From assembly GCA_964354495.1 (NCBI GenBank), contig CAYHAA010000010.1, forward strand, positions 1 to 32,000: a DNA stretch of 32,000 nucleotides. Reading direction: 5' to 3'. This stretch comes from an uncultured archaeon (lineage in GTDB: Archaea > Asgardarchaeota > Thorarchaeia > Thorarchaeales > Thorarchaeaceae). How positions within the stretch are numbered: position 1 is the stretch's first letter; each line of letters opens with the position of its first letter. This document shows, piece after piece, positions 1-32,000 of this stretch. Below the pieces are notes generated by a model, which worked only from the letters and a program-made list of their open reading frames with translations, made no database searches and was not told where the DNA came from. A program made the translations under genes and the position numbers.

Positions 1-163
1 CTACTGGTGCAGGAGCTACTGGCCTCTCAACAGGCTTGGCTACTGGTGCAGGAGCAGCTGCATGAGCAGCTGGCTTGGTTTCTGGAGCAGGTGCTGACTG
101 CTTCGCCGGTTTCTTCTTGGTAGAAGGCTTGGCAGGAGCTTCACTCTTCTTATCGTCACTCAT
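1..163 (-). CDS. Partial CDS (5' end only), Pro/Ala/Lys-rich low-complexity N-terminus; probable core gene bounding the array
   Basis: Manual translation from ATG at 163: MSDDKKSEAPAKPSTKKKPAKQSAPAPETKPAAHAAAPAPVAKPVERPVAPAPV, open to the window edge; GAGGT about 8 nt upstream; not in the ORF track because truncated. Confidence 0.7.
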   Translation of the reverse strand, partial: MSDDKKSEAPAKPSTKKKPAKQSAPAPETKPAAHAAAPAPVAKPVERPVAPAPV

Positions 164-256
164 ATTGTTTGACCTCAGAAAAACAAACCTCTTCATAAGA
201 GGATGCACCTGATATGACTACCCAGCTATATAGGGTTAGTGATGAAACGAGAATCA

Positions 257-480
257 GTCTATATCCAGCTGTTGTCAACTGATGTTGGAGATTGTATCAT
301 ATATGATACAATAATCGAGCTATTTCCGAACATAGGAGGAGACCCTGAACCTGCAAAGGATGGCCTTTTGTACAAACACATTCCAACGGACTCTGATGTT
401 ATCATGCAGTCCTATCGTTTCACCTCAGGTCAGGAGTTGCACCAGTTCCTGTGACAAGTAAAACGAACATAGCGGCAACT
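257..480 (+). pseudogene. R0: 3' fragment of gene X (no DUF35 arm)
   Basis: VYIQLLS...IYDTIIELFP...PAKDG...VIMQSYRFTSGQELHQFL* aligns by eye with the ORF at 31593 and the R5/R8/R9 fragments; TGA at 452-454 sits where other copies have TGG (W). Confidence 0.75.
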
Positions 481-536
481 CAGTATAGTCAAGAAACGCA
501 CACAAGAGTATTGATTAGGAAGGTAATAGACTTCGT

Positions 537-1916
537 TTGAGGGAAACCGCCTTGGTGGCGCGAGAGCCAATAGTCACATCAATCATTCTGATATTATGTT
601 TGGCAGGATGTTATCCATTCTCGCCAGTGAATCATCAGCTGCAATCAATCGCGCTTGCTGATGAAGAATCTGTTCAGTCTGCCAATACTCATGAGGCAAG
701 TTCCGCAGCAGTAGTCATCGTTAATTCTGATGCCTACTTCAACACGTCAGGTTGGACAGGAAATGGAACCATCGACAATCCATATTTGCTTGCCAACAAG
801 ACGATAGAAGGAGAACGGTGTATTGAGATAGCAGATACGAGATGTCATTTCAGAATCGAGAATTGTACACTGGATGCAGTATACTACGGCATTATTCTTT
901 TCAATGTCACTAATGCTGTTCTGATTGACTGCATAGTGAATTCTGAACAATTATGCATCGCTCTTCTTCTGGTAACAAATGTGAATGTATCGCGAAATTC
1001 GATCTATTCTGGTGAAAGGGGAATTGAAGTGGAGCAGTCCAGTCAATGTGGCATAACCAACAATAGCATTGAGGCATATAGTACTGGACTTAGACTAGAT
1101 TTCTTAAATCAGTGTTACATAGAAAACAATTCGGTATCTTGCCGCATTGAAGAAGACCTGGCCATCTCACATAGTACTAATATCACAATCATCGATAATA
1201 CGTTTCTAGGAGGAATCTGTGGGTTATCATCTCGAGGAAGTCACGACTGCGATGTATTCAATAATACGATAGCCAGCAATGGATACGCAATTCTTGTTCG
1301 CGAATCATCAAACAATTCCATTATCGGCAACCAATTTGGCAGCGTAGAGGGTGAAACAGCTCTTGATGACGGAACTGATAATTCGTGGGACAATGGAATA
1401 TCTGTAGGAAATGCATGGCTTGACTATCAAGGGTCTGGAGAATATCAAATACCTGGATCGGCGAATAGTGTCGACCATTTCCCAACGAAGTTCAACCCAC
1501 CATTTCCGATGGATTTTGATGGCCCAACTATTGATGCGTCTCTCGGTGTTCTTTTTGTGGATTTCATCGATGAACTGCCTACCTCATGGGGATTTTGGGC
1601 CACCGTGAGTGACCCTTCCGGAGTCGACACAGTCATCATAACCGTGAATGGAGAATCTCATGTAATGAGCCATCGACCGACCACTGAGAATCCGGACCTC
1701 TACATCTATGACTATCCCAATCCAAGTTTTATGAGTCATTCCTACTGGGCAAATGATAGTCTAGGCCATTCATCAGCGACCGGAGAGGGCTTTATTTCAC
1801 TGGGTGTTATGCAGGGGCGAAGGCCAGATTCGGGAATGCTATACCTGACAATCGGTGGTTCTCTGGTGTCTATCGTAGCCATTGCTGTGTTGCTACGACG
1901 ACTAAAGCGAAAGTAG
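537..1916 (+). CDS. NosD-like right-handed parallel beta-helix surface protein, copy 1
   Basis: N-terminal hydrophobic segment ending LAGC; GNGTIDNPY motif; periodic I-x-N-N/N-x-I repeats; Ig-like ATVSDPSGVDTVII segment; C-terminal TM plus RRLKRK. Confidence 0.85.
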   Translation: MRETALVAREPIVTSIILILCLAGCYPFSPVNHQLQSIALADEESVQSANTHEASSAAVVIVNSDAYFNTSGWTGNGTIDNPYLLANKTIEGERCIEIADTRCHFRIENCTLDAVYYGIILFNVTNAVLIDCIVNSEQLCIALLLVTNVNVSRNSIYSGERGIEVEQSSQCGITNNSIEAYSTGLRLDFLNQCYIENNSVSCRIEEDLAISHSTNITIIDNTFLGGICGLSSRGSHDCDVFNNTIASNGYAILVRESSNNSIIGNQFGSVEGETALDDGTDNSWDNGISVGNAWLDYQGSGEYQIPGSANSVDHFPTKFNPPFPMDFDGPTIDASLGVLFVDFIDELPTSWGFWATVSDPSGVDTVIITVNGESHVMSHRPTTENPDLYIYDYPNPSFMSHSYWANDSLGHSSATGEGFISLGVMQGRRPDSGMLYLTIGGSLVSIVAIAVLLRRLKRK

Positions 1917-1945
1917 CTGATGCTAATCAGTGATTCATTGTCTGC

Positions 1946-2075
1946 ACGATTTGGAAATTCGCAGAAGGAGAAGAGATTTGGCAACATGAACCAACTCTTT
2001 CGAATAGTAGGCTGCTTCATGTTCTTGACCCATTCATAGACTGGTTCGCATAGTTCCTTCATGCAAGACGCTCTT
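1946..2075. repeat. Junction repeat R1
   Basis: + TGGAAATTCGCAGAA (WKFAE) at 1952; bulged inverted repeat 1972-1998; - strand MKELCEPVYEWVKNMK. Confidence 0.85.
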
Positions 2076-2317
2076 CATTGAGGGGACTTGTCTTTCAATT
2101 CGTATTCGGAGCGCATTTTCTCAAGTCTCTTTCGATCTTCATAGGTCTTGTAAACACCAACAGCTACTGCACAAGGACCAACAGTACGGACTCTGGGTCG
2201 TTTTTTATGGTGTATCCAGATTTTGTCTGTTCTACGAGTTCTTGAGTCTCCACCAATTATCAGGATGAATAATACAGCTGCAAATCCAGCAGAGAGTAGA
2301 ATCAGACCTAATTCCAT
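2075..2317 (-). CDS. Small single-TM protein (80 aa), copy 1
   Basis: MELGLILLSAGFAAVLFILIIGG...; near-identical copy at 18820-19062 with the same length and frame. Confidence 0.7.
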   Translation of the reverse strand: MELGLILLSAGFAAVLFILIIGGDSRTRRTDKIWIHHKKRPRVRTVGPCAVAVGVYKTYEDRKRLEKMRSEYELKDKSPQ

Positions 2318-2350
2318 AAGTGACTGGTACTCTAGAGTAATAAAAACGTC

Positions 2351-2674
2351 ATGAATAAAGCAGAGTTCTATCATCAGAACCCAAATCTGATTGCGGTTGA
2401 TGAATACCGCAGATTTGTCGCATTCTGTTTGCATAGATTGGATCCACTACCAAGTATTGCAGAGATGGAGGCGCAGGGAGTGCATTCAGATTCTAGAAAC
2501 CTGACACTGGAAACAGCCCTCCTCTCAGAGGGTCAAAGGCGAGTAGTAAGACATCAGCCAAATCTGATTTGTGTGGTTGAGATTGATGTATCAGACCCCA
2601 TGAATCAGTTTCTTGAATCTGCAGGCTTCGTTCGAACAGTGACAATAAATCTATGGGGTAAGATAGTTGATTGA
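2351..2674 (+). CDS. Hypothetical ORF, possibly a GNAT-like remnant
   Basis: C-terminal PMNQFLESAGF resembles the GNAT motif A/B end; otherwise unsupported. Confidence 0.25.
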   Translation: MNKAEFYHQNPNLIAVDEYRRFVAFCLHRLDPLPSIAEMEAQGVHSDSRNLTLETALLSEGQRRVVRHQPNLICVVEIDVSDPMNQFLESAGFVRTVTINLWGKIVD

Positions 2675-2747
2675 GCGGAATTGCAAATGAAAAAAAAAGA
2701 TGAAAACAATCTGAGGGGTTTTTCATTCAGCTCTTTCATGTTGAGAA

Positions 2748-3152
2748 TCAAATAGGATCTATCACATCGATTTCAGGCACACGATTGAAGGCTTGATCGT
2801 GAGTCATGAGCTCACTTATTCCCTCAATTGACATGGTTGCCAAAATTGTGGCATCTCGTCCACCAATTCCAAGATGAGTGAATTCACCAAGTTTCGTCAG
2901 TGTCAAATCAACTATTTCCTCATATATGCCATAAAGTGGCATCCCATAGCTCAGAAAGACTCTTGCCTTCTTTGTTCCCTCAAGAGAGCCCAAACGTTTC
3001 ACAAGATAGTGTAAAGTTTCAACAACGATGGTCGCATTGACTGCTGCTTGATTCTTCTTCAATGCGGCCTCAACAGGTTTGATGACTTTACTATGTTCTG
3101 GAAGACTTGCATCAAAGTAGTACGCCCAGATGTTGCTGTCTATGAGCATCAT
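2748..3152 (-). CDS. vapC: PIN-domain VapC toxin
   Basis: MLIDSNIW N-terminal PIN motif, VVETL, GGRDATILA, LMTHDQAF; ATGA overlap with the upstream antitoxin. Confidence 0.9.
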   Translation of the reverse strand: MMLIDSNIWAYYFDASLPEHSKVIKPVEAALKKNQAAVNATIVVETLHYLVKRLGSLEGTKKARVFLSYGMPLYGIYEEIVDLTLTKLGEFTHLGIGGRDATILATMSIEGISELMTHDQAFNRVPEIDVIDPI

Positions 3153-3382
3153 GGTACTGCTCTCCAGATCTCCCTTAGCCGTAGTGGATCAACGTCACCC
3201 TTCACACTGATACACCCTCGGAGTTCTGTGATGAAGTCACTCAAATCAATGGCCTTCTCAATCTTTACTCCATTCTTCCCCGCGGTTATGCGTACGCGAG
3301 CTTTTGGCTTGAGACCTGTCTTTTCACGTAGTTCTTTTGGAATGGTCACTCTTCCTCGTTCGTCTATCTCTTCTATGCCCAT
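3149..3382 (-). CDS. vapB: AbrB/MazE/SpoVT-family antitoxin (VapB)
   Basis: IDERGRVTIPKELREKTGLKP AbrB signature; coupled to vapC. Confidence 0.88.
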   Translation of the reverse strand: MGIEEIDERGRVTIPKELREKTGLKPKARVRITAGKNGVKIEKAIDLSDFITELRGCISVKGDVDPLRLREIWRAVP

Positions 3383-3434
3383 TTGATTACCCACACCCAC
3401 TCATATTCCAACAGTTATCAATCTTGCGGCTGTG

Positions 3435-3530
3435 CGGAAGTTCCCTGAAAAGAAAAGATGATGAGCCGGTTGTCGCAGACTTCCATCTCATTCAAGCAAC
3501 CATATCATTTCATGGTCTTGGCCCATTTGA
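3435..3530. repeat. Junction repeat R2 (eroded)
   Basis: + CGGAAGTTCCCTGAA (WKFxE-like); degenerate GAGCCGG-N13-CCATCTC at 3463-3489; - strand KWAKTMK* at 3506-3530. Confidence 0.7.
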
Positions 3531-3596
3531 AGACATAATCGAACGAATTCCACCAAGATTATTACCGAAAGGAATCTTAGAACTTGTGGGAGTTCC

Positions 3597-4217
3597 ATGA
3601 AGACATACCTAGGTACTGGCATTTCTTTTATAATCGTCGTGATGTTGGCGTCACCACTTTCAAACGTGGGAGCACCTATTGCAAACAATCACACGTCTCC
3701 ACTATCCATCTTTCATGAGTGCCAATCCTCGGGCCCTTCGTTCGACCTTACGCTCTTGCCTGCTTTTGCAGATCTAGTTCCCGGTACTGAACCTGTGAAC
3801 TTGACTCTTGAACTCAGAGTTGGAGTGACAGATCCTGATGGTGTGAGTGTGGTCATCGGAAGTTACAAGAATCATTCGAGCAGCGAGTGGGCCAATGTCT
3901 CAATGAGTCGAGATGCTTCTACAGGTAATCCAGATGACTTTGTGGCATGGCCTCTCAATTACATGATTATTGAACCATCCTTTGTATTCATCTGGGACAT
4001 CAAATTTCATGCAAATGATACTCTAGGCATTTGGAACGCCTCTGAATTGCGTCAGATTTCGATATGCAGACAAGGCGCTACAGGTACCACAACTGATTTC
4101 CCCTTTGTTCCACTTGTCATGGCTGCAGGTTCTGTGGCTGTAATTCTGCCAGTACTCTACTTGGCGTATCGACGAAGAGCAGTTGTGCGGTCCGTCGGTA
4201 CAGAGAATTCAGACTAA
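3597..4217 (+). CDS. Secreted/membrane-anchored protein with Ig-like domain
   Basis: N-terminal signal, VGVTDPDGVSVV segment similar to the NosD C-terminal domain, C-terminal TM plus YRRR. Confidence 0.75.
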   Translation: MKTYLGTGISFIIVVMLASPLSNVGAPIANNHTSPLSIFHECQSSGPSFDLTLLPAFADLVPGTEPVNLTLELRVGVTDPDGVSVVIGSYKNHSSSEWANVSMSRDASTGNPDDFVAWPLNYMIIEPSFVFIWDIKFHANDTLGIWNASELRQISICRQGATGTTTDFPFVPLVMAAGSVAVILPVLYLAYRRRAVVRSVGTENSD

Positions 4218-4303
4218 AAGAAGAAAGAGAGAGTCGGCAGGAACTGCCAACTCAGGTGATCTCTGATTCCATTTCATTGTCTTGACCCAATCATAGACAG
4301 GCA
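4218..4303. repeat. Junction repeat R3
   Basis: Hairpin GAGTCGGCAG-GAA-CTGCCAACTC at 4231-4253; - strand PVYDWVKTMK. Confidence 0.8.
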
Positions 4304-4563
4304 CACGTTGAGTGACATGAGTCTTCTCTGGCACATCATCTTCTAGTCGTAAACGATGCCAAATACGTGTGTCTGGTTTTACGATGTTCCAACCCATTAC
4401 TCCTCACGATTGTCATCATTTCTTAGTGTTATGATTTGGGATTCCATATAGACAACAGATAACGCATGTATAACCGTGAGCTTGGTTTCATGTCCAGTCC
4501 TCTCAAGACTCCATTGAAAGACCTACGTAGGCGAGTTGGCATAAGTTCGCTGGTGATGGCGAC

Positions 4564-4779
4564 TCAATTATCACATTCTAGAACATGCTCTTTCCGTTTC
4601 AATAGTTTGACTGCAATTACCAAGTTAATCAAGCCCCAAAGCATGGCTTGGAAGCCTATTCCTTGGAGAAGAAGAACAAAAGAGAAGAAATACAGTGGAA
4701 TGCCAACTATGATACTTGCAATACACCAGATTAGCAGCGTATTTCCGAGTGTCTTGTTGAGATTCTCAATAGAAGTCAA
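4564..4779 (-). CDS. Small membrane protein, possibly truncated
   Basis: AGGAGG upstream of the TTG start; two hydrophobic helices (LLIWCIASIIVG; GIGFQAMLWGLINLVIA). Confidence 0.55.
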   Translation of the reverse strand: MTSIENLNKTLGNTLLIWCIASIIVGIPLYFFSFVLLLQGIGFQAMLWGLINLVIAVKLLKRKEHVLECDN

Positions 4780-4867
4780 GAGCTTCGCCTCCTGAATGGT
4801 AACTTGGTTTTCATATCTAAGTTTGTCGTAATGGTCTCCAACTCATTCAGCTCATTGATTCGTACAA

Positions 4868-5108
4868 ACATGGAAAAGATGCAAATTGGAAGTCTGAATG
4901 AGAAAAGGAAGAAGGATGAACTGGTTGTCGCGTGACTCACAGCCAGTTCACATTTAGATCGTTTCATGGTCTTGACCCATTCGATGACCGGCTGACAGAG
5001 TTCTTTGATTCGCTCTTTCTCGGGGGTCATCAGACCGGGCTTCCAGCCATCTGCTGGTTCGAACCACCAGTCTGTAACGATACTCTGCTGTTGGTCCCTT
5101 GGTCTTCA
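4868..5108. repeat. Junction repeat R4
   Basis: + HGKDANWKSE*; 12-bp stem at 4917-4950; - strand RPRDQQQSIVTDWWFEPADGWKPGLMTPEKERIKELCQPVIEWVKTMK. Confidence 0.9.
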
Positions 5109-5215
5109 TTCTATTCTGGCGCATAAAAGAATTCCAGAAATATATTGGAAACCTGATTATCCGATTAGGCTAATCAGGTATCCATGAGATAGCAAAGTAC
5201 TATTGGAATATGACT

Positions 5216-6040
5216 CTAGAAAGGAGCAAATATCCCTGCAAATACAATCCAAGCTAGTAGGGTCTTTGCAACAAGACTCAGCACTATATACATCCGTTCT
5301 CCATAGAGATAGTCTTTCCACTTGCTAACCTTCTTGTACTGAAGTACCATGTTCAGTGCGAAGATATTGAAGAGGAAGAAGTACATGAAGATTATAATGT
5401 ACACAAATGTTGGGGGTCCAGTTTCTGCAGCACCTATCGCTGCAGCAAAGTATCCAGACAGCACGAGCCAAGGTGTGAATCCAGCAATACATCCTAAGAT
5501 GAAAGGGCTCCATATAGTCTTCTCAGTGTATTGATTGACTAGCTCCATAAGATAACCAAACATTATCATCATGGTATTTAGAACTACAATCATCACCAAT
5601 GACCATAGATCCCAAATTCCTAATAGAAAAGTGATAAGAAAGATCATCACTGAACTTGACACCGAGTATTCATACCATCGATACGGATTCATTCCCTTCT
5701 GAAGCTTCGCGACATATTTGTCATTTAATGGATATGCAATCAGAAAGTGTGCTAATGCAGACATCAATGGAAATGATGCCAGAATGACACCGATGTTCGT
5801 CAATGTGAACAAGACCGCAGGCGTTGGTTGAACAAGAAACTCGAAGGGGTCTAGGCTGACAATTTCAAAATCCAGATAGATTGTATAGATATCCTGCTCC
5901 CATGCAAGGGTCAAGCCCAAGAAGAGCATCAATATTCCAGTTATTAGATGAAGCACTCCGGCATAGAGATTGAACTTTTTCAGATATGAGAAAGAAATCG
6001 GTGAGCCAGAAGACTTCTCCATCATCTCATCCACAGTCAT
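5216..6040 (-). CDS. Heliorhodopsin
   Basis: Seven-TM pattern; GVLHLITG and ALAHFL (conserved His residues), NPYRWYEYSVSSSVM helix C, LSLVAKTLLAW retinal-binding Lys motif. Confidence 0.93.
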   Translation of the reverse strand: MTVDEMMEKSSGSPISFSYLKKFNLYAGVLHLITGILMLFLGLTLAWEQDIYTIYLDFEIVSLDPFEFLVQPTPAVLFTLTNIGVILASFPLMSALAHFLIAYPLNDKYVAKLQKGMNPYRWYEYSVSSSVMIFLITFLLGIWDLWSLVMIVVLNTMMIMFGYLMELVNQYTEKTIWSPFILGCIAGFTPWLVLSGYFAAAIGAAETGPPTFVYIIIFMYFFLFNIFALNMVLQYKKVSKWKDYLYGERMYIVLSLVAKTLLAWIVFAGIFAPF

Positions 6041-6189
6041 AGTAATCGCTAATATAACGCAGAGATGAAATATTAATCCAATGGTATGCTTAAATTCTGT
6101 TAAGATAATCTCGACTTGGTCACTGAAAAGAGAAGCCCAAATCTCACTTGGTTACAGACATCTTGCCAACAGAATTCTTCGTTTTCTTT

Positions 6190-6551
6190 TTCTAGGATTT
6201 GAAAATTGCAGTCTATACTTTGCATCATGTATATCGAATCTTGCATCCGAAGGCAGCCATATGATATACCATGATTCGATTTACGATGTGATGATTGAGC
6301 CATTTCCAGATTATGAGCACGATTTCAGGCCTGCAAAAGGTATCGTTTCATACATGTAGTTTCTGATGGCTTGTGACGGGATAATTCAGAAATATCGATT
6401 CACCTCATATCAAGAATTACATTGGCTTCTTCATCATGGAAAAAGGACCAATTGGAAGTTTGAGTAAAAAGAAGAGAGAGGAGTAGGCATGCAGAGCCAA
6501 CTCTGCAATGGATAATATTATTTCATAGTCTTGATCCATTCAGTGACGGTT
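6190..6551. repeat. Junction repeat R5 with a long gene X pseudogene arm (6190-6467)
   Basis: + ENCSLYFASCISNLASEGSHMIYHDSIYDVMIEPFP...SYM*FLMACDGIIQKYRFTSYQELHWLLHHGKRTNWKFE* (one internal TAG at 6357); inverted repeat 6481-6503; - strand VTEWIKTMK*. Confidence 0.9.
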
Positions 6552-6610
6552 TACGTTGTTCGAACGATTGATGTCTGAGAGGAATCCAAAATCCCTCGAG
6601 GCAAACTGAG

Positions 6611-7396
6611 TTGATAGTAGACTTACCAGCTGGACTTAGAGAATCTGGTGCAATCGGAGTCAGAGAAAGACTCGGAACTATCTCTGGCGGAGATATCCTC
6701 GATGTAGGCACAGAAGAGGGCGACTTCATTACCACGTTGATGAAGACTCTGAGGGGATACAACTCATTCGTAGGAATAGACATCTCAGCAGATGACTTGA
6801 AGAAAGCAAGAGAGCGATTCAAAGACGCTCTAGTGGATTTGATGGAAATGAATGCTGAAACGATGTCATTTCCCGACAATCATTTTGATACAGTGTGTAT
6901 CTCATACTCAATCCATCACCTAAGGAATATTGATACTGTACTAGCTGAGATGTATCGCGTGTTGAGACCCGGAGGCAATTTCATCATCCAGGAATTGTAT
7001 TCTGATGGGGAACAGACTGAGGCTCAGCGATTGGACAGGGATATACATAATCTGAATGTAAGGATCGATACCATCTTAGGCATCCCTCATTTCAAGGCTT
7101 TAACTCGTCAGAGATTAAGAGACTCAGTCAACAAGGTAGGTCTGAGTGCTGTAGAGATCTATGAGTCCTCATGGTCTGTCAAATGCCTATTCTGTGAAGA
7201 TGCACCCGATTGTGAAGACCCGCTCAGGAAGGAGCATGTCGACTTAGTAACAAAGGAGATTGATGCTGATTTGGCTCGAATAAGTGATCATCCGTCTTAT
7301 GATGAATTGAGTAAAGAGGGAGAATCGCTCAAAGAGAGAGTCAGAGTTACAGGGTCATCTGCAGCATCTGTGATGTATTTCTTCGGAAAGAAGTAG
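6611..7396 (+). CDS. Class I SAM-dependent methyltransferase, copy 1
   Basis: ILDVGTEEG motif I, GIDIS, FPDNHFDTV, YRVLRPGG; C-terminal CLFC-x4-C. Confidence 0.9.
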   Translation: MIVDLPAGLRESGAIGVRERLGTISGGDILDVGTEEGDFITTLMKTLRGYNSFVGIDISADDLKKARERFKDALVDLMEMNAETMSFPDNHFDTVCISYSIHHLRNIDTVLAEMYRVLRPGGNFIIQELYSDGEQTEAQRLDRDIHNLNVRIDTILGIPHFKALTRQRLRDSVNKVGLSAVEIYESSWSVKCLFCEDAPDCEDPLRKEHVDLVTKEIDADLARISDHPSYDELSKEGESLKERVRVTGSSAASVMYFFGKK

Positions 7397-7424
7397 TGTC
7401 AAAACGAAATCCAAGTCAGTGCTT

Positions 7425-7625
7425 TTCAGGTTTCATGCCAAGAGTTGCACGAATTCCTCTGGCAGGGCAAAGATACAGAGTGGACATTTGAAGAAAAATG
7501 AAGGAATGAGGGGAAAAATATCGTTCTTCCCACTTGTTCAGTATGGAATTACTTCATCGTCTGGACCCATTCATAGACAGGTTCGCATAATTCCTTCATA
7601 CGCTCTTTCTCGTGGGTCATTGAAC
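7425..7625. repeat. Junction repeat R6
   Basis: + QELHEFLWQGKDTEWTFEEK*; - strand MTHEKERMKELCEPVYEWVQTMK*. Confidence 0.9.
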
Positions 7626-7706
7626 CAAGTTCTCGGCTGTTTGAAGGCCAAGAACAATATTTGGATGAGATTAATAGACTCTATGAGGAATCTGAGTCTG
7701 ATACCC

Positions 7707-7868
7707 ATGTTATTTACTGCGGTCATTTCGCGCGAGGGAAGACTTTACGTAGCTCTTGCACCTGATGTGGATGTAGCAAGTCAAGGGGAAACAATCGAAG
7801 AAGCCCTTGCTAATCTCAAGGAAGCCTTAGAGCTGTATTTCGAGGACGATGACACCATTGACTCATAG
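7707..7868 (+). CDS. hicB: HicB-family (UPF0150) antitoxin-like protein, orphan
   Basis: MLFTAVISREGRLYVALAPDVDVASQGETIEEALANLKEALELYFE; the longer track ORF 7419-7868 is run-on through R6. Confidence 0.8.
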   Translation: MLFTAVISREGRLYVALAPDVDVASQGETIEEALANLKEALELYFEDDDTIDS

Positions 7869-7870
7869 AT

Positions 7871-8263
7871 TCAGTTGGATGTTCCTTTCAAATAATTCTG
7901 GATTGCTCTAACAAACTCCGGAGCATCAACTAAGAGGGAATCAATTGATTTCCATACTATTTTGAAATCGATATCTAGATACTGATGCACCAACACGTTT
8001 CTCATCGCAACCACCTTTTGCAGATTCGAAGAAAGACTAGCAGAGATGATGTGATTATTAGCCAGAATCTCTATTGTGCCCTTGTAGGTGTCGCTTATCC
8101 CGTAGTGTTTCTGAGCTACGACATGACTGCAGATATCGATTATGGATTGGGCTATGGTTTCAATAGCTCTTGCTGTCGATCTCAGGCTCTTCCCATCACT
8201 TAGAAATTCCTTGCGATTCTGTTTCTTGATTGTCTTTAGGAATTCAACCTCCTCCAGAATCAT
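7871..8263 (-). CDS. HEPN/DUF86 (HepT-like) RNase toxin
   Basis: AIETIAQSIIDICSH and RNVLVHQY (Rx4H); frame is open upstream to a CTG at 8302 preceded by AGGAGG, so the true start is probably earlier. Confidence 0.88.
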   Translation of the reverse strand: MILEEVEFLKTIKKQNRKEFLSDGKSLRSTARAIETIAQSIIDICSHVVAQKHYGISDTYKGTIEILANNHIISASLSSNLQKVVAMRNVLVHQYLDIDFKIVWKSIDSLLVDAPEFVRAIQNYLKGTSN

Positions 8264-8291
8264 TGCCAGCCTTCGTTCGACAACAACTGTA

Positions 8292-8720
8292 TCAAGTCCC
8301 AGTCTGAATGCCTCCTAAGGTCTCTTTGAGTAGACGTTGCTCAAAAATACGATAATCAGGATAATGTATGAGGACTTCTTCGATGAAATCAGACCAAGAA
8401 TCATCATCCTTCTGAAAAAGCACGACACCATCCCTTGCGATTCGATATCGTAGAGCCCAGTTTGCATCCTCTATGAGAACAACATCAACTGCAAGGGCGG
8501 GTCCTTCCAATTCGGAGATGATCTGAAGTCGGAGATTGAATCGCTTCTCTCCGTCCTTCTCTGTTGTACCAATAGCAATATCGAGATCGCTGTGTTCGGA
8601 GTGGTCACCACGGGCCCTGGAACCAAACAATACAATGAGACTGATACTATCTGGCGCAACCTCCAGAACTCTCTGCGCAATCTCATTGTGGTCGAGCGTT
8701 GGAAACCCCTCTTGGTTGTT
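8292..8720 (-). CDS. Minimal nucleotidyltransferase (MntA-like antitoxin), start uncertain
   Basis: VLFGSRARGDHSEHSDLDIAI motif and VDVVL; frame open to 8720 without an ATG; adjacent to the HEPN gene. Confidence 0.85.
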   Translation of the reverse strand, partial: NNQEGFPTLDHNEIAQRVLEVAPDSISLIVLFGSRARGDHSEHSDLDIAIGTTEKDGEKRFNLRLQIISELEGPALAVDVVLIEDANWALRYRIARDGVVLFQKDDDSWSDFIEEVLIHYPDYRIFEQRLLKETLGGIQTGT

Positions 8721-8862
8721 TCAAGCAATGGTACATCAAGTTCAACATATAAACTCAAAGGTGTTTCATATTTCATTAATCTAGAAAACCTAGTATGATC
8801 TGCTATCTTGCGCTAAACGCTCTTCATTATAGTGCACAATGGAGAGAATATGATGAATAATA

Positions 8863-9975
8863 ATGACGCCTGGAAAGAGAATTCGCATCACAGTAATCCT
8901 CATTATGGCTGGATGCATTTCTGCTGTTTTTGTTAGCATTGAGACCCATCCGGTGGGGTATGATGTTGCGGCTGAGGGAGATTTCGTGTACGTATCGAAC
9001 AATGATGGTGTAGTGGTTATCGACAAAAGCGTCTACAATGCACCAGTGCGAGTGGCGAATGTACCCATGAGTGACGGTGCTTTTGGATTAGACATAGAAA
9101 ACGACAGACTGTACGCTGCAGGAAGTTCAAGCGGCCTCGTTATTGTTGATATTAGTATTCCAACAAGTCCCGTAATTCTCGGAGATGTTCCTTTGGGTGT
9201 TGCAACCAATGTCTTTGTTTCTGGAAACTGTGCCTATGTAGTAAATGCCGACGGAGAACTTGGCATTGTTGATGTATCTAACTCATCTGACCCACTAATA
9301 CTTGGAACGTTGGACGTTGGCTCAAGAGGAAGTGATGTAGCAGTCGCAGGAAATACCGCGTATTTTGCGGATCCTGATAGTGGCCTTGTTGTAATTGACG
9401 TGAGTGAGCCTTCATCTCCGGGCATCATTCAAACCCTGTCCAACACGCATGGAGCTTGGGATATTTGTATCTACGAAGACATCCTGTATCTCGGGTGTCA
9501 TGGAAACGGCCTCAGAGTGTTCAACATGTCATCCCCAGAAGATCCAACGTGGCTCAGTTCGTTTGATAATGGTGGAGAAGTCTACGGTGTTTCCGGAAAC
9601 CGAGAGTATCTTGTATTGGCGGATTTGCAGGAAGGCGCTGAATTACTGGATGTTACAGACCTCAGAAATCCAGTGTTAGTTGCCGAGTATAGTAATGCAG
9701 CACCACATTCCGTATATTTTGACGGAAAGTATGCATACCTGGGCGATCAAGACAAAGAGTTCATCCTAATCGACTTCGATGCTGATGAACCAATTGGTTA
9801 CCCATCCCGCAGCCTGAATGTCAACTTGCTATGGGCAATCCCGATTATATTGCTCTCGATAGGAGTCTCGGTCATAGTCGTACCAGTCGTTGGAGCGAGA
9901 ATGAAGAGCTGGAGGTCACTTGGCCGCCAGCTCATGAAGATACTACTTGCTTCATTGTCTTGGCCCATTCGATGA
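8863..9975 (+). CDS. LVIVD-repeat beta-propeller membrane-anchored protein
   Basis: Repeats GLVIVDISIPTSP, GIVDVSNSSDP, GLVVIDVSEPSSP, GLRVFNMSSPEDP; N-terminal signal and C-terminal TM; last about 25 codons run through R7. Confidence 0.88.
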   Translation: MTPGKRIRITVILIMAGCISAVFVSIETHPVGYDVAAEGDFVYVSNNDGVVVIDKSVYNAPVRVANVPMSDGAFGLDIENDRLYAAGSSSGLVIVDISIPTSPVILGDVPLGVATNVFVSGNCAYVVNADGELGIVDVSNSSDPLILGTLDVGSRGSDVAVAGNTAYFADPDSGLVVIDVSEPSSPGIIQTLSNTHGAWDICIYEDILYLGCHGNGLRVFNMSSPEDPTWLSSFDNGGEVYGVSGNREYLVLADLQEGAELLDVTDLRNPVLVAEYSNAAPHSVYFDGKYAYLGDQDKEFILIDFDADEPIGYPSRSLNVNLLWAIPIILLSIGVSVIVVPVVGARMKSWRSLGRQLMKILLASLSWPIR

Positions 9976-10042
9976 CAGGTTGACAGAGATCCTTGATTCG
10001 CTCTTTCTTGGGATTCATTGGACCGGGCTCCCAGTCATCATC
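9890..10042. repeat. Junction repeat R7
   Basis: GAGCTGG-N14-CCAGCTC at 9906-9933; - strand DDWEPGPMNPKKERIKDLCQPVIEWAKTMK. Confidence 0.88.
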
Positions 10043-10183
10043 TATTTTGGCCATTTTCCCTGCTGTAATTCCTGATTCATCTGTAATTTCCCCCTTAACA
10101 AAGAAATATTTGAGATAATGGTACGCTGAGATATTCTTAAAAAAAGTGAGGAGAGCCATAGAATTGGCTCTCATACAAAGGGT

Positions 10184-10974
10184 CTAACCTATGGTGTGGG
10201 TGTAATCCTGGGTTTCAAGTAGATAGAGATCAGTTGAGGGATCTCCGTTTATCACAAATGAATTCGTGTACGACTCTGTACCAACTTTCGGATACGGCCA
10301 GAACATTGAGTACTTTTGGAACGTCATTGTGACTTTGATCCAGAGAAAGAACCAATCTCCATCACGATCATGTGCTGGTCCATTTGGTATTCCCATAAGC
10401 ATGACTATTCCCCAGTTTCTCTGGGTATCACCATACCCCTCATCAACATCGCAAGTCACATATCCAAGGTACCTGTACGATCCTTTTGTACTCTTGCTCG
10501 TCGAGATGGTGTGCGTAAGGACTTCTGTTTTGTCAGCAGTCCAACTAAGTCCTATACTCCCTCCGATTGAATAGATCTCACCATCACCAAAACGACCCGA
10601 AACGGCAGCATGGCCAGTGACCGAGAGTGTAGTTCCAAGTCCTTCAGAATCAAGTATCTCGTAATCAGCTAGACTTAACCAACTCGGATCTTCTAGAGTT
10701 GTACAATCTGCGGCAAGTAATTCCATCTTGATTTCACTTGGCACATTATACATCATCCATCCTCCATCATGGCGTTACCCTTGAGCTTTGATGTAAATTG
10801 GAATTCGGTAATTCCATCTTGTTGGTCGATATACCACATATCAAGTGGCACTTTGACCCAGATGTCTCTTGATGTACCATCACACCTCTCGTATGCGTAC
10901 GAATCTGCACTGACCGAAGTCACCGTCGACAGGATGATCAATCCCATAAATAGTATCATTACTTTTTTCTTCAT
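10184..10974 (-). CDS. Secreted protein of unknown function, split into 73-aa and 190-aa ORFs (likely frameshift near 10760)
   Basis: Signal peptide MKKKVMILFMGLIILSTVTSVSA on the upstream ORF; ATGA overlap; the downstream ORF has no signal peptide. Confidence 0.55.
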
Positions 10975-11263
10975 TCTGAATTACTCCTCGCCTTGCACCC
11001 CTGTATAATATGTGCATATGTTCTATTTTATCACCCGCTTTTTGAATGAAAGCAATTCCGCGTTTCAATTCCGTTGCATCAACTATGATTTCATAGAGAG
11101 AAACGAACAACGTCCTTTAGGGACTTATACCAGTATGTTTTTCAACAGACCAAGTAGCTCTTGAGCAACAACTATACCGAAGATGAAAGAACTGTAGATG
11201 GGAGGTGACTCTCAATAAAGTCAAAGTAAACCTCCTAAATTCCTGAAATCAGTTTTCCTTACA

Positions 11264-11640
11264 CTATTCAAAGAAAGCGGAAAGGTATGGCTCAGTACCA
11301 AAGCACCAAGTAGTTTCTACACCGTCAGTAATTTGGTTGCAGTCTGTAAATCGTAAATATAGTGTTGATGATGTTGCATCTGCAACATCAATATCACCAT
11401 TGAATGTGATGATGTCTAAATAAGATAAAACAATCCAGTTTCCTGAATCACTCCATCAGCATTCCTTTTTACAACAATAGCAGATATATTTCGGACTAAT
11501 GTACTTCTTGGATTGCTGGTTCATCACTCCAAATACGGATACATTTTCATTAGTTTAGACACTGCTAACACTCTTCGAATTGAGAATAATCCTCTCATGT
11601 ACGCAGGATATCCCTATAACATTCCTTCACAATATTGCTA
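11264..11640 (-). pseudogene. Degraded paralog of the 14821-15299 secreted protein
   Basis: EC*WSDSGNWIVLSYLDIITFNGDIDVADATSSTLYLRFTDC...TWCFGTEPY aligns with EYRWSD...EGDIDITAATSSVLYIRMIDC...SWYFGAEPF; shared downstream GATGGGAGGTGAC segment; 5' limit approximate. Confidence 0.65.
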
Positions 11641-11791
11641 GAATCGTGAATTGAATCCATATCCAATAGGTCTTTAGAATCAATGTTTACTAAAAGCATA
11701 AAATTTATGCTTAGCTGTTCATCAGAAGGGGTGGTCAGAAGAAAAGCAAAGATCTACATCATTGATGGAGACATTCGTGTGGCTCTTTTCT

Positions 11792-12361
11792 TCAGAGAGA
11801 GATTTCTGCTTTTCTTCTTGACCTCGAGTTATTTAGTGAATTACTATTCATTGTAATCATATCCCTGTGTTTCTTCGACAATAAAACCAGTTTCGGAACC
11901 GGGTAATATCGTACAGAAAATCCCAATGCAATGAAAACTAAACCTGTACCTAAGACCCTCAATTGTGGAATTCTATGAAGGACATAAATCTGACTGGGAG
12001 CGTAGCCAGATTGATTGAAAGGTCTAACCAATAAAACATACAACCCGGGAGATCCAAGGTCAACAGGACCAGAATACTCACTTATATTCACTAGACTGAA
12101 TACAATTGTTACGTTTTCGATTGGAGTCCCATCAATGAATCTAAAACTCTCTTCGATAGTCATGAAATAGAGAGAGATTGGTATTGGGTGTCGCATAGTA
12201 ACTATCAGATAGGGATCATCGGGACATTGCAGCAGATGTATAACGGAATAACCTTCAGGAGGATCGTCATACGTTGATAAGATGTAACTTGGAATGAATG
12301 AAATCATACTAAGGACAATTCCAAGTACGAAGAGCGATTTCCAAAGATGCTCATTCTCCAC
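11792..12361 (-). CDS. Two-TM membrane protein, tandem paralog A
   Basis: N- and C-terminal TMs; shares blocks with 12365-12883. Confidence 0.75.
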   Translation of the reverse strand: MENEHLWKSLFVLGIVLSMISFIPSYILSTYDDPPEGYSVIHLLQCPDDPYLIVTMRHPIPISLYFMTIEESFRFIDGTPIENVTIVFSLVNISEYSGPVDLGSPGLYVLLVRPFNQSGYAPSQIYVLHRIPQLRVLGTGLVFIALGFSVRYYPVPKLVLLSKKHRDMITMNSNSLNNSRSRRKAEISL

Positions 12362-12364
12362 TAT

Positions 12365-12883
12365 TCAAACCTCCACCCTTCGAGACGCCAAAATACTATG
12401 GAACAATACTAATACACTAAATATGATGAAGACAAAACCTGTACCTAAGACCCTCAATTGTGGAGTTTCACGAAAGACAGTCATTGAGTAACCCAAGTAA
12501 TCATATTCAATTGTAGATTCAGATTGATTGAAAGTCGTAATAAAGAGAACATACAACCCGGGAGATCCAAGGTCAACAGGACCAGAATACTCACTTATGT
12601 TCACTAGACTGAATACAATTGTTACGTTTTCGATTGGAGTCCCATCAATGAATCTAAAACTCTCTTCGATACTCATGAAATAGAGAGAGATCAGCCTATC
12701 ATTTTGCACATCCACAATCAGATATGGATTCTCTAAACATTGGAACAAGTGTCCTCTATATGCAGAAGTATCATAAATAAGAATTCCCCCGTTTTCCGAT
12801 GAAAGAATACCTTTGCTGAAGGAAATCATTACCAAGACAATTCCAAGTACGAAGAGCGATTTCCAAAGATGCTCTCTCTCCAC
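12365..12883 (-). CDS. Two-TM membrane protein, tandem paralog B
   Basis: MEREHLWKSLFVLGIVL; operonic with the ABC genes. Confidence 0.75.
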   Translation of the reverse strand: MEREHLWKSLFVLGIVLVMISFSKGILSSENGGILIYDTSAYRGHLFQCLENPYLIVDVQNDRLISLYFMSIEESFRFIDGTPIENVTIVFSLVNISEYSGPVDLGSPGLYVLFITTFNQSESTIEYDYLGYSMTVFRETPQLRVLGTGFVFIIFSVLVLFHSILASRRVEV

Positions 12884-12886
12884 TAT

Positions 12887-13717
12887 TCAAACCTCCAATC
12901 TCCGAAACACCAAGGTACTGAAATACAACAGTAGTGCACCCAGTGCAAGAGCAGCTCCACATCCATACAGAACATCATTGAATGATGTCGCCCCCGAATA
13001 CCAGAAAGGACTTGTGGGATTAGGATTGACGTATTTCATTGCTGAAAAGATTGGAAATAGTAGGTTCACTATGAAAGAGGGTGTGGATGGCAATGGAATT
13101 ACCACGAAGGCACCAAACCACATACCAATTCCTCCAGCAGCTGTAACTGAAGCACTTCTTGAAAGGACAGCTATGAACAAACAGCTTACTGTCATGAGAA
13201 AAATCGTGATCCAGAGAGGACCAAGAAGCTGGCACAATACGACCACATCTATAGAGAAGGGGCAAAAAAAAAACAGACCGACTATGCTTCCCAAAGTCAC
13301 AGATACGGTCATGAGAACGAAAATCACACCACTCTTCACCAGAAGCAGCTTCTTTCTTTCAATAGGGTAGGATACTAATGTCCGAATTTGACCATTACCA
13401 AAACTAAGAGCAAAGTTGAATGCAACGAGTAGTGGAACCAGTAGAAGAACGATGTAGAAGGAATTGAGTATCGATACCACAGCTGCACGGGTTGTCATGC
13501 TCCGAATGGTTGCAGTAAGCTCCTCGGTAATTGCTACATTATCCCAACCTATTGGTAGATATATGTCCAGATCACCACTAGCTTGATTGAGTAGCGAAAT
13601 TGATGCAACGAAAATAAATAGCGAGAGAAGTCCTATTATGAACGGAAATGGATACGACATATTAATCTCAAGACGATGAGTACTGAACTTTCGAGTTTTA
13701 TTTTCACTCATGACCAA
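12887..13717 (-). CDS. ABC-2-type transporter permease
   Basis: Six-TM pattern; FGNGQIRTLVSYPIERKKLLLVK EAA-like loop; overlaps the ATPase gene. Confidence 0.85.
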   Translation of the reverse strand: MVMSENKTRKFSTHRLEINMSYPFPFIIGLLSLFIFVASISLLNQASGDLDIYLPIGWDNVAITEELTATIRSMTTRAAVVSILNSFYIVLLLVPLLVAFNFALSFGNGQIRTLVSYPIERKKLLLVKSGVIFVLMTVSVTLGSIVGLFFFCPFSIDVVVLCQLLGPLWITIFLMTVSCLFIAVLSRSASVTAAGGIGMWFGAFVVIPLPSTPSFIVNLLFPIFSAMKYVNPNPTSPFWYSGATSFNDVLYGCGAALALGALLLYFSTLVFRRLEV

Positions 13718-14678
13718 TTAACCTCCTAAACATATCTTCAAGGGTCCCTGTGTTTTCGACTCCATAGAATTTGATGTCTGAGCCATTGACAAGCTCTTCC
13801 AGATGTGATTCCAAATTCTCTGTATAATCAGGTGTAACTTCGATGATCACAGACTTAGAGCCGTCCACGAATACGTCAATAATTCCCTGCTCGTCCTTGA
13901 GGATTTTTTCTAGTTTCAAAGAATCAGATGACATGACTCTGAACCTGCATTGTGTATGTCTTTCCACCAGTTCATCCAGACTCCCCTGTTCCACAATCTT
14001 GCCATTAACAATAACTGCTATCTGGTGACAAACTCTTTCCAGCTCAGACAGGATATGTGATGTTATGAGAAATGAAACCGTTTCTTGTTGATGGATTTCC
14101 ACAATAAGTCGTAGGACTTGATCTCTTCCTGCTATATCGAGATTTGATGTGGGTTCATCCAATAGAACCAACTTTGGTTTTCCTACCAGTGCTTGCGCAA
14201 GTCCAAGACGCCTCTTCATTCCTGCTGATAGGTTTCTTGTCTTTCGATCTGCTGCTTCAGATAGACCTACCATTGAAAGTAATTCATCAGCTGGAACTCT
14301 CTGAGGATAGAGAAATCCCACATCAGTTAGGTATTGTCGTGGGGTCATCATTGGAGGGAAATATGGATTCTCATGCAGCACTCCGATGTGTCGAAGGAAA
14401 TCCCTTGAATCGCTTGAAGTATCGCTATCAAAGATTTTAGCAGAGCCAGTATTGGGTTTGATGAGCCCCAATAAAACTCTGATCAATGTTGTTTTGCCAG
14501 CTCCATTTGGTCCGATCAGACCAAGGATACTCGGTTCCATATCGAGTGATAGATTATCCAACGCTTTAACAGATCCAAATTCCTTTGTCACATTGCGAAT
14601 TGAAATGATATATTCACTCAGAATACCAAACCTCCCACGAATACAATTCGAGATATGCAACCTATTATATTTTGTCAA
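13704..14678 (-). CDS. ABC transporter ATP-binding protein (true start probably about 20 codons later)
   Basis: GPNGAGKTT Walker A, LSAGMKRRL signature, LLDEPTSNLD Walker B, TSHIL H-loop. Confidence 0.95.
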   Translation of the reverse strand: MTKYNRLHISNCIRGRFGILSEYIISIRNVTKEFGSVKALDNLSLDMEPSILGLIGPNGAGKTTLIRVLLGLIKPNTGSAKIFDSDTSSDSRDFLRHIGVLHENPYFPPMMTPRQYLTDVGFLYPQRVPADELLSMVGLSEAADRKTRNLSAGMKRRLGLAQALVGKPKLVLLDEPTSNLDIAGRDQVLRLIVEIHQQETVSFLITSHILSELERVCHQIAVIVNGKIVEQGSLDELVERHTQCRFRVMSSDSLKLEKILKDEQGIIDVFVDGSKSVIIEVTPDYTENLESHLEELVNGSDIKFYGVENTGTLEDMFRRLIGHE

Positions 14679-14820
14679 TTGGATGATAGCTGCAGATATA
14701 TGATCGTATACGTTCTCCTAATTAGCGGATGATTTGAAAAGTTCATGGAGTGAGATGGGAGGTGACTTCTCACAAAGTCTAAAACAAACCTCCCAAATCC
14801 GAAGAATCAGATTTCTTGGT

Positions 14821-15299
14821 TCACGCTGTCCATGCCTTTACAAAAGGCTCAGCACCAAAATACCAAGAAGTTCCTACAGTATCATCATCATCGCAATCTA
14901 TCATCCGTATATACAGAACTGACGATGTTGCCGCGGTAATATCAATGTCACCTTCATACGCGAAGACATCACAAAGCACCAACCGAGTGTAATCTTCAGC
15001 ATCAGACCATCTATATTCCACTTCAAGCGATTCTATCCATGGCCATCCAGGGTAAATAGTATTATAAACAAGGTGTATCCAATAGTCATCCGCATTTTGG
15101 GTAATGCCCTCAAATGTGAATACGATATCGCATCTATAGTAACCAGAATAGTATGTTTCAACAGCTCTGTTATTCAATACACTCCATACACCTTTGACTT
15201 CTTCGATGTCCTCATAATAGTAATAGTTATAATGTGAAGCGCTTGCTGGCATACAAAACGACAAACAAATGCTACGAAAATTGGTATGAACAGTTTCAT
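14821..15299 (-). pseudogene. Secreted protein with a 1-nt frameshift in the signal peptide
   Basis: MKLFIPIFVAFV (ATG 15299) is one base out of frame from LSFCMPASASHY...; the shift falls in a T-run near 15265. Confidence 0.55.
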
Positions 15300-15733
15300 A
15301 TTTTTTCTCAAATACTTTTTCTCCTCATACCACACGAAAGTCCCATTAGCTATATTCACTCATTGCATAAAAGATTTGTGGAATCTTATTATTGATTAAT
15401 TCGATGTTGAAAGTACTAACGCATTCTAGTTCTTAGAAAAGCAACTTGATAGAACACTAAATTACCCAACCTGGACAATTGATCTGAATTTGGTCATTCC
15501 TGCGATGATTACAGTGGCAATCCAACTCGTATTACTGGTTATCAAGTATGTAACAGGCATCTAGTCAATCTACAAAATCAAAATCCATCTTTTCCAGACT
15601 ATCATGTAAATGACTCGGCTTCAACCTCTAGAATTAACCACAACCGCAATTCATTGAGCGTATGGGCTCTTGAATCAGCTAGTAGGTATTCGTGTTCCAT
15701 ATATTACTCCCAGAAACAGAAGAAGGAACATAG

Positions 15734-16117
15734 GTGCAATACCGAATGAAAAGAATACGAACCCCCTCGAAGAAATTGCAGGAGAGTCTCTTCCATGTTA
15801 TTCTGGAGGTTAAGCCTGCGGTCATCATTGGTAGGAAACAGAGAATAAAGATGACTCATGGAACATATGTCATTGAGGACATACCTCACCCAAAAAATAA
15901 ATCACCAGAAGGACTGAGAATCTATGCATCACTACCAGCAACGAATATCGATAGAGCAATGGAACCGGCAAGAGGAGTCGCTAACATACTCCAAAATCAA
16001 TTCACCGTCCTGACAAAAACATCCATTCCTGAGTTGCTTATCATGAAAGCATATGATGTGACACCAGGAAGGAAATTTATCCAATACTTCGAACGTTTTA
16101 TTTATCATAGACAATAG
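15734..16117 (+). CDS. Hypothetical protein
   Basis: ORF only; no recognisable motif. Confidence 0.3.
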   Translation: MQYRMKRIRTPSKKLQESLFHVILEVKPAVIIGRKQRIKMTHGTYVIEDIPHPKNKSPEGLRIYASLPATNIDRAMEPARGVANILQNQFTVLTKTSIPELLIMKAYDVTPGRKFIQYFERFIYHRQ

Positions 16118-16246
16118 CCATGTTTCTTTTCTTGTACACACAGACTTCTTTCCCACTAGAGGATGTGAGTCTGAGGTCCATACCATTCTGCCATACTTTC
16201 ATACTGTCTAATATCTCTCTACCTTCTTCGTTGGTCAAATATTCAG

Positions 16247-16897
16247 CTATCTCACGTACATCAGCATCATCAATACCGCTATTGCAGAGGTCACTTCCAC
16301 GCCCCTTCCGACGGTCTCGAATAGGCTCTCCTCTAGCCAGCGAGCTCTCTCACTACCGTCTTTCTCCTTGGGAACAAGCCAAGCCCATACACTATAGACT
16401 GTTTCTGGAGTCACCATTGTATATAGTCCTTCCATATGCTTACGAAATCGAACAACCTTGGAATGCGTCTTGTCCGTTCCTTCTATTCTGACATGTATTC
16501 TATGAGTTTCTTTCAATTCGTTCATGTATTCGATAAACATGCTAGATATTAGATTGACAATCTCTAGATACTGATTTCCGTCGCGAGTGATCTCGTCGCT
16601 ACTAGGAACGAACTCCTCAATGACTCTATCGATCATTTTGTGAACATCGCTTCTCTGTAGATCATAAGGATACCATTTCTTGTACTCAAACTCTTTCTGA
16701 CGATCCTGTGCACTATAAATCTGGTTCTCAACGAAAGTCACGAAGTCTCGTATCCATTCTTCGATGATGGTTATGATATCTTCCTTTGAAATCCCAAGTC
16801 CTTGGAGATATTCTAATGATTTTTGTTTTTGTTCACGCCGCCGATTCTCCATAGCATGACTAGAGTCGGAAAACGCAATTATTGGTTTCGTAATCAT
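16247..16897 (-). CDS. Hypothetical helical protein
   Basis: 216-aa ORF with protein-like composition; no family recognised. Confidence 0.55.
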   Translation of the reverse strand: MITKPIIAFSDSSHAMENRRREQKQKSLEYLQGLGISKEDIITIIEEWIRDFVTFVENQIYSAQDRQKEFEYKKWYPYDLQRSDVHKMIDRVIEEFVPSSDEITRDGNQYLEIVNLISSMFIEYMNELKETHRIHVRIEGTDKTHSKVVRFRKHMEGLYTMVTPETVYSVWAWLVPKEKDGSERARWLEESLFETVGRGVEVTSAIAVLMMLMYVR

Positions 16898-16955
16898 CTC
16901 AATACGTGATATACATGGTAGATGATAGCGTCACAGCCAAGATTGACGAGTTCTC

Positions 16956-17105
16956 TGTGAGGTTGTGATGCAGACCTATCACTTCACATCAGTGCGAGAA
17001 CTCCATGAATTCCTGTGGCATGGCAAAGAAACGAATTGGAAATTCGAATGAAAAGAAGACCGTGAGCTAGAGTCTAAGTCTCTCAGCTTATTTTCGTTTT
17101 TTGAT
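16956..17105. repeat. Junction repeat R8
   Basis: + CEVVMQTYHFTSVRELHEFLWHGKETNWKFE*; bulged inverted repeat 17063-17090; DUF35 arm nearly erased. Confidence 0.85.
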
Positions 17106-17165
17106 TTACGTTGTTCGAAGGATTGATGTCTAGGAAGAACCCAGATTCTCTCGAGGCAACCTGAG

Positions 17166-17951
17166 TTGATAGCAGACTTACCTGATGGACTTAGAGAATC
17201 TGGTGCAATCGAAGTCAGAGAAAAACTCGGAACTATCTCTGGCGGAGATATCCTCGATGTAGGCACACAGGAGGGTGACTTCATTGATACGTTGATGAAG
17301 ACTCTGAGGGGATACAAATCATTCGTAGGAATAGATATCTCAGCAGATGACTTGAAGAAAGCAAGAGAGCAATTCAAAGACGCTCCAGTGGATTTGATGG
17401 AAATGAATGCTGAAACGATGTCATTTCCAGACAATCATTTTGATACGGTGTGTATCTCATACTCAATCCATCACCTGGAGAACATTGACACTGTACTAGC
17501 TGAGATGCATCGCGTGTTGAAACCCGGATGCAATTTCATCATCCAAGAATTGTTTTCTGATGGAGAACAGACTGAAGCTCAGCGATTGGATAGGGATGTG
17601 CATAATCTGAATGTAAAGATCGACACCATCTTGGGCATCCCTCATTTCGAGGCCTTAACTCGTCAGAGATTGAAAGATGTAGTCAACAAGGTCGGTCTGA
17701 GTGCTGTAGAGATCTATGAGTCCTCATGGGCTGTCAAATGCCTATTCTGTGAAGATGCACCCGATTGCGAAAACCCACTGAGAAAGGAGCATGTTGACAT
17801 TGTGACAAAGGAGATTGATGCTGACTTGGCTCGAATAATTGATCATCCGTCTTATGATGAATTAAGGAAAGAGGGAGAATCAATCAAAGAGAAACTCAAA
17901 GTCACAGGGTCATCTGCAGCATCCGTGATGTATTTCTTCGGAAAGAAGTAG
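17166..17951 (+). CDS. Class I SAM-dependent methyltransferase, copy 2
   Basis: Same length (261 aa) and colinear with 6611-7396, including the flanks. Confidence 0.9.
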   Translation: MIADLPDGLRESGAIEVREKLGTISGGDILDVGTQEGDFIDTLMKTLRGYKSFVGIDISADDLKKAREQFKDAPVDLMEMNAETMSFPDNHFDTVCISYSIHHLENIDTVLAEMHRVLKPGCNFIIQELFSDGEQTEAQRLDRDVHNLNVKIDTILGIPHFEALTRQRLKDVVNKVGLSAVEIYESSWAVKCLFCEDAPDCENPLRKEHVDIVTKEIDADLARIIDHPSYDELRKEGESIKEKLKVTGSSAASVMYFFGKK

Positions 17952-17979
17952 TGTCAAAACGAAACCCGAGTTGCGGCTT

Positions 17980-18011
17980 TTCAGATTTCATGCCAAGAGT
18001 TGCACGAATTT
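17980..18011 (+). repeat. R8b: truncated gene X arm
   Basis: TTCAGATTTCATGCCAAGAGTTGCACGAATT, same as the start of R6 (QELHEF), then breaks off. Confidence 0.7.
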
Positions 18012-18059
18012 CAAGCATATCTCTACGAAGTAAGACCAACATGGTATAACCTGAAGATT

Positions 18060-18572
18060 TCAATCGTTCCGGGGAACACCATAGTATGTCCACATACTTA
18101 CAGGAGCACCCGCAAGTTTCAGGTACATCCACAACTGCATTTTGTGCATTGCTAGATGAGTTGTGATCTCCGGGATATAATGAGCCCAACTCTTTGGTAG
18201 CCCTTCTTGATCGAATGGCTTCAGACTGTTCTCCGTAAGCTTATCGTCGGAGAGTTTTGAGATGAATTCATGAATAGTCTCCATCCCTTTGTCATAGATT
18301 GCAAGCAGTTCATCAATCGTGCCCCTACGAAGCTCCTTTTCCATTGCATGGACTTCTTCAAAGTCATTGAATTGCATTGAGCAGAATTTTAGATCAATTG
18401 TTGGGATTTCAGCCAAATGATTAATCAAATCAATCAAAGAACGCATTTCATCTCGGGGTTTGAAATTAAGATCAGAACCTATAGCAGCCGCCATGACAAA
18501 TCTAGTTTGACGACTCTCATGATCTATCATATCTAGTAGTATCTTAGAAATTGTACCCATGTCTAAAACCAT
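18060..18572 (-). CDS. DinB/YfiT-family protein
   Basis: LNFKPRDEMRSLIDLINHL and THLAMHKMQLWMYLKLAG with the family His triad pattern; start uncertain (18572 or 18560). Confidence 0.85.
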   Translation of the reverse strand: MVLDMGTISKILLDMIDHESRQTRFVMAAAIGSDLNFKPRDEMRSLIDLINHLAEIPTIDLKFCSMQFNDFEEVHAMEKELRRGTIDELLAIYDKGMETIHEFISKLSDDKLTENSLKPFDQEGLPKSWAHYIPEITTHLAMHKMQLWMYLKLAGAPVSMWTYYGVPRND

Positions 18573-18625
18573 GCGACTACAAACCGAACACGTACTTGAC
18601 AATTACGCTCGTTTTGTACGAGAGG

Positions 18626-18820
18626 TGTCGCTTCACATCAGTACAAGAACTTCATGAGTTCCTATGGCATGGAAGAGATACAAAGTGGAAGTTCGCTGAA
18701 GAATAAAAGTGGCAGAGCTGGAAGTCACAAGACAACCAGCTCTTGGGATTATCAGGTTGCTTCATTGTCTTGACCCATTCATAGACTAGAGCGCAGAGTT
18801 CCTTCATGCAAGACGCTCTT
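18626..18820. repeat. Junction repeat R9
   Basis: + CRFTSVQELHEFLWHGRDTKWKFAEE*; AGAGCTGG-N14-CCAGCTCT at 18714-18743; - strand MKELCALVYEWVKTMK. Confidence 0.92.
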
Positions 18821-19062
18821 CATTCAGGGGACTTGTCCTTCAATTCGTACTCGGAGCGCATTTTCTCAAGTCTCTTTCGATCCTCATAGGTCTTGTAAAC
18901 TCCAACAGCTACTGCACAAGGACCAACAGTACGGACTCTCCGTCGCTTCTTATGGTGTATCAAGGTTTTGTCTGTTCCACGAGCTCTTGAGTCTCTACCA
19001 ATTATCAGGACAAATACTGCAATTGCTAATCCAGCAGAGAGTAGAATCAGACCTAATTCCAT
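18820..19062 (-). CDS. Small single-TM protein (80 aa), copy 2
   Basis: Paralog of 2075-2317 with the same junction to the repeat. Confidence 0.7.
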   Translation of the reverse strand: MELGLILLSAGLAIAVFVLIIGRDSRARGTDKTLIHHKKRRRVRTVGPCAVAVGVYKTYEDRKRLEKMRSEYELKDKSPE

Positions 19063-19397
19063 AAGTGATACGTATGCTAGAGTGATAAAAATATCATGAA
19101 TAAAGCAGGAGTGAGAGTGAGTTGCACAACACACGCTCTGAGAAGCTCACTCGCTTCTTTGGATTCTCCAGGTCTGAAATACATCGTATAGAGGATTCTT
19201 GATGACCTCGATTTGATCGATCTAGGGTTGGAAAGTAAGAGATGAAGAGCTGATCGTCGTCTAAGAAGCGCACACAAGAGGATTGATTAGGAAAGCAATA
19301 GACTTGATTTGAGGGAAATCTGCTGCTGGCGCGAGAGTCAATAGTCGCATCAATTGTTCTGATATTATGTCTGGCAGGATGTTATCCAATCTCGCCA

Positions 19398-20687
19398 GTG
19401 AAACATCAGCTGCAACTAGTCGCGCTTGCTGAAGAGGAGTCTTTTCAGTCTGAAAATAACCATGAGGCAAGCTCCGCAGCAGTGGTCATCGTGAATTCGG
19501 ATGACGATTTCAACACATCAGGTTGGACAGGAAATGGAACAATCGACAATCCGTATGTGCTTGCCAATAAGACGATAGAAGGCGAGCGTTGTATTCAGAT
19601 AGAAGATACGCGTTGTCATTTCAGGATCGAGAATTGTACACTGGATGCAGTCTACTATGGCATTACTCTCTTCAATGCCACTAATGCTGTTTTGATTGAC
19701 TGCACCATAGACTCTGAACAATTGTGCATATCTGTACATTTGGTGACAAATGCAAGTATTCTACATAATTCAATCTATTCAGCTGAAAGGGGGATTGAAA
19801 TTGAACAGTCGAGTCTATGCGGCGTGGTCAATAACAGCATTGAAACACGTTGTACTGGAGTTGCTCTGTTTTTTTCAGGTCAGTGCCACATCGCGAACAA
19901 TTCAGTATCATGTAGCATTGAAGAGAACTTGGTCCTCTCGAAAAGCAATAGTACTAGTGTCATAGAGAATACGTTTCTAGGGGGGGACAGCGGGCTATTT
20001 TCTTGGGAAAGCCACGATTGTGATATATTCAATAATACAATTGCCAGCAATGGATATGCAATTCATGTACGGGAATCATCAAACGGCTCCATTATTGGTA
20101 ACCAATTTGGTAGTGTAGCGGGTGAGACTGCTCTTGATGATGGAACCGATAATTCGTGGGATGATGGTGTATCTCTGGGAAATGCATGGCTTGATTATGA
20201 TGGGATTGGAGAATATCAAATACCTGGAATGGCCAATAGCATAGATCATTTTCCAACAAAGTTCGAACCACTGTTTCCGATGGATTTTGATGGTCCGTCT
20301 ATTAGTATTCCTTTCTATTTTGTCCATTTTGATTATATTGGTGAAATACCCGCCTCATACAGGTTTTGTGCCACTGTGACTGACCCATCCGAAGTGGACA
20401 CAGTCATCATCACTGTAAATGGAGGGGCTCACGTAATGAACCATCAACCCACCCCTGAGGATCCAGACCTCTATATCTTTGATTATCCCAATCCAGGTGC
20501 GATGAGGCACTCCTATTGGGCAAATGACAGTGTGGGGCATTCATCTGCTACCGAAGAGGGTTTTATTTCAATGGGGATCATTGCAGGTACCGTACAAGAT
20601 ACGGCGAGGCTATACATGACAATCGGTGGCCTTCTGGTGCTCGTCGGAGCCATTGTTGTATTAGTACGACGACTAAGGCCAAAGTAG
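19398..20687 (+). CDS. NosD-like beta-helix surface protein, copy 2 (5' end extends to about 19320, start disrupted or CTG)
   Basis: Colinear with 537-1916; signal peptide and LAGC are in frame upstream of 19398, but there is a 1-nt deletion relative to the TTG start of copy 1. Confidence 0.85.
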   Translation: MKHQLQLVALAEEESFQSENNHEASSAAVVIVNSDDDFNTSGWTGNGTIDNPYVLANKTIEGERCIQIEDTRCHFRIENCTLDAVYYGITLFNATNAVLIDCTIDSEQLCISVHLVTNASILHNSIYSAERGIEIEQSSLCGVVNNSIETRCTGVALFFSGQCHIANNSVSCSIEENLVLSKSNSTSVIENTFLGGDSGLFSWESHDCDIFNNTIASNGYAIHVRESSNGSIIGNQFGSVAGETALDDGTDNSWDDGVSLGNAWLDYDGIGEYQIPGMANSIDHFPTKFEPLFPMDFDGPSISIPFYFVHFDYIGEIPASYRFCATVTDPSEVDTVIITVNGGAHVMNHQPTPEDPDLYIFDYPNPGAMRHSYWANDSVGHSSATEEGFISMGIIAGTVQDTARLYMTIGGLLVLVGAIVVLVRRLRPK

Positions 20688-20715
20688 CTGATGCTAATCA
20701 ATGGTTCTCTGATGA

Positions 20716-20971
20716 CACGGTTTGGAAATTCGCAAAAAGAGGAGAGAGAGTTGGCGGCATGGAAGCCCACCAACTCCTTTGCCGGTTCTACCTCATCGTC
20801 TGAACCCATTCATACACAGGCTCGCAGAGCTTCTTCATGCGCTCCTCCTCGGGCGTCATCCCCACGCTTGGTTTCCAGCCCTCAGCTGGCTGGAAGCACC
20901 AATCGGCCCCTGTGCCCTGGCGCTCATTCCCTGGAATCCAGACCACTCCTACAGGCATGCCCGAACTCTGC
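20716..20971. repeat. Junction repeat R10
   Basis: + TGGAAATTCGCA; GAGTTGG-N15-CCAACTC at 20748-20776; - strand GMPVGVVWIPGNERQGTGADWCFQPAEGWKPSVGMTPEEERMKKLCEPVYEWVQTMR*. Confidence 0.92.
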
Positions 20972-20977
20972 TTCTCC

Positions 20978-22348
20978 TTACTGAATCTTCTGCTCGCGGA
21001 ACCACTGATCACAAACCGTCTTGACTAATCTGTTGTGAGGCTCAATCTCCAAAGCACGCTTCATTGATTTTTCTGCTTCCTTCCTCCGACCAAGTCTACC
21101 TAACGCACTGCCCCGAGCAGTCCAGGGTAATCCTGAAGCGGGAATTGCCATAATGGCTTCTTCAATTAATGGTAAAGCTTCTTCACATTTGCCACGTTCT
21201 ACAAGAAGATCAACAAGCATCAGCTTGCTCCTAGGATCATCTGGATAGTCTATGATAGTATGGCGGAGGACTTGCTCAGCTTCATCGTATCTTTCTTGTG
21301 GCGCCAAGGGGTATCCTTTGCCAAGAGATTGCACCATAGTTGCCAGTTTCTGAGCGACGTCGTCGGAAATATAACGGACTCTCTTTTCTCCTGTGTCCTG
21401 GTCTGCAACAGCAACTCTGACGCTCTTGGCATAAGCGGACTGAGCCTCCTCGTCTCTGCCACCAATTTCCTGTAGAACACAATATAGATTCGACCAGGAT
21501 ACTCTTTGTGATGGGTCACTCTCTACTGCTTTTCGATATGCCTCCTCAGCCTCATGGAGTCGACCTTGATTATAGAGTCTAACTCCCAGATTGTGCCAAG
21601 CCTTTGCATTGTTTGGAGTAAACATCGTTGCGTTTCGATAGGCAACGACCTCTTCATCAATCAGCTCTAGTCTATTCAAGACAAGTCCGAGCTCATTCCA
21701 GATGAGACCATCATATCGTGCAGATTCGAGATACTGTCGATATGCGTCCGCTGCTTTTTCAAACTGATTCATATTGGACAGTACAAAACCCAGGCCTTTC
21801 CAAGGGAGCGCATAATTGGGATCCAGATCAAGTGATTTCCTAAATGCCATCTCAGCCTCCCGAAATGACCCCTGTTCTGCTAGAGCGAAACCTAGATTGC
21901 CCCAAGATCGTTGATCACCCGGATTACACGCTATGGCCTTCGTGAAGGCATCTTCAGCCAGTTTTGCACGTCCGGTTCCTTTGTATATATTTCCAAGGTT
22001 GAACCAGGCCGCGTAGTTCTGAGGGGCGAGAGTAGTAGATTGTTTGAATGCACGCTCAGCATCATCAAGACGAGAAAGGGATAGAAGTAACGAGCCGTAA
22101 TTCGTCCAAGTGGTTCCTTTGGTACTGCCTAGATTTACGGAACATTCAAAGGCCTCTAAAGCCTCATCCGCCCGACCTTGCATCATCAAGACGAGTCCGA
22201 GTAATCCCCATCCCTCAGATGAGTTCTTGCTCTTCGCAAGCAGCTCTCTGCAGCATTTCTCAGCTTCGTTGTTGTTGCCCTGCTCTGCCAACTCCCAAGC
22301 ACGGGAAATCGACTCCTTTTCTTCATCATTCATTTTACATGCCTTCAT
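20978..22348 (-). CDS. Tetratricopeptide repeat protein
   Basis: Many 34-aa repeats (AWFNLGNIY, SWGNLGFAL, PWKGLGFVL, AWHNLGVRL). Confidence 0.92.
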   Translation of the reverse strand: MKACKMNDEEKESISRAWELAEQGNNNEAEKCCRELLAKSKNSSEGWGLLGLVLMMQGRADEALEAFECSVNLGSTKGTTWTNYGSLLLSLSRLDDAERAFKQSTTLAPQNYAAWFNLGNIYKGTGRAKLAEDAFTKAIACNPGDQRSWGNLGFALAEQGSFREAEMAFRKSLDLDPNYALPWKGLGFVLSNMNQFEKAADAYRQYLESARYDGLIWNELGLVLNRLELIDEEVVAYRNATMFTPNNAKAWHNLGVRLYNQGRLHEAEEAYRKAVESDPSQRVSWSNLYCVLQEIGGRDEEAQSAYAKSVRVAVADQDTGEKRVRYISDDVAQKLATMVQSLGKGYPLAPQERYDEAEQVLRHTIIDYPDDPRSKLMLVDLLVERGKCEEALPLIEEAIMAIPASGLPWTARGSALGRLGRRKEAEKSMKRALEIEPHNRLVKTVCDQWFREQKIQ

Positions 22349-22457
22349 TTAACGACATAACTAGCTGCTGTTATTTCTTTTGTTTTCACAAACGAAGGCG
22401 CATATCTTCATGTGGTCTTTCATCACATTTGATTTGTCAGCAGACAGATTTCCGGTT

Positions 22458-22920
22458 TTCTGGCATGGCAAAGAAACGAATTGGAAGTTCGCTGAAGAAT
22501 AAAAGTGGCAGAACTGGAAGTCATAAGACAACCAGCTCTTGGGATTATCAGGTTACTTCATTGTCTGAACCCATTCATACACAGGCTCGCACAGCTTCTT
22601 CATCCGCTCCTTTTCAGGGGTCATCCCGACACTCGGTCTCCAGCCATCTGCCGGCTCGAACCAGAAGTCCGTGACGGTGCCCTGTCGGTCGTTCTTTGGT
22701 TTCCAGACGACCTTCACTGGCATGCCGAACTCAGCATCCCAGGGGGCGAGTCCCCGCAGCTCGTTCGCGATTGCAGTCTTGCAACCGTCAACGATGACGT
22801 ATGCAAGCACGAAGGGGAGGCGTTTCAGAGAACTCCGTCCTGACCACGCAGCGATAGTCCAAGTATGAACAGTGCCGCGCTGCGCCAGTGGCTGCCAAGT
22901 TGTACGCTCCAAGATGCAAT
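22458..22920. repeat. Junction repeat R11 (longest DUF35 arm)
   Basis: + FWHGKETNWKFAEE*; inverted repeat 22510-22539; DUF35 arm 22553-22920. Confidence 0.92.
22553..22920 (-). pseudogene. 5'-truncated Zn-ribbon/OB-fold (DUF35, ChsH2-like) gene
   Basis: GTVHTWTIAAW...LPFVLAYVIVDG...AEFGMPVKVVW is the DUF35 OB-fold pattern; the N-terminal Zn-ribbon is missing. Confidence 0.8.
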
Positions 22921-22954
22921 CCCTTCTAAACATGGAGATTACTTCTCCATCGTC

Positions 22955-24631
22955 TTAGTGCAGAGAATCAATTATGGTAGCAAGTTGTCGTAAAGATTGT
23001 GTCAACTCAATGACTACGGTTTCAATAGCTTTCGTCTTCGTCAATTCACCTAGATTAAAGCGCTTCATTTGTTTATTGAATTCATCCCCACTGCGGTGTG
23101 CAACCCCACTAGAACGAAGTTTTTGTACCATCCTTAAACCAAGTACAATTTGCTCCTTCTTTTCATCATCAACAGAAAGGTCTTCAAGATAAGCGGCAAG
23201 AAGGTCAATAGGTCCCTTAATTTCCCCTTTTGGATCTATTTTCTTCCCTGTTAATGAAGTCAGTAATTCTACATTTAATGAATCTGATGTGAGTTTTGCT
23301 AATGCCAAAATCTGGTCGTCAAACTCCCTCCAAGTATCTACTATTGGTGTTCGTATCCAATCTTCATTATGCTGGTCTCTGTCTCTAAGTGGTTTGATAA
23401 TTGGCTCATTGTATTCTTCAGAGGATTTCTTTTGAAGTAGTTCGAAAGTCTTTCGAAATTCATAGACTACATCGTTTTTCGGTTCGACGAGAATACCCAC
23501 AATATCTCTCATGAATACTTCATTAGGTATCATTCCATTAGATGCGACATTAAAACTCCGCCAATACATTTGTTCCTCATAAGATATGCGCCCTAAATCA
23601 CCCAGCCAGACCATAATCAATCCCTCATCTGTTCTGTTGTAATCTATCCCTAGTTTTTTCCATGAAGGTTGATTGATGTATTTGAATAGGACTTCCTTTC
23701 TAAAATAAACAGGAGTGAGAAAATGAACAGTTCCACGATCTTTGAAATAGCTACTGAGTTCTCTCTCATCACAGGTTTCTTCTTTCTCTTTTCCATTTTC
23801 ATCATGCCCTATTATGAATTGAACAAACCTACGGTCTTCTTCACCCGTAAGATAATACCAGTGTCGCTTGTCAGGCATTTGGTAGGGTTCCATGATATCC
23901 TTCCCAATAAGGCGAGAACTTGACTTGAACTCATCTGAAACTGTGTTCTTCCTAAGAATCAAATCAAAACACGAATGACTAGTCGCAATCCTATATACCC
24001 CCTGATGCTCTTCAGGAATTCCGTCAACTCCAACACGACGGTGGTCATGATATCTGACAAGATAGCTTTGATTTGCTGCGAGATAGTATTTTAGAAGATG
24101 AGCATTCATAAGGATCAAGGCTTCATCTTGTTTGGGATTCATAATTCTGACAACAGTTTCTGTATCCCCTTTTTCATTGATTCGTTGATAACTATGTTCA
24201 GACTCAACATAGAATGCATTGTAGTATAGAATGAAAGTCTGAGAAACCTCGAAGTGATCACGAGATTGGTCCTCAAACTCACGAAAAATCACAAGCGGTT
24301 GAAACGAAATATCATTAATGATTACATTTTGACCAGAACGATAGATAATCTCCTTCTTGTCAGATTCCTCAAAGAAGGGTGCACCAAAATAATCAGCACC
24401 ACTCCAGTTGATTTCCCAATCTGGATTCGAAATAAGTCTTTCCAAATGGCCTGATCCAACTGAAGCAAGAGCACAACGAGTCCGAAAATCGTCGATTTCT
24501 GGATTTTCCGAGTGTTGAGCTACTACTAGCCACTTCTTGGATTCATAGTTTTCCCTTTCAATCCAATCTTTAAAGGAGAGAAAGGGATACTTGTCAATAA
24601 CCTCTTTTGTACCTTCGTCATTACTTGCCAT
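22955..24631 (-). CDS. 558-aa hypothetical protein with a putative C-terminal HEPN motif
   Basis: Long ORF; likely start MASND at 24631; C-terminal LRMVQKLRSSGVAHR fits HEPN Rx4-6H. Confidence 0.7.
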   Translation of the reverse strand: MASNDEGTKEVIDKYPFLSFKDWIERENYESKKWLVVAQHSENPEIDDFRTRCALASVGSGHLERLISNPDWEINWSGADYFGAPFFEESDKKEIIYRSGQNVIINDISFQPLVIFREFEDQSRDHFEVSQTFILYYNAFYVESEHSYQRINEKGDTETVVRIMNPKQDEALILMNAHLLKYYLAANQSYLVRYHDHRRVGVDGIPEEHQGVYRIATSHSCFDLILRKNTVSDEFKSSSRLIGKDIMEPYQMPDKRHWYYLTGEEDRRFVQFIIGHDENGKEKEETCDERELSSYFKDRGTVHFLTPVYFRKEVLFKYINQPSWKKLGIDYNRTDEGLIMVWLGDLGRISYEEQMYWRSFNVASNGMIPNEVFMRDIVGILVEPKNDVVYEFRKTFELLQKKSSEEYNEPIIKPLRDRDQHNEDWIRTPIVDTWREFDDQILALAKLTSDSLNVELLTSLTGKKIDPKGEIKGPIDLLAAYLEDLSVDDEKKEQIVLGLRMVQKLRSSGVAHRSGDEFNKQMKRFNLGELTKTKAIETVVIELTQSLRQLATIIDSLH

Positions 24632-25013
24632 CTGTGTTGCTTCCAATAGTCTTTTGACTGAACTACTTCGTCCGCTAGTCCCTAACCCACACATGCATAC
24701 GGTCCCCATGGGCATTAATCTTATTCGTTTTGAGACCCAGGAAGAACCACCCTTATCTGTTTCTAAGCAAACACGGTTTAGTGCAGATGGAAACATCCCC
24801 GAGGCGTGGACAGAAACGATTTAGGTTTGATTCCGCAACAAAAGTGAGCTCACTTGCAGTTTGGTACTATAGGAGTATATAGAACGCATACATAGAACCT
24901 GATAATCCAAGTGCCACAGTTCATAGCTCCGATTTGGCAGCATAGGCTCTTTTGACTACATTCTTCGTAGTAATCAAGTTCCATAGTGGACTTCTAATGG
25001 CCTCCAAACTTCT

Positions 25014-25751
25014 TTGAACATCCTGAATATCATTCTATCAACAATATTTGGGAAGAAAAGGCGTATGTATGAACATGACTTGTGTGATTCCATGATCTCC
25101 CTCAAGAATGAACAGGAAGCTCAGAAGAAGCAAGAGATTGATGCTGCAGAAACATTGTTCAAACGTGGAAAGCAGCTCCTAGAGGATAAGAAACTCCTTG
25201 ATGCTCAAGACTGCTTTGGAAAGGCAATAGAACTTGACCCGTTCAATCGTGAGGCATTCAGACTGCACGAGGAACTCAGACTCAGACTGGGTCCGAGTGG
25301 AGATGAAGACTGTACAATCTTTGTTAGAGACCCCCATAGGCAGCTTGGAACCCTCATCCTCCACGCAGGTGAGTGCCATAGCTGGTTCCGGAGGGAGGTT
25401 CCGGGAGTCTACGACCTCGCAATGTATCTGGCTACTGAGAGGGGAGTCATCAATTACGAGAACCACCGGATTGTAGCCATCGTCATATGCGTCTTCAGCC
25501 ATCAATACGAAGCCGCAAAGGATTGCCTTGAAGAACTTGCGAGGAAAATTAGGACTCTTTGGAGAATCGGAGCCACTGTAAGACCAGCAGGGGGGGATGA
25601 GCTGCCTCCGTATTTTGAGGTGCTTCTGAAACCAGAATACGAGACTCAGGAAACTAATCGCCTCTCTTGCGAGAAGGAACTTCAGAACATGATTTTGGCG
25701 GCTTGTAAAGAAGAACAGGGGGGGGACACAGGTGGCGGAAGATCTGACTAA
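25014..25751 (+). CDS. Hypothetical protein with one TPR-like hairpin
   Basis: LFKRGKQLLEDKKLLDAQDCFGKAIELDPFN. Confidence 0.65.
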   Translation: MNILNIILSTIFGKKRRMYEHDLCDSMISLKNEQEAQKKQEIDAAETLFKRGKQLLEDKKLLDAQDCFGKAIELDPFNREAFRLHEELRLRLGPSGDEDCTIFVRDPHRQLGTLILHAGECHSWFRREVPGVYDLAMYLATERGVINYENHRIVAIVICVFSHQYEAAKDCLEELARKIRTLWRIGATVRPAGGDELPPYFEVLLKPEYETQETNRLSCEKELQNMILAACKEEQGGDTGGGRSD

Positions 25752-25868
25752 GCAATCATCAACAAGAGATCGAAAAGCGCTTCTCAGGAAACACAACGAT
25801 TGCAAGGGAACAGTGCAGCGCATCATCGGGCCGTTGAGAATCGATAGAGGCAAGGGGGAGATAGTCAA

Positions 25869-26501
25869 ATGACGGGCAAAGTTCAAGATGAGAAGAAGAC
25901 AGACCTCTGTGAGGACAGCCACCTCCCGAAGAGTGACTGCGAATGCTTAGTATGCAGTCCAGACTTCTTTGACATCAATCAGCTGCTGGTTGAATGTAGT
26001 ACTCTTGATAATGTGGTCAGAAAACTCGAATCTGCTCTTGACTTCTTTCACTACCTTCAACGCAATGGATTTGGAGCAGGAATCTCAACTGACAACGCAA
26101 CAATCAAACTGATTCCGTCGATTGTGGAGGATTACTCTTGGGTGAGATGCGAAGGGTGTGGCTATCCCGCGCTCGTTCCAAAAGGGGAGAATCAGGATAT
26201 TCTCTGCGAAGACTGCCACACCCTCATCTCATCCAGAAAGGAAGGAGTGGAACCATCATACTATGATGACCTCTTCGATTACATCGGACAGATGTTCGAG
26301 AAGGCCAGTGATGGCGAAAAACCACTGACCGAGGCGTATGGATTTACACGAGAGTTCTGCGAGATCTACGGGTTTGATTTCGAACTCATAAAGGCGCGTC
26401 TACAAGTAACGGGCGGATACGATGATGCAGAGGTATTGATGAACTCTCAGTTCATGATCCCACGATTTGATCTCTTACCGCTTCTGGAGGATTCAGAATG
26501 A
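25869..26501 (+). CDS. Cys-rich Zn-finger protein with a C-terminal DUF2695-like domain
   Basis: CECLVC and CEGC...CEDC motifs; FTREFCEIYGFDFELIKARLQVTGGYDDAEVLMN resembles DUF2695 (GGYCDCEV). Confidence 0.65.
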   Translation: MTGKVQDEKKTDLCEDSHLPKSDCECLVCSPDFFDINQLLVECSTLDNVVRKLESALDFFHYLQRNGFGAGISTDNATIKLIPSIVEDYSWVRCEGCGYPALVPKGENQDILCEDCHTLISSRKEGVEPSYYDDLFDYIGQMFEKASDGEKPLTEAYGFTREFCEIYGFDFELIKARLQVTGGYDDAEVLMNSQFMIPRFDLLPLLEDSE

Positions 26502-26559
26502 GGGAAATCAGACAAGACTACGAGAAACCAGAATCGTACGTACAGGAGATTGGTGACTG

Positions 26560-29500
26560 ATGTCGAAAGAGACCGAATCAAGCCCTATTCTATCCGGGGT
26601 ATTCAAAGTACTGGTTGCCTTGGTTCTCGCCATGATCCCGGGGATAGGACTGTTCATTCTTCTCCTCCTGATACCATGGATTTCAGTTGATTGGATTGGA
26701 CTAACACTCCTTCTCTCTGGCATTGTATTCGTTGTTGGAGCAGGCATCCTTCTGGAGAGCAGAAATGTCCGCCTATGGCTCTATTCGATCATGTGTGGAT
26801 TTCTTATCGGATTTGGCAGCATCATCCTGGCGACTCTATGGATCCTCACTACCATTCCCGTTCCACTCTTCGGTAATGCCTTCTATGCAACGATCATTAT
26901 AGCGGCTTCGGCAGGACTTCTCATCCTTTGGTACTTGCCGACAGGCAGGAATTCTCCGCAACAGGGACTAGTCTCAGTGTCATCAAAGTCTATCGCGGTT
27001 CAGCGACTCTCTCTTGGAGGAGCGCTCTTCCAGAAGAGAGATGCTAGAGTAGTGGCTATTGAACTCAAGGAGATACCTCATGAGTATGCCTTCGTGGAAG
27101 ATGCAAAAAGAAATCCCAAGGACATCATTGAGCGCTTTCATACGATCATCAGGGCTCTTGCCACAGTTCCATTCGCCTTGCGCTTTGAACGGGCTAATCG
27201 CAATACACGTGTGCTGTTTCTCACATGGTCGTGTGACCAGACGCAACTTGAGCATCAAAGCATTATGCTCTACGATGCCCTAAGCTACAACCTGCCGAAT
27301 TTCAAGTTCGCTCAGCCTGATTCATTCGAAGGGCTAGTTCCGAGCGAGAGCACCAAAGGGGCTTCAGCGTTCATTACCGGTGTTCCCCTATCAATCAAAG
27401 ATGAAAGGCAGGTCAGCGAACCTCTGGAGGCCATGATAGGTGTTCTACAGGACCTTGAGAATGGTGTTCTCCAAGTCTTTGTCGAACCTGCTTCTCTGAG
27501 CAAGTCGAAACTCAAATCCTTGGAGGCACAGTATCGGCGAGAAGTGGAAAAATCTGAAACGACAGTCTCTCGGGACAAGTCAGGCTGGATCGTCGGGCCT
27601 CACCAGGAATCTAAGACCACTGTGAATCCAGAGGCAATGATGAAGTCTGCGATTCTCGAACGTCAAATCAAGCGCTTGTCGAATCCGCATCTGTACAAGA
27701 CGACTGTGGTTGGAGTTTCGTGGAATACTGATGTCGCAACAGCTGATAGAGATGCACGACGACTCGCTGGTGCTCTAGCTGGATCTCTTCGACCAGACAA
27801 TGATCACGATGATTTCAGGATCCGGTACAGAACAAAGGGAAGAGAGATTGAGAGCCTATTGAGAGGGCTACCCATTGGAGAGCCATCACTACTGACAGCG
27901 GATGAAGTGACCGCATACTTCATACTGCCAAAGACAGATGTTGGAATACGTGTCACAAAACGCGAGAAGTTCTCCTCGGGAACCAGAGAGGTTCAGTCAG
28001 ATGCTCCGAAGGAGCGGAAGTTGGATGAGATAACCTCGCGGGTATCATCGAAGGTCAGGTGGAGAAGGCGTGAACCTAGACTCTACTTCGGAAATCCCAT
28101 TGACGAGAGTGGAAAAGCCCTGGCAGATGTGTTTCTGAGAACCGATGTGAAGCATCTCGATATGCATCTCGGAGTCTTCGGTAACACCCGCTCTGGAAAG
28201 TCGACCACCGTTATGAGCCTCATAGGGCAAGCCATCTCACTGGGCGTGAATCCGATAATCCTCGTCCCTTCGAAGGGATATGAGTGGCGAACGTTGCTCA
28301 ACGTCTTTCCCGATGTCAGGGTGTTCACCTGTGGAAGGAACGACATTGCAAATCTAGCCTTCAATATCTGGGCGCCGCCTCAGGGAGTCAGAATTACAAA
28401 ATGGATAGACCGCGTGGTTCAGGTCCTGACACTATGGCTGCCAAATGATGATGTGATCTCGATGCACATCGAGGACGTGATCTACACAGTCTACAAGAAC
28501 TGCGGTTGGAACCTTGACACAAATGAGAAAGGCAGACCAATCCTTCTTACCGACCTCGTCGACGCGGTAAGGCAAGTGAGCGAGCGACTTGACTACGGGA
28601 ACGAGGTGAGCGCTAACATCTATGGGGCGCTCGTTGCTAGAGTCAAGAGCATTCTCAGAAAACCCTCTCTAGTGAATATGTACAATACTCTAACGGGAAT
28701 CACTGTCAGCGAGCTGCTTGCTCACCCCACCATAATAGAGATGGATGCACTAGGCGAAAACGATAAGATTCTGCTCATGGGCATTCTCACCGCTGCCGTG
28801 TGTGAATACAAGCTAGCAAATCCGACAAAGGAGGTCTCCAATCTTCTTGTCTTGGAAGAGGCACACTATCTGCTCAGTGGCACGGATATCAGCGGGGAGG
28901 CAAACTCGGGTGTTCGACTTCAGGCTGTGAGCGCCTTCATCGAGATGCTGCGCGTGCTCGGAGGAACTGGCCTCGGTGTCATTCTCATCGACCAATCACC
29001 ATCCTCACTTGTCCCTCAGGCAGTCAAGATTCCTGTCAACATGGTAATTCATGCTCTCTCTCATGAAGATGATAGGAGGCTTGCTGGAAAACACTCCAGA
29101 TGCACTGAGTCCCAGATCGACCACATTGGAGGTATGCAGACCGGTGAGGCCGTAGTATACCTCCAGCACGAGGGAGAACCGAAGAATGTCAAGATGTTCA
29201 ATCTGGAAATGATTCTGCATGGCAATCTTCCCAGTACGACAGTAGACGACCAGAGAGTCGTAGAACACATGAGAACGATCCTTGAGAAGAATCCGCACCT
29301 CCGCCAGACTGAACCGCTTCCAGACAACATCATGGACAGATTCATCCAAGGTGATTCAAACAAGAAGAAATACCCGTCAGAGATACTTTCTCAGAAATAC
29401 AAGGAAATCCTGTCACAGGCAATAGTCAGCACTGAGTTTGGTGAGTTCTGTCGGGAATGCCTTGACAAGAAAGATGTTGGTGCACTCGTCGATCTGTTTC

Positions 29501-29646
29501 ATGCTGTTGACGACAAGTACGGTGACGGTTCTAGAATCTCGTTACTCTATGTGCTAGAGTTCACGCTGGACCATTATGGTGCGGACGACGACTTGGAGAT
29601 CTTTCATCAGGTTGCTGTCGCTATAGATGGAGAACAGGCAGCATGA
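26560..29646 (+). CDS. Membrane-anchored HerA/DUF87 (VirB4/TraD-like) P-loop ATPase
   Basis: Four N-terminal TMs; GVFGNTRSGKST Walker A; LLVLEEAH Walker B; VILIDQSPSSL. Confidence 0.85.
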   Translation: MSKETESSPILSGVFKVLVALVLAMIPGIGLFILLLLIPWISVDWIGLTLLLSGIVFVVGAGILLESRNVRLWLYSIMCGFLIGFGSIILATLWILTTIPVPLFGNAFYATIIIAASAGLLILWYLPTGRNSPQQGLVSVSSKSIAVQRLSLGGALFQKRDARVVAIELKEIPHEYAFVEDAKRNPKDIIERFHTIIRALATVPFALRFERANRNTRVLFLTWSCDQTQLEHQSIMLYDALSYNLPNFKFAQPDSFEGLVPSESTKGASAFITGVPLSIKDERQVSEPLEAMIGVLQDLENGVLQVFVEPASLSKSKLKSLEAQYRREVEKSETTVSRDKSGWIVGPHQESKTTVNPEAMMKSAILERQIKRLSNPHLYKTTVVGVSWNTDVATADRDARRLAGALAGSLRPDNDHDDFRIRYRTKGREIESLLRGLPIGEPSLLTADEVTAYFILPKTDVGIRVTKREKFSSGTREVQSDAPKERKLDEITSRVSSKVRWRRREPRLYFGNPIDESGKALADVFLRTDVKHLDMHLGVFGNTRSGKSTTVMSLIGQAISLGVNPIILVPSKGYEWRTLLNVFPDVRVFTCGRNDIANLAFNIWAPPQGVRITKWIDRVVQVLTLWLPNDDVISMHIEDVIYTVYKNCGWNLDTNEKGRPILLTDLVDAVRQVSERLDYGNEVSANIYGALVARVKSILRKPSLVNMYNTLTGITVSELLAHPTIIEMDALGENDKILLMGILTAAVCEYKLANPTKEVSNLLVLEEAHYLLSGTDISGEANSGVRLQAVSAFIEMLRVLGGTGLGVILIDQSPSSLVPQAVKIPVNMVIHALSHEDDRRLAGKHSRCTESQIDHIGGMQTGEAVVYLQHEGEPKNVKMFNLEMILHGNLPSTTVDDQRVVEHMRTILEKNPHLRQTEPLPDNIMDRFIQGDSNKKKYPSEILSQKYKEILSQAIVSTEFGEFCRECLDKKDVGALVDLFHAVDDKYGDGSRISLLYVLEFTLDHYGADDDLEIFHQVAVAIDGEQAA

Positions 29647-31499
29647 CTCGTGAAACTGGCGAGCATGTCAGACGGAGGGAACTAGCTCGTCATGGTGAAG
29701 ACACCAGTGAGTTTCACGACGAGATGAAAGAACTTGTCAGCGATGTGCGAAGAAGGTCAGCAAGCAAAGAGGAGCAGACAGGAGGAGAGAAGCCAAGCGA
29801 AAATGAGCGCCTAGAAAGTGACAGACAGTACAGTCAACAGATGCGCGAGATTGTTGATGAAGTCAAGAGGAAGCGAGAGGTCGAAAAGCCAGAACAGGCC
29901 CATGAACAGCTTCAGTCAGAGAAGAGCGAACCAAAGAAGGAAGAAGGTCAACCAAATAGAGGTCAGAAACAGAATTCAAGAGAGAAGCCAGAAACGGACA
30001 TTCACGGAAGAGAGAGAGGAAGCTACAGGCACACCGAGGAATCGAGAAGGAAAATATCTGAAGGCCTGAAGGGAAAGAAACTGAGCCCAGAGCACCGAAG
30101 GAAACTCTCTGAGGCGAATATGGGAAAGATGCACAATAGACATACTGAGGAGTCGAGAAGGAGGATCGCAGAGTCTCTGAAAGGGCATGAGGTACCAGAA
30201 GAAACACGTAAGAAAATCTCTGAGACCTTACGGGGGAGAAAACTGACTGAGGAACATAAGCGAAAGGTATCAGAGTCTCTGAAAGGCAGGAAACGGGGTC
30301 CGATGAGTGAAGAAACTAAGAAGAAGCTCTCTGAGGTCAAGACAGGTGTGAAGCTTGGACCACAATCTGAGGAATCAAGAAGAAAGAGATCTGAGGCTCA
30401 GAAGGGGAGGAAATTCACAGACGAACATCGCAGAAAGCTCTCAGAATGGCAGCGAGGTAAGAGGCTGAGTGAAGAACACAGACGGAAGATTGGGGATGGA
30501 CTAAGGGGCAAGAAGCGAGGGCCAATGAGCGAAACTCAGAAAGAGAAGATTTCGCAATCTCTCAGAGGAAGAAAAGGTCACCCCGTAAGCGAGGAAACCA
30601 AGAGGAAACTCTCAGAGCTGGGAAAGGGGAGAAAACACTCAGATGAAACAAAAAGAAAACTATCGGAAATACAAAGAGGGAGAAGGAGGAAGCCGCACAG
30701 TGAAGAAACAAGAATAAAGATATCCGAAGCAAACAAGGGAAAAAAACGGGGTCCGCCAAGTGAAGAAACTAAGAAGAAGAGATCTGAAGCTCTCAGAGGG
30801 AGGAAACTGAGTGAGGAGCATAAGAAGAAAATCAGTGAAGCGAACAAGGGGAAGATGCCATCTCCACTCTCCGACGAGGGGCGAAGGAGAATATCTGAGG
30901 CAAATAAGGGCAAGATTCTGACCGAAGAAGTCAAGCGGAAGATATCAGAAGCTCACAGAGGAAAGAAACACGGCCCACTAAGTGAGGAACACAGGAGGAA
31001 GATATCAGAGAGCAACAAGGGAGTCAGTAGACCTTCACCATCAGCAGAGCATAGGAAGAAGTTGTCTGAAGCAGGTAAACGACGACCTCCGATGTCCGAA
31101 CAAACAAGAAAAAGAATCTCGGATTCCAATAAGGGTCACAAAGTATCCCTTGAAACAAGAATGAGAATATCCCTTGCTCATGGAGGCGATGGCATCTATT
31201 ATTCTGAAGATGAAGACCTTAGGGATACACGCTACAGAAGAAAGCAATCATTAGAAGCGAAGAGAAGAGATGATTTCACCTGCCAAGAATGCGGCAGGAA
31301 ACCTGAGAATAGTATAGACGTTCAAGGCCACCACATAGTTCCTAGAAAAGAATGGTGGAGAATGGAGTATTACCCATTGGACTGGGTTGTGACACTATGT
31401 ACAGATTGCCACATTGTTAGTGATAAGCGGAAAGGAGTCATCAAATGGCCAAAGATGTCAGAAAACGCAAAGCAAACCAGAGTTGACGAGTTCAGCTAG
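29643..31499 (+). CDS. NUMOD3-repeat HNH endonuclease
   Basis: About 21 SEExRxKISExxKG repeats; C-terminal RRDDFTCQECG...GHHIVP...VVTLCTDCH HNH/McrA-type domain; ATGA-coupled to the ATPase. Confidence 0.88.
   Translation: MTRETGEHVRRRELARHGEDTSEFHDEMKELVSDVRRRSASKEEQTGGEKPSENERLESDRQYSQQMREIVDEVKRKREVEKPEQAHEQLQSEKSEPKKEEGQPNRGQKQNSREKPETDIHGRERGSYRHTEESRRKISEGLKGKKLSPEHRRKLSEANMGKMHNRHTEESRRRIAESLKGHEVPEETRKKISETLRGRKLTEEHKRKVSESLKGRKRGPMSEETKKKLSEVKTGVKLGPQSEESRRKRSEAQKGRKFTDEHRRKLSEWQRGKRLSEEHRRKIGDGLRGKKRGPMSETQKEKISQSLRGRKGHPVSEETKRKLSELGKGRKHSDETKRKLSEIQRGRRRKPHSEETRIKISEANKGKKRGPPSEETKKKRSEALRGRKLSEEHKKKISEANKGKMPSPLSDEGRRRISEANKGKILTEEVKRKISEAHRGKKHGPLSEEHRRKISESNKGVSRPSPSAEHRKKLSEAGKRRPPMSEQTRKRISDSNKGHKVSLETRMRISLAHGGDGIYYSEDEDLRDTRYRRKQSLEAKRRDDFTCQECGRKPENSIDVQGHHIVPRKEWWRMEYYPLDWVVTLCTDCHIVSDKRKGVIKWPKMSENAKQTRVDEFS
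30024..31185 (+). repeat. Tandem NUMOD3 coding repeats (17-20 codon units, about 21 copies)
   Basis: Counted manually in the translation. Confidence 0.85.
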
Positions 31500-31592
31500 G
31501 ACTGTGAATGGATTTGAAAAGGTTAAGACTGCTACTTATAGTAGTTATCATGTGGAATATATTAGGGTCGGTCAGTATATTGAATTGAGACG

Positions 31593-32000
31593 ATGAATAT
31601 GAATAAAGCAGATATTTGGGCGCTTCTTGAGCGGTTCAGAAGATCGGAATTCTACACTGTTGTTTTGAATGAAGCATATCTTGCGAGATATGCTGGAATA
31701 CATCTTGGTTCTTATGTTGAAGAGCCAGACAATGAATTCTTGGAGGATCTGCGTGACCTTTTGATTGGCGGCTCGACCATTGGGGAGAAGAAAGTGAAAT
31801 CTTTTCTTGAGAATAACTCCGCAGACAAGATAAGATCAGCTTTTGAACTCTTTTTGGCTGAAGAAATAGAGCCAATAGGATTCATTGATACCTTTCTAAA
31901 ACTGAAAAACTGCGACCTCTACTTTGCGTCACAGCTGTTGGGTTTTGCATCGGAAGGGTCCTATATCACATATCATGATTCTGTATACGATGCGATGGTT
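31593..32000 (+). CDS. Gene X family member, intact 5' end, runs off the window; possibly HhH-fold/glycosylase-like
   Basis: Open frame of 136 codons from ATG 31593 ending ...KLKNCDLYFASQLLGFASEGSYITYHDSVYDAMV, matching the R5 and R0 arms; not in the ORF track. Confidence 0.8.
   Translation, partial: MNMNKADIWALLERFRRSEFYTVVLNEAYLARYAGIHLGSYVEEPDNEFLEDLRDLLIGGSTIGEKKVKSFLENNSADKIRSAFELFLAEEIEPIGFIDTFLKLKNCDLYFASQLLGFASEGSYITYHDSVYDAMV

Follow-up and report, generated by a model that had tools for sequence, protein, structure and literature searches.

An additive gene-capture hotspot downstream of a conserved thiolase–DUF35 operon in Thorarchaeota

Thorarchaeota carry an additive gene-capture hotspot downstream of a conserved thiolase–DUF35 operon. 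In the metagenome-assembled draft genome studied here (97.7% complete), about a dozen swappable cassettes adjoin this housekeeping operon. Each cassette runs from a 5′-truncated 3′ fragment of DUF35, through its cargo, to a right end made of a T-rich tract, a hairpin, a spacer, a stop codon and the last DUF35 codons, which the end of a second gene, X, may precede. A first-pass annotation of the first 32,000 nt of the contig (the window) had proposed a tandem cargo hotspot at a protein-coding gene end, similar to an integron or an island stack, and more than 20 Thorarchaeota MAGs with arrays at this operon bear this out. The best explanation, to which we give a probability of roughly one half, is an additive hotspot that takes up circles by homology-guided, integrase-free insertion.

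Junctions were defined with an nhmmer profile built from eight copies and searched against the whole 3.3-Mb genome. The window holds 12 copies, every one on the plus strand (E values of 2e-65 to 5e-4), at 397–475, 1945–2084, 3428–3535, 4208–4304, 4868–5063, 6376–6552, 7417–7645, 9892–10043, 16963–17098, 18610–18830, 20701–20895 and 22411–22660; the uniform orientation noted earlier is confirmed by these matches. A thirteenth, the intact native copy, lies just past the window at contig position 32080–32327, where full-length gene X meets the full DUF35–thiolase operon, and it brings the contig total to 13 co-oriented copies. No copy was found elsewhere in the genome at E < 0.05. Independent tblastn searches with the DUF35 and X peptides recovered seven C-terminal pieces of DUF35, 16 to 126 aa long, and five of X, all on the array contig.

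The first-pass annotation had counted 11 copies and two partial ones; the profile gives 12 in the window and does not support the partial copy R8b, there being no profile match between 10044 and 16962. Also missed were a 9-kb cassette (22934–32079) that extends the array rightward, the true anchor at 31593–34312 (full X, the full 270-aa DUF35 and thiolase) and the start of the contig inside the array, which puts the left array end outside the contig. The proposed gene content stands: Pfam agrees on NosD (twice), PIN/VapC with a MazE-type antitoxin, heliorhodopsin, methyltransferase (twice), HepT with MNT, LVIVD, ABC ATPase, DinB and TPR. Junction copies (J1 to J12), cassettes and anchor genes are as follows.

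299–475, plus: J1, X 3′ fragment only (aa 131–187 of X), with an internal stop
537–1916, plus: cassette 1, NosD-like beta-helix surface protein, 459 aa; paralogous cassette at 19263–20840 (79% nt)
1945–2084, plus: J2, short X remnant, decayed hairpin 1977–1999, DUF35 stop near 2014, 16-aa DUF35 3′ fragment; a chimera, J11-like on the left and J10-like on the right
2075–3400, minus: cassette 2, two fused cassettes (small TM protein and vapBC); in G030, vapBC comes with a junction copy of its own
2075–2434, minus: small TM protein of cassette 2
2748–3152, minus: VapC PIN toxin of cassette 2
3149–3400, minus: MazE-type antitoxin of cassette 2
3428–3535, plus: J3, minimal type, hairpin region and ~28 nt of DUF35 end
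3597–4217, plus: cassette 3, secreted, C-terminally anchored protein, 206 aa, no Pfam family; a metagenome contig spans it from junction to junction (3507–4308)
4208–4304, plus: J4, hairpin 4231–4253, followed on the minus strand by a T-rich tail (terminator-like), and ~33 nt of DUF35 end
4868–5105, plus: J5, 15-nt X remnant, hairpin 4920–4947, 49-aa DUF35 3′ fragment (4962–5105, minus)
5216–6040, minus: cassette 5, heliorhodopsin, 274 aa, single gene
6189–6552, plus: J6, X 3′ fragment (aa 101–191, one internal TAG), decayed hairpin, ~27 nt of DUF35 end
6553–7416, plus: cassette 6, SAM methyltransferase (6611–7396)
7417–7645, plus: J7, X 3′ end, variant hairpin (GGGAAGA/TCTTCCC type, which the L027 lineage has in its native junction), 23-aa DUF35 3′ fragment
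7646–9891, mixed strands: cassette 7, HicB-like ORF, HepT, MNT and LVIVD
7871–8263, minus: HepT RNase of cassette 7
8292–8630, minus: MNT of cassette 7
8863–9975, plus: LVIVD beta-propeller of cassette 7
9892–10043, plus: J8, hairpin 9908–9935 (GAGCTGG/CCAGCTC), 31-aa DUF35 3′ fragment
10044–16962, minus: cassette 8, ABC ATPase (13704–14678), permease-like protein, two tandem paralogous membrane proteins and several family-less proteins
16947–17098, plus: J9, X 3′ end and hairpin, DUF35 end deleted
17099–18609, mixed strands: cassette 9, second methyltransferase (17166–17951, plus) and DinB (18060–18602, minus)
18610–18830, plus: J10, X 3′ end, hairpin 18717–18744, 16-aa DUF35 3′ fragment
18820–20700, mixed strands: cassette 10, second small TM protein (18820–19134, minus) and second NosD (19398–20687, plus), the reverse of their order in cassettes 1 and 2
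20701–20961, plus: J11, X remnant, hairpin 20750–20778 (GAGTTGG/CCAACTC), 57-aa DUF35 3′ fragment
20978–22348, minus: cassette 11, TPR protein, 456 aa
22411–22933, plus: J12, X end remnant, hairpin 22513–22540, 126-aa DUF35 3′ fragment (22556–22933, minus)
22955–31499, mixed strands: genes of cassette 12, a 613-aa protein on minus and the rest on plus (TPR-like, 245 aa, then a 210-aa protein, then the next two)
26560–29646, plus: membrane-anchored HerA/FtsK-like ATPase of cassette 12
29643–31499, plus: NUMOD3-repeat HNH nuclease of cassette 12
31593 to contig 32171, plus: full-length gene X, 192 aa, no Pfam family, predicted helix-hairpin-helix glycosylase-like fold; it converges on the native junction and the DUF35–thiolase operon
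32220–33032, minus: full DUF35 gene, 270 aa, outside the window
33035–34312, minus: thiolase, outside the window

The composite described in the first-pass annotation, an X end, an inverted repeat and a DUF35 end, holds for the best copies but not as a uniform structure. The unit consists of an optional X 3′ end, a T-rich tract with a hairpin, a 14-nt spacer, and a stop codon with the 5′-truncated DUF35 3′ end. The copy at 397–475 has the X end only, that at 16963–17098 lacks the DUF35 end, that at 9892–10043 lacks any X end, and five copies retain at most 30 nt of X. We collected 104 junction copies across 47 sequences from Thorarchaeota MAGs; because 41 of these begin past the X stop codon, the X end is optional. 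The essential part is a discrete unit of ~95 nt, the DUF35 tail with its terminator-like hairpin (profile starts peak at 80–99, ends at 170–189), and X is a passenger. The idea that protein-coding ends form the site therefore holds for the DUF35 tail and hairpin, and fails for the X end as a required part. The gene-end fragments vary in length: those of DUF35 span about 27 to 378 nt, those of X 15 to 273 nt. Identity among copies is only 60–90%, and unbroken identity often extends over less than 20 nt. Across the native DUF35 genes of several genera, a small sample of related lineages, conservation of the 12 nt GAATGGGTCAAG extends even to synonymous sites.

We compared the fragments with the resident genes. 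Omega was 0.08–0.10 for DUF35 (0.08 for the J11 fragment) and 0.21 for X, with pS of 0.54–0.91; the J12 DUF35 fragment shares 81% nucleotide identity with the native gene (dS 0.94, dN 0.10). The differences are mostly synonymous, and the fragments were therefore imported from other lineages. Judged from these substitution patterns, the junction copies are foreign versions carried in with the cassettes and not in-situ duplicates, which contradicts the earlier suggestion that each event regenerates or duplicates the X/DUF35 junction. The same values bear on a reading without mobility, in which the copies are relics of local tandem X/DUF35 duplication and decay, or an artefact of assembling a mixed population. 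The genome is a draft whose contig starts inside the array, and in the five relatives checked the contig with thiolase stops at the locus or no more than ~2 kb from it. However, copies at 60–90% identity are too diverged to mislead an assembler, several cassette–junction joins are confirmed on independent metagenome contigs, and in-place pseudogene decay cannot yield fragments diverged under purifying selection. The omega values, together with one cassette whose cross-genus similarity far exceeds that of the core genes, already contradict this reading, which we consider very improbable.

That cassette encodes the methyltransferase. Its cassette 6 form shares 91% nucleotide identity with cassette 9, and the methyltransferase cassette shares 89–92% with G063/G069 and the L027 lineage, whereas the core genes share only 77–79% (thiolase) and 73–75% (DUF35) with the same genomes; cassette 6 also matches GCA_048940745 at 86–89%. 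Cassettes shared between genomes exceed the core genes in similarity and occur in other orders and contexts. HepT–MNT forms a cassette of its own in G039 (74% nt) and metagenome run X8 (98%), as does DinB in run X1, with a DUF35 end directly before it. In run X2 the small TM cassette is followed directly by the methyltransferase cassette. Run X8 contains an X end and the small TM protein followed by HepT–MNT, skipping six cassettes, and DinB followed by J12, skipping three. Contigs from other metagenomes thus join cassettes differently, always at junction copies, and on one of them neighbouring cassettes match the window at unequal identity (98%, 86% and 84%). In three other genera (G003, G010 and G005) the native junction alone was detected, G005 being visible for only ~2.6 kb downstream.

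Where crossovers could be mapped, the hairpin and spacer share the ancestry of the left-hand cargo, and the part of the DUF35 fragment that starts at about +12 shares that of the right-hand cargo. These crossovers are few, and lie mostly in the last ~20 nt of DUF35 rather than being spread over the 100–400 nt of available homology; the junction at 1945–2084 appears to have switched at the hairpin base, outside this core. A cassette that lies beside the operon supplies the DUF35 stop codon and terminator-like hairpin from its right end and displaces the earlier DUF35 tail outward as a pseudo-end, and repetition builds the array. We propose that cassettes travel as circles with one contiguous junction copy and would enter by Campbell-type, homology-guided recombination through host machinery and no dedicated integrase. 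The route would be that of 'insertion with long target duplication', with the crossover focused on the most conserved stretch. New cassettes may arise when DNA downstream of DUF35 circularises imprecisely with a piece of the gene, which would explain the variable fragment lengths.

The recombinase search suggested with the first-pass annotation was run and no tyrosine recombinase was detected: PF00589, PF16795 and PF01797 have no match in this genome, nor has PF00589 in the array-bearing G042 and G030. No integrase was found in the array region of a 415-kb G024 contig (Pfam on eight of the larger ORFs). The same genome carries a second array, on the 3′ end of a carboxyltransferase gene, with fragments of 234–614 nt. 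These recombinase negatives, the variable fragment lengths and the second array support an integrase-free route. Counting against homologous recombination, copies at 60–90% identity, often with less than 20 nt unbroken, are a poor substrate; and no circular cassette form was seen among the assembled contigs.

The low identity between copies, the ~20-nt crossover core, the ~95-nt unit and the 12-nt conservation would also fit a site-specific enzyme. Classical accretion, in which the last ~20–30 nt of DUF35 are the attachment site of a recombinase, is a possible though clearly less probable account. The enzyme would sit on an element absent from the genome or belong to an unrecognised family, and would move the cassettes in trans as integrase-less, cis-mobilisable units, like CIMEs moved by ICE integrases. 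Clustering of crossovers in the first ~15–20 nt of the DUF35 end agrees with it, as does a cassette right end that restores the target's stop codon and terminator, like integrative elements at tRNA or gene 3′ ends. Tyrosine recombinases do occur in 8 of 28 genomes of the genus, on small contigs, but none of the 16 integrase-bearing contigs has a junction copy or the 12-nt core, and three viral-contig matches to the core are at chance level, the two examined falling within ORFs. Moreover, site-specific recombination does not make variable fragments reaching up to 378 nt beyond the core, and arrays on at least two unrelated anchor genes in one genome would need several absent recombinases.

Cassette 12, flanked by the 126-aa DUF35 fragment on one side and the full gene on the other, raises a further alternative: its HNH nuclease would cut insert-free DUF35 tails, and repair would copy the adjacent cassette block, bounded by two DUF35-end copies, into the break. 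X and the native junction have the nuclease gene upstream of them in G000, G043 and an ENA contig (which keeps the HNH–X–DUF35 order); in G039 the gene sits close to a junction copy. Pfam describes NUMOD3 motifs as DNA-binding modules of free-standing homing endonucleases. Most arrays, however, have no such gene (G042, G030, G063, G069, G024 and the L027 lineage). The HerA–HNH–X block, syntenic beside DUF35 in G043, is old (54–72% aa, G000 versus G043) whereas cassettes turn over faster, and HerA–HNH could equally be a defence module (the ATPase has a weak PADLOC match to mad8 and HerA). We regard homing as improbable.

Integrons resemble the array in function, with mostly one- or two-gene cassettes, one hairpin-forming site closing each of them, and cassettes reshuffled and common to several genomes; they have reportedly been found in Archaea by Ghaly et al. 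in 2022. Unlike integrons, the Asgard array has no IntI and no attI, carries cassette genes on both strands, has a perfect stem resembling an operon terminator as its hairpin and has a piece of a protein-coding gene at each boundary.

The statement that no named system has this architecture was too strong, as three are close. Additive flexible genomic islands (PMC4898812), known from marine bacteria such as Alteromonas, where they mostly occupy tRNA or tmRNA genes, share a fixed chromosomal hotspot, cassettes varying in number and kind, cassettes more identical between divergent species than the core genome, and a direct repeat of a target-gene segment after each cassette. The Asgard anchor is instead the 3′ end of a protein-coding operon, and its repeat combines a terminator hairpin with gene fragments that are foreign and variable; no integrase is detectable in the genome. 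Tandem accretion with integrase-less CIMEs at a gene 3′ end, as for ICESt1/ICESt3-type elements and GIsul2 at guaA (PMC9376610), likewise stacks units, some integrase-less, at a conserved gene end, each bounded by a tail copy, with the gene left intact. In those elements the tyrosine integrase is known and the repeats are short and constant in length, whereas no integrase was found for the Asgard array and its repeats, variable at their ends, measure anything from about 95 to more than 500 nt. Insertion with long target duplication (PMC2853133), surveyed for restriction-modification units in Helicobacter, Haemophilus and others, involves small units without mobility genes and long, variable direct target repeats that often overlap a gene 3′ end. 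The cases described are single insertions in bacteria with near-identical repeats, and the survey itself came upon no archaeal case; the Asgard array has at least 12 stacked units, foreign repeats (60–90% identity) and a site used family-wide.

Cassettes at this operon pass between thorarchaeal lineages, and the junction copies are where they are reshuffled, gained and lost.

The window covers the first 32 kb of a 110-kb contig (C10) of a draft genome, G000, that spans 3.3 Mb and is 97.7% complete. Self-comparison of the window revealed a short segment repeated in direct orientation at 60–90% identity. We made a nucleotide profile of this junction from eight copies and searched the whole genome, finding 13 copies on the contig, all on the plus strand. 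Twelve lie inside the window, from 397 to 22660, and the thirteenth is at 32080-32327; the same search returned none from the other 50 contigs. At the protein level, seven C-terminal fragments (16–126 aa) of a DUF35/ChsH2-type OB-fold protein were found on the minus strand and five of a 192-aa protein, X, on the plus strand, and within the genome both kinds of fragment are confined to this contig. The self-comparison and the protein search both recovered the junction fragments described in the first-pass annotation, and its coordinates and gene list were correct by Pfam annotation of the window proteins. The array is, however, longer than it stated by a further 9-kb cassette (22934-32079), and the true anchor sits just past the window. 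There, the thirteenth copy is the intact junction of full-length X with a full DUF35 gene:

31593-32171, plus strand: gene X, full length, converging on DUF35
32220-33032: DUF35 gene, full, 270 aa, with a zinc ribbon, coming after the thiolase gene
33035-34312: thiolase gene, adjoining DUF35

Direct repeats of the DUF35 3′ end border each element, and DUF35 itself is intact. We also considered X as a left chromosomal anchor and rejected it: full X adjoins full DUF35 at the right end, and X homologues of other genera lie in unrelated contexts. The left flank of the array was found in no assembly.

The profile consensus comprises, in plus-strand order, the final ~83 nt of X, a tract rich in A and G, a hairpin (perfect stem of 7–9 bp, loop of 6–18 nt), a spacer of ~14 nt, and the stop codon and 3′ end of DUF35. 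Read in the DUF35 sense, this becomes stop, spacer, hairpin and T-rich tail, and the last two resemble a terminator, putatively that of the thiolase–DUF35 operon. The hairpin is present at most junction boundaries, is retained in native junctions of several genera and is also found 3′ of DUF35 in genera without X. Its sequence varies in a compensatory way (stems GAGCTGG/CCAGCTC, GAGTTGG/CCAACTC, GAAGTTGG/CCAACTTC, GGGAAGA/TCTTCCC and others). A search of the window and of contig C30 against Rfam found no known family, which means that the hairpin does not correspond to any described RNA. Among 104 junction copies in 47 sequences, profile starts peak right after the X stop codon (41 of 104), and profile ends have two peaks, at the model end (49 of 104) and ~25–45 nt into DUF35 (21 of 104). 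These peaks define a minimal unit of ~95 nt, made of the DUF35 tail and terminator; the X end is an optional passenger.

The first-pass annotation had proposed that each event regenerates or duplicates the junction. The fragments indicate instead that the copies were imported. The 126-aa DUF35 fragment (22556-22933) is 81% identical to the resident gene in nucleotides and 92% in protein, with dS 0.94, dN 0.10 and omega 0.10; omega is 0.08 for a 57-aa DUF35 fragment and 0.21 for a 91-aa X fragment. Synonymous differences from the resident genes affect 54–91% of sites. Such divergence builds up only in a functional gene, so each fragment derives from the DUF35 or X of another lineage; together with the 60–90% identity of the copies, this signature of purifying selection argues for import and against duplication in place. 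The DUF35 and X fragments were already truncated when they arrived.

Gene X is sporadic, present in 15 of 87 genomes of the class, eight of which have only its 3′ end. Junction arrays occur in the same genus (G042, G039, G030 and G040), in other genera (G063, G069, G016 and G024) and in many further Thorarchaeota metagenome-assembled genomes. Comparison with these relatives bore out the expectation of a shared operon site with differing cassette content and order: the chromosomal site is the same across species, and the cassette sets vary in number and kind. In five relatives checked, the thiolase orthologue lies at, or at most ~2 kb from, a contig end, as expected for a hypervariable repeat region. 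Only the native junction was seen in the stretches retrieved from G003, G010 and G005, all of other genera, with ~2.6 kb downstream visible in G005. The DNA 3′ of DUF35 differs in both pairs compared, G024/G003 and G003/G010. In G024, a 415-kb contig has ~15 kb of variable DNA separating DUF35 from the conserved gene that comes next; this region contains three junction copies, and a scan of eight of its larger ORFs detected no recombinase.

Cassettes have moved between these arrays. The methyltransferase cassette occurs twice in the window in copies that are 91% identical, and it shares 89–92% of nucleotides with its copies in G063 and G069 and 86–89% with that in GCA_048940745. The core genes of G063 and G069 are only 77–79% (thiolase) and 73–75% (DUF35) identical to those of G000; the cassettes are thus more alike than the core and disconnected from its phylogeny, as judged for the methyltransferase cassette against thiolase. 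The HepT–MNT pair, the small transmembrane (TM) gene, vapBC, DinB and NosD recur in other arrays beside different neighbours, and the NosD and small-TM cassettes each occur twice in the window in reversed order. Cassette genes lie on both strands. By Pfam annotation of the cargo, the inserts lack mobility genes and sit between target repeats of more than 30 bp and of variable length. The heliorhodopsin gene (5216-6040, minus strand) is a single-gene cassette between two junction copies, which suggests horizontal exchange of this light sensor among Thorarchaeota of sediments. A tandem pair of membrane protein genes, paralogues with 77% nucleotide identity (11792-12883, minus strand, and 12420-14612), lies beside an ABC transporter, and a 75%-identical copy of the whole block is found on contig C29 (6955-9380).

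We checked cassette order by aligning contigs assembled from other wetland and sediment metagenomes on the window. These contigs carry the cassettes in other orders, joined at junction copies. The methyltransferase directly follows the small TM gene in run X2. In run X8, an X end and the small TM gene are followed by HepT–MNT, with the six intervening cassettes missing, and the twelfth junction copy comes after DinB, with three missing between. DinB is directly preceded by a DUF35 end in run X1, and NosD by an X end in run X14. Along one 3.4-kb metagenome contig, identity to the window changes from one cassette to the next (98%, 86% and 84%), so these neighbours have separate histories. No public run contains the whole window, the best holding 9% of the sampled words. 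Joints that run back along the window order were considered as circles and rejected; they come from diverged relatives (90–95% identity) and represent alternative orders.

A genome-wide search for recombinases, which the first-pass annotation had called for, yielded no candidate for the array. G000 has no match to the tyrosine recombinase family PF00589 at E ≤ 0.01 across its 97.7%-complete genome, PF00589 is absent from the Pfam-scanned window proteins, and the families tested for archaeal integrases and HUH transposases gave no match either. Its only recombinases are two small IS607-like serine recombinases on other contigs; these and its 16 TnpB-like genes are all far from the array. A tyrosine recombinase occurs in only 8 of 28 genomes of the genus, which may lack a conserved XerA-type dimer resolvase, and neither G042 nor G030, which both carry arrays, has one. 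Of the contigs in the genus that do encode an integrase, 16 in all, none contains the junction or the 12-nt core. A cognate site-specific recombinase was accordingly found neither in the array, nor in the genome, nor on the genus's integrase-bearing contigs.

G000 carries further repeat arrays. One, on the same contig outside the window (L087, C10:102385-110015), is anchored on a carboxyltransferase gene and has four co-oriented copies of its 3′ end (234–614 nt, 77–85% identical), all of which begin sharply at the stop codon; its cargo includes an AbiEii toxin gene. A third (L088, C30:1-9880) has eight copies of a 100–190-nt unit, 73–93% identical, separated by a methyltransferase, two PIN toxins, an MFS transporter and a BNR-repeat protein, with more copies of the unit at the ends of C17 (67292-68938) and C31. 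A fourth cluster, of 50–100-nt repeats, lies at C3:84818-95527. Separately, the final ~90 nt of 23S rRNA occur a second time at C17:45-134 on the minus strand, 12.5 kb downstream of the 23S gene (C17:12687-15795). Since no tyrosine recombinase was detected and yet further arrays exist, either homologous recombination is put to integron-like use or an unrecognised enzyme is at work. We favour homology-guided recombination without a dedicated enzyme, at a probability of about one in two, on the grounds that integrases are absent, the gene fragments are variable and foreign, and a second array sits on the carboxyltransferase gene end. The anatomy of the array matches the product of a Campbell-type event, in which a circle with one contiguous junction copy would recombine with a resident junction; DUF35 would remain whole but acquire the incoming tail and terminator, and its former end would persist as a truncated pseudo-end.

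Crossover positions bear on the choice of machinery. We mapped them from junction pairs that share only their left or only their right cargo, of which ~6 are informative. The hairpin and spacer are inherited with the left-hand cargo: between loci L072 and L058, a single mismatch separates the sequences from the hairpin across the spacer to ~13 nt into the DUF35 end. From position +12 or so, the DUF35 fragment goes with the right-hand cargo (L037 and L015). Crossovers fall mostly in the DUF35 coding end and not in the stem; the second junction copy (1945-2084) has instead an apparent switch at the hairpin base. A general crossover at the hairpin base, considered on the strength of this one chimeric junction, was set aside because broader pairwise comparison pointed to the DUF35 end. 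Repeat ends are variable across the 104 copies, yet the mappable crossovers cluster in a core of ~20 nt (~6 informative pairs). This zone is the most conserved stretch and encodes EWVK. Its codons are GAA TGG GTC AAG in 8 of 12 loci found without the motif, and the E codon is GAA in nine, GAG in two and GAT in one, whereas neighbouring E codons favour GAG; this synonymous conservation, first seen in motif-selected loci, is weaker in these 12 unbiased loci, a small sample from related lineages, and is not independent of phylogeny. An unseen site-specific enzyme could explain why crossovers cluster, why the minimal unit is discrete and why the core is conserved, and we regard it as a possible but less probable mover of the cassettes than homology-guided exchange. 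Matches of the 20-nt core to viral contigs numbered three, about the chance expectation; we rejected them as attachment sites, as the number is at chance level and the two examined sit inside ORFs.

The last cassette holds, on the same strand and ahead of X, two larger genes:

26560-29646, plus strand: membrane-anchored HerA/FtsK-like (DUF87) ATPase, 1028 aa, with an N-terminal membrane domain of several helices
29643-31499, plus strand: NUMOD3-repeat HNH nuclease, 618 aa, a NUMOD3 run followed by an HNH domain

The start of the HNH gene overlaps the ATPase stop (ATGA), and its own stop has no overlap. The NUMOD3 repeat covers about aa 120–520, with seven strong stretches by Pfam. The ATPase gave only weak PADLOC matches, to HerA and to mad8 of the methylation-associated defence system. 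X, a member of an unannotated family of ~190 aa with a paralogue (27% identical) at C7:122615-123184, has no Pfam family and no PADLOC match, and its sequence relatives and language-model look-alikes are all unnamed. Its predicted fold is an all-helical domain (pLDDT 90.6), and structurally it comes closest to the Ogg2 and MagIII types of helix-hairpin-helix DNA glycosylase; the matches are weak (E 0.03 in the PDB, 2e-4 in AlphaFold clusters), and we take the glycosylase likeness of the model as a lead, not an assignment. AlphaFold clusters contain fusions of X-like domains with nucleases of the restriction-like and phospholipase D kinds. The HerA–HNH–X block also adjoins DUF35 in G043, where it is syntenic at 54–72% protein identity. 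It may be a defence or DNA-handling module; a link to cassette movement is speculation.

The NUMOD3–HNH gene lies in or beside the array in four lineages; in three of them it directly precedes X and the native junction, and in the fourth (G039) it is ~3 kb from a junction copy. Homing as by a free-standing endonuclease, whose gene lies next to a target that is cut in alleles without the gene, would be one role for this nuclease, which we consider improbable. A further reading, which we consider unlikely, is that Thorarchaeota own a dedicated recombination system, other than a tyrosine integrase, that recognises a short core in a gene's last codons beside a terminator hairpin and captures circular single-gene cassettes. 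Such a system could be host-encoded, or could be the module made up of the membrane HerA-like ATPase, the NUMOD3–HNH protein and the glycosylase-like X.

Integrons are defined by an IntI-type tyrosine recombinase gene beside the array, attI and the promoter Pc; their attC sites are imperfect palindromes, recognised as folded single strands, 3′ of mostly promoterless, co-oriented cassettes. The array described here is not an integron, because it has no IntI and no attC-type site and its cassette genes lie on both strands; its boundary hairpins, by contrast, are perfect stems of 7–9 bp with a terminator-like T-rich tail. As in integrase-driven accretion and CIMEs, repeats of the target 3′ end bound the elements and the target gene stays intact, but the integrase that defines classical accretion is lacking. 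Conceptually, the array comes nearest to the additive flexible genomic island (PMC4898812), with which it shares a fixed location, varying cassette sets, cassettes more closely related than the core and mosaic identities along single contigs. In mechanism, its nearest precedent is insertion with long target duplication, a survey of which found no example in archaea (PMC2853133). Both lack mobility genes and have variable repeats of more than 30 bp; the repeats here, however, are 60–90% identical and imported, not near-identical copies of the empty site. The literature that we searched gave no account of arrays like these from Thorarchaeota.

Asgard archaeal genomes are large and contain many horizontally acquired genes and, to our knowledge, the routes by which foreign genes enter them are little described. 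This locus offers a concrete point of entry, found repeatedly within the family, with a docking sequence of ~95 nt and cassettes that demonstrably move between genera. Its cargo spans toxin–antitoxin pairs, methyltransferases, surface proteins, heliorhodopsin and a defence-like module. Whether homologous recombination or a new enzyme proves responsible, either outcome is useful, and the junction could offer a landing pad for genetic work on Asgard cultures. A dedicated system, if real, would give archaea a functional equivalent of the integron; it would act at several gene ends in each genome and supply horizontal gene flow in the archaea most closely related to eukaryotes.

Follow-up and report, generated by a model that had tools for sequence, protein, structure and literature searches.

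Among the described systems closest to the locus reported here, the pdif modules of Acinetobacter plasmids are small units, often of toxin-antitoxin or resistance genes, that occur in varied orders and are bounded by short recombination sites, namely 28-bp XerC/XerD sites in alternating orientation. In integrons, the attC site is an imperfect palindrome with R''/L'' and L'/R' boxes (RYYYAAC ... GTTRRRY). Eukaryotes have their closest known relatives in the Asgard archaea, whose ways of gaining and shuffling genes are poorly understood. Tycheposons encode a tyrosine recombinase together with a replication module, and their targets are tRNA genes (10.1101/2020.12.28.424599).

Here we describe a locus that represents a concrete and recurrent route of gene gain in Asgard archaea, by which small cassettes are passed among Thorarchaeota species into a single site, with a heliorhodopsin, toxin-antitoxin pairs, surface proteins, a methyltransferase and a DinB-family protein as cargo, and are re-sorted at repeats built from a host gene tail and its terminator, with no integrase in sight. 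The whole stretch of DNA that was analysed, hereafter the window, is 32,000 nt long and starts at the contig end of a metagenome-assembled genome (MAG).

With additive flexible genomic islands the locus shares a hotspot at a constant chromosomal position next to a conserved gene, the marking of each added cassette by a direct repeat of the target's 3' part, a cassette content, number and order independent of the core phylogeny, and near-identical cassettes across species. However, the target is here the tail of a DUF35 protein gene plus terminator rather than a tRNA or tmRNA gene, the host belongs to the Asgard archaea, the cassettes measure 0.5–3 kb, at least 11 repeats lie within 32 kb and no integrase is detectable. 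As in the tycheposon islands of Prochlorococcus (10.1101/2020.12.28.424599), serial integrations at one site displace older inserts inward, so that incomplete target copies and decayed remnants stand in arrays, with niche-adaptation and defence cargo, but the tyrosine recombinase, the replication module and the tRNA target were not found here. Integrons and CALINs, including the archaeal ones (PMC9668308), are similar in their short cassettes split by a structured hairpin repeat, in their toxin-antitoxin and DinB-type cargo and in cassette reordering and duplication; in contrast, the locus has no IntI, its repeat was copied from the tail of a host gene, with no attC boxes seen by eye, its cargo runs in both directions with its own upstream regions, and its switch points do not fall at a single base. 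The likeness to pdif modules lies in small modules of variable order bounded by short sites, whereas the repeats are here ~100 nt long, all direct and coding-derived, and no Xer-type recombinase was detected.

Results

The repeat unit, R (~100 nt), spaces small gene cassettes standing in a row beside the conserved DUF35 gene. It consists of the tail of that gene (the last 9 to 126 codons, minus strand; the "DUF35 arm" of the initial annotation) and of a terminator-like hairpin with a purine run, and many copies also include the plus-strand tail of the convergent gene X (192 aa), previously called "X arm" or "WKF arm". In the genome, 11 clear copies and at least four remnants occur, all in identical orientation and only on this contig. 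By nhmmer, the 11 copies were found on the plus strand of contig C10 (1950–32255) with E values of 1e-17 to 1e-26, against E = 0.017 for the best match outside the array in the 3.3-Mb genome, so that R is no chance pattern. In the DUF35 arm, the third positions of minus-frame codons vary most (entropy 6.4 versus 2.5 and 3.5), which identifies R as made of coding tails. The hairpin (7–9 bp; stem GAGCTGG/CCAGCTC or variants) shows no conserved AAC/GTT boxes apparent by eye, and it covaries, with 82% of cells paired versus 37–49% when the partner was slid, and with both-side changes in 59 cells versus 31 in shuffles (0/500 shuffles reached 59). A minimal core of purine run, hairpin, linker and ~27 nt of DUF35 tail is kept in every R; the DUF35 arm has a cassette-specific length, from 27 to 380 nt, and ends at ~27–30 nt in three independent cassettes. 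Core and stops together could reflect a required protein-binding site rather than mere homology.

Four decayed remnants were recognised (408–490, ~2680–2745, 17035–17104 and 19228–19262). The first, R0 (408–490, plus strand), retains a decayed gene-X tail interrupted by an in-frame stop, together with the hairpin's 3' half, and adjoins the NosD1 cassette (491–1949, plus strand), encoding a NosD-domain surface protein (ORF 537–1916; Pfam NosD, E=2e-20; partner 19263–20719). R1 (1950–2062; nhmmer E=3.5e-19) separates it from small TM cassette 1 (2063–2680, minus strand), formed by a gene at 2075–2434 (minus) and an ORF at 2351–2674 (plus). The degenerate remnant R1b (2680–2745), read straight from the sequence, keeps a purine run, a stem remnant and TTTCATGTTGAG, and is followed by a cassette for a PIN toxin and an AbrB/MazE-like antitoxin (2748–3400, minus strand; Pfam), a pair that also lies between two repeats directly behind DUF35 at locus L067. 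R2 (3433–3535), with a minimal DUF35 arm of 27–30 nt, and R3 (4203–4331) were detected by nhmmer, and R4 (4869–5108) follows; the 49-codon DUF35 arm of R4 is closer to the DUF35 of other species (86.5%) than to that of its own genome (77%). Heliorhodopsin forms a single-gene cassette (5216–6040, minus strand; Pfam E=9e-90). A gene-X pseudogene fragment (residues 100–191, one TAG) then leads into R5, with a 27-nt DUF35 arm (together 6186–6547; nhmmer), and methyltransferase cassette 1 (MT1; 6548–7455, plus strand; ORF 6611–7396) ends in a gene-X arm of 19 codons. R6 (7433–7620; nhmmer) comprises the gene-X arm, a GAGGGGAA/TTCCC hairpin and a 72-nt DUF35 arm, and precedes a HicB-like ORF with a HepT/MNT toxin-antitoxin pair (7650–8630; Pfam), which recurs at L036, L069, L101 and L105. 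R7 (9885–10039; nhmmer) is overlapped by the end of an LVIVD-repeat gene (8863–9975).

In the right part of the array, R8a (16972–17104; nhmmer E=0.06) has a full gene-X arm, the hairpin and a DUF35 arm that has lost ~15 nt internally. Methyltransferase cassette 2 (MT2; 17105–18010, plus strand; ORF 17166–17951) has its gene-X arm cut after ...HEF, at the junction with the DinB-family cassette (18035–18620, minus strand; ORF 18060–18602; Pfam DinB_2). This junction (18010 to ~18035), where relatives have a full arm, is a deletion that took out a repeat. R9 (18621–18807; nhmmer) is followed by small TM cassette 2 (18808–19227, minus strand; gene 18820–19134) and by the remnant R9b (19228–19262; gene-X end, purine run and hairpin 5' half), where a metagenome contig shows the gene-X arm in full (loose end at 19257). 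R9b adjoins the NosD2 cassette (19263–20719, plus strand; ORF 19398–20687); given R0 and R9b, an R remnant therefore borders both NosD copies on the left. R10 (20720–20974; nhmmer), with a DUF35 arm of 58 codons, precedes a TPR gene (20978–22348, minus strand), and R11 (22461–22933) comprises a 10-codon gene-X arm, a spacer and a DUF35 fragment of 126 codons that shares 84% identity with the intact gene. Closest to the intact DUF35 gene is a unit (22955–32000, plus strand) that encodes a 558–613 aa defence-island-family protein, a TPR protein, a Zn-finger-like protein, a membrane HerA-like ATPase, an HNH nuclease with 21 NUMOD3 repeats and intact gene X (31593–32171). The intact R and DUF35 gene lie past the window end (contig 32155–33032), and intact gene X with the DUF35-thiolase genes spans contig positions 31593–34312.

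Self-comparison with blastn confirmed three duplicated pairs proposed in the initial annotation: NosD plus repeat (491–2064 versus 19263–20840; 78.6% over 1587 nt), short DUF35 arm plus small TM gene (1989–2363 versus 18734–19108; 88.8%) and the methyltransferase (6550–7455 versus 17105–18010; 91.2%). The neighbour swaps described there were likewise reproduced in the alignments. Both NosD copies have a common 3' flank up to ...TGGAAATTCGCA, the end of the gene-X arm; beyond it, R1 carries a 48-nt DUF35 arm abutting the stop codon of the small TM gene, whereas in R10 the arm measures 174 nt and directly meets the TPR gene. At R9 the small TM gene is found again with the 48-nt arm, behind another, long gene-X arm. 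MT1 and MT2 have an identical left junction (TTACGTTGTTCGAA) and an identical right gene-X arm (SCQELHEF...) with different outer neighbours, and the cassette order on the left is, as previously stated, a circular permutation of that on the right. The expectation that homology ends at the repeats held for five of six ends, which fall in or directly at a repeat or remnant; the sixth (2363/19108) lies inside the small TM cassette. The pairs are of unequal age: synonymous divergence (dS) is 0.69 for the NosD pair, 0.23 for small TM and 0.22 for the methyltransferase, NosD and small TM genes being neighbours at both sites despite their unequal dS.

On alignment R1 and R9 are clearly chimeric, both switching close to the stop codon of DUF35. 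R1 is R10-like leftward (NosD flank, gene-X end, spacer and hairpin) and R9-like from the DUF35 stop codon on, while R9 is 97% identical to R11 at the left, up to CTTCATTGTCT, and R1-like beyond. The switch lies between hairpin and stop codon in R1 and at nt 8–12 of the DUF35 arm in R9, less than ~25 nt apart; comparing G014 with R6, the switch falls at the purine run, so that at least one switch point is ~65 nt away from the others. With the unequal dS, the chimeric repeats and the ends of homology, the earlier proposal that units were recombined at the repeats and not copied as one block is largely borne out.

Within the genus, 23 of 28 genomes have a DUF35 gene with this tail, and many Thorarchaeota have arrays of 2–5 R copies behind DUF35; all R copies are confined to a single flank of the thiolase-DUF35 operon. 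Cassette genes of this array are seen again behind DUF35 in other Thorarchaeota, in differing orders, and no gene behind DUF35 is common to more than 5 of 50 loci. The order was compared in other species and in metagenome contigs, where the same cassettes have other neighbours: wetland contigs with 90–97% identity contain small TM-R-methyltransferase and R-DinB junctions, and in a metagenome contig DinB is preceded by a DUF35 arm. Cassette-specific arm lengths are kept between genomes. The DinB cassette is 90.6% identical in nucleotides to the G002 copy. Between this genome and other species, dS is 0.14–0.5 for the methyltransferase and 0.24 for DinB, against 1.3–2.5 or saturation for the adjacent thiolase and DUF35 in the same comparisons, the cassettes thus being more alike than the core genes. 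MT1 and MT2 are no less diverged from each other than from copies in other species; the methyltransferase tree gave no resolution, and MT1 and MT2 as sisters were not rejected (AU test, p = 0.148). These comparisons, together with the DUF35 arm of R4 that is closer to another species, show that cassettes have spread horizontally between species into the same locus.

No match to the tyrosine recombinase family PF00589 was found in this 97.7%-complete genome, and none of the window proteins is a recombinase. PF00589 occurs in 8 of 28 genus genomes, with no match on array contigs. An IntI with adjacent attI was not found, the genome having no PF00589 match and the conserved side of the array being the thiolase-DUF35 operon; nor did the genome-wide search, which covered PF00589, reveal integrase-bearing elements as agents of insertion. 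A mobile element carrying a recombinase may be unbinned, the genomes being MAGs. Cargo genes of the window lie on both strands and several cassettes have two genes, unlike integron cassettes, which mostly hold promoterless single ORFs in one orientation.

Discussion

On balance, the core thiolase-DUF35 operon of Thorarchaeota is likely to have an additive insertion hotspot at its 3' end, where recombination within R, probably homologous, exchanges the cassettes, as read from consensus contigs. Each cassette is flanked on one side by a DUF35-tail copy of cassette-specific length and on the other by the copied terminator hairpin and purine run of DUF35, in many cases with a gene-X relic, so that one R is rebuilt at each cassette-cassette junction. 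Since R copies are all direct repeats, recombination between any two, whether inside one genome or with DNA arriving from a relative, could excise, insert, duplicate or reorder whole cassettes, and would yield duplicated cassettes with swapped neighbours. Exchange would occur mostly by homologous recombination or gene conversion across the ~100 nt of R, with no dedicated site-specific recombinase; new cassettes would arise from rare illegitimate joins and repeats would be eroded by deletions. Homologous exchange is tentatively favoured over a site-specific one on account of the missing PF00589 matches here and on array contigs and of the varying switch positions. The array offers a case in which cassette mobility, possibly based on nothing more than homologous recombination, can be tested, and the ~100-nt signature of R can be used to find such arrays in other genomes.

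A possible, though unlikely, alternative is an integron-like site-specific system, in which R would be an attC-like site, perhaps recognised via its hairpin, and a recombinase encoded elsewhere or on a passing element would move single cassettes. The conserved minimal core with its covarying hairpin, the 0.5–3 kb cassettes with typical integron-type cargo (toxin-antitoxin pairs, DinB, methyltransferase), the cassette-specific arm lengths preserved across genomes and the closeness of the R1 and R9 switches to the DUF35 stop codon are consistent with it, and an enrichment of integrase-less attC clusters has been reported for Asgard archaea (PMC9668308). However, no PF00589 match was found in the genome or on array contigs and no recombinase among the window proteins, R is a copy of host gene tail and terminator without visible attC R''/R' boxes, cargo genes run in both directions, at least one switch point is ~65 nt from the others, and no R core turned up in the supplementary data of the archaeal integron study (PMC9668308). 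We only tentatively, and with low confidence, consider a Thorarchaeota cassette-capture platform, integron-like without an integron integrase, whose "attC" would be the copied host gene tail and terminator hairpin and whose exchange would proceed via an undescribed recombinase or nuclease, or via the hairpin itself. The 21-repeat NUMOD3-HNH nuclease beside the intact site, here and in G015, is a candidate that could cut the R core and lead to homing-like repair.

It is improbable that larger integrative elements were inserted serially at the DUF35 tail and then decayed, the small "cassettes" being immobile leftovers and the neighbour swaps resulting from independent integrations and deletions. 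The ~9-kb unit with HerA-like ATPase and HNH nuclease between R11 and the intact repeat, gene X and an HNH gene adjoining DUF35 also in G015, the long DUF35 arms at R4, R10 and R11 and the repeat lost at 18010 to ~18035 agree with such decay. However, the 1-kb methyltransferase, DinB and toxin-antitoxin units, with their own arm lengths, recur across species with differing neighbours and a dS far below that of the core, the chimeric R1 and R9 require exchange inside R, and no integrase-bearing element was seen at the site. A single segmental or tandem duplication of the NosD-R-small TM block, with the methyltransferase duplicated separately and deletions following, is very improbable: a partly deleted tandem duplication would yield such a circular permutation, but one duplication cannot explain pairs of unequal dS, with a threefold higher value for the NosD pair than for the small TM pair beside it, and moreover the left half of R9 resembles R11 and not R1, and MT1 and MT2 are no closer to each other than to copies of other species. 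Misjoining of MAG strain variants at the repeats, to which a repeat-rich window starting at a contig end might be prone, is hardly credible because exact repeats are so short (up to ~31 nt within R and 43 nt in duplicated cassettes; the longest in the window, 72 nt, belongs to an unrelated paralog pair at 11792–12883), and comparable arrays occur in many independent assemblies.

The GC content of the island is ~0.43, against 0.48 for the genome.

Composition of the repeats

Self-comparison of the window, which is the opening 32 kb of contig C10 in the 3.3-Mb, 51-contig genome (G000), revealed a family of short repeats (R) in addition to three duplicated gene pairs. By translated searches, the repeats proved to be two convergent coding tails. 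The minus-strand tail (DUF35 arm) encodes the C-terminal end of a DUF35 protein (Pfam OB_ChsH2_C; its consensus is ...MTPEKERMKELCEPVYEWVKTMK), with between 9 and 126 codons retained in each fragment, and the plus-strand tail, termed X arm or WKF arm in the initial annotation, is the C-terminus of a 192-aa gene, here gene X (...YRFTSVQELHEFLWHGK.TNWKF). Intact gene X (C10 31593–32171) ends just outside the window, where it is followed by the intact DUF35 gene (C10 32220–33032, minus strand), which encodes a 270-aa protein combining zinc ribbon and OB fold, and by a thiolase gene (C10 33035–34312). Variation in the DUF35 arms is concentrated at the third codon positions of the minus frame, thus identifying the arms as copies of functional genes. 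A second full-length gene-X paralogue (27% identity) is found at G000:C7:122615–123184, away from any repeat.

Between the two tails every copy carries a purine run and a hairpin, with stem GAGCTGG/CCAGCTC or a variant of it. Read on the DUF35 strand, the stop codon is followed by 15–20 nt, the hairpin and a T-rich run, hence by a terminator-like element. The hairpin is under selection. For 67 repeats drawn from many genomes, RNAalifold gave no pairing owing to loop-length gaps, and covariation was then tested on a structure that we supplied: 82% of cells were paired, versus 37–49% with the partner slid, and two-sided changes occurred in 59 cells versus 31 in shuffles, a value reached by none of 500 shuffles. 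One stem pair is CG in 34 sequences and UA in 20. The outer pairs (alignment A1, columns 23–24 with 54–55) include many G-U on the plus strand, equivalent to C-A on the DUF35 strand, so that the hairpin may act on cassette-side transcripts, or as DNA.

A profile of the ~100-nt core identified 11 copies, all in a single orientation, from C10 1950 to 32255, and its genome-wide search returned nothing convincing outside this interval. Four decayed remnants (408–490, ~2680–2745, 17035–17104 and 19228–19262) were recognized by eye or by weak scores, and the array probably continues past the assembly break at the contig start. Rfam (gathering threshold) and tRNA scans of the window were empty, and a known RNA gene or tRNA target was rejected as the identity of R. 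Two 39-nt tandem units (window 1–78) lie within an ORF running off the contig start.

Breakpoints and ages of the duplicated cassettes

The three duplicated pairs, of NosD, small TM and methyltransferase genes, are real, and all that the initial annotation had stated on their junctions and neighbours was reproduced by self-comparison and alignments. The expectation that homology ends at the repeats held for five of the six ends. In the NosD pair, the left end (491/19263) immediately adjoins a repeat remnant in each copy and the right end (2064/20840) falls within the DUF35 arm; the left end of the small TM pair is within R; in the methyltransferase pair, the left end (6550/17105) coincides with the point where a 27-nt DUF35 arm stops, copy 2 having lost part of this arm, and the right end (7455/18010) is within the gene-X arm. 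The right end of the small TM pair (2363/19108) lies instead inside the cassette.

By the Nei-Gojobori method, the NosD pair has a dS of 0.69, as against 0.23 in the small TM pair and 0.22 in the methyltransferase pair. Since NosD and the small TM gene are adjacent in both places yet differ in dS, a single block duplication is excluded, as the initial annotation had argued. Identity along the NosD pair is itself a mosaic, with 87%, 69%, 83% and 78% in successive parts. The suggestion that the switch occurs inside the repeat was borne out by a five-way alignment, in which two copies are chimeric: R1 is R10-like over the flank of NosD, the end of gene X and the spacer, then R9-like starting at the DUF35 stop codon and continuing into the small TM gene. 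R9 shares 97% identity with R11 from its gene-X arm as far as CTTCATTGTCT, hairpin included, and is R1-like beyond.

Cassettes in other genomes and metagenome contigs

The thiolase-DUF35 operon is core to the genus, being present in 23 of its 28 genomes, and many of these carry additional DUF35 tails at distances of a few hundred to a few thousand bases behind the operon. With the repeat profile, arrays of 2–5 R copies were detected in many Thorarchaeota assemblies, the G000 array being the largest seen. Changes of order extend to other species, where the same cassette genes (methyltransferase, DinB, PIN/AbrB, HepT/MNT, the HicB-like ORF, a 206-aa membrane protein, the small TM gene and TPR) stand behind DUF35 in different orders; the region is otherwise hypervariable, no gene being common to more than 5 of 50 loci.

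Comparison of G000 with G014, G002 and two further species gave dS values of 1.3–2.5 or saturated for thiolase and DUF35, as against 0.14–0.5 for the methyltransferase and 0.24 for DinB, thus indicating horizontal spread of the cassettes into the same site well after the species had split. The two methyltransferase copies (MT1 and MT2) resemble each other no more than they resemble the copies of other species. In the tree, weak groupings place MT2 with G014 and MT1 with G002; monophyly of MT1 and MT2 was not rejected by the AU test (p = 0.148), so the tree alone is no proof of their independent acquisition. The DUF35 arm of R4 (4962–5108), which neighbours the heliorhodopsin cassette, has 86.5% identity to the DUF35 gene of another species (L066) versus 77% to that of G000 itself. 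Such identity fits cassettes bringing arms from former hosts, and hints at a possible donor lineage for the heliorhodopsin cassette.

Wetland metagenome contigs, 90–97% identical and from runs containing at most 12% of the sampled words, carry other cassette combinations, including the small TM cassette joined to the methyltransferase cassette via a repeat and a DUF35 arm directly before the DinB cassette. A full gene-X arm is found in a contig at the site of the 19228–19262 remnant of G000. The gene-X arm also runs on, in these contigs, where methyltransferase copy 2 of G000 is cut at 18010, and the G000 junction is thus a deletion that removed a repeat.

Proposed mechanism of exchange

As all repeats are direct, exchange between any two of them can excise, insert, duplicate or reorder cassettes, and we propose that the array would be reshaped by such R x R events. 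The length of the DUF35 arm is cassette-specific and kept between genomes (27 nt in methyltransferase cassettes, 48 nt in those of the small TM gene, 380 nt in the large unit, and 72, 144 or 174 nt elsewhere), which points to a single illegitimate event founding each cassette, which would then have spread through R.

Homologous recombination or gene conversion is favoured for the exchange, because no tyrosine recombinase (PF00589) was matched in the 97.7%-complete G000, no recombinase was found among the window proteins by Pfam, NCBIfam or, for unknown proteins, PHROGs, so that a recombinase encoded in the window was rejected, and the switch points differ, falling at the purine run (G014 versus R6), between hairpin and stop codon (R1) or at DUF35-arm nt 8–12 (R9). 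A site-specific system using an undescribed enzyme is a tenable alternative to this: every repeat keeps the same minimal core, three cassettes end at ~27–30 nt of arm, two switch points are near the stop codon, the hairpin is selected, and mobile elements are often absent from MAGs such as these. It sits less well with the variable position of the switches and with the distribution of PF00589, which occurs in 8 of the 28 genus genomes, never on an array contig. The same model has no match in 20 of the 28, and thus does not detect even a chromosome resolvase of the XerA type. Apart from homologous exchange and its site-specific alternative, an assembly chimera at the repeats is unlikely, as exact repeats reach at most ~31 nt between R copies and 43 nt between duplicated cassettes, and comparable arrays occur in many independent assemblies.

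Comparison with known systems

The array is akin to tycheposon islands, which derive from successive integrations with partial target copies left behind (10.1101/2020.12.28.424599). It differs from known additive islands in its target, the tail of a protein gene plus a terminator and not a tRNA, as well as in its host, in its small and dense cassettes and in that no integrase was found. The array also resembles integrons and the integrase-less attC clusters reported as enriched in Asgard archaea (PMC9668308); it departs from integrons in that no integrase was detected and in its orientation, with cargo genes in both directions, and by eye R does not look like an attC. The R core was not found in the supplement of that paper, although the attC calls made there may still overlap the arrays. 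The present analysis contributes breakpoints and ages for the duplicated pairs, together with the dS contrast to core genes and the junctions in metagenome contigs.

Cargo between the repeats

The units are short, mostly 0.5–3 kb, with an R-free block of ~7 kb at 10.1–16.9 kb, and the GC content of the island is ~0.43 versus 0.48 for the genome. The cargo comprises two NosD-domain surface proteins, two small membrane proteins, PIN/AbrB and HepT/MNT toxin-antitoxin pairs, a HicB-like ORF, a heliorhodopsin, two methyltransferases, a DinB-family protein, an LVIVD-repeat protein, a TPR protein and an ABC transporter block. The ~9-kb unit adjoining the intact site codes for a membrane-anchored HerA/FtsK-like ATPase (26560–29646, 1028 aa) co-oriented with a NUMOD3-HNH nuclease. 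A match of this ATPase to the DNA-import ATPase CedD was a weak, P-loop-level hit of 38 residues, far below the cut-off, and was not used.

The ORF next to R11 (22955–24796; 613 aa long, with 558 aa in the gene call) is a member of a widespread, domain-free family of ~550 aa occurring in archaea and bacteria, whose members lie among TIR, AbiEi, SLFN/AlbA, NucS-like and MmeI-type restriction-modification genes, with no repeat nearby. On these grounds an integrase was rejected and the ORF was assigned to the cargo, as a candidate defence gene. At 11792–12883, adjoining an ABC ATPase and permease, a tandem pair of paralogues, coding for 189 and 172 aa and with no Pfam match, shows ~77% DNA identity and includes a 72-nt exact repeat.

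Follow-up and report, generated by a model that had tools for sequence, protein, structure and literature searches.

Integrative elements accrete in tandem at the 3′ ends of tRNA and protein genes, and integrase-less derivatives of this arrangement include tycheposon islands, CIMEs, and the additive flexible islands of Alteromonas. At rhs and related toxin loci, recombination in the conserved part of the live gene leaves old C-terminal ends piled up downstream of it. Integrons, in which IntI acts with attC cassettes, reportedly occur in Archaea as well. The array described here, which was found in a window of 32,000 nucleotides (the whole stretch of DNA analyzed), resembles each of these systems in part. 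As in tandem integrative elements, direct repeats of a target gene end, here that of a DUF35 gene, bound each module, and the modules vary between relatives; however, neither the array nor the genome has an integrase match, the repeats stay conserved in the manner of coding sequence for as many as 120 codons, and the cassettes are often single genes. As in integrons, small, often single-gene, promoter-poor cassettes lie beside a fixed anchor with hairpin-forming repeats between them, but the array lacks IntI, a scan of the window for Rfam families gave no matches, the orientation of the cargo is mixed, and the repeat looks like a gene tail plus a terminator rather than an attC. The displaced old ends downstream of the live DUF35 gene recall rhs loci, although rhs tails are themselves the variable, selected payload, whereas here the payload consists of unrelated cargo that accompanies conserved tails.

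In Torulaspora and Lachancea yeasts, WHO elements that insert at FBA1 replace the 3′ end of this housekeeping gene and push the old end downstream, which leaves a row of cargo split by gene-end fragments; the downstream fragment serves as homology for repair, and the live gene turns mosaic (Coughlan et al. 2020, PMC7282813). The DUF35 array has the same displaced tails, with cargo between them, and apparently mosaic live genes. Unlike WHO elements, almost all of its units are without a nuclease, its cargo consists of unrelated accessory genes, the edges of its fragments vary, and its host is an archaeon without meiosis. No description of such arrays was found in the literature on Asgard archaea.

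The repeats, or arms, derive from the housekeeping gene DUF35, the partner of a thiolase, in a Thorarchaeota (Asgard) genome. The intact gene (contig C10, 32220 to 33032; 270 codons) lies 220 bases past the end of the window, with the thiolase ahead of it (33035 to 34312), and an intact gene X (31593 to 32000 in the window, plus strand, with its end at contig position 32171) converges on it. Both a Zn ribbon and an OB fold are present in the intact gene. The C-terminal OB-fold domain (PF01796) is matched by this gene (E = 4.4e-9) and by R11 (E = 1.5e-10), while the rubredoxin-like Zn ribbon (PF12172) is found in the intact gene and is missing from all arms, including R11. Because the intact gene is found beyond the window, R11 is a fragment and not the host's allele. 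A full-length protein search for the resident DUF35 gave no close full-length relative (the best match, at 83% protein identity, is uninformative), so that, for this genome, exchange of the live gene's tail is inferred rather than observed. Since the window opens at the first base of the contig, the array may extend further left.

Ten copies of the DUF35 3′ end lie between positions 2012 and 22933 (nhmmer; E = 4e-22 to 9e-10), all on the minus strand and with low-GC cargo between them, which confirms the identity given to the arms in the initial annotation. Tail lengths run from about 27 to 380 bases, proximal edges range from residue 143 to residue 258, and the stop codon is lost in 5 of the 10. 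Minimal tails are R2 (3505 to 3534; about nine codons, FKWAKTMK and a stop), R3 (4269 to 4298; VYDWVKTMK, with TGG at the stop position), and R5 (6518 to 6547; TEWIKTMK and a stop), the last of which is joined to a methyltransferase cassette (6611 to 7396). R1 (2012 to 2062) holds the last 16 DUF35 codons (MKELCEPVYEWVKNMK), with CAG in place of the stop; its proximal edge runs on into cargo (2063 to 2366), and this block of tail plus cargo is found again at R9 and in a related locus, L103. R9 itself (18757 to 18807) is a chimera of 16 codons with CAA at the stop position. R4 (4959 to 5105) has 47 to 48 codons of the IKELCQPVIEW type and CGA at the stop position; its first eight codons are decayed, and it adjoins a heliorhodopsin cassette (5216 to 6040). 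R7 (9947 to 10042) has 31 codons of the IKDLCQPVIEW type and ends in CAA. In R6 (7549 to 7623), which adjoins HicB-like and HepT cargo, 24 codons of the MKELCEPVYEWVQTMK type are clear, and about 11 further codons beyond these are recognizable but decayed (compare L061). R10 (20788 to 20961) has 57 codons. R11 (22553 to 22933) is an open fragment of 126 codons, about 120 of which are DUF35 and cover the OB-fold half; it is 83% identical to the resident gene in DNA (pS, 0.53; pN, 0.060), with no stop and no frameshift. An adjoining open reading frame of 613 residues (22955 to 24796) had no Pfam, PDB, or informative Atlas match, and a scan of the window for tRNAs gave nothing. The label R8 (17046 to 17105, no strand assigned) refers to a junction made of a gene X tail and a hairpin, without a DUF35 tail, that precedes a second methyltransferase cassette. 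In annotation, the DUF35 fragments, including the open R11, should not be called genes.

The site itself is the tail-to-tail junction of DUF35 and gene X: a gene tail, a terminator-like hairpin, and a gene X tail. The hairpin (GAGYTGG ... CCARCTC and then a pyrimidine-rich run; for example, at 18715 to 18742, no strand assigned, and also at 9906 to 9933 and 20748 to 20776) is present after every tail, and five of its eight matches in the genome are on this contig. Among 101 junctions, 83% fold with z < −2, and the hairpins are accompanied by a gene tail and by a T-rich run, as terminators are. The longest tail of gene X, the convergent neighbor, has 91 residues (6189 to 6461, plus strand), and shorter ones lie at 299 to 469, 7304 to 7489, 16947 to 17045, 18611 to 18694, and 22458 to 22490.

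Substitutions were counted by the Nei-Gojobori method in ten comparisons among the arms and the resident gene. Values of pN/pS fall between 0.03 and 0.32 in every pair tested, and each of the ten comparisons rejects neutrality. In most pairs the silent sites are saturated or nearly so (pS, 0.25 to 0.96), with pN only 0.04 to 0.26. Over the 120 codons compared between the resident gene and R11, an Sd of 43.2 and an Nd of 16.8 give a pN/pS of 0.11 (P = 1e-15); the remaining pairs span the same 0.03 to 0.32 (P ≤ 0.014). The pattern that would have spoken against the initial annotation, with all arms in a star about the host's own allele and dN/dS near 1, did not appear. The codon differences reported in the initial annotation were reproduced: R6 and R11 differ at 7 of their last 17 codons, 6 of them synonymously and in exactly the codon pairs given (Sd, 8.0; Nd, 1.0), and R4 and R7, described there as differing mostly at third positions, have an Sd of 7.5 and an Nd of 8.5 over 17.8 synonymous and 75.2 nonsynonymous sites (pN/pS, 0.27; P = 0.005). 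Because silent differences far exceed replacement ones, the arms are not degenerating duplicates of the resident gene, and the mostly silent nature of the differences suggests that they stem from functional genes in related lineages. Conservation of the arms through gene conversion by the resident gene was considered and was ruled out because silent sites are saturated against that gene.

Decay was measured as the number of residues absent from 55 live alleles. Such residues number 9 of 57 in R10, 5 of 47 in R4, and 2 of 24 in R6, and they are clustered at the proximal ends. In R10, the distal 33 codons look intact (pN/pS, 0.09), and the proximal 24 are decayed (pN/pS, 0.32; seven residues unseen in live alleles). 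R11, with five unique residues versus six in the resident gene, looks as live as the resident gene does. The proposal that the arms are functional alleles and not decayed copies thus stands as far as purifying selection is concerned, but it does not extend to the decayed proximal ends or to the five arms with lost stops. Silent diversity is low at codons −7 to −4 (GAA TGG GTC AAG), a signal of a DNA-level core that is weak because other codons are biased too.

The arms fall into the two interleaved peptide types given in the initial annotation. Other Thorarchaeota have full-length genes of the IKELCQPVIEW type (L004, L011, L015, L017, L037, and L054), and the MKELC[AE]PVYEW type is found at full length in many other Thorarchaeota loci. 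A one-codon indel also separates R4, R6, and R7, in which the codon is missing, from the resident gene, R10, and R11, which have it. In the tree, the resident gene, R11, R10, and two metagenome alleles form one clade (support, 97/83), with R4, R7, and R6 placed outside it, and a clade restricted to the six window sequences is rejected (P = 0.021). AU tests of R4, R7, or R6 inside the host clade did not reject that placement (P = 0.27, 0.26, 0.105, and 0.094), the sequences being short and their silent sites saturated. The case for at least two lineages lies in the indel, the motifs, and the tree placement, but the AU tests do not confirm it, and R10 and R11 belong to the host's own clade. With one genome per species, no near-identical live counterpart of any arm was found (best matches, 83 to 84%), and a metagenome scan gave closer relatives for R10 and R11 only. 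Close relatives are carried by contigs Ga0153916 and Ga0153915. The resident tail differs from the R11-type tail typical of the clade at codons −14 and −4 and at silent sites. R10 and R11 are indeed richer in GC than the surrounding cargo (0.61 and 0.58 versus 0.42 to 0.47). However, live alleles have a GC content of 0.46 to 0.60 in this gene segment (resident gene, 0.54); because they match, GC richness is a trait of the segment in all lineages, and its use as a mark of foreign origin was rejected.

Each arm is composite: its distal bases are linked to the hairpin and cassette that flank it at one end, and its proximal part is linked to the cassette at the opposite end. One edge between cargo and tail is followed by three different distal tails, at R1, at R9, and in L103. 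In R9, the left flank and the first ~14 bases are R11-like and the remainder is R1-like; the switch, within about codons −5 and −4, makes this the only mapped crossover, in a narrow stretch of about 15 bases at the very end of the gene. Live genes appear mosaic as well over the short segments compared; for example, L020 and L079 are 76% identical upstream and 96% identical over the last 24 codons, while L017 and L037 are 87% identical upstream and 53% identical in the junction. The cargo comprises surface proteins, toxin-antitoxin pairs, a rhodopsin, and methyltransferases, and many cassettes are too small to encode an enzyme. Cassettes are 84 to 97% identical between species; methyltransferase (84 to 95%), DinB (91 to 97%), and LVIVD (94%) cassettes are shared across genomes whose DUF35 genes are 72 to 78% identical. 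The two methyltransferase copies within the window are 92% alike, and the second is 95% identical to those of L002 or L103. Horizontal acquisition is therefore upheld, since the cassettes are common to other species at much higher identity than DUF35 itself; that each arm arrived with its cassette is true only piecewise and not of the whole arm, because the arms are chimeras. Taken as a whole, the interpretation in the initial annotation is partly supported.

Extra tails are all on the gene's own strand in 64 related loci. Of the Thorarchaeota loci that have enough downstream DNA, about one in two carries such tails; about 24 Thermoplasmata or Helarchaeota loci had none. No match to Phage_integrase (PF00589, E ≤ 1; controls positive) or Cas1 was found in the 97.7%-complete genome, nor was there an integrase domain among the window open reading frames. 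Two resolvase-domain (serine recombinase) frames of ~200 residues are present on contigs C22 and C24 and are not linked to arrays. The most that any gene family is shared by is 8 of the 64 arrays. A protein with an HNH domain and many NUMOD3 repeats is encoded at 29643 to 31499, two genes from the live DUF35; it is one gene among about eleven units, its family is found in 3 of the 64 arrays, and the order DUF35, gene X, HNH is found again in L062 and L102.

We consider it probable that the arms are the ends of DUF35 alleles that diverged inside working genes of several Thorarchaeota lineages and were displaced by homology-driven insertions. In the direction of the gene, incoming DNA would carry a new tail, then the hairpin and a gene X tail, cargo, and an old tail fragment. 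It would recombine with the end of the resident gene so that the live gene gains the incoming distal tail, and the previous tail would be shoved downstream and fused to the fragment carried by the cargo, which would make each arm a chimera. The distal part of an arm, live until recently, would therefore look intact, and the proximal part would be decaying, noncoding baggage. Joining probably occurs by general homologous recombination, either as two-crossover repair or through integration of a circle cut out between two tails. We infer this route, and the direction of each event, from the arrangement of the parts, and we think that no dedicated integrase is involved. Homologous exchange by itself does not account for the first appearance of fragments as long as R11.

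A site-specific recombinase supplied in trans could instead move cassettes in and out at a core in the last codons or the hairpin, so that the tails would be cassette-borne copies of an att site, as in integrons and tandem integrative elements. The last ~27 bases and the hairpin are common to all repeats, the hairpin is specific to the locus, and the small size of many cassettes agrees with an enzyme encoded elsewhere; the narrow R9 crossover and the low silent diversity at codons −7 to −4 would also suit an enzyme of this kind, and the two small serine recombinase genes elsewhere in the genome also weigh against displacement by homology. However, these two frames on other contigs are the only resolvase-domain genes, Phage_integrase and Cas1 are absent from the genome by search, no gene recurs across the arrays, and the tails differ widely in length, which together make such an enzyme unlikely. 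Still less likely is homing in the manner of WHO elements, in which a nuclease, here the NUMOD3-HNH protein, would cut sensitive DUF35 ends, and repair from the donor would copy in a resistant, recoded tail with the nuclease and cargo, displacing the old tail. The products appear to fit that model (replaced 3′ end, displaced tails, and mosaic live genes; PMC7282813), as do the position of the NUMOD3-HNH gene, its recurrent gene order, and the differences between the resident and R11-type tails; set against these are the rarity of the nuclease among units and arrays, the nature of the remaining cargo, and proximal edges so widely spread that they share no single cut site.

Local duplication of the resident gene end followed by decay in place would account for the decayed proximal parts of R10, R4, and R6 and for the five lost stops, but it is already contradicted by the low pN/pS and the saturated silent sites; the indel and motif types also equal those of live alleles elsewhere, and the cassettes and tail edges are found again in other species. 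We regard this origin as very improbable. The same holds for mis-assembly of the metagenome, with strain fragments chained via the shared repeat: contigs of many relatives do break at the DUF35 locus, and the window begins at a contig end, yet the arms are only 70 to 90% alike, so that exact shared words are short, and multi-tail arrays are present in many independent assemblies.

If the arms are former live ends, as displacement by homology-driven insertion implies, the C terminus of an essential gene has been replaced repeatedly by alleles of other lineages, and each array preserves a succession of earlier alleles together with the cargo they came with. The order, sources, and rate of gene transfer among Asgard archaea would then be testable from sequence alone, and accessory genes such as those for rhodopsin, toxin-antitoxin pairs, and surface proteins would have been collected in a way that needs no integrase. 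More tentatively, and with considerable doubt, we suggest that Thorarchaeota may practice gene capture without a recombinase, with the last codons of conserved genes and their terminators acting as general docking sites and cassettes traded between species by homology alone, each trade overwriting the gene end and leaving a dated allele fossil. Were this so, the arrays could be read as a time-ordered record of gene transfer in the prokaryotes most closely related to eukaryotes.

A search of the window with a repeat-derived profile detects the DUF35 3' end ten times, always on the minus strand (E values of 4e-22 to 9e-10). These tails, referred to as arms, are about 9 codons long in R2, R3, and R5, 16 in R1 and R9, 24 in R6, 31 in R7, 47 in R4, and 57 in R10, and R11 (22553 to 22933, minus strand) is an open 126-codon fragment with about 120 codons of DUF35, from the OB half only. 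The window covers bases 1 to 32,000 of a 110-kb contig from a 3.3-Mb genome (47.7% GC, 97.7% complete) whose closest relatives are Thorarchaeota MAGs. The intact DUF35 gene of this genome, the resident gene, lies outside the window (contig positions 32220 to 33032); it has 270 codons, encodes a protein with Zn ribbon and OB fold domains, and is directly preceded by a thiolase gene. In several tail-less genomes (loci L018, L021, and L028 to L030), a glutamine-dependent NAD synthase gene is found a few kilobases downstream of DUF35 and may be part of the undisturbed neighborhood.

Initial annotation had described the arms as diverged functional alleles and not decayed copies of one gene, and the substitution patterns support this. 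The codon differences listed for R6 and R11 are exact (Sd 8.0, Nd 1.0), R4 and R7 give a pN/pS of 0.27, and both of the interleaved peptide types are real in the window arms. Over ten comparisons, pN/pS is 0.03 to 0.32, and neutrality gives a binomial P of between 1e-15 and 0.014. Most pairs are saturated or nearly so at silent sites (pS of 0.25 to 0.96), including comparisons with the resident gene, which rules out gene conversion from that gene as the cause of the conservation. R11 is without a stop or frameshift; over 120 codons, 43 of the steps between it and the resident gene are silent and 17 are replacements. Five residues of R11 are unique among live (full-length) alleles, versus six in the resident gene.

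That the arms come from at least two lineages is likely. Both peptide types occur as live alleles in other Thorarchaeota species. Furthermore, R4, R6, and R7 lack a codon present in the resident gene, R10, and R11 (PSVGMTPEK versus PG-PMNPEK), a difference that point decay cannot produce. In an 87-row tree built from the final 57 codons, R10 and R11 group with the resident gene and two metagenome alleles (97/83), and R4, R7, and R6 lie outside this clade; a clade restricted to the six window sequences is rejected (P = 0.021). However, trees with R4, R7, or R6 inside the host clade are not rejected (P = 0.27, 0.26, 0.105, and 0.094), and the claim is therefore graded as likely, short of formal proof. 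R10 and R11 are related to the host allele; R11 has diverged from the resident gene by about one silent substitution per site. Both arms are GC-rich, as first noted (0.61 and 0.58), but live alleles have a GC content of 0.46 to 0.60 over this segment and the resident gene has one of 0.54; the contrast is due to low-GC cargo and not to a GC-rich donor.

The arms are also partly decayed. Residues never seen in 55 live alleles, which themselves average 0.5 per 57 codons, number 1 of 57 in R11, 9 of 57 in R10 (7 in the proximal 24 codons, away from the stop codon), 5 of 47 in R4 (4 in the first 8 codons), 2 of 31 in R7, and 2 of 24 in R6 (both in the first 4 codons). In R10, pN/pS falls from 0.32 proximally to 0.09 distally, and identity to clade-typical tails climbs from 0.62 to 0.93 toward the stop codon. 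The stop codon itself is lost in five of the ten arms (2012, 4269, 4959, 9947, and 18757). In these arms, the eight codons before the stop position are nearly intact; in four of them, the first base of the stop codon has changed from T to C (CAG, CGA, CAA, and CAA).

The repeat is a junction rather than a tail alone. A hairpin (GAGYTGG-loop-CCARCTC) lies 12 to 20 bases past each tail in the direction of the gene, followed by a pyrimidine-rich run and often by the worn 3' end of gene X, the convergent neighbor of DUF35. Among 101 distinct junctions from the source and related genomes, 83% fold with z < -2, with compensating stem variation. The motif is specific to the DUF35 locus, with five of its eight genome matches on this contig; the sole other match on the contig is at 88684, outside the window. 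One junction, labeled "R8" (17046 to 17105), lies ahead of the second methyltransferase cassette and has a gene X tail and no DUF35 tail, and its hairpin differs from the others; a T-rich stretch takes the place of about 30 bases of the tail seen at R5, and the tail was either lost by deletion or never present. At the left edge, the first NosD cassette directly adjoins a 57-residue gene X tail (299 to 469), and no DUF35 tail is detectable between the two. The contig opens (1 to 78) with two 39-base tandem units within an ORF truncated by the contig end, which may be the reason that the assembly ends there.

Between the tails lie blocks of 40 to 47% GC with accessory genes, encoding two NosD-like surface proteins, a PIN protein, a heliorhodopsin, two SAM methyltransferases, a HepT protein with a HicB-like partner, an LVIVD protein, an ABC ATPase, a DinB protein, a TPR protein, and, in a 9.3-kb block, a HerA-like ATPase and a NUMOD3-HNH nuclease. 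A 613-residue ORF (22955 to 24796, minus strand; GC of 0.39) directly adjoins R11 and is without a Pfam, PDB, or informative Atlas match.

The arms are chimeric. R9 matches R11 (88%) from the gene X tail through the hairpin and ~14 bases into the DUF35 tail and then matches R1 (95%) over the rest of the tail and on into the cargo. One cargo-plus-tail edge is shared by R1, R9, and metagenome contig L103, each of which has a different distal tail. Thus, the distal part of an arm goes with the hairpin and the cassette on one side, and the proximal part goes with the cassette on the other.

Cassettes move between species: across genomes, the methyltransferase, DinB, and LVIVD cassettes are 84 to 95%, 91 to 97%, and 94% identical, respectively, versus 72 to 78% for the DUF35 genes of the same genomes. 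The two methyltransferase copies of the window share 92% identity, copy 2 shares 95% with the copies of L002 and L103, and the cassettes of L103 are arranged in another order than those of the window. Copy 2 is joined to the DinB gene in a single block lacking an internal junction (17166 to 18602), also found at 93% identity in metagenome contig L063; units can therefore fuse and subsequently move as one. About half of the Thorarchaeota loci for which enough downstream DNA is available have extra tails, always co-oriented, versus none of ~24 Thermoplasmata or Helarchaeota loci. Live DUF35 genes themselves appear mosaic, some pairs being 75 to 76% identical upstream and 93 to 96% identical over the final 24 codons; the junctions of other close pairs are unrelated.

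The anatomy of the product equals that of the yeast WHO elements (PMC7282813), which replace the 3' end of a housekeeping gene. We tentatively favor a recombination geometry like theirs, driven here by general homologous recombination, either as two-crossover repair from donor DNA or by insertion of a circle excised between two tails. Each distal part would have been live until displaced, and the model would account for the live look of the distal parts, the proximal decay, and the differences in type between neighboring arms. R11 may be the former 3' half of the host's own gene; its tail type is common in co-occurring relatives (L063, L097, L098, and L100 to L102), and the live gene has a different one. 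A site-specific enzyme of a kind not yet known seems unlikely: the genome has no Phage_integrase or Cas1 match, its two small resolvase-domain genes are on other contigs, and among 64 arrays no gene family is present in more than 8, those that recur being cargo. Homing driven by the NUMOD3-HNH nuclease is less probable still. We found no description of such arrays in Asgard archaea. Displaced gene ends bounding inserted modules are already known from yeasts and tRNA-linked islands.

Follow-up and report, generated by a model that had tools for sequence, protein, structure and literature searches.

The window analysed here is the whole stretch of 32,000 nucleotides at the start of contig C10 (C10:1-32000), in the 97.7%-complete genome of a Thorarchaeote (G000; 3.3 Mb, 51 contigs). 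The contig is 110,015 bp long, so the sequence beyond the right edge of the window was readable directly; because it starts at window position 1, the left end of the array described below is absent. The ORF that runs from 31593 toward the right edge is an intact gene of 192 aa, here named X, with its stop codon at 32169-32171. Its C-terminus reads ...YRFTSVQELHWFLWHGKTTDWNFT (the last residues are alternatively quoted as ...AYRFTSVQELHWFLWHGKTTDWNFT) and fits the pattern ELHxFLWHG..W.F. The X stop codon lies 8 nt from a terminator-like hairpin, which is followed, in the minus-strand sense, by a T-rich run, TTCTTTTCTA. On the other side of the short spacer a convergent DUF35/ChsH2-like gene ends, and a thiolase-like gene adjoins it (Table 1). 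OB_ChsH2_C and zf-ChsH2 are the former DUF35 domains; the DUF35 gene also matched zf-ChsH2 in Pfam at E 1.8e-4, which is under the curated cut-off.

This arrangement had been predicted in the earlier note from the window alone. It expected the 31593 ORF to end in an ELHEFLW...WKF-type tail and to be followed by an inverted repeat and a full-length minus-strand DUF35 gene, and all three were present past the window: the tail quoted above, the 14-pair hairpin and the 270-aa gene. The outcome named there as refuting, a 31593 ORF that lacks this tail or has no DUF35 sequence behind it, did not occur. The peptide strings that the note had quoted for its repeats R5 and R0 were likewise found in the sequence.

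Table 1. Features of the cassette array and of the adjoining operon. Positions are those of contig C10 unless another contig is named.
Feature	Position	Strand	Remarks
X tail fragment, residues 131-187, one in-frame TGA	299..469	+	tblastn E 8e-14
J1	1952..2062	.	X trace; hybrid junction, repeat families D2, D11
J4: X trace, hairpin, DUF35 tail 49 aa	4887..5105	.	foreign allele type
Heliorhodopsin, intact, sole gene of the cassette between J4 and J5	5216-6040	-	Pfam E 9e-90
Longest X fragment, residues 101-191, one in-frame TAG	6189..6461	+	tblastn E 3e-32
X tail fragment, ~residues 152-191	7361..7489	+	tblastn match 7304-7489, E 3e-5
Two tandem paralogues, 189 + 172 aa, family not recognised	11792-12883	-	
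X tail fragment, residues 159-191	16947..17045	+	tblastn E 1e-8
J9: X tail 28 aa, hairpin, DUF35 tail 16 aa	18611..18807	.	repeat anatomy
J10: X trace (last 3-4 codons), hairpin, DUF35 tail 57 aa	20723..20961	.	
J11: X trace 10 aa, hairpin, DUF35 tail 128 aa	22461..22939	.	
Youngest unit, upstream of X	22940..31592	+	five genes
558/613-aa gene	22955-24796	-	youngest unit, abuts J11
HNH nuclease, ~21 tandem NUMOD3 repeats before HNH	29643-31499	+	
Gene X	31593..32000 within the window (136 first codons), continues to 32171	+	ORF + translation
Terminator-like hairpin, 14 pairs	32210-32179	-	inside 48-nt X/DUF35 spacer
Intact DUF35/ChsH2-like gene, 270 aa	32220-33032	-	Pfam OB_ChsH2_C E 4.4e-9
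Thiolase-like gene, 425 aa	33035-34312	-	Pfam
IS607-like pair: 200-aa serine recombinase (MerR-type N-terminus) + convergent 436-aa ORF	C22:1-1916		
Further IS607-like pair copies	C24:10745-12300; C7:24406-25707		

The window carries an array of repeats that copy this gene junction. The repeats consist of the coding ends of X and DUF35 plus a simple terminator hairpin of 7-14 pairs with a T-rich run. The repeated block measures about 90-130 bp and comprises the last X codons (if any), the hairpin, a spacer of about 15 nt and at least the 7 last DUF35 codons; it is present 11-12 times, in the same orientation and at a single locus. The minus-strand arms are DUF35 tails of 16-128 codons. A 20-nt motif at the DUF35 end occurs in 11 copies in C10:1-32223, all in a single orientation, and elsewhere in the 3.3-Mb genome only two matches with 3 mismatches were found. 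Across the genus, 12 genomes contain 45 copies of this motif, most of them followed by a spacer of about 15 nt, a hairpin and a T/C-rich run. The hairpin stem, GAGCTGG..CCAGCTC, has compensatory variants, for example GAGTTGG..CCAACTC. Judged by this pattern, the hairpin segment is the putative terminator-like end of the DUF35 operon and the universal part of the repeat.

The plus-strand arm is more variable. The earlier note had claimed that this arm is the tail of X in every repeat; the claim held clearly for 9 of the 12 repeats, with 3-91 codons of X each. The repeat near 3508 has only an X trace with one mismatch, and the two near 4272 and 9950, which are doubtful, have no convincing X remnant. 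The longest fragment (91 aa, 62% identity, HMM E 3e-28) has the DUF35 end motif 3' of it at 6521. The X tail at 7361 adjoins a DUF35 tail at 7552-7623. The DUF35 arm is degenerate at the 16947 repeat and deleted at the 299 repeat. In J9, the X tail comprises residues 164-191 (18611-18694; tblastn E 1.5e-5). At four junctions (1952, 4887, 20723 and 22482) the last 3-10 X codons alone are kept, and the W-K/N-F codons TGGAAnTTY stand 63-75 nt before the DUF35-end motif. A tblastn search of the whole 3.3-Mb genome found X fragments confined to C10, apart from one paralogue on contig C7. The identity of X accounts for the second arm of the repeats.

The distribution of both genes was compared among 28 genomes of the genus (G000 and G001-G027). 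Fifteen of the 28 have a complete DUF35 orthologue (77-84% identity), the thiolase-like gene (85-92% identity) adjoins it wherever the retrieved stretch extends that far, and further DUF35 tails lie downstream of the orthologue in most relatives. The thiolase-like gene, DUF35 and the DUF35 hairpin all belong to the genus core. A search of the 28 genomes recovered full-length X from two only, G000 and G015, where it converges on DUF35. Identity between these two genomes is 54% for X, 79% for DUF35 and 89% for the thiolase-like gene. By HMM, a significant X tail occurs at 8 of the 45 motif copies only, and arrays occur in genomes where no full X was found. Because of these two counts, 2 of 28 and 8 of 45, X is to all appearance accessory and the DUF35 end core. 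The relatives are shown to carry the same kind of array with some of the same cassettes, and the hotspot is common across the genus. Three cassettes (DinB, methyltransferase and a 206-aa gene) are common to G000 and G002 at 77-90% identity, in a different order.

Substitution patterns in the arms bear on where the repeats came from. The three longest DUF35 tails, compared with the resident gene or its orthologues, gave dN/dS of 0.08-0.11 with dS near 1 or saturated. The tail of J11, which is the longest and has 87.5% aa identity to the resident gene, gave dN/dS 0.11 and dS 0.97 against that gene. X tails gave pN of 0.22-0.26 and pS of 0.6-0.9. In both arms, saturation of synonymous sites goes with a dN/dS of about 0.1-0.2. 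These low values indicate that the divergence arose under selection and not during the decay of the fragments, and the small number of in-frame stops in the X tails indicates that decay came later. Intact X, compared with its G015 orthologue, had pN 0.28 and pS 0.75, and the lower pN indicates that X is under selection.

The DUF35 tails also differ in their nearest alleles. In the final 51-75 nt, J4 and J7 share 83-88% identity with alleles of other species and 67-75% with the resident DUF35; J1 and J9 are likewise nearest to the DUF35 alleles of other species. The foreign-type tail of J4 reads ...RIKELCQPVIEWVKTMK. J10 and J11 are nearest to the resident type, and the resident gene and the J11 tail are about equally distant from the orthologues, in an alignment that is unreliable in mid-gene. 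These mixed affinities indicate that the arms are pieces of alleles from several lineages. From these comparisons both arms are shown to be relics of once-functional, diverged alleles and not local duplicates.

The earlier note had left two models side by side: X arrived with incoming DNA and its older copies eroded, or X|DUF35 is an old core junction that was duplicated in place, for example by unequal crossing-over, so that the arms are local decaying copies. All copies do occupy a single locus and point the same way, J10 and J11 have the PSVGMTPEK indel of the resident type in common besides being nearest to the resident DUF35, and X adjoins DUF35 in two genomes, as duplication in place would have it. 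However, pseudogenes that decay in place should give a dN/dS of about 1, not 0.1-0.2 with saturated dS, four junctions (J1, J4, J7 and J9) match alleles of other species better than the resident gene, and full-length X is limited to the two genomes named above. We consider duplication in place very unlikely. Import is favoured over it because of the rarity of X, the saturated synonymous sites and the foreign-like DUF35 tails. The import model does not explain well why only truncated X, of at most 91 codons, is found inside the array: had whole X come with every unit, eleven separate 5' truncations that spared the adjacent cargo genes would be needed.

The junction blocks themselves show where recombination took place. 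J9 (18.7 kb) and J11 (22.5 kb) have 88 nt in common as a direct repeat (3 mismatches, 97% identical), which extends from the last X codons across the hairpin to the first DUF35 bases, and the outer flanks of the two junctions are of different allele types. A 50.8-kb contig of a related strain, from another sample, joins 18622 to 22701 and is without the NosD-like and TPR cassettes in between; it is about 93% identical in the HerA region. Among public runs, related DNA was detected in one sample only (12% of sampled words), as contigs, and no cassette was seen in circular form. Such a polymorphism fits a single-crossover gain here or loss there, at the junction. J1 combines the J10 left half with the J9 right half (repeat families D2 and D11), and its likeness to J9 extends 230 bp beyond its right half. 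In these alignments the junctions are shown to be mosaics of one another. The patterns of J9/J11, J1 and G002 are footprints of single crossovers inside the block. The 88-nt duplicated crossover region and the empty site in a related strain are new here.

Divergence from the 50.8-kb contig (runs X1-X4; window 24818-31408) was also seen to grow toward the junction, from 6.5% between TPR and HerA to 12% in the middle of HNH and 17% at its end, and X had no match on that contig at 85% likeness. This gradient hints that the junction-proximal part may have been swapped for a more distant allele.

The moved cargo includes heliorhodopsin, toxin-antitoxin parts and defence-like genes. The two tandem paralogues, whose DNA repeats are 80-87% identical, lie upstream of an ABC-ATPase gene in one long unit. 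The youngest unit, whose left border is J11, holds the 558/613-aa gene, a TPR gene, a Zn/DUF2695-like gene, a 1028-aa HerA-like ATPase and the 618-aa NUMOD3-HNH nuclease, and is mostly present at about 93% identity in the contig of the related strain. PADLOC returned nothing for the 558-aa protein, the TPR gene or the Zn-protein gene.

On the far side of the array, contig C22 begins with an IS607-like pair, followed by a methyltransferase fragment, a DinB-like gene, a coiled-coil protein and a flavodoxin-like gene. The genes after the pair keep synteny with the far side of the G012 array, and the G000 array therefore probably runs on from C10:1, over an assembly gap, to the beginning of C22. 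The IS607-like pair at the array-facing end of C22 probably explains the assembly break. A separate segment near the other end of C10 (C10:108424-109103) matches, at 87% identity, part of the DUF35 array of G002 (L045:7860-8539), and thus at least one cassette-like piece also lies outside the array.

X itself had no family in Pfam at E <= 0.01 and no match in PADLOC. HMMER, run in full against 1.84 billion representative proteins, placed it in a family of 32 clusters, mostly of about 190 aa, with the common C-terminal motif ELHEFLWHGxxTxWxF. The earlier note had made a weak guess of a HhH glycosylase-like/McrB-associated fold, and the structure model and fold searches agree with it. The AlphaFold (AF2) model (pLDDT 93.2, pTM 0.88, ten helices) has a two-lobed, all-helical fold with a central helix-hairpin-helix. 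VIA-align matched it to 3n0u_A (Tm1821, an Ogg2-type 8-oxoguanine glycosylase of Thermotoga) at Z 10.2 and rmsd 3.8 over 167 of 192 residues, and after it to ten further HhH-GPD glycosylases at Z 5-6.3. Ranks 1-7 in Foldseek are Ogg2 enzymes at TM of about 0.5. The nearest shapes in the ESM Atlas (TM 0.65-0.79) are the N-terminal domains of McrB-family, NucS_C/PD-(D/E)XK, PLD/NgoFVII-like and restriction-endonuclease proteins.

The likeness of X to the Ogg2-type 8-oxoguanine DNA glycosylases (Tm1821, MjOgg, SsOgg) covers the whole length of the fold, whereas sequence-level membership of HhH-GPD was found neither in Pfam nor by profile match: the best PDB profile match, 3fhg (SsOgg) over residues 35-183, had E 0.041, below significance. 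In the HMMER alignment the SsOgg stretch G-I-G-x-[K/Q]-E-A-S pairs with G-v-g-l-f-f-a-s of the family, and where the bifunctional Ogg enzymes have their catalytic Lys, X and its relatives have F or Y. At the place of the Ogg catalytic Asp, about 20 residues past the hairpin, X has YHD, and an Asp stands there in about half of 22 family members, with a register uncertain by 1-2 residues in both cases; unlike in Ogg2, this Asp appears not to be conserved. The C-terminal motif is the family's own and not an Ogg feature.

On the strength of the model, X is confidently predicted to be a stand-alone protein of Ogg2-like HhH-GPD fold, and its role would most likely be that of a DNA-binding or base-recognising cargo protein. 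X also adds a small unannotated family to the HhH-GPD fold, and this family connects stand-alone archaeal proteins with the domains by which McrB-, NucS- and PLD-type nucleases read DNA. The paralogue on C7 (G000:C7:122615-123184, minus strand; 27% identical) has radical-SAM, nucleotidyltransferase and glycosyltransferase genes as neighbours, and repeated tails are absent from its surroundings. Another family member, 38% identical, is surrounded by ordinary metabolic genes and has no array. No recurring partner gene was found near the relatives P0002, P0003, P0006 and P0010 and the C7 paralogue.

The position of X raises the question of its job within the youngest unit. The HNH gene starts with a 4-nt overlap on the stop of the HerA-like gene and X follows 93 nt further on, all three being co-oriented; the order HerA-HNH-(~785 nt)-DUF35 is kept in the related strain. 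The HerA-like gene matched the mad8 and HerA models of PADLOC weakly (E 3e-11 to 1e-8), and in the ESM Atlas McrB, NucS, PLD and restriction nucleases carry X-like domains as fusions. X might be the sensor of a three-gene defence-like module made up of these genes, with the junction simply the end of the cargo. However, the lack of a PADLOC match for X, the unrelated cargo that adjoins other X fragments (heliorhodopsin, methyltransferase, DinB) and the family members elsewhere, which are not beside HerA or HNH genes, speak against such a module, and we regard it as unlikely. It concerns the job of a passenger and is compatible with the additive-island reading given below.

Recombinases that could serve the junction site were looked for in the genome and its relatives. 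PF00589 (tyrosine recombinases, including the Xer type) had no match at E <= 0.01 in the 97.7%-complete G000, in a search in which 14 of 14 control genomes scored, and it was absent from the array contigs of the relatives. Within the genus it occurs in 8 of the 28 genomes only, mostly on short contigs. For PF00239 (serine recombinases), the only proteins above the cut-off were the IS607-like TnpA copies on C22, C24 and C7. These were rejected as the recombinase of the array, being missing from the relatives' arrays and read as insertion sequences.

The 558/613-aa protein beside J11 was considered as a hidden integrase and rejected, as it has no recombinase-like fold by homologue alignment, AF2 model (pLDDT 86.7) and PDB and atlas fold searches; no solved fold matched the model beyond a weak local likeness to Avs3. 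Its family is widespread and unannotated, with 86 clusters that include Thorarchaeota and Paceibacterota, and relatives occur in defence-island-like settings near RM, AbiEi, SLFN/AlbA_2, NucS_C and TIR genes. No recombinase serving the junction site was thus found among tyrosine recombinases, serine recombinases and the 558-aa candidate, although an unrecognised enzyme may act there. A search of IMG/VR for a virus or plasmid with the DUF35-end motif gave two chance matches without DUF35 or hairpin context.

The lack of a conventional recombinase in the genome and in the relatives' array contigs draws attention to X as a possible targeting or initiating factor, a glycosylase-like HhH protein that recognises or nicks the hairpin junction. 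X stands directly against the junction, its tails are the commonest hairpin neighbour in the G000 array, and its DNA-binding fold is related to lyase-competent enzymes. In SSV-type elements, attP overlaps the integrase gene; the cassettes here might in like manner retain the 3' end of X since the site overlaps the gene, a detail to which we give the same very low probability as to the factor itself. Against such a role, significant X tails are limited to 8 of the 45 motif copies, arrays occur where no full X was found, the 38%-identical member and the C7 paralogue sit without an array, and the Ogg catalytic Lys is F or Y with an Asp that appears not to be conserved in the family. We hold a factor of this kind to be highly improbable, and the chance is just as slim that the array runs without a classical recombinase because X-family proteins initiate the crossover by marking or nicking the junction. 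If true, X would be the founding member of a glycosylase-derived class of recombination-initiating factors in Asgard archaea. X is probably not the array's recombinase and looks like a passenger of the array, not its engine.

The explanation we favour, and consider rather probable, is that X is an intact accessory gene at the gene-proximal end of an additive cassette island, located at the 3' end of the DUF35-thiolase operon. The island would grow and shrink at the end of this core operon, with cassettes coming and going by single-crossover (Campbell-type) recombination within the block. Each cassette would carry its own copy of the block from other lineages. Units that arrive with a whole X would set it beside DUF35, and X copies stranded in the array would shed their 5' parts. 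The crossover might proceed by homologous recombination on the short conserved core or through a recombinase encoded elsewhere; with blocks of only 65-88% identity the former would be an inefficient route, and this counts against the explanation. X may act together with the HerA-like ATPase and HNH nuclease just upstream. The repeats would then be whole convergent-gene junctions moved from genome to genome and not a bespoke recombination site. New here are the identity, fold and accessory status of X and the selection signatures of both arms.

In kind, the array belongs with the additive genomic islands, or tandem accretion sites. Flexible islands of the additive type, marked by repeats of the end of the target gene, have been described in Alteromonas and others (PMC4898812). 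The Thorarchaeote array is like these islands (PMC4898812) in occupying one chromosomal hotspot beside a conserved gene. It also resembles them in the variable numbers of small cassettes between close strains, with cassettes shared between species, and in the direct repeat of part of the target gene that marks each addition. Its repeats lie at one locus in one orientation and copy the 3' end of the target, and cassette presence and absence between strains has its breakpoints in the repeats, as in additive islands. Unlike these islands, which target a tRNA or tmRNA, it uses the 3' end of a protein-coding operon with its terminator. Two convergent genes each contribute one arm of its repeat, its host is an Asgard archaeon, and an integrase was not detected in the genome.

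In staphylococci, SCC composite islands accrete in a comparable way at the 3' end of rlmH (orfX), and in Streptococcus thermophilus ICE/CIME elements do so at the 3' end of fda. These systems accrete in tandem, many of their elements are without a recombinase of their own, and the elements are bounded by direct repeats of the last bases of a conserved protein gene. Their recombinases are Ccr serine recombinases and a tyrosine integrase, respectively, and their repeats measure 15-30 bp. The Thorarchaeote array shares with them the tandem accretion with direct repeats of a gene end, whereas its gene tails reach up to 128 codons. No SCC or ICE/CIME system is known to add a second arm taken from a convergent gene. 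Integrons (IntI + attC arrays) likewise have cassettes of one or two genes separated by a structured hairpin repeat, and the cassette content is similar, with toxin-antitoxin parts, methyltransferases and unknowns. Unlike integrons, G000 has neither IntI nor any other PF00589 protein, its repeats are gene ends plus a terminator and not of attC architecture, and its cassette genes lie on both strands.

In the sequence upstream of X, AATATATTA at 31556-31564 lies about 30 nt 5' of the X start codon. It could be a candidate archaeal TATA box, which would give a near-leaderless X transcript.
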